A DNA stretch of 64,000 nucleotides from Bdellovibrionota bacterium (GCA_050950765.1 JBMNIF010000003.1:416001-480000), one strand, 5' to 3'. Positions 1-64,000 are shown, numbered from the stretch's first letter. The notes: generated by a model from the sequence alone, not told the origin. Numbers and translations: made by a program.

Positions 1-285
1 CCCATCACAAATTAACGCCACATCACTCTTTGCTAAACACAACAAGGTCGGCAACCCTAACAGGCGCACACTTAACGTCCACGGCATTACATTTACAGGA
101 TGGACTCGATACTTACTCCCGTAATGTTTCTCTATCCATTGCGGTGCAATAGTTGGAACGTAGAATTCGACGTTAGGAATCTCATTTGAGAGATGCTCCA
201 TAATACTAGATAAAATGGCAGCATCTCCCAAGTTGCGACCGGAATTATTGCCTAACAGGGTAACCCGCGGAATTTTGTTTTTCAT
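1..285 (-). CDS. Polysaccharide pyruvyl transferase family protein (CsaB/WcaK-like), N-terminal part, runs off the window edge
   Basis: Not in the ORF track. Manual translation from ATG at 285 (ATGA overlap with the gcvH stop) gives MKNKIPRVTLLGNNSGRNLGDAAILSSI...KSDVALICDG, open to position 1. G-x3-G-x-N-x-G-D-x-A is typical of the N-terminus of this family. Confidence 0.7.
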   Translation of the reverse strand, partial: MKNKIPRVTLLGNNSGRNLGDAAILSSIMEHLSNEIPNVEFYVPTIAPQWIEKHYGSKYRVHPVNVMPWTLSVRLLGLPTLLCLAKSDVALICDG

Positions 286-665
286 TTCGAAGTTGTAAAA
301 GATTGATATTCAGCAGCATCCATCAATGAATCAAGATCCGTCACCTTAAAATCTACAATTTTAATAATCCACCCCGCTTGATACGGATCGGTGTTAAGTA
401 GTGAAGGATCGTCAGATAAGAGAGTATTAACCTCTTTGATCTTACCGGAAACAGGGGCGTACACATCAGAAGCTGCCTTCGTTGATTCAGCAACGCAAAA
501 ACTATTATTCTGCTCCACCTCCATCCCCTCTGTCGGTAATTCGACAAAGACGACATCACCTAACTCAGATTGTGCAAAATCAGTAATTCCGATAGTGGCA
601 ACATCACCTTCAACACGAATCCACTGATGCTCTTTAGTATATTTTAAATCTTCAGGGTAATTCAT
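282..665 (-). CDS. gcvH: Glycine cleavage system H protein (lipoyl carrier)
   Basis: YTKEHQW, GITDFAQSELGDVVFVELP, lipoyl-Lys motif ESTKAASDVYAPVSG, N.DPY.GW. Confidence 0.97.
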   Translation of the reverse strand: MNYPEDLKYTKEHQWIRVEGDVATIGITDFAQSELGDVVFVELPTEGMEVEQNNSFCVAESTKAASDVYAPVSGKIKEVNTLLSDDPSLLNTDPYQAGWIIKIVDFKVTDLDSLMDAAEYQSFTTSK

Positions 666-742
666 TTCGTATTTTCTCCTTAGAAAAAATGATTCATATC
701 ACAACGATCCGAAAAGATACAGTGATTGAGTCTTAATAAGTC

Positions 743-1651
743 CTAACAAGAACTCGGCGAAAGTAAAGATCTCTTATAAGCGTCAAAAGTATTCGCCATC
801 AGCATGGCAACGGTCATCGGACCTACTCCACCAGGTACGGGCGTAATAGCACGACACAACTCTTTAACTCCTTCAAAATCAACATCCCCAACTAATTTAC
901 CATCAGAGAGTCTGTTGATACCAACATCTATCACAATAGATCCTTTAGAAACCCACTCCTTAGTAACCATCTGCGGCACCCCCACTGCCGCTACAATTAT
1001 ATCAGCCTCACGACAGATCTTAGCACCCTCTTTTGTTCGTGAATGCACCACCGTTACTGTGGCGTTTCGCTCCAACAGAAGCATTGAAACAGGTTTTCCA
1101 ACTAAGATCGATCTTCCGATCACAACCGCTTTTAAACCACTTAGATCAGCAGCAGGAGCATCTTCTTCACAACCATCATCTTGATAAGCGAGATCGAGTA
1201 ATTTCATAATCCCGAGCGGAGTGCACGGTCTAATCCCCGCTAGCCCCCGCATCAAAAGCCCTTGATTAACGGGATGTAATCCATCGACATCTTTTTCAGG
1301 AGAGATTAAGTTAAGTAACGACGTGCTATCCAGATGCTTCGGGAGTGGAAGCTGCATCAAGATACCATCCACTTCCGGATTATTATTAAACTGAGAGATG
1401 GCTGCTGCCACCTCTTCTTGCGTAGCATCTTCTGCTAAAATAGCATTAAATGTTTTAAAACCGCATTTTTTAGTGGCTGTTTTTTCTTTATTTGCAACGT
1501 AAGTTTTTGAAGCAGGATTTTCACCAACTAAGACAACAGCCAAACCTGGTTGCCGCTTTCCTTGCTGCACGTAGTGATCAACTTCAGTATGTAGTTTTTT
1601 ATGAATACGGCTGGCTAGCGCCTTACCATCTAAAATTTTGCATAAACTCAT
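743..1651 (-). CDS. folD: Bifunctional methylene-THF dehydrogenase/cyclohydrolase
   Basis: KDVDGLHP, PCTPLG, GRSILVGKP, DVGINR, TPVPGGVGPMTVAML; AGGAGG RBS upstream. Confidence 0.97.
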   Translation of the reverse strand: MSLCKILDGKALASRIHKKLHTEVDHYVQQGKRQPGLAVVLVGENPASKTYVANKEKTATKKCGFKTFNAILAEDATQEEVAAAISQFNNNPEVDGILMQLPLPKHLDSTSLLNLISPEKDVDGLHPVNQGLLMRGLAGIRPCTPLGIMKLLDLAYQDDGCEEDAPAADLSGLKAVVIGRSILVGKPVSMLLLERNATVTVVHSRTKEGAKICREADIIVAAVGVPQMVTKEWVSKGSIVIDVGINRLSDGKLVGDVDFEGVKELCRAITPVPGGVGPMTVAMLMANTFDAYKRSLLSPSSC

Positions 1652-1901
1652 AATAAAGTTTCCTCCTAAGTTTTACCGATCTCAACTTACCTGCACCTCA
1701 TTAATAAAAAGAGAAGAAGATAATCGACTACTCCTTTTTTTGCAAAGAGAAGAGGTGCTATCTTACTTAAAGATTAATTATTTTACAGCTATCTCAAGCT
1801 CAAGCCCCCACTTTGTAGGTATTTCTCTTTTCTTCTTAATTAGTTAGAGTAGTAAATATTGTAAAACAGATTACTTTTAAACCATCTTGGATACATTAGC
1901 T

Positions 1902-4900
1902 ATGTTTATAAAAAAAATATTTTTCTCCCTATCTCTAATATTTTCATTTTTATACATTTCCAGTGCATTAGCCCTTACTGACGAGATCCCACAACTAGAT
2001 AAAGCAGCAGTCCTACGCTCTGCTGCTGAAATTACCACAGAAAATTATCCTGATGCTGATGACGTTCTGATTGATGACTACACTAGGGTTAAGTACAACG
2101 CTGATGGCACATCCCTTGAACTTTGCGACAGCTACCAGAAAATTCTTACTGAAAAAGGCAAGCGTGACAACAGTGAGATAACTATGCACTTTACAATTCC
2201 ATACGATAAAGTTGCGGTGTTACTCCTTGAAATAATCAAGCCTGATGGCACAACCATTCCCGTAGACATAGCAGCTCAAAGTAAAGAGATGATTAGCTCA
2301 GGACAGATGAACTCAAACATCTATAATCCTAATGACAAAGAGCTAAGAGTCGGAATTCCAAACTTACAGATTAACGATATTGTTCACACCATCACACGTT
2401 CTGAAACCGTCAAACCCATTGTCCCAAATACTTGGAGCGATATAGTAATCTTTGAATACACCTCCCCTATTAAACACCATACTTATGAAGTTATTGCACC
2501 ACACGAACGTCCGCTAAAAAAGATCGCCCTGCGAGATGAAGTAAAAGGGAGTGTCAAAGCTTCAAAAACACAATTAAAAGACGGCATCTCCTACAAGTGG
2601 GAAGTTTTTAACGTTCCGCAGATATTTCCAGAACCTAACATGCCTGCGCTATTCTCCGTTGTTCAACGTCTTATCGTCAGCACAATAGAAGATTGGGAAG
2701 AGATCTCAAAGTGGTACTGGAATATCAGCGAACCGCATCTTGCTGCTACTACTCCAGAGATGCGTCAAAAGGTAGATGAGATCACTAAAGGCATTAATGA
2801 TCCGAGAGAAAAACTTGAAGCGATCTTTCGTTGGGTCTCTCAAGAGATCCGTTACATGGGAATCACCATTGAAGATGATGCACCAGGCTTTGAACCTCAC
2901 GATGTTAAGCTCACCTTTGAACAACGTCACGGAGTGTGTAGAGATAAAGCAGCTTTATTAGTAGCAATGCTACGCATGGCAGGTTTGGATGCTTACCCCG
3001 TGATTATCTATGTGGGTCCTAAACGTGATCCAGAAGTACCGATGGCACGTTTTAATCACGCCGTAGTTGCTGCTGAACTACCACTCCCAAACTCTAAAGA
3101 AAAAGAAACGATCCTAATGGATCCCACAAATGAAAGCACAAAAGACCTTTTCCCAGCGTATCTAAATGATCGCAGCTACATAATTGCGAAAAGCGCAGGA
3201 GAAACTTTACGCGTTTCGCCTATTACACCGGCAGAAGAAAATGCTGTATCCATTACAACAAAAGCAGCTATTGATGATAACGGACTCTTAAATGCAACAA
3301 CTACCATCGCCTTCAACGGCATTAACGATTCTGCTTATAGAGGATTCTTAGCACGCACCACTTCTGATGAAAGGAAGCGTTTCTTTGAAGCTTTAATAGG
3401 AGCAGTTGCTCCGGAAGCTACCCTCACATCTGTTGAGTTAACACCAAAAAATTTACTAGACACAACGCTCCCCCTCTCTGCTAAGTTAGCATTTAAAACA
3501 GACGATAATATGTTGATACAAGAAAACGGCGTCACCATGTTCGTCCCTCCGTATTTTGGAACTCGTCTCGGTCTAGTTAATTTCGCACTTGGCAAAACAG
3601 GATTGGAGAAACGAAGATACCCTCTCAATATTGATTTTGCTTGTGGAGTTGAAGAAGAGATCGATATCGAACTTGCACCGTCTTTAGGCGCAATAAAAGC
3701 GCTACCTGATGTTACAACCATAAGTAACGATGGAGTTTCTTGGAACGGACAAGCTCTCAAAACAGAAAGCGGCTTAAATATTAAAAGGCAGTTTTACTTA
3801 AAAGTAGTGGAGTTTACTCCGCAACAATATCAGACACTAAAAAACGACCTTAAGGTAATTGAATATGACAAGAGGAAACGTCCGATACTTGAGCAAGGAG
3901 ACGGATCCGACAGAAACGCCGATCTTATTTTACTCGATCGTACAGTTAAGTTTTTTCTAAATGACAGCCACACTTGGAGAGAGGAGCATTACTACAAGAA
4001 GAAGATCTTAACCTATAACGGTAAAAAGGATGCTGCTGAAGTAAAGATAACTTACAACTCAGCTCTGGAAGATGTTAAAGTATTAGAAGCGAAAGTAACA
4101 AATGGCACAGTAACTAAAGAGATCTCTCCTAATGAAATAAATCTTATGGATGCTGCATGGGTAGCTTCTGCGCCACGTTATCCTGCTACAAAAACGTTAG
4201 TTTTAAGTTTACCGAGTGTGGAGATCGGTAGTATCGTTGAATACAAGATCGCTATCGAGAAGAAAGATAGCCCCTTTTTCTCAACACTTCAGATCTTTAG
4301 AGATTTTAACCCACTAAAACGTAAGACCGTTACTATTGATGCACCTAAGGATCTAGCACTCACAATTAAAACAGACGATAACGGTACAGCAATACCGGAT
4401 AACACCGATCATTCGATATTCGATATTACCGACACGACGAAAGGAGATCGCCGCATCCGTACTTGGACGGTTTCAGATCAAAAGCCGCTAACAAAAGAGG
4501 ATAACTTACCGCCTGCCTTTGCCATGACAGCTATGCTGCACGTCACTTCAGGAGATTGGCAGATCTTTTCAAAAAGCATCTATGATAAATTAAAAGAAGC
4601 TGCTGAAAAGCAACCGCAAACAGCTCTCTTAGCTCAACAGATCACGGGAAAAGCTGCAAACAGAGATGAGAAGATAATTGCCATCAGAGATTTTGTTGCA
4701 AAAAATATCCGTCGTGTTGGCCCCACTATCAATATGCTTCCACTAAGCGCCATCACCGCCTCTGATCAAACTATAAAAGACGGATATGGTAATAACAGTG
4801 ACCGAGCTGTTGTGCAGTATGCTCTTTTAAAAGAAGCAGGTTTAAACCCTGAGTATTTATTAGTTGATTCGAGTAGATTAGCGCCTGAATTACTAGAGTT

Positions 4901-5729
4901 CAGAAAGAACGCCTCAGACCTTGATACATTTGATCTGGTACTGGTAAAAGTTCAAGGAGATTCTGAAGAGATAATTCTTAATGACACCAATCAATACGCT
5001 CATCTCGGGACAACCCCTTCCGAGGGACGCTTATCATTAACAGAGAGAGCCGATCTGGAGCTACTCTCAATTCCGCAAAATCTACAAAACTGTGTACACG
5101 TTAATTACGACTTAACCATTGAAAAAGATGGCACTGCCCTTTTAACTTGGACAAAAGAGAGTTTCGGCACTGCCTATGCTTCTGGGAAAAAGTTTTTTTC
5201 AGAGATGACTCCGGAGGAGAGGACACGTTATCAGCAGGAGCAGGTGGCAGCAATTTCACAAAGTGCTATTTTAACAAAAAGTTTAGCGGCAAACTTTAAT
5301 GTTTATCCGAGTAGAGAGACTTTCAGTGTAAAGGTACCTCACTTTGCCGTACAGACCGGAGATTATCTATATTTTAATCTGCCGCGCACCGTTCAAAGGT
5401 TATTTAACGTCCATCAAAAGACACGGGAAAATCCTTTGGCATTTTCTTCCATTACACGTTTAAAGATCGATACAACAGTTACTCTTCCCAAAGAGTTCTC
5501 AAACATAGCTCTTCTGCCGCAACCACAAGAGTGGCACCTTCCGAATGATAGCGGAAAAATTATTTTAAAGGTTGATCTTTCAAAAGCCGACGCTCAAAAG
5601 AAGATACGATTCTCTCAGAGAGTAGACCTAAAACCACTACTACTTGAAGCAGCGGATTATCACCGTGTCTTTGATATCGATAAGACTCTGGCACTACCAG
5701 CAAGTAGAATCGTTTTATTAAAAAAATAA
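1902..5729 (+). CDS. Secreted protein with two DUF3857 + transglutaminase-like modules
   Basis: Signal peptide after ATG at 1902 (ORF track starts at TTG 1887). Module 1 has the triad GVCRDKA / FNHAVV / LMDPT; module 2 is degenerate (GNNSDRA). Confidence 0.8.
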   Translation: MFIKKIFFSLSLIFSFLYISSALALTDEIPQLDKAAVLRSAAEITTENYPDADDVLIDDYTRVKYNADGTSLELCDSYQKILTEKGKRDNSEITMHFTIPYDKVAVLLLEIIKPDGTTIPVDIAAQSKEMISSGQMNSNIYNPNDKELRVGIPNLQINDIVHTITRSETVKPIVPNTWSDIVIFEYTSPIKHHTYEVIAPHERPLKKIALRDEVKGSVKASKTQLKDGISYKWEVFNVPQIFPEPNMPALFSVVQRLIVSTIEDWEEISKWYWNISEPHLAATTPEMRQKVDEITKGINDPREKLEAIFRWVSQEIRYMGITIEDDAPGFEPHDVKLTFEQRHGVCRDKAALLVAMLRMAGLDAYPVIIYVGPKRDPEVPMARFNHAVVAAELPLPNSKEKETILMDPTNESTKDLFPAYLNDRSYIIAKSAGETLRVSPITPAEENAVSITTKAAIDDNGLLNATTTIAFNGINDSAYRGFLARTTSDERKRFFEALIGAVAPEATLTSVELTPKNLLDTTLPLSAKLAFKTDDNMLIQENGVTMFVPPYFGTRLGLVNFALGKTGLEKRRYPLNIDFACGVEEEIDIELAPSLGAIKALPDVTTISNDGVSWNGQALKTESGLNIKRQFYLKVVEFTPQQYQTLKNDLKVIEYDKRKRPILEQGDGSDRNADLILLDRTVKFFLNDSHTWREEHYYKKKILTYNGKKDAAEVKITYNSALEDVKVLEAKVTNGTVTKEISPNEINLMDAAWVASAPRYPATKTLVLSLPSVEIGSIVEYKIAIEKKDSPFFSTLQIFRDFNPLKRKTVTIDAPKDLALTIKTDDNGTAIPDNTDHSIFDITDTTKGDRRIRTWTVSDQKPLTKEDNLPPAFAMTAMLHVTSGDWQIFSKSIYDKLKEAAEKQPQTALLAQQITGKAANRDEKIIAIRDFVAKNIRRVGPTINMLPLSAITASDQTIKDGYGNNSDRAVVQYALLKEAGLNPEYLLVDSSRLAPELLEFRKNASDLDTFDLVLVKVQGDSEEIILNDTNQYAHLGTTPSEGRLSLTERADLELLSIPQNLQNCVHVNYDLTIEKDGTALLTWTKESFGTAYASGKKFFSEMTPEERTRYQQEQVAAISQSAILTKSLAANFNVYPSRETFSVKVPHFAVQTGDYLYFNLPRTVQRLFNVHQKTRENPLAFSSITRLKIDTTVTLPKEFSNIALLPQPQEWHLPNDSGKIILKVDLSKADAQKKIRFSQRVDLKPLLLEAADYHRVFDIDKTLALPASRIVLLKK

Positions 5730-5740
5730 GCCGGTCTGAA

Positions 5741-7080
5741 TTTGACCACCCTTCAGAGACGGCAGGACGGGCTGCAACTTGCAGAGCGAATCGGTTAGAT
5801 CTCTACGAAGGTTAAAAATTTGGTGCCACCCACCAGTGCTAAAAGCCTTTAAAATTACAATAGTTAATAATATCAATATATTAGCAAAAGCTTAAAATCT
5901 GGCAGTTTTGGTGCCACCCTTCTTTTTTGCCGCTTTGACGGCTTGGGCGACTGGATAAATTTGGTGCCACCCACCACTTTAAAGAGATCTGGCTGGGCTT
6001 GGAACTGGTGCCACCCTTCAGGGACGCCCTACAGGACGCTTGAACGGGCTGCAACTTGCAGAGCAAAGTCGGCTAGATCTTATGGGGGTTAAAAATTTGG
6101 TGCCACCCACCAGTGCTAAAAGCCTTTAAAATTACAATAGTTAATAATATCAATATATTAGCAAAAGCTTAAAATCTGGCAGTTTTGGTGCCACCCACCA
6201 CTTTAAAGATGCTTAGTTTTGGTGCCACCCACCAGTAACAGCACCACCCTTCTATGGGGGTAAAAATTTGGTGCCACCCACCAGTGCTAAAAGCCTTTAA
6301 AATTACAACAGTTAATAATATCAATATATTAGCAAAAGCTTAAAATCTGGCAGTTTTGGTGCCACCCTTCTTTTTTGCCGCTTTGACGGCTTGGGAGGTC
6401 AAAATTTGGTGCCACCCACCAGTAAAAGTGGGTGTCCTAATTGGCGGCTAATAATATCAGTATGTTAGCAAAAGTTAGAATTTGAACTGCAAATCGAATC
6501 GGCTAGATCTGGACGGGGGTTAAAAAACTGGTGCCACCCACCAGTTAAAAGTGGGTGTCCTAATTGGCGGCTAATAATATCAGGATGTTAGTAAAAGCTT
6601 AGGTCTTGGCAGTTTTGGCAGCATTTTGGTGCCACCCTTCAAGGACAACCGAACGGGCTGCAACTGCGGGGCGAAGTCGGCTAGTCTACGGAGGTTAAAA
6701 ATTTGGTGCCACCCACCAGTGCAGAATCTTGGAGGTTAAAAATTTGGTGCCACCCACCAGTGCAGAATCTTGGCTTAAAAGGATGAAGTCTTTAAAATCA
6801 ATATGTTAGCACCTAACTAAAGATGCTTAGTTTTGGTGCCACCCTTCTATGACAATTGAACGGGGTGATACTGCAAAACGAACTGGCTAGATTTCTACGG
6901 AGGTAAAAGGTGGGTGTCCTAATTGGAAGCTAAGGACGATCGAGCGAGCTGATACTAAAAAACGAGTTAGCTAGATCTAGACGGAGGTCAAAAAATTTGG
7001 TGCCACCCTTTAGGGACGACTGAACGGGCTGATACTGCAAAGCGGGATCAGCTAGGTCTCTACGGAGGTCAAAAATTTGA
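5741..7080 (+). repeat. Modular intergenic repeat array 1 (GGTGCCACCC core)
   Basis: 16 exact cores counted at 5822, 5910, 5963, 6007, 6099, 6187, 6221, 6270, 6358, 6408, 6530, 6628, 6705, 6746, 6835 and 6999, plus degenerate ones. Secondary motif GTGGGTGTCCTAATTGG occurs 3 times. Lies between convergent genes. Confidence 0.95.
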
Positions 7081-7084
7081 AAGG

Positions 7085-9730
7085 TTATGTGATAGGGGTA
7101 ATTGACATTTTATTACAGCTGGAGCCATCTGAAAAAATAAGTTCTATGGTTTCTTCTTTCATAGTAGCTGCAATTGGATGGAATCCGTGCCACCCTAACT
7201 CTGAAAGTTGTGTTAGCGCCCCCTCTATTTTGAAGTTTTTCACTTCACCTTGAGGCGAAATTTGATGGACAAAGATCCCGTAATGTTCATCAAAACTTAA
7301 AAAAACATTTTCCTGAATCTTCGCCATAAAAGGAGTAGACTGTTCCTTACTCCCCTTCATTAAAGTTTTTGGAGTGTAGCCTTCGCCATCAATAACATCA
7401 TCTATATCAAAGAGGAAAAGTTTACCTCTCCCAGTTCCGACAATAAATTTTTTATTAGAAATATCAGAAATAAAAACTATATCGGGCAGTGCTGTTACTA
7501 TGGATTGCACATTAACTAATTTCCTAGTTTCTCTCTCCATTTCAAATACACTCACCACTCCGTTGGAAGATGCAAGGAGTAAAAAATCTCCCACCATGCC
7601 GATAGAAACAGGCTCTCCCTGTGGCTCTGCCACATATTTAGAATAAAAGTTATCTTTTTTACACTTTACATTAAAATAATCTAAACACACGTAATTGCCT
7701 CTGATAGAAATAACATAAGGATCAACCATCCTACCGGAAAAGCAATTTAAAGCGTGAACTCTACATCTGGTAGTGTCGCCTTCAGCAGTTTTATCTTTAG
7801 CAGCTTCATCTTTAGCAGCTTCATCTTCAATACTTTTACTTGTTGCAATTTTTAGATAGTTAGAAACCTTTTCTTTTGATTTTTCTTCTGATTTTTGAGC
7901 ACATAAGTGAAGTCTCCCCTCATCATCTCCTACTATTACAAAACCACCTTCGATATCCACAAACCCTGTAATTGAGGTGACACCTTCACAGTTAAAGATG
8001 CCTTCTTCACATTTAAGATCACAAACAAGACTTTCTGCTGCAAAGTCTGAATTCAGAACTCCTACTGCACAATCTGAAAAAAGATCTTCTCCTTCTTCAA
8101 AAAGCTCTTCTTGGAAAGTAAGAAAATCTTTGGGAATTTTGATGGACCCATCGTCTTCTTCTGTGGCATCAAACTCCCGTTCGCCTTTTCCTGCGGCACC
8201 CCTAGATCTTTTAGGGATCCTTTTACCTCTTCTTTTATCAGCAGGATCTTTAATATCTTTTTTTATTACAGAAGGCTCTTCCTTACTACCCTTACTATTT
8301 ATAACTTTCTTGACCTTTCTGGTCTCTTTTAGTTCTGCAGGCTCTTTCTCACTATTTGTAACTTTCTTGACCTCTCTGGTTCCTCTTAGTTCTGCGGGGT
8401 TTTGTAAGTATTTTTTCAAGACCTTAGCATCACTTTTTTCAATCACGAAAAACTTTTCTTTTGATTTTTCAGTACAACGTTCATATACATTAAACAAGAC
8501 CTTACCATTAAGGAGGAATCTACATCCCACACGACTAAGCGCTTTATCTTTTAATGAATTATCTTTTAATGAAGCAACAAACTCATCAAAAGTTTTTTCT
8601 AAGACGGGATCCTTTTCACTGAAAAAATTCTCATATTTAAGAGGGACTTCATCCTTCGCCTTTGGTAATAAAATTTTACGTTCAGTCAGTAGATCTTCAA
8701 ATTTAGCTTTATCTCCTTTTTTGATAGCATAAACAGCGATAGAACCGGATCGTCTTAGAAAACAAGTGACCTCTTTGCCTGATTCAGATTTTAAGGTAAT
8801 CTCCTTATCATCCTCCCCAAAAAGTTTAGCTAAGGGATTATTTTTAGTCGATGCGGTACTCCCATATATAATACGCTCCGTTTTTTTATCGAGAGGGATG
8901 ATATAATTCTTATACTTTGCACTTAAATATTCCTTTAACGTTGAAATATGCTCTAAATTTGCTGCAAAAACGGTGCGCGCATGAGCTTTACGCATAAAAA
9001 ACGGAATTTTAAACTCCCTCCCGTTAATTGTTTCTACAAATGTCCAGTGGTCTTTTTCAGGATCAGCCTTAACTATTTTGTCTAATTTTTTGCAAAGAGT
9101 GGTTATATATTTGATACTCTCACCAATAACAACTCTTTTTTTTTGTAATCCCTTACCACTGATAGCGAATTCACCTTTTTTATTCAAAAATTGGGCTTCT
9201 CTTCCATGAGGATGTTTAGTAGATAAATACTCTTTCAAGGTTTTAAGATCTTCTTTTTTAATAGCTGGAACTACTCTAGCTCCATTTTGTCTGATAAAAA
9301 TAGGGATCTCAAACTCCTCACCATTGATAACACCGTGAAAAGCGACCTCCTTTATCCCCGCTCTAAAACATTCTTTATAAAAATCTTTATTACTGACATC
9401 TTCTAGATCATACCCTTGTTGCTTTGCGCTATTCTGAAAAGATTCTCTTATTTCTTTTAAAAACTCCTTAATGACAGGTGTGTCATAAGAACCAAGTGTA
9501 GACAAACTGTTTTGACTAATGGAGAGCTCATTATCTAGATCTAATTTTTCAATATTTTTACGGCTTTTTTTGATTTCAGATAAAGGGTCATTAATTTCGA
9601 ACGGAACTCCAGTCTTAAATGGAGTGTTAAGACCATTCTGTGCAGAATTTGATTCACAATTTGATCCCTGCGCACGATTTGATAATCCCTGCGCAGGATT
9701 TGATTCACTATTTCGCCTTACTCCAAACAT
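7085..9730 (-). CDS. Hypothetical 881-aa protein: N-terminal repeated basic domains, charged linker, probable C-terminal beta-propeller
   Basis: Long ORF with internal repeats. The C-terminus has propeller-like blades (FVIVGDDEGRLHL, LLLASSNGVVSVF, FIVGTGRGKLFLFD). Confidence 0.65.
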   Translation of the reverse strand: MFGVRRNSESNPAQGLSNRAQGSNCESNSAQNGLNTPFKTGVPFEINDPLSEIKKSRKNIEKLDLDNELSISQNSLSTLGSYDTPVIKEFLKEIRESFQNSAKQQGYDLEDVSNKDFYKECFRAGIKEVAFHGVINGEEFEIPIFIRQNGARVVPAIKKEDLKTLKEYLSTKHPHGREAQFLNKKGEFAISGKGLQKKRVVIGESIKYITTLCKKLDKIVKADPEKDHWTFVETINGREFKIPFFMRKAHARTVFAANLEHISTLKEYLSAKYKNYIIPLDKKTERIIYGSTASTKNNPLAKLFGEDDKEITLKSESGKEVTCFLRRSGSIAVYAIKKGDKAKFEDLLTERKILLPKAKDEVPLKYENFFSEKDPVLEKTFDEFVASLKDNSLKDKALSRVGCRFLLNGKVLFNVYERCTEKSKEKFFVIEKSDAKVLKKYLQNPAELRGTREVKKVTNSEKEPAELKETRKVKKVINSKGSKEEPSVIKKDIKDPADKRRGKRIPKRSRGAAGKGEREFDATEEDDGSIKIPKDFLTFQEELFEEGEDLFSDCAVGVLNSDFAAESLVCDLKCEEGIFNCEGVTSITGFVDIEGGFVIVGDDEGRLHLCAQKSEEKSKEKVSNYLKIATSKSIEDEAAKDEAAKDKTAEGDTTRCRVHALNCFSGRMVDPYVISIRGNYVCLDYFNVKCKKDNFYSKYVAEPQGEPVSIGMVGDFLLLASSNGVVSVFEMERETRKLVNVQSIVTALPDIVFISDISNKKFIVGTGRGKLFLFDIDDVIDGEGYTPKTLMKGSKEQSTPFMAKIQENVFLSFDEHYGIFVHQISPQGEVKNFKIEGALTQLSELGWHGFHPIAATMKEETIELIFSDGSSCNKMSITPIT

Positions 9731-9980
9731 AACTATACAAGCTTATGGTCTGATAAAAAGTTTACCGTATTTATTCTTTAAAAATTAAATTCCTACCCTC
9801 TTACAATGATCGTAAAGTTTAAGAACAGAGAAATATAAAAAGTCAGGGCGAAACACTACAACAACGTTTTTTAAAAAAACCTTGGTGTAAAATCGCCCCT
9901 ATGAAGAGATCACTCTTCATGCTTCTTAACGCGCTTAGGCGGCTTGCTGTTTCAAAAGATTGGCAAGCAGTTGGCTGTCC

Positions 9981-10418
9981 TCAAAAACCCTTCGGGACTA
10001 AAATGAGGATTTTTTTTCCCCTCGTAATACCGCCTTTCTTGCTGACCAGACTGACCAGAGGACGACTCAAAGTAAGAGCGCCCAAATCGGGATTCGGTCG
10101 ATTCTCTATTTTGACCTCTACGGATTCTGAAGCGATGAGCCCGAATTGGTTTTTTTCTTCGTCATCTTCGTATCCTAGCCAAACTAGTTCGACGACCTCT
10201 GCGGCGTTATTCAAGTTAGCTTCTGTGACGAGCTCTCCCCGCAGTATATCCACTTCTTTAGGTGCGTTAGTGGATATTGGCAGTTCACCCGTAGCAAGAC
10301 TTTTCGCAAAAATCCGAGCGATTACTTTACCGTTTCGTATCAAAACGATCATTTTACCAATGGGCAACCAAATTTCTTCCACGTTGCCTCTAGAACTTTT
10401 TCTTGTAGCATCAGCCAT
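9981..10418 (-). CDS. Hypothetical protein
   Basis: 145-aa ORF with ATG start and AAGGA upstream, co-directional with its neighbours; preferred over the antisense ORF. Confidence 0.55.
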   Translation of the reverse strand: MADATRKSSRGNVEEIWLPIGKMIVLIRNGKVIARIFAKSLATGELPISTNAPKEVDILRGELVTEANLNNAAEVVELVWLGYEDDEEKNQFGLIASESVEVKIENRPNPDLGALTLSRPLVSLVSKKGGITRGKKILILVPKGF

Positions 10419-10840
10419 TATTGCAGACTTTCTTCCTTAAGTATTGTTTTACTTTTCAGTTACTACGTTAAAAAAAGGTCCTCCTTTCTATTATCTATTT
10501 TTGTTATAAATACCTTTTAGACTATTGGGGCTGTTTACCCCTCCTTTCTATAAAAACCCTAATAGTTAGTTGTAGCGTTTCTCCTCTGTGCTAACGATGT
10601 CACCACAGAAGAGAAATACCTTTCCTTCTACCCTACAAATTGTCTGTGTATGTTAGCACTTTTAGAAATCTTAGTCACAACATCAGCAAAGGTTGCCATC
10701 GTGCTTTAGAAAGTCTGACTATTTGAAAGATTACTATATTTTTATGCTTTATTATTAGATATAACTAATTGATTTTATTCACTTTAACGATCTTAGTAGC
10801 CCAAAGTGAATAAATTAAGAGAAGGAGTGTCCTTCTTTTG

Positions 10841-10880
10841 AAGAGAGAGGAGAAGGAGAACTCTCCCTCCCCCCCTTTTT
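10841..10880 (-). terminator. Possible hairpin/terminator after sppA
   Basis: A purine tract and a pyrimidine tract just after the stop can pair, with G-U pairs, on the minus transcript; U-tail is poor. Confidence 0.3.
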
Positions 10881-10883
10881 AAA

Positions 10884-11786
10884 TTACATATACAACACTC
10901 GTACCCGCGCCGTATTTAAAGCATTTAGCGGAACATCCCAAGCTCCTTCTAAAAGCTTTTTAATTTTCTTCATATTATCTTCAGGATAATACAACTTCGG
11001 ATATTCTCCTTCCGGAAGGGGTTCTTTTAATATTTCAAAAACTTCACGTGCAGCATCATAAACATCACCGAACTTATCAACTAATCCAAGCTCTAAAGCC
11101 TTACTACCGATAATAATGCGTCCATCAGCAAAAGCTTCAACATCATCTCTCTTTAATTTTCGCCCATCAACTACAGCCTGCACAAAATCTTTTCTTATAT
11201 CCAAAATAGTTTCACTTAAAAGCGCTCTCTCTGAATCTGTCATCTCTCTAAAGATATTACCGGTATCTTTAAATTCCCCACTCTTAATAGTAACCATCTC
11301 AAAGCCAACTTGATCCGTAATTTTTCGAACGTTAGGCATCTGCATGATAACACCGATAGAACCAGTTATCGTTCCTGGTTGACAAAAAACTTTCGATGCA
11401 CCTAACGCTGAATACAAAGCACCCGACCCTGCGGTAGATCCCATAGAAGCAACGATCGGTTTTTTAGCTTTTAACTTCTCCACCGTTCTGTAAATATCTT
11501 GCGACGGAGCAACCGCTCCTCCAGGAGAATCAATGCGTAAAACGATGCCCTTTATCTTAGGATTATTAACCTGCTTATGCAGCTCTGCTACGATATCTTT
11601 CGATGATGTTATTGCGCCCTTCAATTCTACAACAGCGACTACCTTATCTAATGGAGAAAAAACAGGTTCAGAACTACGCACTCCACCAAGTGAAGTAATT
11701 AAGACACCGAGTAAAAAAATAGGTATAAATAAGAAAATAAAGCAAAGTGTCAGAACTTTAGCCAACCAGATTAAATAATTTTTCAT
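10884..11786 (-). CDS. sppA: Signal peptide peptidase SppA (36K type, S49)
   Basis: LRIDSPGG, KPIVASMG, TGSIGV, KSGEFKD, ADGR, GLVD; N-terminal TM segment. Confidence 0.93.
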   Translation of the reverse strand: MKNYLIWLAKVLTLCFIFLFIPIFLLGVLITSLGGVRSSEPVFSPLDKVVAVVELKGAITSSKDIVAELHKQVNNPKIKGIVLRIDSPGGAVAPSQDIYRTVEKLKAKKPIVASMGSTAGSGALYSALGASKVFCQPGTITGSIGVIMQMPNVRKITDQVGFEMVTIKSGEFKDTGNIFREMTDSERALLSETILDIRKDFVQAVVDGRKLKRDDVEAFADGRIIIGSKALELGLVDKFGDVYDAAREVFEILKEPLPEGEYPKLYYPEDNMKKIKKLLEGAWDVPLNALNTARVRVLYM

Positions 11787-11799
11787 TACACTCTCACCG

Positions 11800-12093
11800 T
11801 TAAATAAAACCCAATAGCGCCTTTACCTCTTCATTCGGCTCCCATGGTGGATCAAAACAAAGTGTTACATAAACATCTTCGACACCTTCAAGAGCAGCTA
11901 CTCTCTCTCTAACAGACAACACCATCTCCGGTCCAGCTGGGCAGGCTGGTGTTGTAAGGGTCATCTTTATATTGACAAAAGATTCGTCCTCGATCGAGAT
12001 ATCGTATATCAACCCTAGAAACCAAACATCGAGCAAAAGCTCAGGATCTAACACCGTTTTTAAGGCTTCTATAACTGCTTCTTTCGTGACCAT
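11800..12093 (-). CDS. DUF59/SufT-like Fe-S cluster assembly protein
   Basis: V.DPEL...LGLIY, MTLTTPACP, FDPPW. Confidence 0.9.
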   Translation of the reverse strand: MVTKEAVIEALKTVLDPELLLDVWFLGLIYDISIEDESFVNIKMTLTTPACPAGPEMVLSVRERVAALEGVEDVYVTLCFDPPWEPNEEVKALLGFI

Positions 12094-12131
12094 ATATTAT
12101 CATCACCACATTTAAGATAAAGCAAGCAATC

Positions 12132-13373
12132 CTATTCCAAAATCGTCTTCAGTAACGTATTGCCTGAAATCGGCTTCTGTAAACACGCTGCAGCACCACA
12201 ACTGATAGCACGAACCTCCGCCTCTTTATCTTCCACAAAAGCGATCACCTTAGCTTGTACCTTCAGCTCACTTTTTATTAAGCGTAACAATTCGCAACCA
12301 TACCCAGACTCAACGGCACTATCAATTAAAATAATATCGAATTGCATATCACTTGTATAGACAACAACTTCCTGCGCCGTCTCTGCTATCTCAACGGATC
12401 CGCCCCAAGCTTCTGCCAATCTTACTAAGATATCTCGCACCTCATTATTATCAGCCACTACAAGTATTTTATGTTGAATTAACGGTGTGGAGTCATCTAA
12501 TATCTCAAGCATATCTTCATAGAACTCATCAATGCTCTTTTTGTCTTCGCAGACAGCTGGAATCCGCACCGTAAAACGGGTTCCTACACCTTCACGGCTC
12601 CAAGCTTTTATCTCACCTCCTGCCGCAGCTACAAGGTTTTTACAAACAGCTAGCCCGATCCCCAAACCATCCTGCTTTACCTTACTATCATCCGTTGAAC
12701 GATAATAAGGCTCAAATAGGTGCGGAAGATCTCCTTCTGCAATGCCAGAGCCGTTATCAGAAACTTCAATAGTAATAAACGGCACAGGAAACTCACTCCG
12801 TGCAGAAACCTGTACCTCTCCCCTTTCCGGAGTAAACTTTAGTGCGTTATGCAGTAGATTAAAGATAACCTGCTTTAGATGTTTGGGGTCGATATAAGCA
12901 GTAAGATTAGCCTCATGCTTAATAAATTTAATTGTAATGCTTTTCCTCTGCGCATTAGATTGCAATAAACCGACTATACTTCCTAAAACATTATTAACAT
13001 CCACATTACTCGGTTCAGGTTTAAGTAAAGCACTTTCTGCCATACTGACATCAAGGAAATCCGTTACTAATTTCAATAACTGATCACTATACTCCCTGAT
13101 ATAACTCAACGATTTTCTATGCTCTTCCGGTAGCTTTTCTCCTAATAGCAACTCAAGGGTTTCTGCCGAACATAAGATAGCAGTAATGGGGTTTTTTATT
13201 TCATGTGCCACATCTCTAGCAAGGTTAGCACGCATGCTTAAAAGCTTATCTAAATGCGCACACTCGCATTCACTCTTTTTTAGCCTCTTTCTACAAACGG
13301 CAAAACAGATCCATCCGCACACAGCTGTAAGTGCTACCAATAAAAAAGGTATAAAAAGATAGTACTCCCCCAT
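12132..13373 (-). CDS. Hybrid sensor histidine kinase/receiver with a single N-terminal TM segment and no clear sensor domain
   Basis: H-box AHEIKNP, N-box NLLHNALKF, G1 DNGSGI, G2 GLGIGL; C-terminal receiver (IILID...CLQKP). Confidence 0.92.
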   Translation of the reverse strand: MGEYYLFIPFLLVALTAVCGWICFAVCRKRLKKSECECAHLDKLLSMRANLARDVAHEIKNPITAILCSAETLELLLGEKLPEEHRKSLSYIREYSDQLLKLVTDFLDVSMAESALLKPEPSNVDVNNVLGSIVGLLQSNAQRKSITIKFIKHEANLTAYIDPKHLKQVIFNLLHNALKFTPERGEVQVSARSEFPVPFITIEVSDNGSGIAEGDLPHLFEPYYRSTDDSKVKQDGLGIGLAVCKNLVAAAGGEIKAWSREGVGTRFTVRIPAVCEDKKSIDEFYEDMLEILDDSTPLIQHKILVVADNNEVRDILVRLAEAWGGSVEIAETAQEVVVYTSDMQFDIILIDSAVESGYGCELLRLIKSELKVQAKVIAFVEDKEAEVRAISCGAAACLQKPISGNTLLKTILE

Positions 13374-13413
13374 AAAAAGGAATCCCTCATATTTTACAAA
13401 AGGCTCATCCTTT

Positions 13414-13440
13414 TTATCGACCTGTTATAAGAACGGCTTA
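13414..13440 (-). promoter_or_regulatory. Sigma28 (FliA)-like promoter upstream of the hybrid kinase
   Basis: Minus strand reads TAAG-N15-GTCGATAA versus consensus TAAA-N15-GCCGATAA, 40 bp upstream of the start. Confidence 0.5.
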
Positions 13441-13444
13441 ACCT

Positions 13445-13491
13445 AAAAAAACTCCCCCTTTTTAAGAAAACAACAATAAAAAGGAGGAGTT
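13445..13491 (-). terminator. Rho-independent terminator after flgE
   Basis: Inverted repeat AACTCC(C)CCTTTTTA...TAAAAAGGAGGAGTT followed by a T run on the minus strand. Confidence 0.55.
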
Positions 13492-13533
13492 GTGCTTAAA
13501 GATGAGTGCTAAATATCATCTTTTCTATTTGGA

Positions 13534-14838
13534 TTAGGTAAGATTTATAATCTCGTTTAATAACTGATTAATCGTTGTAATGATACGCGAATTAGCTTGA
13601 AAGCTACGTTGTAAAGTGATTAATTTTACAAACTCGCTGGCGATATCAACAGTAGATAACTCCAAAGAGCCTGACTCTATACTTCCTAAAGTACCACTCC
13701 CCGAGCGTCCAATAATCGGAGAACCGGATTCCAACGTTTCTTGTAGATAATTTGCGCCAACCCTTTCTAACCCTTCAGAGTTAGCAAAATTAGCCATCCC
13801 AACTGTACCAATCACGGATGTTTGACCATTATCTAAGACTGCAAAAATTCGACCTGCTTTATCGATACTCAAACTGGTAATTGAGCCCACACCGTTACCA
13901 TCCCCCGTGATAGAACCGATTCCAGCAGGTGTTGAATACATAGTGAAAAGCCCAAAGGAGAAATCTATCTCCGTAGCAGCCGCTCCTTTTGACCACTGTA
14001 CATTAGCTGTAATATCGCTAGTACCAACCGCAGGAGGATTGGTTCTTGCGCCGTTTCCGTCAAACGTCATCGTTGCCGTACCGATGCAATACGGAACACC
14101 ATCACCACCGCCATTATCAACTTCATTGGCATCAACATATAAACGTACTTCATACTCACTATCTGAATGCGCAGTACCATCCTTCGTCCTAAAGAAGTAT
14201 GCCGTTACGGTGTGACTTGTTCCTAAAGAATCAAAAACATCTACAACTGTTTGAAACGCTGCAGCTTCTGTTAAGTTCGCATAGGTGGCGGTACCGCCCC
14301 CTTCTATTGTTACAGGGATATCATTGACACCACCGGGTAAGGCGACATCTCGTGCATCAAGATTTCCTGAAATTGCTACATTTTTTGTTGCCACATTTTC
14401 TTGAGTAATTGTCGTAGCATTTAGATCTTCAAGAGAGCCTGAACCACTCGCTGGAAAGCCTTGAACTCTATTCCCTCTTTGATCGACGATATAACCTTCA
14501 TCATCAAGTTTAAAATTACCAGCTCTGGTATAGTACCGTTGGTCTCCTTTAGACACGATAAAGAAACCGTTGCCATCGATAGCGAGATCTAAATCTCGAC
14601 CCGTTACTTCCAAAGTTCCCTGTTCAAAGACATTAGTAACAGCGCTGGCGGCGGATCCACTACCGACAACCTTTCCGCTAGTTTGACCTCCAGCGATAAT
14701 ATCTTCAAATTCAGTACGTGAAGTTTTATATCCAACCGTACTAGAATTAGAGATATTATCTCCGACAACGGCTATTGCAACACCATGACTTGTAAGACCG
14801 GCTCGACCGGAAAACAATCCATTTACAATACTTGACAC
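13534..14838 (-). CDS. flgE: Flagellar hook protein
   Basis: NISNSSTVGYK, TGRDLDLAIDGNGFF, YTRAGNF, VFDSLG, LELSTVDIASEFVKLITLQRSFQAN; GTG start with GGAGG RBS. Confidence 0.95.
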   Translation of the reverse strand: MSSIVNGLFSGRAGLTSHGVAIAVVGDNISNSSTVGYKTSRTEFEDIIAGGQTSGKVVGSGSAASAVTNVFEQGTLEVTGRDLDLAIDGNGFFIVSKGDQRYYTRAGNFKLDDEGYIVDQRGNRVQGFPASGSGSLEDLNATTITQENVATKNVAISGNLDARDVALPGGVNDIPVTIEGGGTATYANLTEAAAFQTVVDVFDSLGTSHTVTAYFFRTKDGTAHSDSEYEVRLYVDANEVDNGGGDGVPYCIGTATMTFDGNGARTNPPAVGTSDITANVQWSKGAAATEIDFSFGLFTMYSTPAGIGSITGDGNGVGSITSLSIDKAGRIFAVLDNGQTSVIGTVGMANFANSEGLERVGANYLQETLESGSPIIGRSGSGTLGSIESGSLELSTVDIASEFVKLITLQRSFQANSRIITTINQLLNEIINLT

Positions 14839-14934
14839 GTCATATCCTCCTACTTAATCTAGCGCCGCCAACTAACTAACGACACCAGAGCTGTTACTTC
14901 TTTAGCAAAGTTGAGCCCCTATATAAGGTTCACA

Positions 14935-15612
14935 CTATGCATTCGTTTTTGCTAACCTCACTTCCTTGATTTTATCAAGGCTAACCTCACTCCCGTTCAC
15001 CAATAATGTTGGAGAATCACCTGGAATAAATCCATCTACAATCCCTGAGCTATATGCTGTCGGCGTTAATTGAGCGCCATTAAGTGTTGTCGCAGTAATA
15101 TTCATCAAATATTCACCATCGGGAATACCTACTTCCCCGAGATCTACACTGCATTGACCTGCCTTTAAGTTTTCAAAGTTAACAGTTGCCACCGTTGTTC
15201 CGTTGCTATTTACAAGCTCTACAGAAACATCTTTAGCATCTTGAGAAAGATCGAAGCTGATACTTCCTGCATTGCCATTTGAAACGGTAGTGGTTCTTGA
15301 ATTCAAGAGAACTTCATGACCTAAATAAGAAGCCATTGAAGAAGCGCTCTCTGTACCTGACGCATTGTTTGCCTTCTCTAATTTTCCGTTAATATCGATT
15401 AACTGTTCCAACTGACTAAACTGTGCCAAGTTTACGGCAAAATCATCATTACTCATCGGATCCAACGGATCTTGATTTTTTAATTGAGCCACTAACATCG
15501 TCAAAAACTCATTTTTGCCGATAGTGTTATCACTTTTCTCCTTTACAACTGCAGCACTACTTTGTGTTGCGTTAATGTTATCAATAAAATTATTTGCATC
15601 TATCATCGTCAT
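14935..15612 (-). CDS. flgD: Flagellar hook capping protein
   Basis: FLTMLVAQLKNQDPLDPM...LAQFSQLEQL; start probably at 15612 rather than 15633. Confidence 0.93.
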   Translation of the reverse strand: MTMIDANNFIDNINATQSSAAVVKEKSDNTIGKNEFLTMLVAQLKNQDPLDPMSNDDFAVNLAQFSQLEQLIDINGKLEKANNASGTESASSMASYLGHEVLLNSRTTTVSNGNAGSISFDLSQDAKDVSVELVNSNGTTVATVNFENLKAGQCSVDLGEVGIPDGEYLMNITATTLNGAQLTPTAYSSGIVDGFIPGDSPTLLVNGSEVSLDKIKEVRLAKTNA

Positions 15613-15620
15613 ATCTTCAC

Positions 15621-17441
15621 CTATGCTATCCAATGGTCATTAGAATCAAGTGTCTTTACCTTTCTAGTTGAAGCAGGAGCTTCACTATTCTCTCTTTTTG
15701 AAGCAGCTAACGGATCTCTTTCACCCTTATCTTGTTGAGTCTGCTGCTGCATCGTCCCTTCAAATGTTCCTTCATCTGAAGCGACAGACACACTTACCTG
15801 ATCAACATTAATCCCTAAATTCCTTAGGATCTGTTGCAGTTCAGGGGCTCTCTCTCTTAAAGCCTGATTAACAGCGGCATTATCCGCCACTAATCTAGCG
15901 TGTAAGTTACCATCCCTTAATGTCACATCGACCTTCAAAGTTCCCAATTCTTCTGGATCGAGTTTAATTGAAATAGTCTTGCCATCCTTTGAACGTGAAA
16001 TCTCTTTCAAAGCATCTTCAACTCGTGCCAACATGCTACTTGTTTGAGAGCGTGTCAGCATCTTTGTATTTTTCGTATTTTCAGAATCTCTATTTGTTTG
16101 CGTGTTATTATCAGCGGCATCAGAGACGACAGCAGAAACTCCTTGCACCGTTGTATTTTGTGTTGCTTGTTGTGTAGCAACAGCCACACTCTCAGATATC
16201 ACTTCAGCTGCGCTTAAGTTTGCATTTGAAAGGTATTGCGATTGCCAGATCTGCCCATAACTTGAAAAGATATTAACCTGTGTATCAGAAGCGATATCAG
16301 GTGTTGAATATTCAGATACATCTGAAACATTCTCTACTTTATCTTGCAAGATCTTAGCGATTAAATCTTCCTCAGTTTTTGTATTTTTAAAGGTTTGTTG
16401 AGGATCTAACTCCACATCCTCTTCTGCAATAACTTCAGCACTTACTGTTTTCGGAGTAGAAACTTTTACGACTTCTTCTTCAATTGATTTTACGATATCT
16501 TCGGAAGCAACGTTTGTTATTTTCTGATCTAAAACTTCTCCTTCAGAAAGATCCTCCATAGGATACTCTCCAAAATCTAAAGGCTCATCTAAGTTTTCTT
16601 TAAGAGTTTCTTCTTTTACAACCGCCTCTTGATCTGTTTTTAACGGCGCTGCTGTAAGTGGAATATCAGCTCCGTCTGAAGGTATCACAGCAGTTTCATC
16701 TGAAATTGTAGCAACACTTTTATCTAAAATAGCGACACCCTCTTCATCTGGAAGTATCGCAGCAGTTTCAGGGGTGAGACTTTCTTCAATATCTTCACTG
16801 GATTCTTTTACAACCGCCTCTTGATCTGTTTTTAACGGCGCTGCTGTAAGTGGAATATCAGCTCCGTCTGAAGGTATCACAGCAGTTTCATCTGAAATTG
16901 TAGCAACACTTTTATCTAAAATAGCGACACCCTCTTCATCTGGAAGTATCGCAGCAGTTTCAGGGGTGAGACTTTCTTCAATATCTTCACTGGATTCTTT
17001 TGCAACAACCTCTTTTACAGGCATATCCTCTGTCACAGGGGCTGCAACTACGTCACCTTCTAGCTTAACGTCTTTTTCTGGTGTTGCATTTAAAGTCTGA
17101 TCCTTTGATTCGTCTTCTTTTGAAGGTACCTTTTCGGCATTATCTTTTTTAGCCACGTTTTTTTGTGGCGTTTCGACGGTTGTTATTGATTTAGAATTTT
17201 TATCAGGATCTTTTACCTTCTGTTTTTTGTTCTGTTTTTTAGTTATCCCTTCAATTTTAACTCCTTTTTCTATCTCTCCGCAGCCGATTCCGGCAACTTG
17301 TAGGGCAATTTTGTCCAGTAGGGAGGAAAATTCATCCATCAATTCTTTATTACTTTTTTTCTTCGTCTCTGCATCGGCAGCAAATGCAGGTTGCTGTATT
17401 TGCATGTCAAATTGAGCATTAACTTCGATTCCCACTGTCAT
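15621..17441 (-). CDS. fliK: Flagellar hook-length control protein
   Basis: Acidic, low-complexity N-terminus; C-terminal T3S4 domain IKLDPEELGTLKVDV...L.E..PEL...L...G; directly upstream of flgD-flgE. Confidence 0.9.
   Translation of the reverse strand: MTVGIEVNAQFDMQIQQPAFAADAETKKKSNKELMDEFSSLLDKIALQVAGIGCGEIEKGVKIEGITKKQNKKQKVKDPDKNSKSITTVETPQKNVAKKDNAEKVPSKEDESKDQTLNATPEKDVKLEGDVVAAPVTEDMPVKEVVAKESSEDIEESLTPETAAILPDEEGVAILDKSVATISDETAVIPSDGADIPLTAAPLKTDQEAVVKESSEDIEESLTPETAAILPDEEGVAILDKSVATISDETAVIPSDGADIPLTAAPLKTDQEAVVKEETLKENLDEPLDFGEYPMEDLSEGEVLDQKITNVASEDIVKSIEEEVVKVSTPKTVSAEVIAEEDVELDPQQTFKNTKTEEDLIAKILQDKVENVSDVSEYSTPDIASDTQVNIFSSYGQIWQSQYLSNANLSAAEVISESVAVATQQATQNTTVQGVSAVVSDAADNNTQTNRDSENTKNTKMLTRSQTSSMLARVEDALKEISRSKDGKTISIKLDPEELGTLKVDVTLRDGNLHARLVADNAAVNQALRERAPELQQILRNLGINVDQVSVSVASDEGTFEGTMQQQTQQDKGERDPLAASKRENSEAPASTRKVKTLDSNDHWIA
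16611..17001. repeat. Exact in-frame 192-bp (64-aa) tandem duplication within fliK
   Basis: ACCGCCTCTTGATCTG at 16621 and 16813; peptide KESSEDIEE...DQEAVV occurs twice. Confidence 0.95.
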
Positions 17442-17479
17442 ACGATCTCCGAAAAGGTGTAGGTTATACCGTTAACAAA

Positions 17480-17496
17480 AGCAAAACCCGATCCAG
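17480..17496 (-). promoter_or_regulatory. Sigma54 -24/-12 promoter for fliK-flgD-flgE
   Basis: Minus strand CTGGATCGGGTTTTGCT has GG-N10-GC with TTGC, about 40 bp upstream of the fliK start. Confidence 0.55.
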
Positions 17497-17794
17497 CACC
17501 ACAACAAAAGAAGGACTGAATGTTTTCAATATGTTAGGACGAGAGCGGATGAATCTTCAGAAGGCAATTTCTACCCCCCTCCCCTTCTAGCAGAAAAGTT
17601 TTCCTATATTTTTTGAGGGAAGAGAGGTGGTGTCTACTAAAGAGCTTTTCCTGCCTTCTTTTAAAAGAAAAGTTTTCTTATATTTTTTATTAGACGGTGG
17701 ATAACCTCATGTGTTGTTTCAAAATTGATCTATTTAAAAAAAACGGATATGAAAACACACTACTGTTAATTATGCCTACTCTTACGGAGCTTTA

Positions 17795-19792
17795 ATGCTT
17801 AATTACATTAAGAATCTATCAAAGTCTTTTGACAGGCAATTTTCTGAAAACGGGTTATTACGCTTTGATATAAAATTGCAATTAGTGTTGTTTTGCTCAC
17901 TCCTCTTATTTGTTTTATTTATAACTTGTAAGCTTTCCTTTTCTTCTATCGGAATGTGGAATGAGATATTTCCAGAGGAAGGTATTTCCACAACATTATT
18001 TGGGAAACCTAAAGGTATAAGATCTGATGAATGGTTGGTGATTTCTCCAATGTACCTATCCCAGATGCAGCAGAATGGCACCCTTGACAGTCAGAATTTA
18101 GGCGCAAAGGGCTCTGCCTTATTACTATCACTCCCAACAGCATCCATATTTTCCATAATACGACCATCTCTTGTCGGAGCAGCTTTTCTGTCGGAAGAGT
18201 TTGCATTTTCATATAGTTGGGCTGTCAGAACTATTGTCTTCTGGCTCTCCTCTTTTTTAGTTTTAATGCTACTAACTAAAAACAGGCTTTTAATTTCATT
18301 CTTATGTTCATTATTTCTATATTTTTCCGGCTTTGTGCAATGGTGGTTCTCAAGCGTTAATCTTTACATGACCAGCATTAATGTGATTTTTCTAGCAAGT
18401 TGTTATTTTATTTTATCGTCTAAAAAAACAAATATCCTGTTAGCGACTATTATAGGCTCCTTATTCTTTATTGATTTTGTCCTTGTTTTATACCCTCCGT
18501 TTTTAATTCCGTTAGTTCATCTATATCTATTTATACTTATTGGGTGGAGCCTCGATAATTGGGATAAGAAGAGAATTTTTAAATACCTACATTTAAAGAT
18601 AGCACTATTTTTTATTGTAATCTTTTCTCTAACTACATTTTTCTTATCATTTTACAACTCTGCAAAAGAAGCTATTTATCTTATCCAACACACTGTCTAT
18701 CCAGGGGCTCGTTCCATTTCAGGAGGGGGGCTCCCATTTTCTGATCTTTTTACAGGTTTTTTTACACTATTTTTAACAGAATCTATTGCAACAAAGCTTG
18801 GGACAAATATCTGTGAGCTAAGTAATTTTACTTTTGTTTGGCCACTTTTATTTTTCCCTTTCTTTAAGATTAGAAATATTAGGGGGGTGCGCTATCTTTT
18901 TATCTCTCTTGCTGCATATTTTATCTTTATTTCAATCTGGATTTTTTATGGGTTCCCTGAACCCTTAGCTAAGATAACTCTTATGAATGTAGTTCAACCG
19001 AAACGTGCTTTTATCGGAATGGGGATGGCAAACACTCTCTTTTTAGCCGTTTTTATGAGTATGAATCATTTTGAACTTACTAAATCAAAAGCTCTCAAAG
19101 TTATTTCCTCCTTATTTCTACTCTTACTTTTATCGATTTTTTCCTACTATTCTTACAAGAGAAGTTTGGAATTGGGAGTGCTTCAGAATCCTCAACATCT
19201 AGTCTTATTCATTATAGCCTATTCAAGTATATTAATTGCACTTTACTATCGTAAGGAAATCGCCCTATTCCTACTTGCTGGAATAGCAGTTTTTTCAACT
19301 TATTCGGTAAATCCCATTGAGCATGGAATTGCTGCCATAAAAGGGAAAGAATTATCGAAAGTTATAAAAAAAGAGAGTGCGGGTGAAAATTATTGGATCG
19401 CATATAACGATAATAACATCACTGCCAATTTCGCTATGGCAAATGGTGCCAATGTTTTTAACGGGACAAAATACACTCCTCTCCTTGAAGAGTTAGCTAT
19501 ATTAGATCCTGAACATAAATATACTCAAATTTATAATAGATATGCGCACATTGCAGTTAACCCATTACCTGATAAAAAAGCACCTCCTCAATTTAAACTA
19601 TTTAGTCCTGATGCCTACATCATTGAAATACACCCCTGCTCTCCCTATTTAAAAAAACTTGGAATTACACACTTTATATTTTCAGGGAAGCCTGCCCCTG
19701 AACTTACACGCTGCCTCACTCCATTAAATCAAGAGCCTCTATCAGGTTCAGTTTTTATTTATAAAAGAAAGAACAAACGAATAAAACTTTAG
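17795..19792 (+). CDS. Polytopic membrane protein, probable GT-C-fold glycosyltransferase (copy 1)
   Basis: Many TM helices; IRSDEW acidic motif after TM1; QWW, YPPF, TVYPGAR, YNRYA. Confidence 0.7.
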   Translation: MLNYIKNLSKSFDRQFSENGLLRFDIKLQLVLFCSLLLFVLFITCKLSFSSIGMWNEIFPEEGISTTLFGKPKGIRSDEWLVISPMYLSQMQQNGTLDSQNLGAKGSALLLSLPTASIFSIIRPSLVGAAFLSEEFAFSYSWAVRTIVFWLSSFLVLMLLTKNRLLISFLCSLFLYFSGFVQWWFSSVNLYMTSINVIFLASCYFILSSKKTNILLATIIGSLFFIDFVLVLYPPFLIPLVHLYLFILIGWSLDNWDKKRIFKYLHLKIALFFIVIFSLTTFFLSFYNSAKEAIYLIQHTVYPGARSISGGGLPFSDLFTGFFTLFLTESIATKLGTNICELSNFTFVWPLLFFPFFKIRNIRGVRYLFISLAAYFIFISIWIFYGFPEPLAKITLMNVVQPKRAFIGMGMANTLFLAVFMSMNHFELTKSKALKVISSLFLLLLLSIFSYYSYKRSLELGVLQNPQHLVLFIIAYSSILIALYYRKEIALFLLAGIAVFSTYSVNPIEHGIAAIKGKELSKVIKKESAGENYWIAYNDNNITANFAMANGANVFNGTKYTPLLEELAILDPEHKYTQIYNRYAHIAVNPLPDKKAPPQFKLFSPDAYIIEIHPCSPYLKKLGITHFIFSGKPAPELTRCLTPLNQEPLSGSVFIYKRKNKRIKL

Positions 19793-19904
19793 CATCACTT
19801 GAGGCGGAGTTGTTTAGCGTGTTACTTTTCAAAATTGATTTATTTAGAAAAAACATATATGAAAACACACTACTGTTAATTGTCCATAATTTTACGGAGC
19901 TTTA

Positions 19905-21899
19905 ATGCTTAATTACATTAAGAATCTATCAAAGTCTTTTGACAGGCAATTTTCTGAAAACGGGTTATTACGCTTTGATATAAAATTGCAATTAGTGTTG
20001 TTTTGCTCACTCCTCTTATTTGTTTTATTTATAACTTGTAAGCTTTCCTTTTCTTCTATCGGAATGTGGAATGAGATATTTCCAGAGGAAGGTATTTCCA
20101 CAACATTATTTGGGAAGCCTAAAAGTATAAGATCTGATGAATGGTTGGTTTTTTCTTCAATGTATTTATCTCAAATGCAGCAAAATGGCACCCTTGATAG
20201 TCAGAATTTAGGCGCAAAAGGCTCTGCCTTATTACTATCACTCCCAACAGCATCCATATTTTCCATAATACGACCATCTCTTATCGGAGCAGCTTTTCTG
20301 CCGGAGGAGTTTGCATTTTCATATACTTGGGCTATCAGAACTATTGTCTTCTGGCTCTCCTCTTTTTTAGTTTTAATGCTGCTAACTAAAAACAGGTTTT
20401 TAATTTCATTCTTATGTTCATTATTTCTATATTTTTCCGGCTTTGTACAATGGTGGTTCCCAACCGTTAATCTTTGTATGACCGGCATTAATGTGATTTT
20501 TCTAGCAAGTTGTTATTTTATTTTATCGTCTAAAAAAACAAATATCCTGTTAGCGACTATTATAGGTTCCTTATTCTTTATTGATTTTGTCCTTGTTTTA
20601 TACCCTCCGTTTTTAATTCCATTAGCTTATCTATATCTATTTATGCTCATTGGATGGAGCTTCGATAATTGGGATAAAAAGAGAATTTTTAAATACCTAC
20701 ATTTAAAGATAGCACTATTTTTTATTGCGATTTTTTCTCTAACTATATTTTTCTTATCATTTTACAACTCTGCAAAAGAAGCTATTTATCTTATCCAACA
20801 CACTGTCTATCCAGGGGCTCGTTCTCTTTTAGGAGGTAACTTCTCGTTTCCTGCTCTTCTTACAGGTTTTTTTACACCATTTTTAACAGAATCTATTGCA
20901 ATAAAGCTTGGGACAAATATCTGTGAACTAAGTAATTTTACTTTTGTTTGGCCACTTTTATTTTTCCCTTTCTTTAAGATTAAAAATATTAGCGGAGTGC
21001 GCTATCTTTTTATCTCTCTTGCTGCATATTTTATCTTTATTTCAATCTGGATTTTTTATGGGTTCCCTGAACCCTTAGCCAAGATAACTCTTATGAATGT
21101 AGTTCAACCGAAACGTGCTTTTATCGGAATGGGGATGGCAAACACTTTCTTTTTAGCCGTTTTTATGAGTATGAATCGTTTTGAACTTACTAAATCAAAA
21201 GCTCTCAAAGCTATTTCCTCCTTATTTCTACTCTTACTTTTATCGATTTTTTCCTACTATTCTTACAAGAGAAGTTTGGAATTGGGAGTGCTTCAGAATC
21301 CTCAACATCTAGTCTTATTCATTATAGCCTATTCAAGTATATTAATTGCACTTTACTATCGTAAGAAAATCGCTCTATTCCTACTTACTGGAATAGCAAT
21401 TTTTTCAACTTATTCGGTAAATCCCATTGAGTATGGAATTGCTGCAATAAAAGGAAGAGAATTGTCAAAAATTGTAAAAAAGGAGAGTGCAGGCAAAAAT
21501 TATTGGATCACATATAATAATAATACCACTGCCAATTTCGCTATGGCAAATGGAGCTAACGTTTTTAACGGAGTAAAATACACTCCTCTCCTTGAGAAAT
21601 TAGCTATATTAGATCCTGAACATAAATATACTCAAATTTATAATAGATATGCCAATATCACTACTACTTTGTTACCTGATAAAAAAGCACCTCCTCAATT
21701 TAAACTATTTAATCCTGATGCCTATAACATCGAAATACACCCCTGCTCTCCCTATTTAAAAAAACTTGGAATTACACACTTTATATTTTCAGGAAAGCCT
21801 GCCCCTGAACTTACACGCTGCCTCACTCCATTAAATCAAGAACCTCTATCAGGTTCAGTTTTTATTTATAAGAGAAAGAACAAACGAGTGAAACTTTAG
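19905..21899 (+). CDS. Polytopic membrane protein, probable GT-C-fold glycosyltransferase (copy 2, tandem paralog)
   Basis: Near-identical to copy 1 at an offset of 2110 bp, including about 85 bp of upstream DNA. Confidence 0.7.
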   Translation: MLNYIKNLSKSFDRQFSENGLLRFDIKLQLVLFCSLLLFVLFITCKLSFSSIGMWNEIFPEEGISTTLFGKPKSIRSDEWLVFSSMYLSQMQQNGTLDSQNLGAKGSALLLSLPTASIFSIIRPSLIGAAFLPEEFAFSYTWAIRTIVFWLSSFLVLMLLTKNRFLISFLCSLFLYFSGFVQWWFPTVNLCMTGINVIFLASCYFILSSKKTNILLATIIGSLFFIDFVLVLYPPFLIPLAYLYLFMLIGWSFDNWDKKRIFKYLHLKIALFFIAIFSLTIFFLSFYNSAKEAIYLIQHTVYPGARSLLGGNFSFPALLTGFFTPFLTESIAIKLGTNICELSNFTFVWPLLFFPFFKIKNISGVRYLFISLAAYFIFISIWIFYGFPEPLAKITLMNVVQPKRAFIGMGMANTFFLAVFMSMNRFELTKSKALKAISSLFLLLLLSIFSYYSYKRSLELGVLQNPQHLVLFIIAYSSILIALYYRKKIALFLLTGIAIFSTYSVNPIEYGIAAIKGRELSKIVKKESAGKNYWITYNNNTTANFAMANGANVFNGVKYTPLLEKLAILDPEHKYTQIYNRYANITTTLLPDKKAPPQFKLFNPDAYNIEIHPCSPYLKKLGITHFIFSGKPAPELTRCLTPLNQEPLSGSVFIYKRKNKRVKL

Positions 21900-22002
21900 T
21901 ATTACTTAAGATAGACTCATTTAACGTTTATATCTAATTAACTATCAAACACTAAGCAAAATCAGATAAAGATATCTTTTATTTTTCATAGAATAAAAAC
22001 CA

Positions 22003-23034
22003 TCAATTTTCATGGGCAAACAACAACTGCAATATCTTTTCAGCTGTTTGTTTCCATTGAAACTTTTCTCTAGCGAAAAAATAACATTGCTTAGAAACCT
22101 GCTGTAACCAAGCTTTATCTGTTTGAGCTCTTTTCACATATCTAAGCACATCCCATGGGGAGTTTAATAAAAATGGAGAAACCTCCGGATGCGCACCAAT
22201 ATCCAAGCAAAGCGAAAAAGTTCCCACAGCTTGTGCTTCAACTACAGGAAGATTAAAACCTTCCCACAAACTAAAAGAAACAAAGATATCCAGTGACCTT
22301 AGATATTTATATTTATCAACATCACTTAAGTTAAGGTGTGTTTCAATTCCCATCTGATTAAAATTTGCCGCATCCTCAAGACTTCCGCGCCCCGCAACAT
22401 GAGGTTCTATTAAGATCCCATTTTTTCGCGCATATCTAACAAAATCTAGGAAGTCTTGATTCCCTTTATAATACGCCTCTCCTTGTCCTATCCGCATCAG
22501 TGTTCCGATTTTTATTGGAGCTTTTGAGGTAAGATCTATCTTTTTTACACCAAAATCAGTAGCGTGATCAGAACCGAAATGAACAGTTTTAGCAGCAATA
22601 AAATTGATGTCATGCTTTATAAAATACGAGCAGCCAAGAACATTCCCGCTAAGAAAAGGATAAACATTTTCCTGCTTATTCTTTATAATAGCAGACCTTT
22701 CCTCAGCATCTGTGCTAAATAATTCAGGAGTCGGATCTCCATATTCCCAAGCCCAACACTTATAATTTTTCGAAAGGTCAGGCAATATCTCAAAAAATGG
22801 ACTTGTTAAAGCGCAAATAATATCGGGCTTAATACGATCTGCAATCTCTCTTGTTTTTTGCAAATCGTTTCCAATTTGATAGACTGGGCAATTAAGACCT
22901 GCCATATCTCCATGGCAACAGATAACTGCACACTCAACGTCTCGTTTTTGAAATTCGGGGATCAGTTGCTGCAAAACCACAGGAACCCCATAACCGTCAT
23001 ACATAACAACTGCTAAAAACAATACCTTCTGCAT
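22003..23034 (-). CDS. GT4 (GT-B) glycosyltransferase
   Basis: DIFVSFSLWEGFNLPVVEAQAVG (EX7E motif); likely start is ATG at 23034. Confidence 0.85.
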   Translation of the reverse strand: MQKVLFLAVVMYDGYGVPVVLQQLIPEFQKRDVECAVICCHGDMAGLNCPVYQIGNDLQKTREIADRIKPDIICALTSPFFEILPDLSKNYKCWAWEYGDPTPELFSTDAEERSAIIKNKQENVYPFLSGNVLGCSYFIKHDINFIAAKTVHFGSDHATDFGVKKIDLTSKAPIKIGTLMRIGQGEAYYKGNQDFLDFVRYARKNGILIEPHVAGRGSLEDAANFNQMGIETHLNLSDVDKYKYLRSLDIFVSFSLWEGFNLPVVEAQAVGTFSLCLDIGAHPEVSPFLLNSPWDVLRYVKRAQTDKAWLQQVSKQCYFFAREKFQWKQTAEKILQLLFAHEN

Positions 23035-23057
23035 AATCAAACGATCCAACTAGAATT

Positions 23058-26000
23058 TTAATTTTGATAATTTTTTAAATACAACTCTATATAAGAAAGA
23101 TATTTTCTCAAAAACCTTCTTCTATCAGCCCAATTTTCATCCCCTTTTGGACGAGTGGCATTTTCAATATGAATGATATGCCCCAAATTAAAACACTTTG
23201 AATAATACCCCAAACGCGACAACTCTAAGCAAAAAGCTGCATCTTGACATTCACTTTGATAATGTTCGTCCAAACCGTTCACAAATGAATAAAGTTCATT
23301 TCTTACCATCAAGAAAGCCCCAGTTACTGTTGGATATCTCTTCTCTTGAGGAATATCAGAAGCTATTATTTTTTGTCGATGATTTACATGATAAGGCAAT
23401 CCGAAAATATCCGGCTGCTTTAAAAATTCACACCCCATATGTTGAATCGTACCGTCAGGATAATACAAGACAGCACCTAAACACCCCAACTCCTTATCTT
23501 CGATCAATTTGCTATAAGCATCAAACAACAATTTCTCATTTGGCGGCAGAATAATATCATTATTAAGTAATAAAACGGCATCTCCAGAAGCTTCCCGCTG
23601 TAATAAATTATTACACCTCGAAAACTGATATTTTAGCCCCATCTTAATTAAGACTTGCCCAGCAACAGTTTTATAAAAACTTAAAACCTCCTCATTAGTT
23701 GTACCAGTATCACCGATTATAATTTCATAAAAACAGTGGGCAGTTTCAAAAGCTTTCTTTTGCTGAATCAGCTGTTTTAGTAATGGAATTATCAATTCAG
23801 GGGCATCTTTAGTTACGATCAAGACAGACAAGCCTTTTTGCAACTGTTTTTCTTGATATAGCGGGGAAGTGCCTTTTTGTACTTCTCGAATTCTATCAAG
23901 ATTCGATTGATCTCCATAAATATTTAAAGGCTCCCTCAATTCAAAAGAAGAGAAGCCACATCTATTGTAATCAGCAAGCCAACTCTTTTCGACTCGTGTT
24001 TGCTGAGCAATTGCAAAGTCATTCGCATTAAAGGTCAAATTTTGATTGTATGCAGGGTCATTAGCAATTAAGAATTTCCACTTCTTTTGCACAAAAGCTG
24101 CTTCTTTTGCACAACGCAACATTTTCTCATGATTAACGTTATCCTCCCCTCTTGAAGCAGATTCATGATGAATTACTTTAGCATACGGAGTAAAAACATT
24201 TCGATATCCTAACTTCTGCAATTTAAGCGTGAGGTCTACATCATTAAAAGCCACAGCCAAATGTTCCTCATCTAAACCATCAACAGCATCAAAAAGACGT
24301 TTTCGGACTAAAAGACACGCAGCAGAAAGGGCAGAATAGTTCCTGCGAAACGCTCCGTATTTTTGATATGTTTTATTTGTCAATTCGCATCCTGCGAAGA
24401 CGTGCGTTGCTAAACCGTGTGGTCCGAGTATTACACCGGCGTGTTGTATCTTTCCATTTGGATATAAAAGCAATGGAGCTACACTAGCGACATTATCCCT
24501 TAAGCCTTCTGCTACCACCTCATTCAACCAATTACGATCGACAATCTCCAAGTCATTATTCATCAGCAATAAAAATTCACCATTCGCATTATTCGCTGCC
24601 AAATTATTTAACGCCGAATAATTAAATGGTGAATCATCTCTGATAATTCTAAGATTTTGCTTATTTGCTAATGTTGCAAAAAAGCTCAAGGTTTCTTCTT
24701 TTACAGAACCATTATCAACAATAATTATTTCATAATTTTTATAGTCAGTTTTTGTAAAAATACCCGTTAAACAAACTCTTAATAAATCAACACAATCTCT
24801 TGTAGGAATAATTATCGAAACTAACGGCTCTTCAGTTTTAATCTTATATCGAATTGCAGGCAAGTTATCTTCATAAACAACTTTTGCATGAAGGTTAACA
24901 TTTTTGTCATTAATCAAATTACAATAATCGCTTAAAACCAGCTCACCTTCTTTTAGAAATATCTTCCGATTTTGTTTCCTTTTAACCTTACTAAAAATTG
25001 GGATTGCAATATGCTCTATTGCTTTAGGATGTTGTAGTGCAAGCTTAAGTAACAGCTCCCAATGATATTGATACGAAAACTTTGCATTAAAACCGCCAAA
25101 TCGTTTTAAAGCTCCAACGTTATAAAAGGCAGCATCCCCTATATAGTTTTTTGAAATTAAATAATCGAAATTAAGATCAGGTTTAAATGTAGGGTTATAT
25201 CTTTGCCCTTTAGTATTGATAATGTCTTCGTCAAAATAAATCGCACTTACACCACGACTTTTATTACATACTCGAGCAATTAGATAAAACGCCTGCTCTC
25301 TAAAGCGATCTCCAGCATTAACGAAAGAGATAAATTGCCCTACCTCGGGCAGATTGATTATTTCATTATAGTCGGCAACAGTAGTTTTACTTTTAGAAAC
25401 AACCATCACCTGTTTTTCACAGTTAAGTTCTGTAACAATTTTTTCGATTTTTGCCCTACTAGCTTCATTCACAAGAATTATCGAATTCCAAGAATCATAG
25501 GTTTGTTTAGTAATGGATAGAATGGTGCTTCTAAGTTTTCGTAATTTTTTATCTTCGACATTTATGACAATAGAAAATTTTGGATGCCACTCAAAAGCAT
25601 TGCAGGCAGTAATGATCTTCTGCAAATCTTCATTAGTTAATCCAAAATTATCGTTATACCACTGCTCATAAACAGATATCTCAAATAAACTTTTTGTAAC
25701 TGTTTTAAAATAATTTTTGATATCAGCTTTATTAAGATCCTTCCCTGTTAATAATTTCAGAAAACATTTAACACTCTTCTTTATGCCATTTTTTAAAGGT
25801 AGCGGTAGTTTCGCCGCAATATAGTGATACCCCTTTTTTAATAATGCTTTCTTATCAGGATGTTTAAGTGCTTTCTTTAACAATCCCACAGAATAACGCA
25901 CTCTATGTCCAGCTTTAAATAAACGGTGCTCTAAAGATTTCAATTCCTGCTCTTTTACTTGAATCAATTGATTCTGTTTCTCAAGCTCTGCATATAATTC

Positions 26001-27815
26001 TACTACTAACTGTTCTTTTTGCTTCAGATTATCTTGTGTTTTTTTCAACTCCTTTTGCAAGGCAACGATGTTATTATTGTTCTCAAGGATTAAGTCATAA
26101 CGCTTAACCAGTTCGGTATAAATTTTATTCAAAAAATTATTTATTGAATGATCTTGATTAATCTCTTCAAAACTGGAGCGTAATTGAAAATCTAATTCTT
26201 CATATCCACTTAATAAGGGAAGGTCGATAAATGTTAAGTATCTTTCATAATAATCTTTTGCGCTCCCCTGTTTTTCCAGTACAAACTGAATTTCAGCTTC
26301 TGCAAGTAATATTTTGTCTATCTCTTCATTTGAGATCTGAAAATCAATTAACTCCAGATAATTAGAAATTATATTTCGTGGCGTTTGTCCAATGAGAATT
26401 CCATACTCCTTTATTTGAGAAAGAGTATGGAGGATACCTCGAACCAGTATACTTTTTATTGAACTATTACTATCAACAAAGGTATCATTATCTATAAAAG
26501 AAATTTTACCTGTGGAATCAACTATTAAATTATGTGGAATAGCATCTATAAATTCTTTCGGTAATAAACCACCTTCTGCAAGATTAGATTTTAAGAAATC
26601 ACTCCAAGATCGGAACCATTGTACAAGATCTTCTTGAGTGCCCTTTCTCCATAATATTTTTTTTAATATCTGCAGATAAGATTCACCACTGACATAATCT
26701 TCTTCACGTACTGCAACACAACGATTCTTTTCAAGAGACGATACACTTTTCAGAACTGTGATCCTATTTCCTTGGATTTTGAATGTCTGGACATAAGACG
26801 GGGTTTCTTTATATGGAGTTGTGTAATATTTCGCCAACCACTGATCTGCAAGCGCCCCAGCTTTGTTCTTTGAAGCAAAAACAAGAAAAGAATTGGCCAA
26901 TTCTGAACCTAAGCCATTTTTTGCAAGCGTTCCTCGCACTAAAGAATCTTCAAAAATGGATACCTGTTCAACGCCATTAAAAGTATTCTTTGTTTTTAAA
27001 AGTAGATCCGGAACATTAAATTTACTTTCATTAAATCCTTTTTCTGAAACAACCACATTTGGTAACTTATAATCAGGGAATGGATAAAAGAAATCTACCT
27101 TTTCGAAACCTGCCTTCAAAATCCTATTTTTTAAATCTCCTTTACCAAAAGTAACGGGAGTCTCTTTGGTATATAGATCCTGAACTCCGAAGAACGCCTT
27201 TGCTACGTGATCCTCTGGATACCCAGCAAGATACTTCAACCCTAGCTGATTTTCTATGGCAACTATTAAAGTGCCGTTGTCAGACAACATATTCAAGCAA
27301 TGTTGTAGACAGGTCCGAACGGGATTCTCTGAATTGATAAAAAGAGGAGAGTATTCTAGAACTCCAATTAAAGAGATAACATCAAATTTCTCCTGCGAAT
27401 TAAAATCCATTAAGTTTGAGACATAAACCTTGACATTAGGTAGATCAGAACATCTGGCTGCTGCAACCTTAGCACGTGAAAAACTCCCTTCAATCCCCGT
27501 AACTTGAGCACCTGTTTCTCCCCAGAAGCGCAAGATAGCCCCACAGCCACAACCAAGATCTAAGATATTTTTGCAATTAGAAAAATCAAACGGTCGTAAT
27601 AAATTCTGTCTAACAGAACTTAAATGATACTCACTAGGCCAATCTTTAATATGAGCGCTTAATTCTTGAGAATAGGAAGATTTATCGGCAGCAGCAGAGA
27701 CAACGTCGTAAATATATTTCTCTATCTCCTCTCCATCAGAGTATGCAAAGTTTTCAAGTTCTGCTCTATGCCACACCCTAAATTGCTCATCGTAAATAAA
27801 ATCTTTCATACTCAC
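23058..27815 (-). CDS. Multidomain protein: SAM methyltransferase + coiled coil + multiple GT2 domains
   Basis: ILDLGCGCG, LIGVLEY, AIENQLGLKY; heptad stretch LQKELKK...LKSLE; GT2 motifs VSIIIPTRD, VDNGS, LLMNND, AFNDVDL, HHESASRG; second LLNND/QDAAFC domain. Confidence 0.88.
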   Translation of the reverse strand: MSMKDFIYDEQFRVWHRAELENFAYSDGEEIEKYIYDVVSAAADKSSYSQELSAHIKDWPSEYHLSSVRQNLLRPFDFSNCKNILDLGCGCGAILRFWGETGAQVTGIEGSFSRAKVAAARCSDLPNVKVYVSNLMDFNSQEKFDVISLIGVLEYSPLFINSENPVRTCLQHCLNMLSDNGTLIVAIENQLGLKYLAGYPEDHVAKAFFGVQDLYTKETPVTFGKGDLKNRILKAGFEKVDFFYPFPDYKLPNVVVSEKGFNESKFNVPDLLLKTKNTFNGVEQVSIFEDSLVRGTLAKNGLGSELANSFLVFASKNKAGALADQWLAKYYTTPYKETPSYVQTFKIQGNRITVLKSVSSLEKNRCVAVREEDYVSGESYLQILKKILWRKGTQEDLVQWFRSWSDFLKSNLAEGGLLPKEFIDAIPHNLIVDSTGKISFIDNDTFVDSNSSIKSILVRGILHTLSQIKEYGILIGQTPRNIISNYLELIDFQISNEEIDKILLAEAEIQFVLEKQGSAKDYYERYLTFIDLPLLSGYEELDFQLRSSFEEINQDHSINNFLNKIYTELVKRYDLILENNNNIVALQKELKKTQDNLKQKEQLVVELYAELEKQNQLIQVKEQELKSLEHRLFKAGHRVRYSVGLLKKALKHPDKKALLKKGYHYIAAKLPLPLKNGIKKSVKCFLKLLTGKDLNKADIKNYFKTVTKSLFEISVYEQWYNDNFGLTNEDLQKIITACNAFEWHPKFSIVINVEDKKLRKLRSTILSITKQTYDSWNSIILVNEASRAKIEKIVTELNCEKQVMVVSKSKTTVADYNEIINLPEVGQFISFVNAGDRFREQAFYLIARVCNKSRGVSAIYFDEDIINTKGQRYNPTFKPDLNFDYLISKNYIGDAAFYNVGALKRFGGFNAKFSYQYHWELLLKLALQHPKAIEHIAIPIFSKVKRKQNRKIFLKEGELVLSDYCNLINDKNVNLHAKVVYEDNLPAIRYKIKTEEPLVSIIIPTRDCVDLLRVCLTGIFTKTDYKNYEIIIVDNGSVKEETLSFFATLANKQNLRIIRDDSPFNYSALNNLAANNANGEFLLLMNNDLEIVDRNWLNEVVAEGLRDNVASVAPLLLYPNGKIQHAGVILGPHGLATHVFAGCELTNKTYQKYGAFRRNYSALSAACLLVRKRLFDAVDGLDEEHLAVAFNDVDLTLKLQKLGYRNVFTPYAKVIHHESASRGEDNVNHEKMLRCAKEAAFVQKKWKFLIANDPAYNQNLTFNANDFAIAQQTRVEKSWLADYNRCGFSSFELREPLNIYGDQSNLDRIREVQKGTSPLYQEKQLQKGLSVLIVTKDAPELIIPLLKQLIQQKKAFETAHCFYEIIIGDTGTTNEEVLSFYKTVAGQVLIKMGLKYQFSRCNNLLQREASGDAVLLLNNDIILPPNEKLLFDAYSKLIEDKELGCLGAVLYYPDGTIQHMGCEFLKQPDIFGLPYHVNHRQKIIASDIPQEKRYPTVTGAFLMVRNELYSFVNGLDEHYQSECQDAAFCLELSRLGYYSKCFNLGHIIHIENATRPKGDENWADRRRFLRKYLSYIELYLKNYQN

Positions 27816-28069
27816 TCACGATCAATATAAGGGCTACTTTCATCATATACTTACAATGTAAAAAGCATATAATTCTTTATGAAATATCCTTACAAATTCT
27901 AAAAAACATTTACTAAAGCCCCCCCTACACAAGGCTCGCCTTCCCTAGCCTTATTCTGAAGTAAGATACTCTAATTTAAGAAGATAAAAGTCAATAAAAG
28001 CGTATAAAAACACCTTTAATAAGTGATTGGGGGATAAAAGCCCCGTTTTTATGGTAAATCTATCTATAT

Positions 28070-29386
28070 CTAAGCTAAAGCTATCTTTACCTCTAAATCC
28101 ACATGCCCGTAATAGGTGATATTATCAATAACATTGATATGAATAGAATCGTAACGTCTATCCAGCGGCACATCAGTACCAGAACCTAAATCAGCTAAGC
28201 CAACTGACAAAAAATAATCGTTTGGCGCAAGATTCAAGTCTGCTTCAAATGAAACAAAGATAGGTTGATTGACTTCTATTGAGTCTATATTGAGCGACTG
28301 CAATTCTGAATTAGTATTATATAACGTCAATCCATCCCTTGTTTTAATGGCAAAACCGAAAACAGGACGAAGTGGTTTTTTATAAAAGATACATTTTGTA
28401 AGTAATTTAAATTTCCCTCTGCTCTTATAAGAATTGGGATATTCTACACCATTAAAAGTGACAAAATAATCCAAAATAGCAGCACTCTTATCTCCCCACC
28501 GATACTCATACTGATTATAACCCTTACGAGTTGAAAATAGATCAGTAGTGGAAGAGTCTTCTTTAAATATTTTAAAAGGATCTTCTGTTACAAGGGAGTT
28601 CTCGGCTTTTTCTATTTCTTCTGTTATCTTTTTCTGTTTAGCGTCAGATTTTCCAAAGAGTAAGTCTAAATAAACATTAACGACATCTTTAGGGAGACCT
28701 TCCGCAAGAAGAGACCCGTTGTTTAATAAGATAGCCCGAGTACAGTGTTGTATAACTTGCTCTGGAGAATGCGTCACAAGAATAATCGTTGTACCGGCAG
28801 CCTTTAATTCAGCTAAACGTGAAAAGCAACGTGCTTGGAATTTGGCATCACCAACCGCTAAAATTTCATCAACAATCAATATATCAGGAGATACTGAACT
28901 GGCTACCGCAAAAGCCAATCTGGCAAACATCCCGCTTGAATATGTTTTTACAGGTTGATCAATAAAAGTTCCGATATCTGCAAAATCAAGGATTGCATCA
29001 TACCGTTTCTTCATCTCAGCTTCACTAATGCCGAGAATGGCTCCACTTAAAATAACATTTTCAGCTCCCGTAAATTCAGGATTAAAGCCTGCTCCCAATT
29101 CAAGTAGTGCCGCAATACGTCCATTCGTTTTTACAGAGCCAGCAGTAGGTCTAAGAGTTCCAGCGATAATCTGCAACAACGTCGATTTGCCGGATCCATT
29201 TCGTCCAAGAATGCCGAGGGTCTCTCCTTTATAAACTGTAAGATTGATATCACGTAACGCCCAAAAAGTTTCATAATAAGTTCTGCGCTTACGCCAGATC
29301 ATCTGCTTTAAACGATCTTGTGGTTTCTTAAAGATCGGATAAACCTTGCTTACATTTTCAACCTGTATCGTAATATCAGATGACAT
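28070..29386 (-). CDS. wzt: Polysaccharide ABC transporter ATPase with C-terminal carbohydrate-binding domain
   Basis: GRNGSGKST, YSSGM, VDEILAVGD, C-terminal extension; likely start at 29386 (MSSDITI), overlapping the wzm stop. Confidence 0.93.
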   Translation of the reverse strand: MSSDITIQVENVSKVYPIFKKPQDRLKQMIWRKRRTYYETFWALRDINLTVYKGETLGILGRNGSGKSTLLQIIAGTLRPTAGSVKTNGRIAALLELGAGFNPEFTGAENVILSGAILGISEAEMKKRYDAILDFADIGTFIDQPVKTYSSGMFARLAFAVASSVSPDILIVDEILAVGDAKFQARCFSRLAELKAAGTTIILVTHSPEQVIQHCTRAILLNNGSLLAEGLPKDVVNVYLDLLFGKSDAKQKKITEEIEKAENSLVTEDPFKIFKEDSSTTDLFSTRKGYNQYEYRWGDKSAAILDYFVTFNGVEYPNSYKSRGKFKLLTKCIFYKKPLRPVFGFAIKTRDGLTLYNTNSELQSLNIDSIEVNQPIFVSFEADLNLAPNDYFLSVGLADLGSGTDVPLDRRYDSIHINVIDNITYYGHVDLEVKIALA

Positions 29387-30173
29387 CTGCAAACCCCTTT
29401 TCCGTCTTTTTGAACCATAAAAATCCGAGATATAAGACAATAATAGAAACTATCAGATATCCGCCCAAAAGGGGAAGATTCGGGATAGCTGCTCTAAACA
29501 TCAGCCCTCTTGCAGCTTCAATAATAATCGTAACAGGACTTAAATTAATTATAGCTTGATACTTCTCCGGAATAGCTGCCAGTGGATAAAAGATGGGGCT
29601 TAAAAACATCAGAATCATCACAAAGACACCAACGATCTGTCCCAGATCTCTAACGAAGACACCTAATGAAGCAAGAAAATAGGTAAGTCCCAAAGTTAAT
29701 AAACAAAACGGGATTAAAAGTAGCGGCACTAGTAATACTTCAAAGCTGGGAATTCCTTCAATAAAAAGATATCCCACCATTAAAACAAGATAACTCAAAA
29801 TAAAATTAAACAGCGCACTGATAATTGTTACAATCGGTAAGATCTCTAACGGGAAAAGGATCTTTTTTACATAAATAGCATTTGAAAGAATTAACGTTGG
29901 AGCTCTGTTGATACACTCAGCAAAGAGATTGAAAAAAATTAAGCCGCAAAAGAGGATTAAGGCAAAACTACCCTGCCCTGTATTATCCTCTCCCCACCTC
30001 GCTTTAAAAACAACTGAAAAAACAAACGTATAAACAAGTAGTAATAAAACAGGGATAAAGATCGCCCACAAGATCCCTAAAAATGTTCCGCGATACCTTG
30101 ATTCGATATCACGTTTTGATAAACGCCATATTAAAGCCGCATTGTTACGAATAGATGCTAGTAAACTAAACAT
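29376..30173 (-). CDS. wzm: Polysaccharide ABC transporter permease
   Basis: RYRGTFLGILW, YVKKILFPLE, FLSPIFYP, FADVI. Confidence 0.93.
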   Translation of the reverse strand: MFSLLASIRNNAALIWRLSKRDIESRYRGTFLGILWAIFIPVLLLLVYTFVFSVVFKARWGEDNTGQGSFALILFCGLIFFNLFAECINRAPTLILSNAIYVKKILFPLEILPIVTIISALFNFILSYLVLMVGYLFIEGIPSFEVLLVPLLLIPFCLLTLGLTYFLASLGVFVRDLGQIVGVFVMILMFLSPIFYPLAAIPEKYQAIINLSPVTIIIEAARGLMFRAAIPNLPLLGGYLIVSIIVLYLGFLWFKKTEKGFADVI

Positions 30174-30322
30174 TAATCTCTACATCCGCTAGATACAGGA
30201 AAAGGTTATAAATAAATGACTACTGCATAACCGTCATTGAATATATCGTGTTCTAACACTATTAAAACAATTTAACAAAGCATCCGCTGTACAGATTAAA
30301 GCGCCGTATAGTTCTCTAGCCT

Positions 30323-32146
30323 CTAGTTTTCAGCAGAGTGCAAGCCCCCTGCGCCTGCTTTAAAATCTATATTACAACGGTCAGGATTACCCTCTCTCGC
30401 TGCCGAGCAGTTCCATAAACAAGCACCACAATGCACACACTTTTCTCTATCAAATAGCGGCACACCATTATCCTCGCCTTGAGTAATCGCTTGACCTGAA
30501 CAGAGAGAGATGCAAACCCGTTTTTTACATCTTTTGCAGAGGTCAGGATTTATAAACTTGACGTGATCGGCATAGCCAGCAGGAGCTTGCACCTTTCCAC
30601 CTAATAATAGAGCATCTTGTTGAGAAACGAGTAGTTTCCCATCAAACTCTATCTTCGGCCAACCGATCTTTGTCATCACAGCATCATGCAACGGAATTCC
30701 CTGCTCCTTTGCCTCCTTTCGTAAAGCGTCAATCTCTTCAGCAGAAAGAATACCTTTATAATAATCTTCCATAGAACGGATTCGGGCATATGATTTTTGA
30801 GACTTGCCTGAAACATTTAGAAGTCCCCGAGTAATCCCCGTTAATCCCATACCGATCACACCGCGCACAAATCCCTCACGGAAACCATCTCTACTTTTTT
30901 CTGCGATCACACTTTCCTTTTCCAACCAACTTGCACGCCTTTTTGCAAGATAAGTTTTTTCCAGATTTTCCTTAGTAAACGGCAATTTTTGTTGTAATAA
31001 TTCAATAACACCTTCCGCTAAAAACTTTCCGCTAGCCCACGCTTCATCAACACCAGAACCGGTTAAGATATTTGTTGTACCCGATCCTTCACCGATACGA
31101 GCGTAACCGTCACCTACTAAAAACGGCTCTCCACGCCTCCCAGATTCTTGCAATGTTTTAGCTCCCCATGAGCGCAGCCGTCCTCCCTCTAAAAACTGCC
31201 AGAGATAAGGATGCGTCATCCAATGTTGCAAGTAGCGATAACTTGTTCTAACGGGGTTATCTAACCATGACGGCACAAAAATACCTAACGTTGCCGTCTG
31301 TTCTGAGAGAACATACATAAAACCAAAGATCTCTGGCTCAGGATAACCAAAGGTATGAATTACAGTGCCTGCTTTCAAACCGTGTCCTTCCGGAAGTTCC
31401 ACAACACCCTTCATCCCAACAGCCCACTCCTGATTTTCATGACCATCAGGCAACCCGAAATGATCATCTAAAGCCTGTCCGACCTGCCCAACAGGTCCAT
31501 CTCCAACAACTGTCAGAGCAGCTTCAACCTCCATCCCTGGAGTGTAGGCGCTATCCGGATTTTCATTTTTATCAACGCCCTGATCTGTCAACTTTATCCC
31601 TTTAACTACATCACCCTCAAAAAGAGGTGCACTGACAGGACTAGCTGGCCAGATCTGCACCCGTCCATCACACATCAACTGTTCAGAAACCCACTGCGTA
31701 AATTGTCCGAATGAAAAAACCACGCCACCGTGTTTATTTAAAAACGGTGGAGTATATGGCAAACGAAAAGCGTAATTTTTTCGAGGTAAAACTTTATCGG
31801 CAAACTTTAGAAGGGGAGATCTTCTACTGGCACCGTGTGGATCTAATAGATACACCATCCTCTCTTCCGTAATAGGGTGCATTAACGGGATGGCGAGTTT
31901 TTCAATCTCTCCCAAAGATTCTCTGATGGCTTTTGCTTTTGATACAACACCAGAAACACCAAAACCTACACTATCCGCACGTTCATAGCACAACACCTGT
32001 AACGGCATTCCTGGAATTGCAGAGCTTTCTAAAACTACATTCCCCTCTTCGTCATAAATCGCTTTATTAAGAGTGTGTAAGAACGCTGCTGTGGCCGGAC
32101 CAAAACCTACACATGCGATATCAACCGCCATCTTCATTGCTTCCAT
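30323..32146 (-). CDS. FixC/ETF-quinone oxidoreductase-like flavoprotein with C-terminal 4Fe-4S (FixX-like) domain
   Basis: N-terminal Rossmann-like CVGFGPA, IGEGSG; C-terminal CKRC..C...C and CVHCGAC...C; ATG at 32146 has a GGAGGT RBS. Confidence 0.8.
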   Translation of the reverse strand: MEAMKMAVDIACVGFGPATAAFLHTLNKAIYDEEGNVVLESSAIPGMPLQVLCYERADSVGFGVSGVVSKAKAIRESLGEIEKLAIPLMHPITEERMVYLLDPHGASRRSPLLKFADKVLPRKNYAFRLPYTPPFLNKHGGVVFSFGQFTQWVSEQLMCDGRVQIWPASPVSAPLFEGDVVKGIKLTDQGVDKNENPDSAYTPGMEVEAALTVVGDGPVGQVGQALDDHFGLPDGHENQEWAVGMKGVVELPEGHGLKAGTVIHTFGYPEPEIFGFMYVLSEQTATLGIFVPSWLDNPVRTSYRYLQHWMTHPYLWQFLEGGRLRSWGAKTLQESGRRGEPFLVGDGYARIGEGSGTTNILTGSGVDEAWASGKFLAEGVIELLQQKLPFTKENLEKTYLAKRRASWLEKESVIAEKSRDGFREGFVRGVIGMGLTGITRGLLNVSGKSQKSYARIRSMEDYYKGILSAEEIDALRKEAKEQGIPLHDAVMTKIGWPKIEFDGKLLVSQQDALLLGGKVQAPAGYADHVKFINPDLCKRCKKRVCISLCSGQAITQGEDNGVPLFDREKCVHCGACLWNCSAAREGNPDRCNIDFKAGAGGLHSAEN

Positions 32147-32242
32147 AAGAACCTCCCTAAATACCGTGCAATCAATTCCCCCAATAATTAAAAAAGGTGC
32201 CTTTTTAACGGGCACCTCTTATCAACTACGCAACCTGCCTAA

Positions 32243-34333
32243 TTATAATTGCGGATAATCCAACGCTTCCGGAATCATTACCGTAGTCAAGGCTTGCGCA
32301 GCTCTATCTTTGGCAAATCTAAATCCCACTAAACGTCGATCTGTTTCAGCACGTAGATCTTCAAACTCTTTCAATTGATCACAAGAATCAACAGCACCAC
32401 TCTCTCTATAACCGTAAACCAGCTCCGTACAAATTCTTCCGACTTCACCAGCAGCATGCGCAGCTTGAACGGTACACAGGTCTGATAAGAAGTTGACGCA
32501 ACCACTTAATCCATCTGTAACAGCAGGGTTGTCCTGACCTTTTTCAGCGAGCTCAACAACATCAAGGATCTGAAAGCGTGATGCCAAGACCCAACATAAA
32601 GCATCCGCCAACGGGAAAGTAACACTCTGTCTTTGATTGTGATAGAGCACTTTACCTTTTGCATCTTTTGTTTTTAGGAGATACCGCACACACCAGAGCC
32701 ACATTCTCATAGCTTGTGCCGTAATTCCTGCCGCACAATATTTCTCAGCAAGACGATCTTGTTCAACAATCCACTGTTCAAATTGAGCAAGAAAAACTTC
32801 GTTTGTCATAGTCGCACTTAAGTGGCGTCTTTGCACAGCTTCTGGACCTTCATAAGTTGCTTCAAGTTGTGCATCTGTCCACTTTTGCATAAGGAATCCA
32901 GGACAATCTTCTGTAATTCCATAGCCTCCCATCAAGCTAACAGCTTCCCGCATCATCGTGGCACCGTATCCAGTATCCCAAAGTTTACAAGCTGGGCAGA
33001 GTACATTACTCAAAGCATCACCGACAACAAACTGCACTAACTTATCATTCAAGAGCTCTTCATATCGAGCAGCATCTCGCGCGCTATCTGGCGTAGCAGC
33101 AAGTTTAATAAACTCCAACGCCTGCGGGGTTACACTCTTAAAAACTTTTAGTTGTGCCCGTGCTCCCTCAATCTGCTGTTCTTTAAAATAGGAGTCTCTC
33201 CAATGATCGATAGTATCAAAATTATCTAACAGATAGGCCGCACCGAATCCTAAAGATGAAGCAGCTTCTCCAGCAGCCCAAACATCGACTAAGCGATGCA
33301 ATGGATCTTCTTTCATCTGCAATCCAGCTTCAAACCTCGGAGTGCCAGGATTTGTTCCTTCTCCACCACGGAAGCGTTGTCTCTGATAACGGATAATGGG
33401 TTCAACAGCTGAAATTAACTTAGCAGCCGTCATCAATCCGACCGTAACTCTGGTTCTGCGAAAAGTAGCTTCAATCACATCACCGTGATTGTAATTAGGA
33501 ACGATAACACCGTCTTTAATCTTATAACCACCAACGATCCTACTAGCTGGAACTTTAGCAGTAATAATTGGGTCTCTCGTTGATGATAACTGATGAACCA
33601 TCTTTAATGTTATAGCACCACGATCAAATGTGCCTTCATCATCTTCATGCACAACAATCATGCAGCTTCCTTTTATACGAGGATCTGCAGAATCAACGGC
33701 AGCCGTTACAAAGTTAGCGAAATCCATATTTGTAATAAATCGTCCCCGTTTTTGGACTTCAAGAATCGGCTCTTGTCCTTCTTTCCATTCAGCAACTTTT
33801 ATCTTTCCGCACAACACCCCTGTATCAACTCCTACATACGGAAGGGGTTCCGTTAAAGCAAAGGCACCGCGCAGCTGTTTGCGATCTTCATTGGGCTGCG
33901 GTGGAACAGATTGCGAAAGATAATAGCGACGTTGTTCTTCGGTGCCGCGCTCACAGATCGGAGCAAGAGCTAAGTTACCCGCTAAGCTACACGTTGCAGA
34001 ACCGCCATCCACCCAAGCAAGTTCGAAAGCAACTAGAGCAACAGCCATATTTTTAGGACCTTCTACGAAACCGCCCATTTCAGGATCCATAAAGGCTGCC
34101 GTAATTCCTGACTCATCAAAGCATTTCAACATATTTTGTTTAGCAGGGGTCCATTCATGAAATTTACGCTCGCCGCTAGCTACCATTTTAGCAACAACGC
34201 TACGTGCCACAGTTCTTGTTGACTGCACCAGCATCTGCAAATCATATCGATCTGAAAAACGCCACATTATCTGACGAATATCGTCTCCCGGTAAGGTTTT
34301 TAATGTTTCAGCACCGTCACCCGTCATGTTCAT
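32243..34333 (-). CDS. Acyl-CoA dehydrogenase family protein
   Basis: AFALTEP, GRFITN, SLMGGYG, TYEG. Confidence 0.88.
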   Translation of the reverse strand: MNMTGDGAETLKTLPGDDIRQIMWRFSDRYDLQMLVQSTRTVARSVVAKMVASGERKFHEWTPAKQNMLKCFDESGITAAFMDPEMGGFVEGPKNMAVALVAFELAWVDGGSATCSLAGNLALAPICERGTEEQRRYYLSQSVPPQPNEDRKQLRGAFALTEPLPYVGVDTGVLCGKIKVAEWKEGQEPILEVQKRGRFITNMDFANFVTAAVDSADPRIKGSCMIVVHEDDEGTFDRGAITLKMVHQLSSTRDPIITAKVPASRIVGGYKIKDGVIVPNYNHGDVIEATFRRTRVTVGLMTAAKLISAVEPIIRYQRQRFRGGEGTNPGTPRFEAGLQMKEDPLHRLVDVWAAGEAASSLGFGAAYLLDNFDTIDHWRDSYFKEQQIEGARAQLKVFKSVTPQALEFIKLAATPDSARDAARYEELLNDKLVQFVVGDALSNVLCPACKLWDTGYGATMMREAVSLMGGYGITEDCPGFLMQKWTDAQLEATYEGPEAVQRRHLSATMTNEVFLAQFEQWIVEQDRLAEKYCAAGITAQAMRMWLWCVRYLLKTKDAKGKVLYHNQRQSVTFPLADALCWVLASRFQILDVVELAEKGQDNPAVTDGLSGCVNFLSDLCTVQAAHAAGEVGRICTELVYGYRESGAVDSCDQLKEFEDLRAETDRRLVGFRFAKDRAAQALTTVMIPEALDYPQL

Positions 34334-34682
34334 ATCCTTTTTAAAGGTGTTTTAAAAAATAAAAAAAAATAAGGGTCTTTAATACATGCCCACAACTCAT
34401 AAGTTTATTGAAGATTAAGATAGGGATAGCTAACAAAGAATCACACCCACAAAAAATCGTCCAGACATACTAATCCGTTCAGAGGCAAGTCTCAAGTCCT
34501 TAGCATGTTAGTAATTAACAATTTAGGGATAATAAGCATTAAATGGATTATTCAGATAAAAAATGACCCCCTAAAAATCTTAAGTGCCGCACTTAAATTA
34601 AGCCAATCAATCGAAAAAACAAGCCAATTAGCCCCCTAGAACGATCGTTCTAAACCGCAATCCCTTCAATGAATCAGGTCAA

Positions 34683-36215
34683 TCAATCCATTATCTCATT
34701 CAAGCCGTCGCGTAGGATCTCTTTCTCGATCTCTATCTGATCTGTTGTTGGGATTTCGTAATTGCGATCGTTTGGATGTATTGGAATGCCTTGCGCATAA
34801 ATTCCTTGCCTCTGAAAACGCCACAGAGCAAAATAATTGAGCCCTCGAGAATATGCTGTCTTTTGTAAAAGCTTAACATCATCAACAGAAAGCCCAGCTC
34901 CGTTCTCCCAAGGGAAATAATAACTTTGACCGTCAAGGGTTAGCCCGTCACCCTTTGAAAGTGCCCCTATATCATCAGAGTGGTGCAGCTCTATCGGATC
35001 CCCTGCGCCTTCAGCATCATTACCTGCATAACAATTCGGACAGGGGTTGCGGACGAATTGTACATTTTTATCAAGATGCGTCTCTGCTATCGATCGCATT
35101 GCAAGATACGATACCACGTCAAGATTATCCTCAAGCATCACTATTGCAATATTTTTATTCCGTGCATTTAACGAGGTATTAAAATCAAACACAGGCTTTA
35201 CCTCTTTCACCATCTCTGCAAACTTATTACGCGTCTCAGAATCATAACGGATTAGAGATCTGAAATCTCTGGGGCTCACCATATTAAATCCAGCATCAAT
35301 AGTTGTCCTATCATGCTTACGCATAGTTGAGCCGTTACTAAGGTAGAGCGCTAAGGTAATAATTCGACCCCTCTCACTAAAGATCTGCAAAACCCTTTTC
35401 AAATACTCAAAGTCTTTACCAAAGGTGCCATCCGCTAAAACCCCTAAAAAGATCTCTCGAATCCCCGAATCTAAAAGAGTTTGTAACTCCGCTGCGACAG
35501 TCCGTCTGGCATTCGGCTGCATTAAATATAACATGGCATAGCCCCTAGCCTGCCCTGTGTATAACGGTGCTGCTTCATCTTTCGGAGTTGGCGTTGGTTC
35601 AGGCTTGGTCGGCTCTACAATACTTATTTTTGTAGTAGTATTTGAAGGCGTTTTCTTACTCATTATCCCTGGAATTAAGCCATAATCGCTATCTTCAATA
35701 ATAGCACCTGACTCACGCAATTCATTAAGGTCTTCTTCGTTCAAAATAGGATCTGACACACCATCTTCAACAGATGGTGAAGGAAGTGACGTCGGCACAC
35801 TACTCGGCGGCATGCTATCCTCCAAGGCAAGTTCAGAACGTGCCGCATCTAAGCTGTCTTTTACTGCAAGTAGTTTTTGATCACTTGCACTAACACCATT
35901 ATCACTGTGTAAAAGCTGCTTGGCAGTCCGAATAGTTTCAGATTTAACCAACTTTGAATCTTTCTCCAGCTCCGCTTCCTCAACTGTTTCAGGTGTAACT
36001 TGATTTTTCTTAGATAAGTCATGCGCTTTGTTGATAGCACTTTCTTCAGTAGAAGCTGGTGTTATTTCTCCCTGCTTTTCCTTTTTTTGCACGATTTTGC
36101 GGAACGTAGTTCGTGATAAATTCGACAATGTCGTCTTTCCGCTGAGCGCTCTCGTAACTAATAGCGACACCACAAGTAACACCAAACAGAGTATTACATA
36201 TTTTTTTTTAATCAT
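34683..36215 (-). CDS. Hypothetical exported/anchored protein with a disordered N-terminus and a globular C-terminal domain
   Basis: 510-aa ORF; basic plus hydrophobic N-terminus; Pro/Ser/Thr linker; no family recognised. Confidence 0.6.
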   Translation of the reverse strand: MIKKKYVILCLVLLVVSLLVTRALSGKTTLSNLSRTTFRKIVQKKEKQGEITPASTEESAINKAHDLSKKNQVTPETVEEAELEKDSKLVKSETIRTAKQLLHSDNGVSASDQKLLAVKDSLDAARSELALEDSMPPSSVPTSLPSPSVEDGVSDPILNEEDLNELRESGAIIEDSDYGLIPGIMSKKTPSNTTTKISIVEPTKPEPTPTPKDEAAPLYTGQARGYAMLYLMQPNARRTVAAELQTLLDSGIREIFLGVLADGTFGKDFEYLKRVLQIFSERGRIITLALYLSNGSTMRKHDRTTIDAGFNMVSPRDFRSLIRYDSETRNKFAEMVKEVKPVFDFNTSLNARNKNIAIVMLEDNLDVVSYLAMRSIAETHLDKNVQFVRNPCPNCYAGNDAEGAGDPIELHHSDDIGALSKGDGLTLDGQSYYFPWENGAGLSVDDVKLLQKTAYSRGLNYFALWRFQRQGIYAQGIPIHPNDRNYEIPTTDQIEIEKEILRDGLNEIMD

Positions 36216-36432
36216 CGCTACTCATCACCCGTAAAAAATCTCTCCCCTTTTGGCACGCCTATCACTGCAAAAAAACAGAGATTAAGAGCATCTCTCACAT
36301 CGTTAACAAATTCAAGTAATAAATCCATCTTGCTAGCTTAGATCACTTGTCGCAAAATGACACTCCTAAGTAACACAATTAAATGTTCTCTGCTTTTTTC
36401 GGTTATGTATTAGGTTATGTATTAGGTTTAAA

Positions 36433-37482
36433 ATGCCAATAGTTAGCTCCTCTTCATTTTCAACGCATATAAAAAACGGTTATATTCAAACCATACTTCC
36501 ACCATTTTTTTATAAGTCAGAAAAACATCCCGTACAGTATTACAGAAGGCGTATCTTAACCCCCGATCAAGATTTTCTAGATCTGGATTGGCTGTGTGGC
36601 GGCAACTCGCGTGCCATAATTATTACCCACGCCTTAGAAGGCTCTTCACAGAGTTGGTACGTTAAACAAGCAGCTAAACAACTTCTATCTGCTGGCTGGG
36701 ATGTCTTAGCTTGGAACTTAAGAAGTTGTAGCACAGAGTTGAATAAATGCCCGACTTGGTACCATGCTGGTTCCGTAGAAGACCTTGCTCGAGTCTTTTC
36801 GCACGCACTTTTTACCAAAAGATATCAAGAGATCTGCATGTTGGGATTCGGCTTCGGAGGCGTTATCACCCTTAATTTTCTCGGTTCACACAGTCATGAG
36901 ATTGCACAGTTAGTAAATCGCACTGTTGTTTGTTCCGTTCCATGCGATCTTGAGTCTTATATGCAAAAGACAACTTCATGGCGTAATAATATCTTTTACA
37001 CAGGTATTTTACGAAGCTTGAAAAATAAAATACGTAAGAAAACTGTTTTATTTCCGGAAGTTTTTAAAGATATTGACCTAAATAAAATACGTAACTTAAA
37101 AGAGTTTGATACCTTCTGTACCGCCCCGCTGCACGGCTTTAACAGTGCAGCTGACTATTGGAAAGTCTGCAGCCCCAAACGCATCTTGTTAAAAATCGAA
37201 GCACCAACACTAATTATCAACGCACTTAACGATCCATTTCTGCCCGAGATCTGCTTCCCCTACGAGGCAGCACTAAAAAGCAATTTTATCCATCTGGAGA
37301 CACCCCTTACGGGTGGGCATCTAGGTTTTTACACCAATTTTTTAAAAACAAACTGGTTTATCTCTCGTGCACTAGAGTTTTTAGAACCTTTCGCTGGCAT
37401 TACAGCAGATACTCCTTTAGAGAATCCGAGTTCAGGAACTTCAACTCCTAAAGAGCGACTTCAGCGCGCTGTCGGAGAATAG
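36433..37482 (+). CDS. YheT-like alpha/beta hydrolase-fold protein lacking the nucleophilic Ser
   Basis: DFLDLDW, HALEGS, NLRSCS, YHAG, FD..TAPLHGF..A.DYW, NALNDPF, GGHLGF; nucleophile elbow reads GFGFGG. Confidence 0.85.
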   Translation: MPIVSSSSFSTHIKNGYIQTILPPFFYKSEKHPVQYYRRRILTPDQDFLDLDWLCGGNSRAIIITHALEGSSQSWYVKQAAKQLLSAGWDVLAWNLRSCSTELNKCPTWYHAGSVEDLARVFSHALFTKRYQEICMLGFGFGGVITLNFLGSHSHEIAQLVNRTVVCSVPCDLESYMQKTTSWRNNIFYTGILRSLKNKIRKKTVLFPEVFKDIDLNKIRNLKEFDTFCTAPLHGFNSAADYWKVCSPKRILLKIEAPTLIINALNDPFLPEICFPYEAALKSNFIHLETPLTGGHLGFYTNFLKTNWFISRALEFLEPFAGITADTPLENPSSGTSTPKERLQRAVGE

Positions 37483-37794
37483 CTTTAACAAACAATAAAT
37501 AATTATTTTTTCCTACACATTTATATATATTCCATATATATTCACACTACGTCTTAAAGCATTTCAAAAATGTAGTGGGTAAAATTTTATTCATTCATCT
37601 AAAAACAATGCTTGCTTCTGAAAACTTTATGCCGTATAGGAACCCTTATGCGTTTTTTAAAGAAAAATTTAAATTCATTTTAATTCAAGGAGGGTCAAGA
37701 AAACAAAAAATCAAACATACATAAAAGCAATTGTTTCTTTAGTTTTTTCGGATACTTATTTAATTAACACTCACATTCAAATTGAGGATTAGTC

Positions 37795-39876
37795 ATGCAA
37801 ACATATCAGACTATAGATCTAAGGAATATCGCATTAGTTGGTCACGGTTCTTGTGGCAAAACCAGTCTAAGCGAAGCTATGCTAGTTTGTACCGGAGTCA
37901 TAGATCGCATGGGCACAATAGAAGCAGGAAACACGATTTCTGATTATCATGATGATGAAAAAGCAAGACAGATTTCGATTAGTACTGGTTTACTTAATCT
38001 TGAGTGGAACAATAAGAAAATTAACCTCCTTGATACCCCTGGATATTCAGATTTTATCGGAGAAGCTATCAGCGCGCTAACTGTCTCAGATTGTGCACTT
38101 GTAATTATCAATGCAGGTCAAGGCGTTCAAGTTGGAACGGAGCAGTTGTGGCAACGTGCTGAAGATAAAAAAATGCCTATTATAGCTGCGATTACAGGGC
38201 TTGATAAAGAACACGCTGATTATGAAGCTATTTTAACAGAAGCAAAAAAGACTTTCGGCAATAAATTGATCCCCATGTTAATTCCACTGAATCAAGGTGT
38301 TGGTTTTAATCAGGTTGCCGATGTCATTCGTAAAAAGATTTTAACATTCAAAACCGACGGTAGCGGTCAATTCGAAGAGAGCGCACTTCCCGCTGATTTG
38401 CAGGAAACAATCAATAAATATCATCAAGATCTGGTAGAATATGTTGCAGAAAGTGATGATTCTTTAATGGAGAAGTTTTTTGATCAAGGTGGACTTTCGG
38501 AAGATGAATTAAAGGACGGGTTACACACTGCCTTTCAAACAGGTTCCTTTGTACCAGTTTATCCCATAGCTGGACGTAGTAATATCGGTGTTGTACGAAT
38601 GCTGGATTTTATCACAAAATACGGCACTTCCCCACTTGACAATCCCAGCACTATCGTTACGGACGGCTCCACAGAAAATGTAGAGTTAGAAATTACAGAT
38701 CCACGCACAGCTTTATATATTTTTAAAACAAGTAGCGAAGCTCATATCGGAGAAGTTTCGTACTTCCGCGTCCTTTCAGGGAAAGTAAGCACCGGTATGG
38801 ATCTATTGAACAGTACTCAACAGAAGCCGGAACGTTTAGGGCAAGTTGCTATCGTTTGTGGCAAGAACAGAACTTCTGTTGACGAACTCTCGGCGGGAGA
38901 TATCGGGAGTACCGTTAAGCTAAAGGTCTCAAAAGCAGGAGATACTTTATGCGATCAGAAAAGCGCCATTATTTATCCTGCCATAGAATATCCCGCTCCT
39001 AATATGGGAGCCGCATTAAAAGCGAAATCAAAAAGTGATGAAGATAAGATCGGATTAGGCTTAGCCGCTCTTAAACAAGAAGATCCGACTTTTAATTATT
39101 TTATGGATTCTGAAACGAAACAGACTGTAATAACAGGACAAGGTGAGTTGCACCTGCAAGTTGCTATGGAACGTTTGAAGGCGAGGTTTAACATTGACCT
39201 TGATCTAATAGAACCGAAAATTCCGTATCGTGAAACTATTGCTGGCAAAGCAGATTCTAAGTATCGCCACAAAAAACAATCAGGTGGTGCGGGGCAATTC
39301 GCTGAGGTGTGGATGACAGTTGAAGCGCTTCCTCGTGGTTCTGGAATAGAGTTCACGCAAACTCTTGTTGGGCAAAATGTAGACCGCGTTTTTGTTCCCT
39401 CTGTTGAAAAGGGAGTTTATGCTGCTTGCGAAGAAGGTCCATTAGCTGGATGTAAAGTCGTTGATGTAAAAATCAATTTCTATGACGGCAAGATGCACCC
39501 CGTTGATTCAAAGGATATCGCCTTTCAGATCGCAGGAAAAGAAGGTTTTAGAGAAGCCTTTATGAACGCTAAACCTTGCCTACTGGAGCCGATCTACAAT
39601 ATCTCGGTAAAAGTTCCTGAAGAGTATATGGGTGACGTTATGGGCGATATCTCATCTCGTCGTGGTAGGATCCAAGGGACTGAAGCTGAGGGGAACTTTA
39701 CCGTAGTTAAAGGGCAAGTTCCTCAAGCAAATCTCTATCAATATGCAACGGCTTTGCGTTCAATAACAGGTGGTCGCGGCATCTTTTCTCGTGAGTTTAG
39801 CCACTATGCCGAGATGCCGAAAGAGATGGAAGAAAAAGTTATCGCTGAGATGAAGAGAGACGCTGAATCAGCTTAA
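37795..39876 (+). CDS. Elongation factor G paralog (EF-G2/FusA2-like)
   Basis: Full EF-G architecture (GQGELHL, KKQSGGAGQF, VDS, LLEP, GD.SSRRG) but divergent G motifs: GHGSCGKT, DTPGY, TGLD. Confidence 0.9.
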   Translation: MQTYQTIDLRNIALVGHGSCGKTSLSEAMLVCTGVIDRMGTIEAGNTISDYHDDEKARQISISTGLLNLEWNNKKINLLDTPGYSDFIGEAISALTVSDCALVIINAGQGVQVGTEQLWQRAEDKKMPIIAAITGLDKEHADYEAILTEAKKTFGNKLIPMLIPLNQGVGFNQVADVIRKKILTFKTDGSGQFEESALPADLQETINKYHQDLVEYVAESDDSLMEKFFDQGGLSEDELKDGLHTAFQTGSFVPVYPIAGRSNIGVVRMLDFITKYGTSPLDNPSTIVTDGSTENVELEITDPRTALYIFKTSSEAHIGEVSYFRVLSGKVSTGMDLLNSTQQKPERLGQVAIVCGKNRTSVDELSAGDIGSTVKLKVSKAGDTLCDQKSAIIYPAIEYPAPNMGAALKAKSKSDEDKIGLGLAALKQEDPTFNYFMDSETKQTVITGQGELHLQVAMERLKARFNIDLDLIEPKIPYRETIAGKADSKYRHKKQSGGAGQFAEVWMTVEALPRGSGIEFTQTLVGQNVDRVFVPSVEKGVYAACEEGPLAGCKVVDVKINFYDGKMHPVDSKDIAFQIAGKEGFREAFMNAKPCLLEPIYNISVKVPEEYMGDVMGDISSRRGRIQGTEAEGNFTVVKGQVPQANLYQYATALRSITGGRGIFSREFSHYAEMPKEMEEKVIAEMKRDAESA

Positions 39877-39888
39877 ATATTTTACGAG

Positions 39889-39919
39889 GGAAGTGAGATG
39901 TGTCACACATCTCGCTTCC
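39889..39919 (+). terminator. Stem-loop after the EF-G paralog
   Basis: GGAAGTGAGATGTG-tca-CACATCTCGCTTCC, a 14-bp stem with one mismatch; weak U-tail. Confidence 0.5.
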
Positions 39920-40060
39920 TATGAGTTAGGTTCTCCTTAGCCTAGACAGTTTTTAAAAAGCTTCCTGCATCTGTTTTTATGTTAAAACATAAACCTGTCA
40001 AGAATATGGAAGGTTAATCGCTTACGTTATAATCGTGAAGACCTCTTATAAAAATGTATA

Positions 40061-40762
40061 ATGATTCAAAACGATACCGAAACTCATAGTTCATCAGTAA
40101 TTATAAACTCTATCATAGATCAAGCGGTACAGATAAGGTCTCTTTCAGATCGGATAGAGTTTATCTCATCAAGTTTTTTAGGTGCCCCTTATCAAGTAAA
40201 TCCATTAGTAGGTTCTGCTAGTACACCTGAAAGCTTTACAGCCTCCATAAGCGCTTTTGATTGTGTAACTTTTTGTGAAACTGTTTTGGCACTCACCTTT
40301 TCAAAAAACGGTGCAGATTTTAATAGTATTTTGCAACAGATTCGTTACAAGTGCGCTCAAATAAGTTGGCTTACTCGTAATCACTATATGACTTCATGGA
40401 TTGAAGAAAATATCAGAAATAACTTTATAAAATTAGATAGAACATTTTCCAACGCCACGATCTCCCGTCTTTTATCCACACTGGACGGCTACCCCCCACA
40501 AGAAGCGACTATCTATTATCGTCCTATTGAACTATTTTCATCGTATGACGTGATTAAAGATGCAACGTTTCTTCTTTTCGTCAGTACCCGTTCTAATTTA
40601 GATTATTTTCATCTAGGTATCGCCGTTAGAAAAAATGATGAGCTCTATCTGCGTCATGCTGCTAAAAGTATCGGTTCTGTTAATGACGAACTATTTTCTA
40701 ATTTTTTAGCTAGAAACAGTATGTTGGGGATAACTATGCTTGAAGTTATTGAAGAACGTTAA
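40061..40762 (+). CDS. DUF1460 / NlpC-P60-like N-acetylmuramoyl-L-alanine amidase
   Basis: FLGAPY, FDCVTFCE, RNHY, HLGI, HA. Confidence 0.85.
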   Translation: MIQNDTETHSSSVIINSIIDQAVQIRSLSDRIEFISSSFLGAPYQVNPLVGSASTPESFTASISAFDCVTFCETVLALTFSKNGADFNSILQQIRYKCAQISWLTRNHYMTSWIEENIRNNFIKLDRTFSNATISRLLSTLDGYPPQEATIYYRPIELFSSYDVIKDATFLLFVSTRSNLDYFHLGIAVRKNDELYLRHAAKSIGSVNDELFSNFLARNSMLGITMLEVIEER

Positions 40763-40892
40763 AGTTTTTTTCCTTTAATTTTCTTATAAAAATTAAGCTA
40801 CTCTAATGTGCCGATAAAAAGATATCTACTGTGCATTTAAAATATCTGTTATACCCCTTTTTATTTGAGAGCAATAGTGTGGGGAGAGTTTT

Positions 40893-42188
40893 ATGGTCAA
40901 AACAAAGACAGAAGGTACGATATACATAAAACGATTAAAAAGAGTTATGTCAGCTTTAAAAAAAGAGGGTGGAGATGCTGCTCTTTTTTTAAGTAGTGCA
41001 CCTGAAGTCTCTCGCTCACGTGATGAAAACTATCCTTATAAACAACACTCCGATTTCTATTATTTAACCGGCTCAAAGCGTAAAGATACCGCTCTACTTG
41101 TTACGACAAAGTGTGATCAGCCAATAATTTTTGCAATCAAGGACGATCCTAAACAGATACTTTGGGAAGGGACGAGTGAAGATCCGGCTGAAATCGCCCG
41201 CCGTTGTGATGCAGAACTGGTTCTGTGTCAAGACATCTACACGGAGATACTTCCTGGCATGAATGGCATTGATGTTCTTTATTATCAGAACATCCCGAAC
41301 ACCATCGCATGGAATATTACAAAACGTATTATCAGCCAACCGTCTTGGTTAAGAGGTCCTCTACCGAGTAGGTTTAATCATAGCGATGTAATTTTGGAGC
41401 CACTACGCCTGATAAAAGATAGCTCGGAGATACAGAAGATTCAAAATTCGATAAACCTTACAGCTGCCTGTTTATATGGGATCATTCCACTTATAACAGC
41501 AGGTGCTACGGAAGGAGAGATACAGGCGGCATTTGATTATAATTTGCGTTTACGTGGGGCGTGCCCCGCTTTTAAAACTATTGTAGCGGCAGGTGCCTCC
41601 GCCTCCGTTCTGCACTATGACAAACATTCAGAGGTGCTCAAAAATAAACAATTACTGATGATTGATTGCGGTGCTGAGTATGAGATGTACTGCGGGGATA
41701 TTACTCGTACCTATCCGATCGGAGGTCGTTTTGAGGGTGTTCTAAGAGAGATTTACAGTATCGTTCTCTCCGCTCAAAAAGCAGCCATTGCGACGATAAA
41801 ACACGGCGTAAAAATGCAAAAAGTTTATGCAGCTGCTGCCAAGAAAATGATACGCGGCTTAAAAGATCTGGGGGTGTTAAAAGGTGACGAGCGTGATTTA
41901 TTTAAAAGTGGTGCTATTCTGCCATATTTTCCGCACTCTATCGGGCATTCTTTAGGACTTGATGTGCATGATATCGGTAAACTTCGCGCCGATAAGGAGA
42001 CGATCTTAGAAGCCGGTATGGTTATCACAGTTGAACCTGGTCTCTATTTTCAAAAAGCGCAAAAAGGTATCCCGCGATGCGGAATCCGTATTGAAGACGA
42101 TGTTCTCGTTACAAAAACTGGTCACCAGATCTTAGGCAACCCCATCCCGAAAGAGATAGCAGATCTTGAAGCACTAATGATCGGGTAG
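40893..42188 (+). CDS. pepP: Xaa-Pro aminopeptidase (M24B)
   Basis: Q.SDFYYLTG, LHY, DCG, GDITRT, HSIGHSLGLDVHD, TVEPGLY, GIRIEDD. Confidence 0.93.
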   Translation: MVKTKTEGTIYIKRLKRVMSALKKEGGDAALFLSSAPEVSRSRDENYPYKQHSDFYYLTGSKRKDTALLVTTKCDQPIIFAIKDDPKQILWEGTSEDPAEIARRCDAELVLCQDIYTEILPGMNGIDVLYYQNIPNTIAWNITKRIISQPSWLRGPLPSRFNHSDVILEPLRLIKDSSEIQKIQNSINLTAACLYGIIPLITAGATEGEIQAAFDYNLRLRGACPAFKTIVAAGASASVLHYDKHSEVLKNKQLLMIDCGAEYEMYCGDITRTYPIGGRFEGVLREIYSIVLSAQKAAIATIKHGVKMQKVYAAAAKKMIRGLKDLGVLKGDERDLFKSGAILPYFPHSIGHSLGLDVHDIGKLRADKETILEAGMVITVEPGLYFQKAQKGIPRCGIRIEDDVLVTKTGHQILGNPIPKEIADLEALMIG

Positions 42189-42221
42189 AATTTACTACTC
42201 CCATTCTGGGGAGGATCCCTT

Positions 42222-43710
42222 ACCCATTAGGGACGGCTGAACGGGCGCGACTGCAGAACGGGATCAGCTAGGTTTAGACGGAGGTCAAAGGTCTGTACGA
42301 GGGTCAAAAATTTGGTGCCACCCTTCAGGGACAGCTGGAACGGGCGCAATTGCAGAATGGGATCAGCTAGGTTTAGACGGAGGTCAAAAATTTGGTGCCA
42401 CCCTTCTTTTTTACCGCTTTGACAGCTTAAGCGACTGGATGAATTTGGTGCCACCCTTCAAGGACGATCGGACGGGCTGCAACTAAAAATCGAATCGGCT
42501 AGGTCTGTACGGGGGTTAAAAATTTGGTGCCACCCTTCAGTGCAGAATCTTGGCTTAAAAGGATAAAGTCTTTAAAATCAATATGTTAGCACCTAACTAA
42601 AAATGGTTAGTTTTGGTGCCACCCACTAGTAAAAGTGGGTGTCCTAATTGGCTGGCAGCGGGGCTTTGGATCTGGTGCCACCCTTCTTTTTTACCGCTTT
42701 GACAGCTTAAGCGACTGGATGAATTTGGTGCCACCCTTCAGGGACAGCTGGAACGGCGCGATTGTAGAATGGGATCAGCTAGGTTTAGACGGAGGTCAAA
42801 GGTCTGGACGGAGGTCAAAAATTTGGTGCCACCCTTCAGTGCAGAATCTTGGCTTAAAAGGATGAAGTCTTTAAAATCAATATGTTAGCACCTAACTAAA
42901 AATGGTTAGTTTTGGTGCCACCCACTAGTAAAAGTGGGTGTCCTAATTGGCTGGCAGCGGGGCTTTGGATCTGGTGCCACCCTTCTTTTTTACCGCTTTG
43001 ACAACTTAAGCGACTGGATGAATTTGGTGCCACCCTTCAGTGCAGAATCTTGGCTTAAAAGGATGAAGTCTTTAAAATCAATATGTTAGCACCTAACTAA
43101 AAATGGTTAGTTTTGGTGCCACCCACTAGTAAAAGTGGGTGTCCTAATTGGCTGGCAGCGGGGCTTTGGATCTGGTGCCACCCTTCTTTTTTACCGCTTT
43201 GACAGCTTAAGCGACTGGATGAATTTGGTGCCACCCTTCAGGGACAGCTGGAACGGCGCGATTGTAGAATGGGATCAGCTAGGTTTAGACGGAGGTCAAA
43301 GGTCTGGACGGAGGTCAAAAATTTGGTGCCACCCTTCAGTGCAGAATCTTGGCTTAAAAGGATGAAGTCTTTAAAATCAATATGTTAGCACCTAACTAAA
43401 AATGGTTAGTTTTGGTGCCACCCACTAGTAAAAGTGGGTGTCCTAATTAGCTTGGGCGGGCTGATACTAAAAAATGAATCAGCTAGATTACGACGGGGGT
43501 AAAAAGTGGGTGTCCTAATTGGCTGGCAGCGGGACTTTAGATCTGGTGCCACCCACTAGGGACGGCAGAATGGGCTGTAACTAAAAACCGAATTGGCTAG
43601 GTCTGTACGGGGGTCAAAAAACTGGTGCCACCCTTCAGGGACGGTTGAACGGACGAGATTGCAGAATGGGATCGGCTAGATCTCTACGGAGGTAAAAAGT
43701 GTCACCCTTT
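42222..43710 (+). repeat. Modular intergenic repeat array 2 (GGTGCCACCC core) with higher-order repeats
   Basis: 18 cores counted between 42314 and 43624; 299/201/299-bp higher-order units; between convergent pepP and aas. Confidence 0.95.
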
Positions 43711-43762
43711 GGCTAGTCAAGCTAGCCTAGAGGGTGATGCACCAGCCACACTAGATCTTTAA

Positions 43763-46075
43763 TTAATCTTTAGTTGCCACCTCTAAAGCCAGTTGTTTAG
43801 AACCCTTTAGATCCAACTTACCGCTACCAAGTAATGGGATATGATCGACACGGTAATAATCCTCAGGCTTCGGGATCCAGATATTAGGAAGTCCTCTCTC
43901 TGCCAACTGTTTTGACAACATTCTGGGATCTATATCATCAAGAATGTGCAAAACTACCAGCCTTTCACCACGTTTAGCATCAGGTACCCCCATCACCACA
44001 CAGACTCGATCTATTCGATCTAAGATCTCATGCAATATCTCTTCAGATTTAATATGCGGTATCATCTCACCAGCAATTTTACTGAAACGGTTTAAGCGAT
44101 CTGTAATATGAATAAAACCATCAGCATCACATACTGCGATATCACCCGTACAATACCAAGAGTCTTTAACGACCTCTTTAGTTAGATCTTCACGTTGATA
44201 ATATCCCATCATAACATTCGGACCCTTAACGTATAATAAGCCTTCTTGATTAGCTCCCAACTCTTGACCGGTCGTAATATCAACAACCTTTACGGTTATC
44301 TGCGGCATAGGTCTACCAACTGTACCTTCCTTAAATCCAACCTGTCCTTTCCAATATCCGGAAACATCGTGCAAATTTACAGAAACAACAGGGGCTGTCT
44401 CTGTACAGCCGTACCCCTCATAAATATTAAGTCCAAACTTCTGATAAAAATCCACAGCAACTTTGCCTTTTAATTTCTCCGCTCCTGAAACTATTGTTTT
44501 AAGAGAAGCAAACTGTTCTTTGGTACATTTCTTAATATAGTTCGCTATAAAGGTCGGAGTTCCGATTAAAAGGGATAGCTTATGCTCTTCAATCGCTTTT
44601 CCTATTGTAGCGGCTTCAAATGGATTGTGATGATAGACCACTTTAAAACCTGCTAGAATCGGCATCCACAAAGCAACTGTATACCCGAAAGAGTGGAAGA
44701 ACGGTAAAATCGCCATCAAACCATCTTTACGATTTAGACTTAAAGCGGAGATAAAGGCCTCAGCATTTGAAGTGATATTATAATGCGAAAGCATCACCCC
44801 TTTAGGCTCTCCCGTGCTACCGCTAGAAAAAATTAACGTAGCTAGATCATCTCTCGAAGGTTTATCTGAGAAGAAAAGTTTTTCCAAAACAACTCTCGGG
44901 AATAAGAGGGTAATTATTTCGTAGCATAATTTTTTAAAACGTTCAGGTCTCTCTATTATATCCTCGACAAAAAGCATCGATTCCGATGGCTGCTTGCCAA
45001 GTTTATTTAATAACTCTCGTGCAGTGATGATTGTCTCCATCCCTGTTTGTTTTTTTACAGACTCAATAAACTCATCAGGCACAGTGTAATTTAAATTAAC
45101 AGGAATCTTACCTACAAAGTATAAAGCGATATTGGTCAAGGTTGACTGAACAGAGGGTGGCAACATCACTCCGACAAACTTCGATGAAGATTCGCGCAAT
45201 TCCTTCTTTAATTTTCTACTCAATAGCAATGCTGCAGCCAACACTTGCAGATAATTTAATTTAAACCCATTAGCATTCGCCATTGCAAAGCGAAACGGAG
45301 ATCTCGAAGCCGTTTTCAGAAACGCTAGCGGCAAAACGCCAAAGACCTCTTTTCTATAACATGCCACATCAGCCCCCAACTCCTGCACTGCACGCCGTGC
45401 TTCATACGGAGTCGCTGCTTCTTTTATCGGAGCGCCGAAAGCAACCGTCATCGGATACGGTATCTCTTGCGGCAATGTACAACGAATATTACTGTTAAAT
45501 AAATTGCATTTTATGCCCCAAACTTTATCCAGATAAACTGGGATCACCGGAGCATCACTATTTTTTCTAATCCACCTAAAACCACTAGTAAACGGCAACA
45601 TATTACCAACTCGTTGCACATGCCCTTCTGCAAAGATAACTATCAGTTCACCGTTTCTAACGGCTTGTGCAGCTTCACCAAGTGACTTAAGGCTTTCTCG
45701 AGTACACTTAGCTGGAATCGGGATGACACGCATTAATTTTGTTAACGGTTTTATCAACGGTTTATTAGCGATCCGCTCATAAACTAAAAATCGCACAGGA
45801 CGTTTTATTACCGCTGCCAATATCAACGGGTCAAAATACGAAACGTGATTACAAACTAAGATAGCTCCTCCGCTCTGAGGGATATTTTCATCACCTACAA
45901 TTTTCAGTTTGTAAATAAAGCGGATTATCAACCAATTCATTTTGGTAATAAAAAAACGTGGACAGATCAACAGAGCTGCAAGCACAAGAGCAGCTAGGAC
46001 AGCCATTGTTTCCAGTAAAATCCCAAAATAAAAAAGAACAATTAAAAGTATTTCAATAGTAGCAACAATTATCAT
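43763..46075 (-). CDS. aas: Aas-like lysophospholipid acyltransferase / acyl-ACP synthetase (copy A)
   Basis: NHVSYFD (HX4D), FAEG; AMP-binding FSSGSTGEPKGV, YEGYGCTE, TGD, GSGKLD. Confidence 0.88.
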   Translation of the reverse strand: MIIVATIEILLIVLFYFGILLETMAVLAALVLAALLICPRFFITKMNWLIIRFIYKLKIVGDENIPQSGGAILVCNHVSYFDPLILAAVIKRPVRFLVYERIANKPLIKPLTKLMRVIPIPAKCTRESLKSLGEAAQAVRNGELIVIFAEGHVQRVGNMLPFTSGFRWIRKNSDAPVIPVYLDKVWGIKCNLFNSNIRCTLPQEIPYPMTVAFGAPIKEAATPYEARRAVQELGADVACYRKEVFGVLPLAFLKTASRSPFRFAMANANGFKLNYLQVLAAALLLSRKLKKELRESSSKFVGVMLPPSVQSTLTNIALYFVGKIPVNLNYTVPDEFIESVKKQTGMETIITARELLNKLGKQPSESMLFVEDIIERPERFKKLCYEIITLLFPRVVLEKLFFSDKPSRDDLATLIFSSGSTGEPKGVMLSHYNITSNAEAFISALSLNRKDGLMAILPFFHSFGYTVALWMPILAGFKVVYHHNPFEAATIGKAIEEHKLSLLIGTPTFIANYIKKCTKEQFASLKTIVSGAEKLKGKVAVDFYQKFGLNIYEGYGCTETAPVVSVNLHDVSGYWKGQVGFKEGTVGRPMPQITVKVVDITTGQELGANQEGLLYVKGPNVMMGYYQREDLTKEVVKDSWYCTGDIAVCDADGFIHITDRLNRFSKIAGEMIPHIKSEEILHEILDRIDRVCVVMGVPDAKRGERLVVLHILDDIDPRMLSKQLAERGLPNIWIPKPEDYYRVDHIPLLGSGKLDLKGSKQLALEVATKD

Positions 46076-46132
46076 CGAAATAAAAAATCCTAAAAAACAT
46101 TTACAATATTAAACACTACAAAAAAAACGATT

Positions 46133-48463
46133 TTAAGCACTTGCCTTTTTCTGACTCGCCAACTCTAACGCCATCTGCTTTGCTTTCCTTAAATCTAATT
46201 TACCACTTCCCAGAAGCGGCATCTCTTCCACCCTATAATAATCCTCCGGCTTCGGAATCCACAAGTTCGGCAAACCGTGCTCCGACATTAACTTTGAAAG
46301 GTGTCTCGGATCAATCTCATCTAGCAGATGTAATACTACTAGGCGCTCTCCTCTCTTACCATCAGGCACACCAGTCACAACACAAACTCGTTCAGACTTA
46401 TCAAGCAACTCATGAAAAAGCTCTTCTGCTTTAATATGCGGCACCATTTCACCAGCAATCTTACTAAAACGACTTAAACGATCCGTTATTTTAATAAAGC
46501 CTTCATCATCACACATCGCGATATCGCCCGTGCAATACCAAGAGTCTTTCATTACCTCGCGCGTCAAATCTTCCCTACCCAAATACCCCATCATTACATT
46601 AGAGCCTTTAATGTATAGAAGCCCTTCCTGATTAGCTTCAAGCTCCTCTCCCGTATCTACATCTAAAATCTTAGCTGCTATCTGCGGCATTGGTCTACCA
46701 ACTGTGCCTTCTTTATAGCCGAGCTGTCCTTTCCAATATCCAGAAACATCTTTTAAATTTACGGAAACTACCGGTGAGAGTTCTGTGCAACCGTAACCTT
46801 CATGAATATTAATCCCGAATTTATCGTAAAAATCGACAGCCACACCTTTCTTTAACTTTTCAGCGCCAGCGATCGCTAAGCGCAGATACGAAAACTGTTC
46901 CTTAGTACATTTTTTAGTATACGCAGCAAAGAAAGTAGGCGTTCCAACGATTAAAGTCACCTTATGATCTTCCATAGCTTGTCCAATGGTGCTCGCATCA
47001 AAGGGACTGAAATGATAAACGACTTTAGCTCCAGATAATAGCGGCAACCACAAACAGACTGTAAAGCCAAATGAATGAAAAAACGGCAAGATGCCTATTA
47101 ATGTATCCTTACGCCCGATATGCAAAGAAGCTAAAAAACTCTCAATATCAGAAGCGATATTATCATGTGACAACATCACGCCTTTGGGTTCGCCTGTACT
47201 ACCACTTGAGAAAACTAAGGTTGCCAAATCATATCTCGACGGCTTTTCCGTTAGATAAAGTTTCTTAATCAGAAACTGCGGCATCAGCAAAGCGATAGAG
47301 ACATGTTTCAATTTCTCCCAAGTAGACAGCCCTCCTAAAAGATCTTCTAAAAAGAGCATTGAAGGGAGCGCCTGCTTATTAAGTTTTTCTAAAAATTTTT
47401 TAGAGGTGACAATCGTCTGCATCCCCGTTTGCTTTTCTACTGAAAGTAAAAATTTATCAGAAGCTGTATAATTTAAATTAACAGGTATTTTTCCTATGAA
47501 ATACAGGGCGATATTGATCAACACGGCCTCTACGGAAGGTGGCAACATAATCCCGACAAATTTAGATTCAGATGGTGGAATAGTCTGCTTTAAAATCTTT
47601 GCAGAGAGTAATGACATCCCTAGCACCTGCATATAATTCAAACTACGTCCTGTGGCGTTCGCCATCGCCTTGCGAAAAGGAGCTCGCTTGGCAGTCCTCA
47701 AAAAAGCTAAGTGCAATACCTGAAAAACTTCTTTTTTATACGGTGCAACATCAGCTCCCAATTCCTGAACGATACGACGTATTTTATAGGCACTACACTC
47801 TTCTTTAATGGGTTCTCCAAAAGCCACTGTCATCGGATACGGCAACTCTTTTGGCATATTGCAATGAAACTTTCCTTCAAAGAAAACCCAGTTTGTCCCC
47901 CAAACGCGATCAATATAAACAGGAATTATCGGAGCATTGCTTTCTCGTCTGATACGGTTAAAGCCGGTTGTAAATGACAACATCGTACCGACTCGTTGCA
48001 CATGTCCTTCAGCAAAGATAACGACTAATTCTCCGTTTTTTACAGCGTCTGCGGCCATATCTAAAGCTCGTACGCTATCTCTATTACATTTTGCTGGGAT
48101 CGGAATCGCCTTGACAGCTTTCGCTATAGGTTTTACGAACCATGTGTTATAAATCGCATCATACACCAAAAAACGAACAGGTCTGTTCATAGAAGCGGAT
48201 AGAATCAACGGGTCTAAGTAAGAAACATGATTACAAACAAGGATTGCTCCGCCATCTTTCGGAATGTTTTCAAGACCTATAATTTTTAACTTATAAACGA
48301 TCCTGATAATAAATCGGGTCAACGCCAAGATCGTACGTTGCGGAGCAATAACAGCGCATAACACCACTATCAAAGTTATTATTAAAAGTGTCTGTAATAG
48401 AATTCCTAATTTTAATAAAAGTAGGAGTAGTGCAAGGGGAAGTAGAAGTATAATTATAGTCAT
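46133..48463 (-). CDS. aas: Aas-like lysophospholipid acyltransferase / acyl-ACP synthetase (copy B)
   Basis: NHVSYLD, FAEG, FSSGSTGEPKGV, EGYGCTE, GSGKLD; collinear paralog of copy A. Confidence 0.88.
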   Translation of the reverse strand: MTIIILLLPLALLLLLLKLGILLQTLLIITLIVVLCAVIAPQRTILALTRFIIRIVYKLKIIGLENIPKDGGAILVCNHVSYLDPLILSASMNRPVRFLVYDAIYNTWFVKPIAKAVKAIPIPAKCNRDSVRALDMAADAVKNGELVVIFAEGHVQRVGTMLSFTTGFNRIRRESNAPIIPVYIDRVWGTNWVFFEGKFHCNMPKELPYPMTVAFGEPIKEECSAYKIRRIVQELGADVAPYKKEVFQVLHLAFLRTAKRAPFRKAMANATGRSLNYMQVLGMSLLSAKILKQTIPPSESKFVGIMLPPSVEAVLINIALYFIGKIPVNLNYTASDKFLLSVEKQTGMQTIVTSKKFLEKLNKQALPSMLFLEDLLGGLSTWEKLKHVSIALLMPQFLIKKLYLTEKPSRYDLATLVFSSGSTGEPKGVMLSHDNIASDIESFLASLHIGRKDTLIGILPFFHSFGFTVCLWLPLLSGAKVVYHFSPFDASTIGQAMEDHKVTLIVGTPTFFAAYTKKCTKEQFSYLRLAIAGAEKLKKGVAVDFYDKFGINIHEGYGCTELSPVVSVNLKDVSGYWKGQLGYKEGTVGRPMPQIAAKILDVDTGEELEANQEGLLYIKGSNVMMGYLGREDLTREVMKDSWYCTGDIAMCDDEGFIKITDRLSRFSKIAGEMVPHIKAEELFHELLDKSERVCVVTGVPDGKRGERLVVLHLLDEIDPRHLSKLMSEHGLPNLWIPKPEDYYRVEEMPLLGSGKLDLRKAKQMALELASQKKASA

Positions 48464-48748
48464 AGGACAATACTAAAGATAAAAAAACCACACATACCTT
48501 TGAGCTGATATCAGATCAATTCATCTTTAAAAAAGTTCTAAATAAAAAATCCAAATAAAACAGAGCATCTCGCCTTCAAAATAACCCCAGCAGATAATTG
48601 AAGGACATACAAGCTAGCGGCTATTATATTGATTAACGAGATCCTTAATTCTATCTATCTTATTTCGCTTTAAACCTAAACTCCCCCGAAATTATACAAG
48701 GGTGATATTTTTATTCACAAACTCCCTTGAAATTATACGAGAGGGAGT

Positions 48749-50356
48749 TTATTTATTTTTTGCAAACAATGTCCTGACAAAATCTCCTTCATCCATATCA
48801 AACAAAGTGAGTATATCTTTTTGTTTTCTAGAAAGAGGTGCCATGAGTTTCGTTTCTCTATCGTTATAATTTACTTTTCTTACTTTCCTCATTTCATTGA
48901 GAAGTTTTTTCGTTGAGGAAACCGGCTTTTTACTTTCTGTTCCCAAATGATTACATAAATCTGCTTGCAAGATTTGAGCTAAAAAGCCTATGAAGAACTT
49001 TCCTTGCGTACTTTGGTCGTTGTGGGTTCTGAATCTTGAGAAATCAATATTGTTTTTCATGCTGTCATAATTTTTTTCAATTCGATCTCTTTGTCTATAC
49101 AGGGTTAAAACTTCTTCCCAACTCAATGCTTCCACATTGGTTAAAATCCCGAACATGCCTAAGATCTTCCAGCTTTCAGTAATTGCTGTAAGATCTTTTT
49201 CATAGCTTTTCAAGATTTCATTTTCTACTTCGGTATTGAAATAGGAGAGGCGTTTCTTTCTTTTCTTTTTCCCTAAGGATTTCGTCAAAGCCTCTTCATC
49301 TCGTTTTAATTTTGCTCCAAAAATCACTTCTTCATCTCTGGCTTTTTCCGTGTTGAAATATGAGCACGCATAGAGCCGATGTCCCTCTATGTCAACTTCT
49401 TTTTTATGCCCATAGCATTCCAATTCGACTGAATAGTTCTCAGCTGAACGTATATGATCCGCTTCGTTGAGTAAAATTGCTTCATAGATGTTTTGGCTAC
49501 TTGGAAAAGCTATGATAAATTGAATGCCTCCATCTCCGTGAAGCAAGTCTAAGTTGTTGCTTGTGATAAATCCTCGATCCATAATGAAGATAACGGAACT
49601 TAAGCCAAACTCCTTGGCTAAGTTGAGCATTGACCCAATATGAACCTTGTCGGGAATTGACCCATCATAAAGTTCATAGCATAAGGGTAAATTCAACTTT
49701 TGTGAATAAAGCAAACCGACGTTGATTTGCTCTAATTTTTCATGGTCTCGATTGTAGCCCATCTGAGCAAATTCAAGATTTTCACTATATGTGGAAATGC
49801 TTGTAACGTCATAAGCGACTACATCGTTTTTCGTTTTATTCAAGTCGATCCATGTTTTAAAAAACTCCCAAATTTTCTCCTTGGAAATCCATTGATACAC
49901 TTCGTTCAAATGTTTTTCGGATACAAAGCAATCAAAAGGCAGATCCGAAGATTCGTAAAAATCATCCAGATACATCATCACATTTCCTTCACAAACCATG
50001 TAAAAAGCTGTTGTCAGAAGTTTTTGATAATCCTCCGGAAATACTTCTTTAAGAGCTTTTGTTAATTGCAACTCCTCAGCTCTCTCATTGAGCAGGTGAG
50101 TATGACCTGAATCTAAAAACTTATTCACATTTTTTTCTCTTGGATGCGGCAGGTTAAACAAATCAAAATAATGGTCATTAGGAAACATAGTTTTCGGTTC
50201 TTCTTCGTTTAATCTTCCGATCGCCTTATCTCTATGTGACCAATTTCCATTTTTTGTCTGGTAATGCTCGTAAATGTAGTAGACATAGCGATGGTTTCCT
50301 GATTTTTTGATAGAGGTTTTTTGTGGAACATCAACTGTATTTTTATAAATTGCCAT
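48749..50356 (-). CDS. IS1634-family DDE transposase
   Basis: YDVTS, GYNRD, G...D, MDRGF..N, Y..R..IE....K; likely start is ATG at 50356. Confidence 0.9.
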   Translation of the reverse strand: MAIYKNTVDVPQKTSIKKSGNHRYVYYIYEHYQTKNGNWSHRDKAIGRLNEEEPKTMFPNDHYFDLFNLPHPREKNVNKFLDSGHTHLLNERAEELQLTKALKEVFPEDYQKLLTTAFYMVCEGNVMMYLDDFYESSDLPFDCFVSEKHLNEVYQWISKEKIWEFFKTWIDLNKTKNDVVAYDVTSISTYSENLEFAQMGYNRDHEKLEQINVGLLYSQKLNLPLCYELYDGSIPDKVHIGSMLNLAKEFGLSSVIFIMDRGFITSNNLDLLHGDGGIQFIIAFPSSQNIYEAILLNEADHIRSAENYSVELECYGHKKEVDIEGHRLYACSYFNTEKARDEEVIFGAKLKRDEEALTKSLGKKKRKKRLSYFNTEVENEILKSYEKDLTAITESWKILGMFGILTNVEALSWEEVLTLYRQRDRIEKNYDSMKNNIDFSRFRTHNDQSTQGKFFIGFLAQILQADLCNHLGTESKKPVSSTKKLLNEMRKVRKVNYNDRETKLMAPLSRKQKDILTLFDMDEGDFVRTLFAKNK

Positions 50357-50419
50357 ATCAATCACCCTTGTATATATTATACACAATAGGGAGGAAAATA
50401 TCAAGAGAGTTTTTTAAAA

Positions 50420-50465
50420 AAATATCGCATAAAAGCTCGTAAAAATGAGCGTTTATGCGATATTT
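50420..50465. other. Long inverted repeat inside the IS, upstream of the transposase
   Basis: AATATCGCATAAA-AGCTC...GAGC-G-TTTATGCGATATT. Confidence 0.6.
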
Positions 50466-50737
50466 GAGTCGCTAATAATAGCTACAGTGTATAAAAAACG
50501 GGGATTTTAGGTTTAAAATGCAGATCATCGAAAAACCACACGACAAAAAGCTTCAGATCTTTATTAAAAAAGCTCTAAAAAGTCGAAGCTTCTTATAACT
50601 GAAACTTTATTTGATAGTAACCCTTGCAATCCCCTAAGATGATTTTTAGCGACTGTCTAAAAAGATCTGTTGAGATAATATCTTGAAATAACTAATTTTT
50701 TCTAAATATTCAAATTAGAGCAACCATTCTTCCAAAG

Positions 50738-51072
50738 GTGGCACCGCCACCCTTCAGGGACAACTGAACGGGGTGATACTAAAAAATAAGTCAACTAGAT
50801 TACGACGGAGGTTAAGAGTGGGTGTCCTAATTGGAGAGCGAGATCGGTTAGGTTTCGACGGAGGTTAAAAATTTGGTGCCACCCTTCAGTGCTAAAAGAC
50901 TCTAAAATTGCAATAGTTAGTAATATCAGTATGTTAGTAAAAGCTCAGAATTCGGCAGTTTTGGTGCCACCCAACAGAGGGGAGCCGCCACCCACTAGGG
51001 ACAATTGAACGGGGTGATACTGCAAAACGAACTGGTTAGATTTCTACGGAGGTTAAAAGGTGGGTGTCCTAA
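50738..51072 (+). repeat. Modular repeat array 3
   Basis: Cores at 50875 and 50963 (88 bp apart), degenerate cores near 50745 and 50985, GTGGGTGTCCT at 50818 and 51060. Confidence 0.9.
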
Positions 51073-51113
51073 AAAGAAGAAAGTATCTACACTCGGGGGT
51101 CAGGAGGTCGACA

Positions 51114-52229
51114 ATGAATCAAAAAATACGTGCAGTTATTATGTGTGGAGGATCGGGGACCCGCCTTGCCCCACTTACAACAGAAACCCCCAAACAATTT
51201 TTACCGTTATCAGATCCACACGCTAGCATGATTCAACTTACTGCTAAGCGCATCCAACCCCTTATCACAGATGCTCTTACGGTTGTAACGAACGCCAAGC
51301 AAGCACACTGGGTTAAGGAGCAACTTCCACAAGCACAGATCATTCTTGAGCCTGAGCCGCGTAACACTGCACCAGCCATAGGGTTAACTGCGCTCTATAT
51401 GGATCCTGATGATGTCATGTTAGTTTTTCCGGCAGATCATATCTTTGCTAATGAGGAGATCTTGCGTGAACGTTTAGGTTATGCCGCAACCCTTGCCGCA
51501 TCAAACGACCTACTTGTGACATTGGGAATGCTTCCGACACATCCGCACACAGGCTTGGGGCATATTGAGAGGTCTGTTGCCATAGACAATTCACGCGCAA
51601 GCTACCGAGTGGCTCGCTTTGTTGAAAAACCTCCTTACGAAAAAGCCAAAGAGTACACCGAATCAGGGAGGTACTATTGGAATGGCGGGATGTTTGCTTG
51701 GCGCGTTGGGTTCTTTTTAGAACGCATGGCTCTTTGCGCTAAAGATCTCTACGCAGGTTTAATGCAGATTAAAGAATCTAAGTTAAGCCCTGATGTCATC
51801 GCAGAAATTTTCCCTCGTCTTCCGAAAATTTCTGTTGATTACGCCATCCTTGAGAAAAGTGCGGAATATACTGCCGTTATTGAGTGCAAAGATTTAGGTT
51901 GGAACGATTTAGGTGACTGGTCTGTACTTGGAGCGATCTGGGATAAAGATTCAAACGGTAATGCCATTAGAGGATCCGTCACTGTATCCGACTGTTCTAA
52001 TTGTGTTATGTGCAATCAAGGGCTAGGAGATCTTTCGGTATCAGGTTTACACGATGCCGTCATAGTCAAAGCACAAAACAGACTCCTGATCTCTCCGCGC
52101 AAAAGCACTCAACTTGTTGGCAAAACTGCTGAGACCTTTGCTTCCTGCACTGACACGGTCATAAACTTAGGAGTACCAAATATCTCGATAACGCAAAAAG
52201 ACAAGCGATGGATTATCGCTGCTAACTAA
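51114..52229 (+). CDS. manC: Mannose-1-phosphate guanylyltransferase (no C-terminal cupin isomerase domain)
   Basis: GGSGTRLAPL...PKQF, EP..RNTAPA, PADH, FVEKP, WN.GMF, ISVDYA.LEK, GWNDLG.W; AGGAGG RBS before ATG 51114. Confidence 0.9.
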   Translation: MNQKIRAVIMCGGSGTRLAPLTTETPKQFLPLSDPHASMIQLTAKRIQPLITDALTVVTNAKQAHWVKEQLPQAQIILEPEPRNTAPAIGLTALYMDPDDVMLVFPADHIFANEEILRERLGYAATLAASNDLLVTLGMLPTHPHTGLGHIERSVAIDNSRASYRVARFVEKPPYEKAKEYTESGRYYWNGGMFAWRVGFFLERMALCAKDLYAGLMQIKESKLSPDVIAEIFPRLPKISVDYAILEKSAEYTAVIECKDLGWNDLGDWSVLGAIWDKDSNGNAIRGSVTVSDCSNCVMCNQGLGDLSVSGLHDAVIVKAQNRLLISPRKSTQLVGKTAETFASCTDTVINLGVPNISITQKDKRWIIAAN

Positions 52230-52307
52230 AACGGCACTGTGTATAATTCTTAGTTATTAGCGTAAGATGCCTTTTTATTTTTCGTTTGAGGTCGAACAAT
52301 AGGTACT

Positions 52308-53684
52308 ATGAGATATCTTAAATCTTTTTTAGAATCACCCCAAAAGATATTTTTGTTACTCGCAACTGTTTTCGGCATACTGACCATCTCTTTTACCTCT
52401 CCATTCAAGGTCCCTGATGAAGCTGCGCACTTTATTAGAGCGTATGAAGTTTCTGAAGGTGTTTTTTTACCGACCATTCAAAATAATCTGACAGTTGCGC
52501 TATTACCAAAGCAATTAAAAGAGACTCTCGATGTCGTAGACAAGTTCGCTTTTTCAAATAGTAAAATAACTTTACAAGACTTAAATCCGAACGGTGCAAA
52601 AATTGATTATTCCGATAAAGTCTTAGTACGTTCTGCCACAGGGCAATACTCACCGTTTCCATACATAGTAACCGCCACATCCCTAAAAGTAGTTCGAGTT
52701 TTTAGCGATAACCCACTTACACTGTATTTTTGCGGTAAGATCATGGCGCTACTCTCTTGGACGACAATGATTTTTCTAGCGATAAAAATCATTCCTTTCG
52801 GCAGATGGTTAATGCTTTTATTAGCGCTCCTTCCGATACATCTATTTTTAGCACCTTCATTTTCAGCTGATTCCGCGATTAATAGCGCTACTTTTTTATT
52901 GATAGCCATTGTTCTGCAGCTACACTACTCAAAAGATACCGTTAAATATCTCCGTTTAAAGTTATGTACCGTTGTGTTCTTATTACTTTCAATTTGTCTT
53001 TCAAAAACAGTTTACATCTTTTTACTACCACTTTTATTTCTTATACCAGCAAGATATTTTCACAATCGCACCCGTTATTTTATATACGGCGGCTCCACCT
53101 TATTATTAGTCATAGGCGCTCACCTTTTCTGGTTTAATTATATTCACGGACTACATGAAGAGCGCGTAGCAAATGTTTTTCCAAAGGAGCAATTAGCATT
53201 TATTCTAAGCGATCCATCTGAATTTTTAAAAATTATGCTCACTTCAGCGAAAGACAATTTCTCCGGATATATCTGCTCTTTTATCGGAATTTTAGGCTGG
53301 CTGGATATCCACCTCTCAGCTTGGATTTACTGTACTTATCCCGTAGTATTACTTTCAAGTTTATTTTTTACGGATAAAAAAGAGATCTCCATACACTACT
53401 CCCTTAGATTATTATCACTAATCATTTTTTTGATAGGCGCGCTAATTATCGCCGTTGCTTTATATTGCACATGGAATCCACTTCGCAGCCCTGTCTTAAA
53501 CGGCATTCAAGGACGTTACTTTATATCATTTTCTCTCTTGGGAGCTCTCCCATTTTTTGCGCTGCCACACCTACACTACTATTGCAAACGGCAATGGGTC
53601 TTAGGTGCTTTTATAATGCTCTATCTCAATTTTGTCTGGGTCTGTGTGGAGGTAATTTTAAAAAGTAGCTACTTGTATTACTAA
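52308..53684 (+). CDS. DUF2142-like polytopic membrane protein (probable GT-C fold)
   Basis: P...PDE..HF.RAY, YSP..Y, S.D, G.LGWLD, GIQGRYF. Confidence 0.8.
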   Translation: MRYLKSFLESPQKIFLLLATVFGILTISFTSPFKVPDEAAHFIRAYEVSEGVFLPTIQNNLTVALLPKQLKETLDVVDKFAFSNSKITLQDLNPNGAKIDYSDKVLVRSATGQYSPFPYIVTATSLKVVRVFSDNPLTLYFCGKIMALLSWTTMIFLAIKIIPFGRWLMLLLALLPIHLFLAPSFSADSAINSATFLLIAIVLQLHYSKDTVKYLRLKLCTVVFLLLSICLSKTVYIFLLPLLFLIPARYFHNRTRYFIYGGSTLLLVIGAHLFWFNYIHGLHEERVANVFPKEQLAFILSDPSEFLKIMLTSAKDNFSGYICSFIGILGWLDIHLSAWIYCTYPVVLLSSLFFTDKKEISIHYSLRLLSLIIFLIGALIIAVALYCTWNPLRSPVLNGIQGRYFISFSLLGALPFFALPHLHYYCKRQWVLGAFIMLYLNFVWVCVEVILKSSYLYY

Positions 53685-53849
53685 GTTGTGCCTGCCCCAT
53701 TCAGAAAATATTTACCTCTAAGAAAAGACTTCTTTTCAATTATTTTCTAAATAGTATCTGGGATACTGTTTAGAAAAAAGATAATTTATACTATAAATCT
53801 AGATGAACTACTGAACCGACAATATATCTATTTTAAACAAAGGTTGATT

Positions 53850-54242
53850 ATGAAGCATATTTTCTCGTTAATACTTCTCTGTTTGACAGCATGTTCAATG
53901 ACTCCTGGTTATTCCTGTGAAAACGAACCACAAAGCACCATTCCAGTTTACGCTCACGGCTCAATTATAAAAGAGGTAAATGGTGTAAAAGTTAGTGCGT
54001 GGAGTCGCGGTGTTTTACTTGTTCCTGGTGAGAACACTTTATTGATAAAAGTTGATCCAACTAATTACAACAGCCTTGCTCCGCAAAATACCATCTACGA
54101 ATTGGAGATGACTGCCGTAGAGGGAAAGGAATATATTGTAACAAGTAAAACCGGTATCGGTCAGATCTGTGCTTGGGAACGTAATAGAATAACAGGTCAG
54201 CCGGATTATTCTGCTAATGCTGGCTGCGTTAAACGCCGATAG
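53850..54242 (+). CDS. Small lipoprotein, function unknown
   Basis: MKHIFSLILLCLTAC lipobox; ATG at 53850. Confidence 0.7.
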   Translation: MKHIFSLILLCLTACSMTPGYSCENEPQSTIPVYAHGSIIKEVNGVKVSAWSRGVLLVPGENTLLIKVDPTNYNSLAPQNTIYELEMTAVEGKEYIVTSKTGIGQICAWERNRITGQPDYSANAGCVKRR

Positions 54243-54484
54243 GGACTATCGGTGAAATCTAAAATTAGTACGTCTTATACGCGACATGATAATTTAGCAG
54301 GAAAATATTTTTTTTATGTTGCGCTATAAGCGTTTAACTGATGGAAGTGACAGCAGATACGCCATCTGTCGAGATTACATTAACCTTTGATTTTTCATTT
54401 TTACAGTAAGTTAGGAGCAAGTCATCTCGTTCACTAGATGCCACACTAGCGAGGAGGTTTTTTTGCTATCCCAATTAGAGGAAC

Positions 54485-55294
54485 ATGATTTATCGTATTC
54501 TGGAAAATATATTTATACTTTGTATAATTTCTGTGGTTTTTTTAGGTGTTTGGGCATTTTATATAGAACCAAATATGCTCGCAGTTACAAACTACAAGAT
54601 CAAAGATAAAAATTTAAAAGGGATAAAAATTGTTTTAGCTGGTGATTTCCATGTTGCACCTAATCAAGAAAAACGTTTACAGAAAACAGTCCAAAAAATA
54701 AATGATCAAAAACCTGATCTAATCTTATTAGTTGGTGATTTTGTATCGGGGCATGAACGAAAAATGACTCTGTCTGCTGAGGCTATTGCAAAAAATCTTG
54801 CTAATTTAAAGGCAGAGTATGGAGTCTATTCAGTTTTAGGAAATCACGATTGGTGGATAGATGGAGAGGAGGTAACACAAGAGTTAAAGAAAGTAGGGAT
54901 AAATGTTCTCGCAGATTCAAACATGACCGTAAAGATTAATGACAAAGTAGTTTACATTGCAGGTGTTGAAGATCTATCGACAAGGAATTCAGATATTCAT
55001 TCTGCACTGAAGGGAACAAAAGATCCAACGATTTTATTATCACATTCACCTGATATCTTTCCAGAAGTTCCAGCAGGTGTAAATTTAACTGTGGCAGGGC
55101 ATCTTCACGGTGGGCAAATTCGATTTCCATTTATAGGATTTTTATTTATACCGTCAAAATATGGCGAAAGGTATATTTATGGATTATTTGAAGAGAACGA
55201 TAAAAAAATGATCGTTACAAAAGGTGTAGGTAACAGCATTCTGCCATTCCGCTTTAATTGCAAACCTGAAATTGTAGTGATTGATTTTGAATAG
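54485..55294 (+). CDS. Membrane-anchored metallophosphoesterase (YkuE/YaeI-like)
   Basis: GDFH, GDFV, GNHD, LSHSPD, GHLHGGQ. Confidence 0.92.
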   Translation: MIYRILENIFILCIISVVFLGVWAFYIEPNMLAVTNYKIKDKNLKGIKIVLAGDFHVAPNQEKRLQKTVQKINDQKPDLILLVGDFVSGHERKMTLSAEAIAKNLANLKAEYGVYSVLGNHDWWIDGEEVTQELKKVGINVLADSNMTVKINDKVVYIAGVEDLSTRNSDIHSALKGTKDPTILLSHSPDIFPEVPAGVNLTVAGHLHGGQIRFPFIGFLFIPSKYGERYIYGLFEENDKKMIVTKGVGNSILPFRFNCKPEIVVIDFE

Positions 55295-55303
55295 GACTTG
55301 TCA

Positions 55304-55506
55304 TTGGTGCCACCCACCAGTACGACCTGCCATTTCGCAGCAGCGGTTTTTGATTTTGATGATTTTTATAAAGAAAATGGTGTTGATGCTCTGTCAACAC
55401 AGGGCGCAGAGCAGATATAATCACTTTGTGGGTGGCACCAGTTTTACCCCCGTAAAAACCTAGCCGATCCGCTTTGCAGTTCCAGCCCGCCCTAGCGTCC
55501 TTGAAT
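55304..55506. repeat. Repeat cluster 4: two cores in opposite orientation
   Basis: GGTGCCACCCACCAG at 55306 (+) and GGGTGGCACC at 55430 (-), the latter followed by a reverse C-type module. Confidence 0.85.
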
Positions 55507-55540
55507 CCTTTTCAATTTTATAAGCATCTAAAATTTAGCT

Positions 55541-55567
55541 TTAGTTTTATTACCGTTCTGCCGAATA
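55541..55567 (+). promoter_or_regulatory. Possible sigma28-like promoter upstream of the flagellin-like gene
   Basis: TTAG-N15-GCCGAATA, about 125 bp upstream of the ATG. Confidence 0.4.
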
Positions 55568-55691
55568 CATTAGCAAGGGAGAGCTCTTGTATTAGGGAAG
55601 TACAAAAAGAGAGCGCACGGATGCAAAACTTTTTATATAAAAACAGCTATCAACTCAAAGCCTCCATACTTAACTGTGACGGAGGTCTGCC

Positions 55692-57680
55692 ATGAGTACA
55701 ACTATCGGAAGCGTTATTACAGGTTCTTTCATTAACCTTTTTGGAAAATCCACTTCTAAATCTAAACTTTCTCTAAGCCCCCTTAGTTCAGGCGACAACA
55801 AAAAAGATGCAGTTGATTTTTCTACAAATCTAAGAAGCGGAGCTTCCGTTTATAGTAGAGCTATTAAAACCATCTCTTCAGGCGCTGGATATATCAACTT
55901 AGCTAAAGATACCTTGACTAAATTAAGTGATATCACAGACAAACTCATCACATTGGCAGAAAAAGCCACAAAAACTAGCGGAACAACCTCATTACGCAAG
56001 TTAAATCGCTCTTTCCAAGATCTCGCTGACGAATTTAACGATCTAGTAGATAATGCAGATTTTGGCGATCGTGAATATTTAACCATAGAAGGGCTAGAAC
56101 AACTCTTCACTGACATCGGACTCTCTACCAAAAATTCACGCGACTTAGCCACTTTATTTGACAACTTTATTATTGCAAATAAAGACTCTGACAAAACTCT
56201 CGCTAGTGAAATGATGAAACAAAAAAAACCGAGTCAGATACCATCAACTGCCTTTAGCAGCACTATTAATAAACCTTACGAAACACACCTTGCTCAAAGT
56301 ACAACAACATCCGATCCAAACATAACAAACAGCGCCGGATTTATTTCTTCCGTAAATACGGTGACACAACGAAATAACGCAACAGACCCCACCATTACAG
56401 AAATCACTTTCACCTCTGCAGAAACAGCTTCAGAAAACACACTTCAATACTCAGCAGGGACTACTTTAAAAACCATTTCACAATCTTCAGGCTACTCCGT
56501 AATTGAATCTACAGACGATCTAATTCTTGGTCAGAATACTTCCAACTATAAACAACTTTTCCTAATAGATGCTTCAGGAACGGTGCTGCACCAACTCACT
56601 AACATGACAGAATCAGTTTCCTTCGGTGAGGTTGCTATCAGCGACACTAATGACACTATTTACAGTTATGCTAATGCTACCACTACATCAGTGGTAAAAA
56701 GCTCTTTTTTAACAGCAGGCTCCGACCCTGCTACAAATATTGAAACAGATATAGAAAGCACCTCTTTAAGCTCTGATTTAAGTCTCTTTGACAATATAAA
56801 GATCAGTGCGGACGGTAGCTATTTAGCTTATCGTTCAAATACAAGCGGAACTTGGAAAACTCACCTCAAAGATTCTGAAACATTAACTTCTGATACAACC
56901 TTAGAAAATAACTCAGATATAACAAATTTCGGATTTATTGCTAACGATACACTAGCTCTGATTCAAGGCGTAGCAGGCAATCAAACGATCTCTTATTACA
57001 AAGATGGTTCAGACAATTTAAAAACAGTAGCGAGCGCCTTAAATATCGGACACTTTTCTACTGTGCAAGCAGATACAAGCAAAAAAAGCTTCATCTCATA
57101 TACCAGTAATGACATCTCGAGTTATAACGATCTCTACGTCATTGATGAAAAAGGCAATAACATTACTACCTATGATTTTGAAGCGAGTGATAATATCAGC
57201 AACTTCAGCATTGCAAGTAATGAAAACGGACTACCACGAATCGGGCTCTTCGGAACCCTCTCTGTAAATGGTGATACAGACTCAGAGATGTATCAAATAG
57301 ATATTTCAGGAGGACCTAAAAACATTAAATACACTACTAATGTTTCAAGACCTTTAAAAATATTTAGCAGCACATTTAGTTTATCTAACCGCGCCTCTGG
57401 TTACGTTGCTCTTGATGATCTAAAAGCTATAAAAAAACAGATCACAGAAAACCTTGAAAATCTCGATAAGATCCTAGATGTAATGCAAGAAAACGTTGAC
57501 CTCGTTCGCGCCACAGGCTTAGCTATGTTAGAAGTTGCAAACAAGATCACAAGCTACGATGATGCCGAAAGTGTTGCCAAATCACTCCGCTTGGAGATCT
57601 TAAAAACAGCTCCAACCCTACTTAACCAAGTCCACAACTTGGAACCTTTAGCATCAGCAGCCCTGCTTTACGAAGACTAA
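55692..57680 (+). CDS. Highly divergent flagellin-like protein with a large Ser/Thr-rich, beta-rich central insertion
   Basis: N-terminal LAKDTLTKLSDITDKLITLAEKA...FQDLADEFNDLVDNADFGDREYL and C-terminal ALDDLKAIKKQI...ANKITSYDDAESVAKSLRLEIL follow the helical pattern of flagellin N- and C-terminal domains. Confidence 0.6.
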   Translation: MSTTIGSVITGSFINLFGKSTSKSKLSLSPLSSGDNKKDAVDFSTNLRSGASVYSRAIKTISSGAGYINLAKDTLTKLSDITDKLITLAEKATKTSGTTSLRKLNRSFQDLADEFNDLVDNADFGDREYLTIEGLEQLFTDIGLSTKNSRDLATLFDNFIIANKDSDKTLASEMMKQKKPSQIPSTAFSSTINKPYETHLAQSTTTSDPNITNSAGFISSVNTVTQRNNATDPTITEITFTSAETASENTLQYSAGTTLKTISQSSGYSVIESTDDLILGQNTSNYKQLFLIDASGTVLHQLTNMTESVSFGEVAISDTNDTIYSYANATTTSVVKSSFLTAGSDPATNIETDIESTSLSSDLSLFDNIKISADGSYLAYRSNTSGTWKTHLKDSETLTSDTTLENNSDITNFGFIANDTLALIQGVAGNQTISYYKDGSDNLKTVASALNIGHFSTVQADTSKKSFISYTSNDISSYNDLYVIDEKGNNITTYDFEASDNISNFSIASNENGLPRIGLFGTLSVNGDTDSEMYQIDISGGPKNIKYTTNVSRPLKIFSSTFSLSNRASGYVALDDLKAIKKQITENLENLDKILDVMQENVDLVRATGLAMLEVANKITSYDDAESVAKSLRLEILKTAPTLLNQVHNLEPLASAALLYED

Positions 57681-57764
57681 AAACCTGACTTCCAAATACC
57701 AATTTAAGGCATCCACTTTTAGGTTAAATTCCATTTTCCCCTAATGTCTTGATATTATTAACAC

Positions 57765-58545
57765 CCCTGAAGGGTGGCACCAAATTTTTGACCTCGCTTT
57801 GCAGTTGCAGCCCGTCCTGCTGCCCTGAAGGGTGGCACTAAATTCAAGCCCAGCTAAATCTGCTAGATCTGCTCAAACTGGTGGGTGGCACCAGTTTTTT
57901 GACCCTCGCTGCTTCTTACTGGTGGGTGGCACCAAAACTGCCAAATTCTAAGTTTTTACTAACATCTTGATATTATTAGCTATTGTAATTTTGGAGTCTT
58001 TTAGCACTAAAGGGTGGCACCAAATTTTTAACCCCCGTAGAAATCTAGCTAACTCGCTCTGCAGTTGCAGCCCGTTCTGCTGTCACTAAAGGGTGGCACT
58101 AAATTCAAGCCCAGCTAAATCTGCTAGATCTGCTCAAACTGGTGGGTGGCACCAGTTTTTTGACCCTCGCTGCTTCTTACTGGTGGGTGGCACCAAATTT
58201 TTAACCTCCTAGATCTGCCCAAACTGGTGGGTGGCACTAAATTCAAGCCCAGCTAAATCTGCTAGATCTGCCCAAACTGGTGGGTGGCACTAAATTTTTA
58301 ACCTTCGTAGAAATCTAGCTAACTCGCTTTGCAGTTGCAGCCCGTCCTATTGTCCCTAAAGGGTGGCACCAAAACTGTCAAATTCTAAGTTTTTACTAAC
58401 ATCTTGATATTATTAGCTATTGTAATTTTAGAGTCTTTTAGCACTGAAGGGTGGCACCAAATTTTTAACCCCCGTAGAGACCTAACCGATCCCGCTCTGC
58501 AAGTTGCAGCCCGTCCTGCTGTCACTAAAGGGTGATACAAATTCA
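57765..58545 (-). repeat. Modular repeat array 5 (reverse orientation)
   Basis: 12 cores counted (8 GGGTGGCACC, 4 GGGTGGCACT) between 57772 and 58449; 88-bp module at 57924 and 58361; between convergent genes. Confidence 0.95.
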
Positions 58546-58546
58546 C

Positions 58547-59842
58547 CTACTCTTTCGGCAATAGCTCTTTAATAAACGTATGCGTCAATGACTTCTGCTT
58601 AATAATTGCGTAACAAGGTCCAGCTTCAACCGTGAAGTTTATAGTTTTCTTTTTTCTTTTATTTTTTTCATTATTCAGATTCAAAGCTACAATGAAAGGC
58701 TTTTTCATCACAATTTTTTTCGCCGTCATCTTAACTTCACCGGTAGAAACCGTTTTCTGATTCAATGAATTATGATGCACTGTTTGAAGGACAACCCCCG
58801 CACTAATACTTTCATTATTTATAGGAACGATCTTCTTTTTACCAAAAGGCTGGTACTCCAAAGTAACAGATGGATAATGCAACATTGATTCATCCATCGA
58901 AAATCTACTCGGCAAAATTTCATCTGAAGTTAAAATTTGTGCTCTGGCTAAACCTGGACCAAAGCCAGAGATTACCCCTGCCTGCACCTGCCCAACAGCT
59001 GTTGTTTCAACGGCAACCATCTCATAATTTGTATTATGCATCCCAGTATAACCGCCTTTAAATTTCCAAGGATCAAAATCTCGCGGGCATAACAACACGG
59101 CACGGGTATCACGTTGTTTAATATTCGGTATTATTACAACCATGCTTGTGTCATCGCGCCCTTTCAAAAAAATTCGTTGTTGTTTATCTACATCTGTCAA
59201 AATTCGATAGCCACCCCTCTCTGATTCTTTTTTCGGCATACTATGCCTCACCGTTAAATTATCACGATCTTTAAAGCGCGACCTAGGATCAACAATAGGC
59301 ATACTCGCCATCTGCTCTGCTAAGGGACGCTCCTCACTAAAAGATACAGATACATAATATGCGTTGGGTTTACCTTGCGGCACCTTCTCTCCTGCATACT
59401 GAAAACGAAGCGTCATCTCCTTTAATTCAGCATCCATAAAAAGAGTATCTCGCTTCCATTCTTTCCAAGGAGCCCCTTTATATAATTTAATATCATTCGG
59501 AATATCTAACTGAGTATCGGTGATAATACTCTCCAGCAACAATTTAAATTTATAATCCTCAACAGGAGTAACTTCATAGTGCTTAGCATCTTTAGCAAAC
59601 TCAACACGGGCACCGATTTTAGGAGGTGGCATTACTTCTTCATCCAACTGATCCAACTTCCTCTCTAGCGAATCAAACGAACCTGCTTTAGTAGGCGTTG
59701 GAGTAGCTTCCTCCTCCGTTACATCCAACAAACCTTTCCAAGGATCATCATCAGCAAAAAGAGGTGCAGTAAATAAAGAGGCTTCAAGTGCACCTAAAAT
59801 TAAGCCACTAAAAAACATTTTTTTCAGTTTTAAATTTTTCAT
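58547..59842 (-). CDS. Hypothetical secreted protein at the end of the mre/mrd operon
   Basis: Signal-peptide-like N-terminus (..PLFA/DDD); starts 3 bp after the rodA stop. Confidence 0.65.
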   Translation of the reverse strand: MKNLKLKKMFFSGLILGALEASLFTAPLFADDDPWKGLLDVTEEEATPTPTKAGSFDSLERKLDQLDEEVMPPPKIGARVEFAKDAKHYEVTPVEDYKFKLLLESIITDTQLDIPNDIKLYKGAPWKEWKRDTLFMDAELKEMTLRFQYAGEKVPQGKPNAYYVSVSFSEERPLAEQMASMPIVDPRSRFKDRDNLTVRHSMPKKESERGGYRILTDVDKQQRIFLKGRDDTSMVVIIPNIKQRDTRAVLLCPRDFDPWKFKGGYTGMHNTNYEMVAVETTAVGQVQAGVISGFGPGLARAQILTSDEILPSRFSMDESMLHYPSVTLEYQPFGKKKIVPINNESISAGVVLQTVHHNSLNQKTVSTGEVKMTAKKIVMKKPFIVALNLNNEKNKRKKKTINFTVEAGPCYAIIKQKSLTHTFIKELLPKE

Positions 59843-59845
59843 ATT

Positions 59846-60991
59846 TCAGCTCGCAAAAAGATGTCCTTTTCTTATATTAACACCAAATACCAATCCTAGC
59901 AGAAATAAATTAGTAAGAAGCGCAGATCCTCCGTAACTGAAGAGGGGTAACGGAATACCTACTACAGGTAAGATGCCAACTACCATCCCAACGTTTACAA
60001 AAAGATGAAACGCAATAAGTATTGTAATTCCAACCACTAACAGCCCAGAAAAAAGGTCTTTACTGTGCCGCGCAATCCGTAACATTCTATAAAGCATAAA
60101 GAAAAACAGTGTTAAAACTACCAAACAACCGACAAACCCCCACTCTTCCGCTAAAACAGAAAAAATAAAATCAGTGGTGTGCTCGGGCAGGAACTCCAAT
60201 TGCGACTGAGTTCCCTGCAACATTCCTTTCCCAAATAGACCCCCCGATCCTACGGCAATCTTCGATTGAATAATGTGATATCCACTACCCAACGGATCGG
60301 CATCGGGATCAATCAGAGTCATTACACGCCTTTTCTGATATTCTTTAAGTAAAAAATTCCAAATTGGAAAAACAGAAATAATTCCAACACCACCTACTAA
60401 GATCAGTGTGCGCAACTTAATTCCAACGAAAAGCAACATCCCGAATCCTATGGCAGCGATAACCAACGCCGTACCCAAATCTGGTTGTGCCATAATTAAC
60501 GCCATAGGAATTAAAGTAAACAGCGTTGGAAGAAAGAGTTGCTTTAACCCATACCCTCCTTCTTCTGGGAGATTTTTAGAAAGATACCGTGACATCGTTA
60601 AGATTAATGAGAGTTTCATCAATTCAGAAGGTTGAAAATGCGCAAACTCCAAATCAAACCAACGCCTAGCACCATGAGACCAAGTTCCGACTAGCAGCAC
60701 AGCAACCAGCAGCAGCAATACCACTATGTAACTCGGATAAGCTATCTTATAAAGAAATTTCGGCGGAATACTCACCGCAGCCAACATGATGAGTAATCCT
60801 ATAAGCCAAAAAAAGATCTGTTTTAGAAATGGTTTACTATACGTTTCTATCGGCAACCAACCCAACGTCTCTGAAACATCTTCATTAAATCCGGCGCTAT
60901 AAAGCACCGTTAAACCGCACACACAGATTAACATGATACAGATGAACAATGCCCAATCAAAATGATAAAAAAATCTTCTATCTATAACCAT
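59846..60991 (-). CDS. rodA: Rod shape-determining SEDS glycosyltransferase
   Basis: GARRW, QPSELMK, QPDLGT, GYHIIQSKIAVGSGG, PEHTTDFIF, PLPLFSYGGS. Confidence 0.96.
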   Translation of the reverse strand: MVIDRRFFYHFDWALFICIMLICVCGLTVLYSAGFNEDVSETLGWLPIETYSKPFLKQIFFWLIGLLIMLAAVSIPPKFLYKIAYPSYIVVLLLLVAVLLVGTWSHGARRWFDLEFAHFQPSELMKLSLILTMSRYLSKNLPEEGGYGLKQLFLPTLFTLIPMALIMAQPDLGTALVIAAIGFGMLLFVGIKLRTLILVGGVGIISVFPIWNFLLKEYQKRRVMTLIDPDADPLGSGYHIIQSKIAVGSGGLFGKGMLQGTQSQLEFLPEHTTDFIFSVLAEEWGFVGCLVVLTLFFFMLYRMLRIARHSKDLFSGLLVVGITILIAFHLFVNVGMVVGILPVVGIPLPLFSYGGSALLTNLFLLGLVFGVNIRKGHLFAS

Positions 60992-61019
60992 CTGAATCGT
61001 TCTTCACAAAAAATTTTAT

Positions 61020-62897
61020 TCACTCCACCGGTTTTTCTTTTACCACATCAAACGTCTGCTCATTAGCTGGTGCCGGTAGATCTCTTACTAAATAAGCCTG
61101 CATAATTTTTTTTGCGATAGGCGCAGAAGTCACACCTCCATGACCTCCTCCTTCCACCACAACTGCCACCGCTATACGAGGATCTTGTGCAGGCGCAAAA
61201 CCACTGAACCACGCTAATGAATCTTCATTTTTTAAAGTTTTAGTCCCTATCATTTTTTTAGTCTGCGCAGTTCCTGTTTTACCGCCAACTTCAATGCCGA
61301 ACTCCTTCAACGCTGCACGCCCTCCCGTACCTCCTGCTTCATTAACAACCGAAACTAAAGCGTCCCGTACTGTATTCAAAACCCAATCTTCTACTCCTAA
61401 CGTTTGTTGTTCAACAATCTTTCCTTCATAATGTAACGTTCCATCTTGCAACTCGACCTCTTTAACTAAATATGGTTTCAAGACCCTTCCCCCATTAACC
61501 AAAGCTGCCATAGCACGTGCTACCTGTAATGGAGTAACTGCGATAGCTCCTTGCCCGATAGAAACAGAAGGAGTTTCACCTGGATACCACTTATTATCCG
61601 GTGCTTTGTACATCTTCTTTTTCCACTTTGTAGAAGGGATTAATCCAACCTGTTCATCAACCAGCTCTAATCCTGTCTTTTTTCCAAAGCCAAAGCGCGT
61701 AGCATAATCATGAATGCGATCAACCCCTAAACGTTGCCCGACTGTATAAAAATAAACGTTACACGATTTTTTTAACGCATCCTTTATATCCATTGCACCG
61801 TGTCTGCCATGACAACTAAAAGCCCTACCTTTGCCTACTTGAAAAGTACCGCCACAGTGGATAATTTCAGAAGGTTTGACAACGCCTTCTGACAAACCAG
61901 CAACGCCAACAATAGCTTTAAAGACGGACCCTAAAGGATAGACCCCTTGAACCACTCTATTATTTAAAATCTTATCAGGCCCATTTAGCTCCGCCCAAAC
62001 TTTAGCTGAAATACCATCAACAAAGAGATTTGGATCAAAACTAGGTTTAGATGTCATCGCTAAAATCTCGCCTGTCTGCGGATCCAACGCAACAGCAGCT
62101 CCTTTTAAGCCTGTCATAGCTTCTTCCATAGCTTGCTGAGTTCTATAATCTATGGTCAATGTAACATTATGGCCAGGTTTTTCACCTTCATAGTAAGCAT
62201 CTTTAAGACGAGTTCCTGAAGCATTGACAAAAATCCCTTTTGTCCCACGCCGTCCCTGTAAGAGCCGTTCTTGTAAACGCTCAACACCGTATTTACCAAC
62301 TATATCTCCTTGTCGATAACCGGAAAAATTAGGACTTTCTAATTGAGCTTGCGAGATCTCACCGATATATCCCAACACATGCGAAGCCCAATCATCATAG
62401 ATATAAATTCTAGCGGGAACCGTATTTATCGCTATGCCTTTTAATGTATGTTTGCGCGCTGCGATATGCGCCACATCCTCCCTAGAGATATCCTTTAATA
62501 TTAAACGTGGTTCAAAACGTCGTCTTTTCCTTTGAGGCTGAGAGGAAACTTCTTTCAGTTGTTGTGGATCTTTTCCTATAATTTTAGCAAGGTCATACAA
62601 AGTCTGATCACAACTTGCGCCACAATCTTCTTTAACAAGTTCAATATCAAAGGACGGTCTATTTTTTACTAAAACTTCACCACCTCTGGCATAGATCTCT
62701 CCACGTGGCGGATTTAAATAAACCTCTCTTAAACGGTTGTTTTCCGAACGGGTTTGAAAATATTCGCCGTGTAAAATCTGTAAATACCATAGCCTTAAAC
62801 TAATGATGAAAAAGATCAGTAGAATGATGCCAGATGCAATTCTAGAACGTAAAACCAGATTTAGAGAATTCGCATCTGAAATTTTCATCATCTTCAC
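61020..62897 (-). CDS. mrdA: Penicillin-binding protein 2
   Basis: PPRGEI, G..GVE, SVFK (SxxK), SCN (SxN), KTGTAQ. Confidence 0.95.
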   Translation of the reverse strand: MKMMKISDANSLNLVLRSRIASGIILLIFFIISLRLWYLQILHGEYFQTRSENNRLREVYLNPPRGEIYARGGEVLVKNRPSFDIELVKEDCGASCDQTLYDLAKIIGKDPQQLKEVSSQPQRKRRRFEPRLILKDISREDVAHIAARKHTLKGIAINTVPARIYIYDDWASHVLGYIGEISQAQLESPNFSGYRQGDIVGKYGVERLQERLLQGRRGTKGIFVNASGTRLKDAYYEGEKPGHNVTLTIDYRTQQAMEEAMTGLKGAAVALDPQTGEILAMTSKPSFDPNLFVDGISAKVWAELNGPDKILNNRVVQGVYPLGSVFKAIVGVAGLSEGVVKPSEIIHCGGTFQVGKGRAFSCHGRHGAMDIKDALKKSCNVYFYTVGQRLGVDRIHDYATRFGFGKKTGLELVDEQVGLIPSTKWKKKMYKAPDNKWYPGETPSVSIGQGAIAVTPLQVARAMAALVNGGRVLKPYLVKEVELQDGTLHYEGKIVEQQTLGVEDWVLNTVRDALVSVVNEAGGTGGRAALKEFGIEVGGKTGTAQTKKMIGTKTLKNEDSLAWFSGFAPAQDPRIAVAVVVEGGGHGGVTSAPIAKKIMQAYLVRDLPAPANEQTFDVVKEKPVE

Positions 62898-62898
62898 A

Positions 62899-63420
62899 TT
62901 ATTTTTTTACAATCTGATATTCACTAATGCCAACAAGAGTTTTGTTCGCAATTTTACGTCTAAAAAAGTAAAATAAAAACGGAGCTATGATAGCTCCTAA
63001 AGCAGCTTCCAATATCGTGTCGAAAAGGATGCTCCATTCATAATTAATTTCATCATGCACAAGCGCCAAGATTAGATGATGCAAAGACACCGTTAAAAAT
63101 GACGCAATAAAAACCCCTATAACAATCACAAAAGCAGACTCAATAAAGACTCGTTGCGAAGACAACACCAATAAAGCAAATACTAAAACATACGCTCCTG
63201 CCCATGGTCCAAGCAACACTCCACTACACAGATCCAATTCAAATCCAAGCGCAAACGCTAAAATAGCTCCTCTAACATTAGGCTCATAGAATGCTAAATA
63301 AACCAGAACCACCGCCAACAGATTCGGCACCACCATTGCAGGTGCGATCATTTTTAAGATCGTCCCTGGGATAAGAATTGCCAGCATGCCTAAGAATAGT
63401 ATAAAGGATGATTTTTTCAT
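62899..63420 (-). CDS. mreD: Rod shape-determining protein MreD
   Basis: Hydrophobic 173-aa protein, PNL...G..LD..SG..LG, located between mreC and mrdA. Confidence 0.88.
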   Translation of the reverse strand: MKKSSFILFLGMLAILIPGTILKMIAPAMVVPNLLAVVLVYLAFYEPNVRGAILAFALGFELDLCSGVLLGPWAGAYVLVFALLVLSSQRVFIESAFVIVIGVFIASFLTVSLHHLILALVHDEINYEWSILFDTILEAALGAIIAPFLFYFFRRKIANKTLVGISEYQIVKK

Positions 63421-64000
63421 TCTACCTCTTCTGCCTCTGACTGTTCTCCGACAACGATCAAAACATCCTCTAATTTATTAAAATCGATAGACGTTCTAAC
63501 CTTCAAATCTCGGAACAGAGTTCCCTTCTCATAATCCCCGACAAAAGACACCACCCCAAGTAACAACCCTTTAGGATAGATTCCATCCAATCCAGAAGTA
63601 ATAACCCTATCTCCGAGCCTGACATCCTCTTCACTTTTTACAAATTGCAAACGATAAAAATTTCCGCCTGTACCTTCAACCACACCACGCGTTCGAGTAC
63701 GTTGAATTATAGCATCAGCACCACTACTGGGATCACTTAAAAGAAGAACTTGCGAAGTGTGCAATCCAACCGATACGATCTGTCCGACTACACCATTTCC
63801 GGAAATAACCGCCATCCCTTCCTTAATGTTATCATTCATACCACGATTGACGGTAATTTTTTTTGACCAATTGGTAGGATCGTAAGCTAAAACTCTAGCG
63901 ATATAACCATTCAAAGCCGATGCTTCTGCAACATTCAACAAACTCTTTAAGCGCTCATTTTCACTTGCCAATTCGATTAGTTTTGAGTTTTCAGCTTCAA
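63417..64000 (-). CDS. mreC: Rod shape-determining protein MreC, 5' end outside the window
   Basis: EN.RLK.LL, GVVGQI, TSGLDGIYPKG; frame open to the window edge. Confidence 0.93.
   Translation of the reverse strand, partial: EAENSKLIELASENERLKSLLNVAEASALNGYIARVLAYDPTNWSKKITVNRGMNDNIKEGMAVISGNGVVGQIVSVGLHTSQVLLLSDPSSGADAIIQRTRTRGVVEGTGGNFYRLQFVKSEEDVRLGDRVITSGLDGIYPKGLLLGVVSFVGDYEKGTLFRDLKVRTSIDFNKLEDVLIVVGEQSEAEEVE

Follow-up and report, generated by a model that had tools for sequence, protein, structure and literature searches.

The window analysed here, a stretch of 64,000 nucleotides from a Bdellovibrionota bacterium, contains five intergenic arrays in which a constant 10-bp core alternates with modules of recurring length. 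The features are as follows.

5741..7080, plus strand: array 1, 16 exact co-oriented cores
5871..5883, plus strand: IHF-consensus-like box inside module A; a second one at 42576-42588, in module E
42222..43710, plus strand: array 2, 18 exact cores
50738..51072, plus strand: array 3, 2 exact cores and partial cores; 79-bp-type, D-type and A modules
55304..55506, no strand assigned: array 4, inward-facing core pair at 55306 and 55430
57765..58545, minus strand: array 5, 8 exact and 4 AGTGCCACCC cores, co-oriented

Together the five arrays hold the roughly 50 cores noted in an earlier, sequence-only reading, 46 exact and four AGTGCCACCC variants; over the window 55 matches with at most one mismatch were counted versus 0.84 expected from shuffles. 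The module lengths and positions given in that reading were all correct (A, 88 bp, six copies; E, 89 bp, five; B, 53 bp, five; D, 59 bp, three). Co-orientation, claimed for the large arrays, was found in arrays 1, 2, 3 and 5, array 4 being an inward-facing pair. The three big arrays do lie between convergent ORFs, 1887-5729(+) and 7085-9730(-) around array 1, 40893-42188(+) and 43763-46075(-) around array 2, and 55692-57680(+) and 58547-59842(-) around array 5. An Rfam search of the window gave zero matches.

The first core of array 1 is partial (CCACCC at 5746), a 79-bp-type module comes next, and the array ends in a module tail; the last module of array 5 is truncated near 57741. Array 2 consists largely of recent duplications of multi-module blocks, with a 299-bp unit at 42501-43040 (97% match) and a 201-bp unit at 42820-43241 (99%). 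Copies of the window modules differ by 0-3 nt inside one array and by 4-14 nt across arrays. In array 4 the 15 nt after the core at 55306 match the right end of the Y1 transposon described below without a difference, a Y1-associated subtype of the 79-bp module lies on the outer side of the core at 55430, and the interior of about 100 bp is present again at two other genome sites. By its sequence array 4, which folds with z -5.8, looks like a MITE-like derivative of the Y1 element, an internally replaced copy.

When the core was counted genome-wide, 967 exact copies were found and 115 co-oriented runs, the arrays covering about 3% (2.5-3%) of the 2.64-Mb genome. Direct core-to-core modules number 893, versus 19 inward and five outward core pairs; inter-core lengths range from 19 to 423 bp and the sequences are recurrent. 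Crude ORFs contain 64 of the 967 cores, and many of these ORFs are short frames over arrays. A 1574-bp element present inside arrays twice was rejected as an array component, because it is a DDE IS inserting at TTAA and hence a passenger. Leading/lagging strand bias of the arrays, tallied by eye, was not significant (57 versus 44, p 0.23).

The proposal that the arrays draw on a small shared library stood in part: the listed modules and lengths are common to the window arrays, but with 880 inter-core modules in the genome, 771 of them distinct, the library is not small. Clustering gave 279 clusters, including 170 singletons, and 40 families present in at least three arrays account for 529 modules. 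The 79-bp module follows a full core in 220 of its 436 copies and about half follow a partial core only. Pairs of this module differing by at most 2 nt make up 34% within arrays versus 0.1% between arrays, and a near-identical partner was found in the same array for 272 of 876 modules and in another array for 112. The differences in module order between arrays arise largely from local block duplication. Arrays grow by local duplication, and a fixed library shuffled at cores describes them in part only.

The core had also been proposed as a privileged crossover point. The mosaicism lends this no support, being equally strong inside modules: four gametes are present at 386 of 406 site pairs inside the main module family, where linkage reaches the background level within about 5 bp, i.e. 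recombination every few bases. Across the core, the tail of one module and the head of the next show statistical independence (p 0.27), and within modules head and tail do so to about the same degree (p 0.10). A precise cut site was sought from the breakpoints, by a profile that confounds indels with breakpoints; the junctions were ragged and followed no dinucleotide rule or single position. Module bodies diverge by about 25%, and a pair of 32- and 111-bp modules recurs at distant loci. The 79-bp main module folds worse than shuffles (z +2.0 and +1.0), and in folds of single modules the direct cores pair with each other.

An enzyme encoded elsewhere, such as a Y1/HUH RAYT-like protein with the same modules beside its gene, had been predicted and was found. 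The genome has six intact, near-identical Y1/HUH transposase genes, all outside the window, the nearest about 205 kb away on the same contig. Exact cores lie within 300 bp on both sides of all six, versus 25 of 1959 ORFs; in the other multicopy IS sets 2/11, 0/9, 0/5 and 2/5 copies are bracketed by cores. The Y1 element, about 1.4 kb long, has the core, (T)GGTGCCACCC, as its terminal inverted repeat (TIR): in all six copies the outer cores face inward on both sides, and one further core, inverted, lies 45-46 bp inward of the left end. On one strand the gene sits, module-like, between two co-oriented cores. Between copies 0-14 of 969 nt are different; of the 18 polymorphic sites 15 are synonymous, and five of the six proteins are identical.

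The protein (322 aa) carries the motifs NHFH (60-63), W100, YIYINP (121-126) and SS at 142-143; H61, H63, Y121, N125 and P126 are invariant in 15 homologs, the second His and Y121 are 58 residues apart and the 55-aa core insertion is absent. TnpA-REP 4ER8 is the closest solved relative by sequence (E 5.6e-7) and, as the E. coli protein, the closest fold (E 5.2e-7, rmsd 2.6; predicted model with pLDDT 88.5). PF01797 was the sole Pfam match at E<=0.01, a C-terminal tail of about 180 aa being without match, and NCBIfam NF047646 (REP-associated tyrosine transposase) scored 67.4 bits (E 1.2e-18), below its curated cut-off of 80 bits. Arrays at the right end hold truncated element copies, in which 413, 248, 65 and 25 nt of the end are matched, stacked head-to-tail beside the Y1 element. 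Modules adjoining Y1 genes at different loci share one subtype, differing at 3.3 positions per 28 nt where other comparisons give 7.5-8.8.

Homologs of the Y1 protein were detected in 55 of 60 relatives. Their flanks carry the same or related words as TIRs: inverted repeats scoring at least 12 flank 19 of 41 homolog loci (4% in the mismatched-pair null), and a repeated 12-mer occurs in the near flank of 28 of 41 loci versus 4 of 27 distal windows, which are probably mostly coding and so favour this contrast. The identical core flanks homologs of only 27-30% identity, as an inward pair in G025 (two loci) and G111, and stands as tandem copies upstream of the homolog in G072; genomes with the core as homolog TIR but without arrays exist. 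Tandem copies at Y1 ends recur across unrelated genomes with different end words. The 11-nt core pattern matches 948 times here and at most 37 times in every other of 123 genomes, so that presence of the enzyme family does not by itself account for the scale, although the TIR word of most homologs is another one and these counts cover only the 11-nt core. In metagenome contigs the same core occurs in many unrelated arrays, and at two loci (L102 and L129) the cores point towards a Y1 gene with subclass-2.3-like motifs. No conspecific array was found there, five blastn matches (4 of 120 loci) all lying outside arrays. Among viral contigs no Y1 relative was confirmed, nor at the 41 viral loci with tandem cores.

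Because the core is the end sequence of a six-copy Y1 transposon, the arrays are most likely, on sequence grounds, an extreme head-to-tail form of a known enzyme-plus-repeat system (TIRtron/TIRYT). The six core-flanked genes support the earlier view of a mosaic mobile-repeat family whose core would serve an enzyme encoded elsewhere. The Y1-core association, the TIR geometry at homologs, the stacked end truncations, the local duplication and the fine-scale mosaicism are observed directly. We think it reasonably probable that the arrays are the product of a Y1/HUH (RAYT-like, TIRYT-type) element that uses the core as TIR, by local amplification and mosaic recombination. The enzyme would bind the core on single-stranded DNA and nick loosely defined sites up- and downstream. 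A 3'-OH inside one core would be joined to a 5'-phosphotyrosine end outside a core, each such joining adding one unit of core, inner piece and outer piece, a step modelled on the scheme outlined for BIME amplification (PMC3333891). The same chemistry could excise blocks of modules and re-insert them at new intergenic sites, and the gene with its adjoining modules may be moved likewise. Because the core is nearly palindromic, two direct cores can be predicted to pair on one strand (9-bp stem, one mismatch). This pairing may make direct repeats mimic an inverted end pair, and every module could then be a substrate, while frequent recombination among hundreds of copies would give mosaic alleles.

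Several observations count against arrays driven by the Y1 enzyme. No single cleavage position was found, and no empty-site or reordered allele was seen in four public runs, in which joints inside arrays are uninterpretable because modules from other loci map there. Core numbers are high here only, despite the frequent homologs. An alignment search of G019 (92% complete), which has 51 cores, gave no Y1 match, and a Y1 gene lies within 3 kb of surroundings at only 2 of 120 metagenome loci. Arrays are enriched 4.5-fold within 10 kb of Y1 copies, but one DDE IS set shows a similar enrichment (3.9-fold). It is possible, if rather unlikely, that the Y1 element only deposits ends (solo TIRs, MITEs) and that host slippage, RecA-type unequal exchange and gene conversion build and shuffle the arrays without further nicking. 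Host proteins alone can carry out tandem duplication and gene conversion. The exact block duplications, the rapid loss of linkage and the ragged junctions, which fit homology-driven recombination, are consistent with this, as are the cores of G019 and 46 orphan stretches in which arrays of 79-bp modules persist with eroded cores. The first tandem copy at a lone end, however, needs no long homology and recurs at Y1 ends in unrelated genomes, and blocks like the 32- and 111-bp pair stand at distant loci. Moreover, the core stays exact in 967 copies amid divergent module bodies, which suggests continued selection for recognition.

An improbable reading is that selection in the host keeps the arrays for chromosome structure or expression, as IHF boxes or as insulators between convergent genes; a binding protein of their own would recognise them, and Y1 would merely insert into them. 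Boxes like the IHF consensus, which we take to be WATCAANNNNTTR, are strand-polarised: 109 of 775 distinct modules have one on the core strand and 4 on the other (shuffled mean 1.6). The genome has three HU/IHF-family genes, and the Y1 gene itself is module-like between co-oriented cores. Arrays are enriched between convergent genes (34/324 versus 61/1630, p 3e-6) and nearly absent around dnaA, but purifying selection on insertions would also produce such a bias in location, and a terminator excess looked for in array 2 was not found. An IHF-like box lies in the left end of five of the six Y1 copies, so that the boxes may be inherited from element ends. The modules adjoining Y1 are one subtype and not a random sample, and homologs use the core as TIR in array-free genomes.

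Recombination of the shufflon type, in which a tyrosine or serine recombinase would act site-specifically on the cores, is very improbable and largely refuted, as is assembly driven by IS110 or a reverse transcriptase (RT). The constant quasi-palindromic 10-bp site and the independence across the core would suit it, but independence of head and tail is about as great within modules, and the sites are direct, non-coding and at more than 100 loci. A profile search of the 94%-complete genome matched no serine recombinase, IS110 or reverse transcriptase gene (PF00239, PF02371, PF00078), and the three tyrosine recombinases lie 3-35 kb from any core. The analogy with shufflons drawn in the sequence-only reading is thus not borne out; there is no recombinase beside inverted sites flanking coding cassettes.

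That the arrays are an assembly artefact is scarcely credible: although the genome is an uncultured assembly and the interiors of the large arrays lie outside the read checks, so that copy numbers of near-identical blocks could be off, there are 771 distinct module sequences, contig pieces of another study's public run (X2) overlap to tile 43640-57760 with at most one differing letter, a stretch that includes arrays 3 and 4 but, of array 2, only the right edge, and reads lie about 20-30 times deeper over array 3 than over its flanks in four public runs, as expected for a genome-wide repeat.

In published surveys, repeats next to subclasses 2.1 and 2.3 are few or absent (PMC6006769). Here an apparently active enzyme comes together with a defined 10-bp end word, naturally truncated ends and hundreds of products, and therefore recognition site, cut rule and amplification step are directly testable. 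The genome also suggests that a TIR-branch Y1 enzyme need not be a domesticated gene in single copy, and that REP-finding methods and short-read assembly overlook the tandem arrays of such enzymes, which have no hairpins. More speculatively, and with considerable reserve, there might be a widespread distinct class of HUH-driven head-to-tail elements. In these, pseudo-inverted pairing would make every module copyable, transposase gene and captured host DNA included, and a freely recombining module population could come to occupy several percent of a small chromosome. On this view the same word would serve two distant Y1 clades (2.1-like here, 2.3-like at L102 and L129) and unrelated arrays in many taxa; the host may keep IHF-box modules as architecture.

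The family had been called one of unrecognised kind, but Y1 genes that have TIRs on both sides and cognate repeat clusters are described as TIRtrons (Di Nocera et al., 2013, PMC3733652), and TIRtron/TIRYT has been equated with TnpA-Y1 subclass 2.1 (Quentin et al., 2018, PMC6006769) and Bertels group 1 RAYTs (PMC5581495). As in the TIRtron description, a RAYT-like HUH protein with a catalytic tyrosine (NHFH, YIYINP) is flanked by TIRs instead of GTAG REPs, here in six of six copies, and the TIR words form a dispersed repeat family with dimers and clusters (PMC3733652). The protein has the motif set given for subclass 2.1 (NH[YF]H, Y[IV]HLNP-like, SS, no 55-aa insertion); it is 2.1-like by these motifs, but the C-terminal HTH of TIRYT examples (Bac_DnaA_C, HTH_23, HTH_28) was not found in it (PMC6006769). 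GGGGWSAS, given for some but not all TIRs (PMC3733652), fits the TIRs at one homolog locus (L022) and 0 of 967 cores here. Scale and layout differ as well: against the 967 cores stand TIR families termed 'moderately abundant' (PMC3733652), flanking 16-mers of group 1 averaging 12 copies (PMC5581495) and no REP-like repeats in the account of subclasses 2.1 and 2.3 by Quentin et al. (PMC6006769). The six copies at >=98.5% identity contrast with a subclass mean of 1.9 copies and 49% identity (PMC6006769); among true RAYTs it is group 1 that is credited with duplicating most often, at a rate of about 6% (PMC5581495). The arrays here are head-to-tail mosaics, unlike the TIRtrons in the published description. 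Among the literature matches listed for the core string none was a bacterial-repeat paper by title, although the TIR listings in the supplements of PMC3733652 and PMC6006769 could contain the word. No biochemical study of the TIR-associated (group 1) Y1 branch was found in the literature searched.

With IS200/IS605 the element shares the HUH/Y1 fold and several near-identical copies per genome, but membership was rejected by YxxxNP instead of YxxxQ, by the 322 aa, about twice the length, and by NF033573 (18.3 bits, cut-off 55); its ends are inverted words and not distinct subterminal hairpins, and no tnpB lies between them. A CRISPR array was rejected as well, the core being 10 bp and not a 24-48 bp repeat and the inter-core sequences (19-423 bp) recurrent and not unique, even spacers. 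In Pseudomonas fluorescens SBW25, too, short repeats number about a thousand, each RAYT gene has a cluster next to it, and some repeats form ordered tandem arrays, directly repeated REPs included (Bertels and Rainey, 2011, PMC3116915). As described there, however, it is the doublet hairpin that replicates, and the less common tandem arrays keep a fixed spacing (PMC3116915), whereas tandem, variable-length, recombining modules are the rule here, next to 19 inward pairs.

REP/BIME arrays, as described by Ton-Hoang et al. (2012, PMC3333891) and Corneloup et al. (2021, PMC8266576), are intergenic mosaics with units conserved per locus and variable between loci, chimeric linkers, some with an IHF site, and a role as landing sites for other IS; diversification and local amplification in two steps were proposed there, by a Y1 enzyme with loose cleavage sites. 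The arrays here are similarly intergenic, high-copy and made of tandem units alike within a locus. They lack the GTAG tag and a conserved hairpin: GTGG is present on the reverse strand of the core, but a stem of at least 5 bp follows in 93 of 967 only (shuffled 48). Nor is the unit an inverted REP doublet, direct modules greatly outnumbering inward and outward pairs. The repeat share of about 3% compares with about 1% in E. coli, and REPtrons reportedly do not move as one unit (PMC3333891, PMC8266576), whereas the Y1 gene here stands in six contexts with flanking modules. By analogy, the system would be one that works like REP/BIME amplification without GTAG tags or hairpins, head-to-tail and with a multicopy transposase.

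The arrays are real. The sequence-only reading had described five of them in the window (array 1, 5741-7080; array 2, 42222-43710; array 3, 50738-51072; array 4, 55304-55506; array 5, 57765-58545), built from a constant 10-bp core with the palindrome GGTG-C-CACC and from modules, the DNA between neighbouring cores. A search allowing at most one mismatch returned 55 hits, 46 of them exact, versus 0.84 expected; array 5 was completed by 4 variant cores, and all five arrays are present as described. The lengths claimed for modules A, E, B and D were likewise borne out at every position. Copies of these modules differ by 0-3 nt within one array and by 4-14 nt between arrays, and array 2 contains block duplications of 299 bp and 201 bp. 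In an independent run, contigs tile 43640-57760, a stretch that takes in arrays 3 and 4 as well as the edge of array 2; the tiling extends neither to arrays 1 and 5 nor to the interior of array 2.

In the genome searched (G000, GCA_050950765.1; 2.64 Mb, 5 contigs, 94% complete, the window being C3:416001-480000), 967 exact cores fall into 141 clusters. Co-oriented runs of at least 2 cores number 115 and together take up 67 kb; the footprint of the word is 78.7 kb (3.0%). An 11-nt core pattern occurs 948 times in this genome; in 123 further genomes of the phylum the maximum is 37. Gaps between crudely called ORFs contained arrays in 34/324 convergent, 47/1308 tandem and 14/322 divergent cases (p 3e-6). 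Large zones are nearly devoid of exact cores (C2:500000-800000, centred on dnaA, with only 2; C3:1-100000; C3:600000-708979) and still keep some arrays of a 79-bp module with eroded cores.

The enzyme had been expected to be encoded elsewhere, and this is supported. Outside the window the genome holds six PF01797 genes for a Y1/HUH transposase of 322 aa, and cores flank each of them on either side, versus 25 of the 1959 ORFs. The core is linked to the enzyme, as terminal inverted repeat (TIR) of its element. Five of the six proteins are identical, and 15 of the 18 polymorphic sites carry synonymous changes. The protein, which bears the motifs HUH, W, YxxxNP and SS and a long tail with no known domain, is nearest to TnpA-REP in sequence and in fold, and scores below the NCBIfam cut-off for RAYT (REP-associated tyrosine transposase). 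At the Y1 loci the arrays face inward from either end, with one additional inverted core 45-46 bp within the left end; truncated copies of the right end are stacked beside it. In array 4 both end types of the element enclose a 100-bp interior, which recurs at other sites. The modules adjoining the six genes are of one subtype, which suggests that the gene travels together with them. Arrays are enriched 4.5-fold within 10 kb of Y1 copies; this is a weak test, because a set of DDE insertion sequences, whose copies partly neighbour the Y1 copies, gives 3.9-fold. At C1:385350-385560 an inverted core pair resembling the left end, with a flanking array and no Y1 gene behind it, is possibly the remnant of a lost Y1 copy. 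Other recombinases proposed for this role are not supported: the search of this 94%-complete genome returned no IS110, reverse transcriptase or serine recombinase, and the tyrosine recombinases are far from cores.

The arrays are mosaic. Genome-wide there are 880 modules, 771 of them distinct; 40 families found in at least 3 arrays account for 529 modules, and 170 clusters are singletons. Sub-segments are common to several modules, which are themselves composite. The main family, of 79 bp, has about 440 copies, is preceded by a full core in 220 of 436 cases and has no hairpin. Its duplication is local, pairs at most 2 letters apart making up 34% within arrays versus 0.1% between arrays. For the linkage test near-duplicates were removed first, which kept 84 of 118 sequences. 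Two common alleles were present at 29 of the 69 non-core columns and all four allele combinations in 386 of the 406 column pairs, while r2 was 0.165 at 1-2 bp and had dropped to about 0.03 past 5 bp. This indicates that the family recombines over its entire length and not at cores alone, so that the proposed role of the core as the privileged crossover point was not upheld. Breakpoints and array ends are ragged. A box resembling the IHF consensus was found on the core strand of 109 of 775 distinct modules versus 4 on the other strand and a shuffled mean of 1.6.

As to how such arrays could arise, we infer that the enzyme may nick single-stranded DNA near cores, and that strand transfer would then add one unit or relocate a block. 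Two direct cores, which on folding pair together on one strand, may serve as a pseudo-inverted pair. The same scheme of nick and strand transfer was proposed for unit gain and block movement in BIMEs (PMC3333891). In the main rival account the Y1 enzyme would do no more than leave its ends behind, with host recombination making the rest; the data separate this poorly from an enzyme-driven build-up.

Two DDE insertion sequences were also noted.

Window 48749-50404, minus strand: IS4/IS1634-like DDE transposase (PF01609) of an 1827-bp element that is present in about 11 copies
L214:637-2210 (G000:C2:811836-813409) and four other sites: 1574-bp DDE insertion sequence with short inverted ends and TTAA insertion

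Elsewhere 2 copies of the 1827-bp element lie within core arrays, and the window copy has uneven coverage in run X8. Of the 1574-bp element 2/5 copies are inside modules, which provide the TTAA target. The window further holds a tandem repeat within the FliK hook-length gene (16611-17014; 192 bp, 2.1 copies, 98%) and two tandem paralog pairs (17795-21899 and 43763-48463), of DUF7657/DUF7654 proteins and acyltransferase-AMP-ligase fusions.

Y1 homologs were present in 55 of 60 relatives, and named records with enzyme relatives carry the label Bdellovibrionota, Oligoflexia, Deltaproteobacteria or Proteobacteria. Among the query protein and its closest homologs (P0001-P0016), 15/16 are known solely from contigs of 0.9-2.3 kb that barely exceed the gene, as expected if flanking repeats break assemblies. 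After exclusion of two duplicates and two partial loci, 45 homolog loci entered the flank test, 41 with sufficient flank. Inverted repeats scoring at least 12 were present at 19/41 versus 4% of mismatched pairs, many starting with TGGTGC- or TGGTAC-like words; a 12-mer was repeated in the near flank of 28/41 loci, some of them close kin, versus 4/27 distal windows, which are probably coding. In genomes G025 and G111 the Y1 homologs have the exact core as their end word, and this core is repeated beside the homolog gene in G111 and G072. In the 1.8-Mb relative G019, alignment detected no Y1 gene and there are 51 cores, many (L180, L183, L186) as MITE-like inward pairs about 75-165 bp apart, besides short tandem runs.

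Metagenomes were scanned for pairs of direct cores, which gave at least 120 loci; among those listed, 69 have at least 3 cores and 26 at least 3 different spacings, and part are probably coding sequence or GC-rich repeats arisen by chance. Of the 30 loci inspected, many are mosaic arrays whose modules have no relation to those of G000. One array adjoins a DUF1559 gene, a type typical of Planctomycetota. Twelve viral contigs (L219, L221, L226, L229, L231, L236, L237, L244, L248, L250, L252, L258) carry two direct core 10-mers 34-37 bp apart, conserved near the match in a common non-coding frame; this pair is likely to be an operator or promoter of the phage, with no relation to the arrays. Two of the listed metagenome loci have an adjacent Y1 gene.

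L102:31-113 and 347-1450: tandem cores adjoining a Y1 gene whose motifs resemble those of subclass 2.3
L129:6-161 and 751-1513: the same arrangement

Subclass 2.3 was reported without associated repeats (PMC6006769).

Literature searches, their scope ending short of figures and supplements that list TIR sequences, found no paper on this core. By the operational definition in PMC3733652 the G000 system is a TIRtron, a Y1 gene flanked by TIRs. The GGGGWSAS motif and an HTH tail are both absent, so that it is left out of subclass 2.1 (PMC6006769). It resembles REP/BIME, the hairpin repeats mobilised by TnpA-REP, in operation, but its arrays differ from these in tag, hairpin and doublet. Group 1 RAYTs are about 6% duplicated, with flanking 16-mers averaging 12 copies (PMC5581495), and the G000 system deviates from both figures. 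A known kind of element accounts for most of what the arrays show; what is unusual is their scale, the head-to-tail architecture free of hairpins, the multicopy intact enzyme and the reuse of one end word across taxa.
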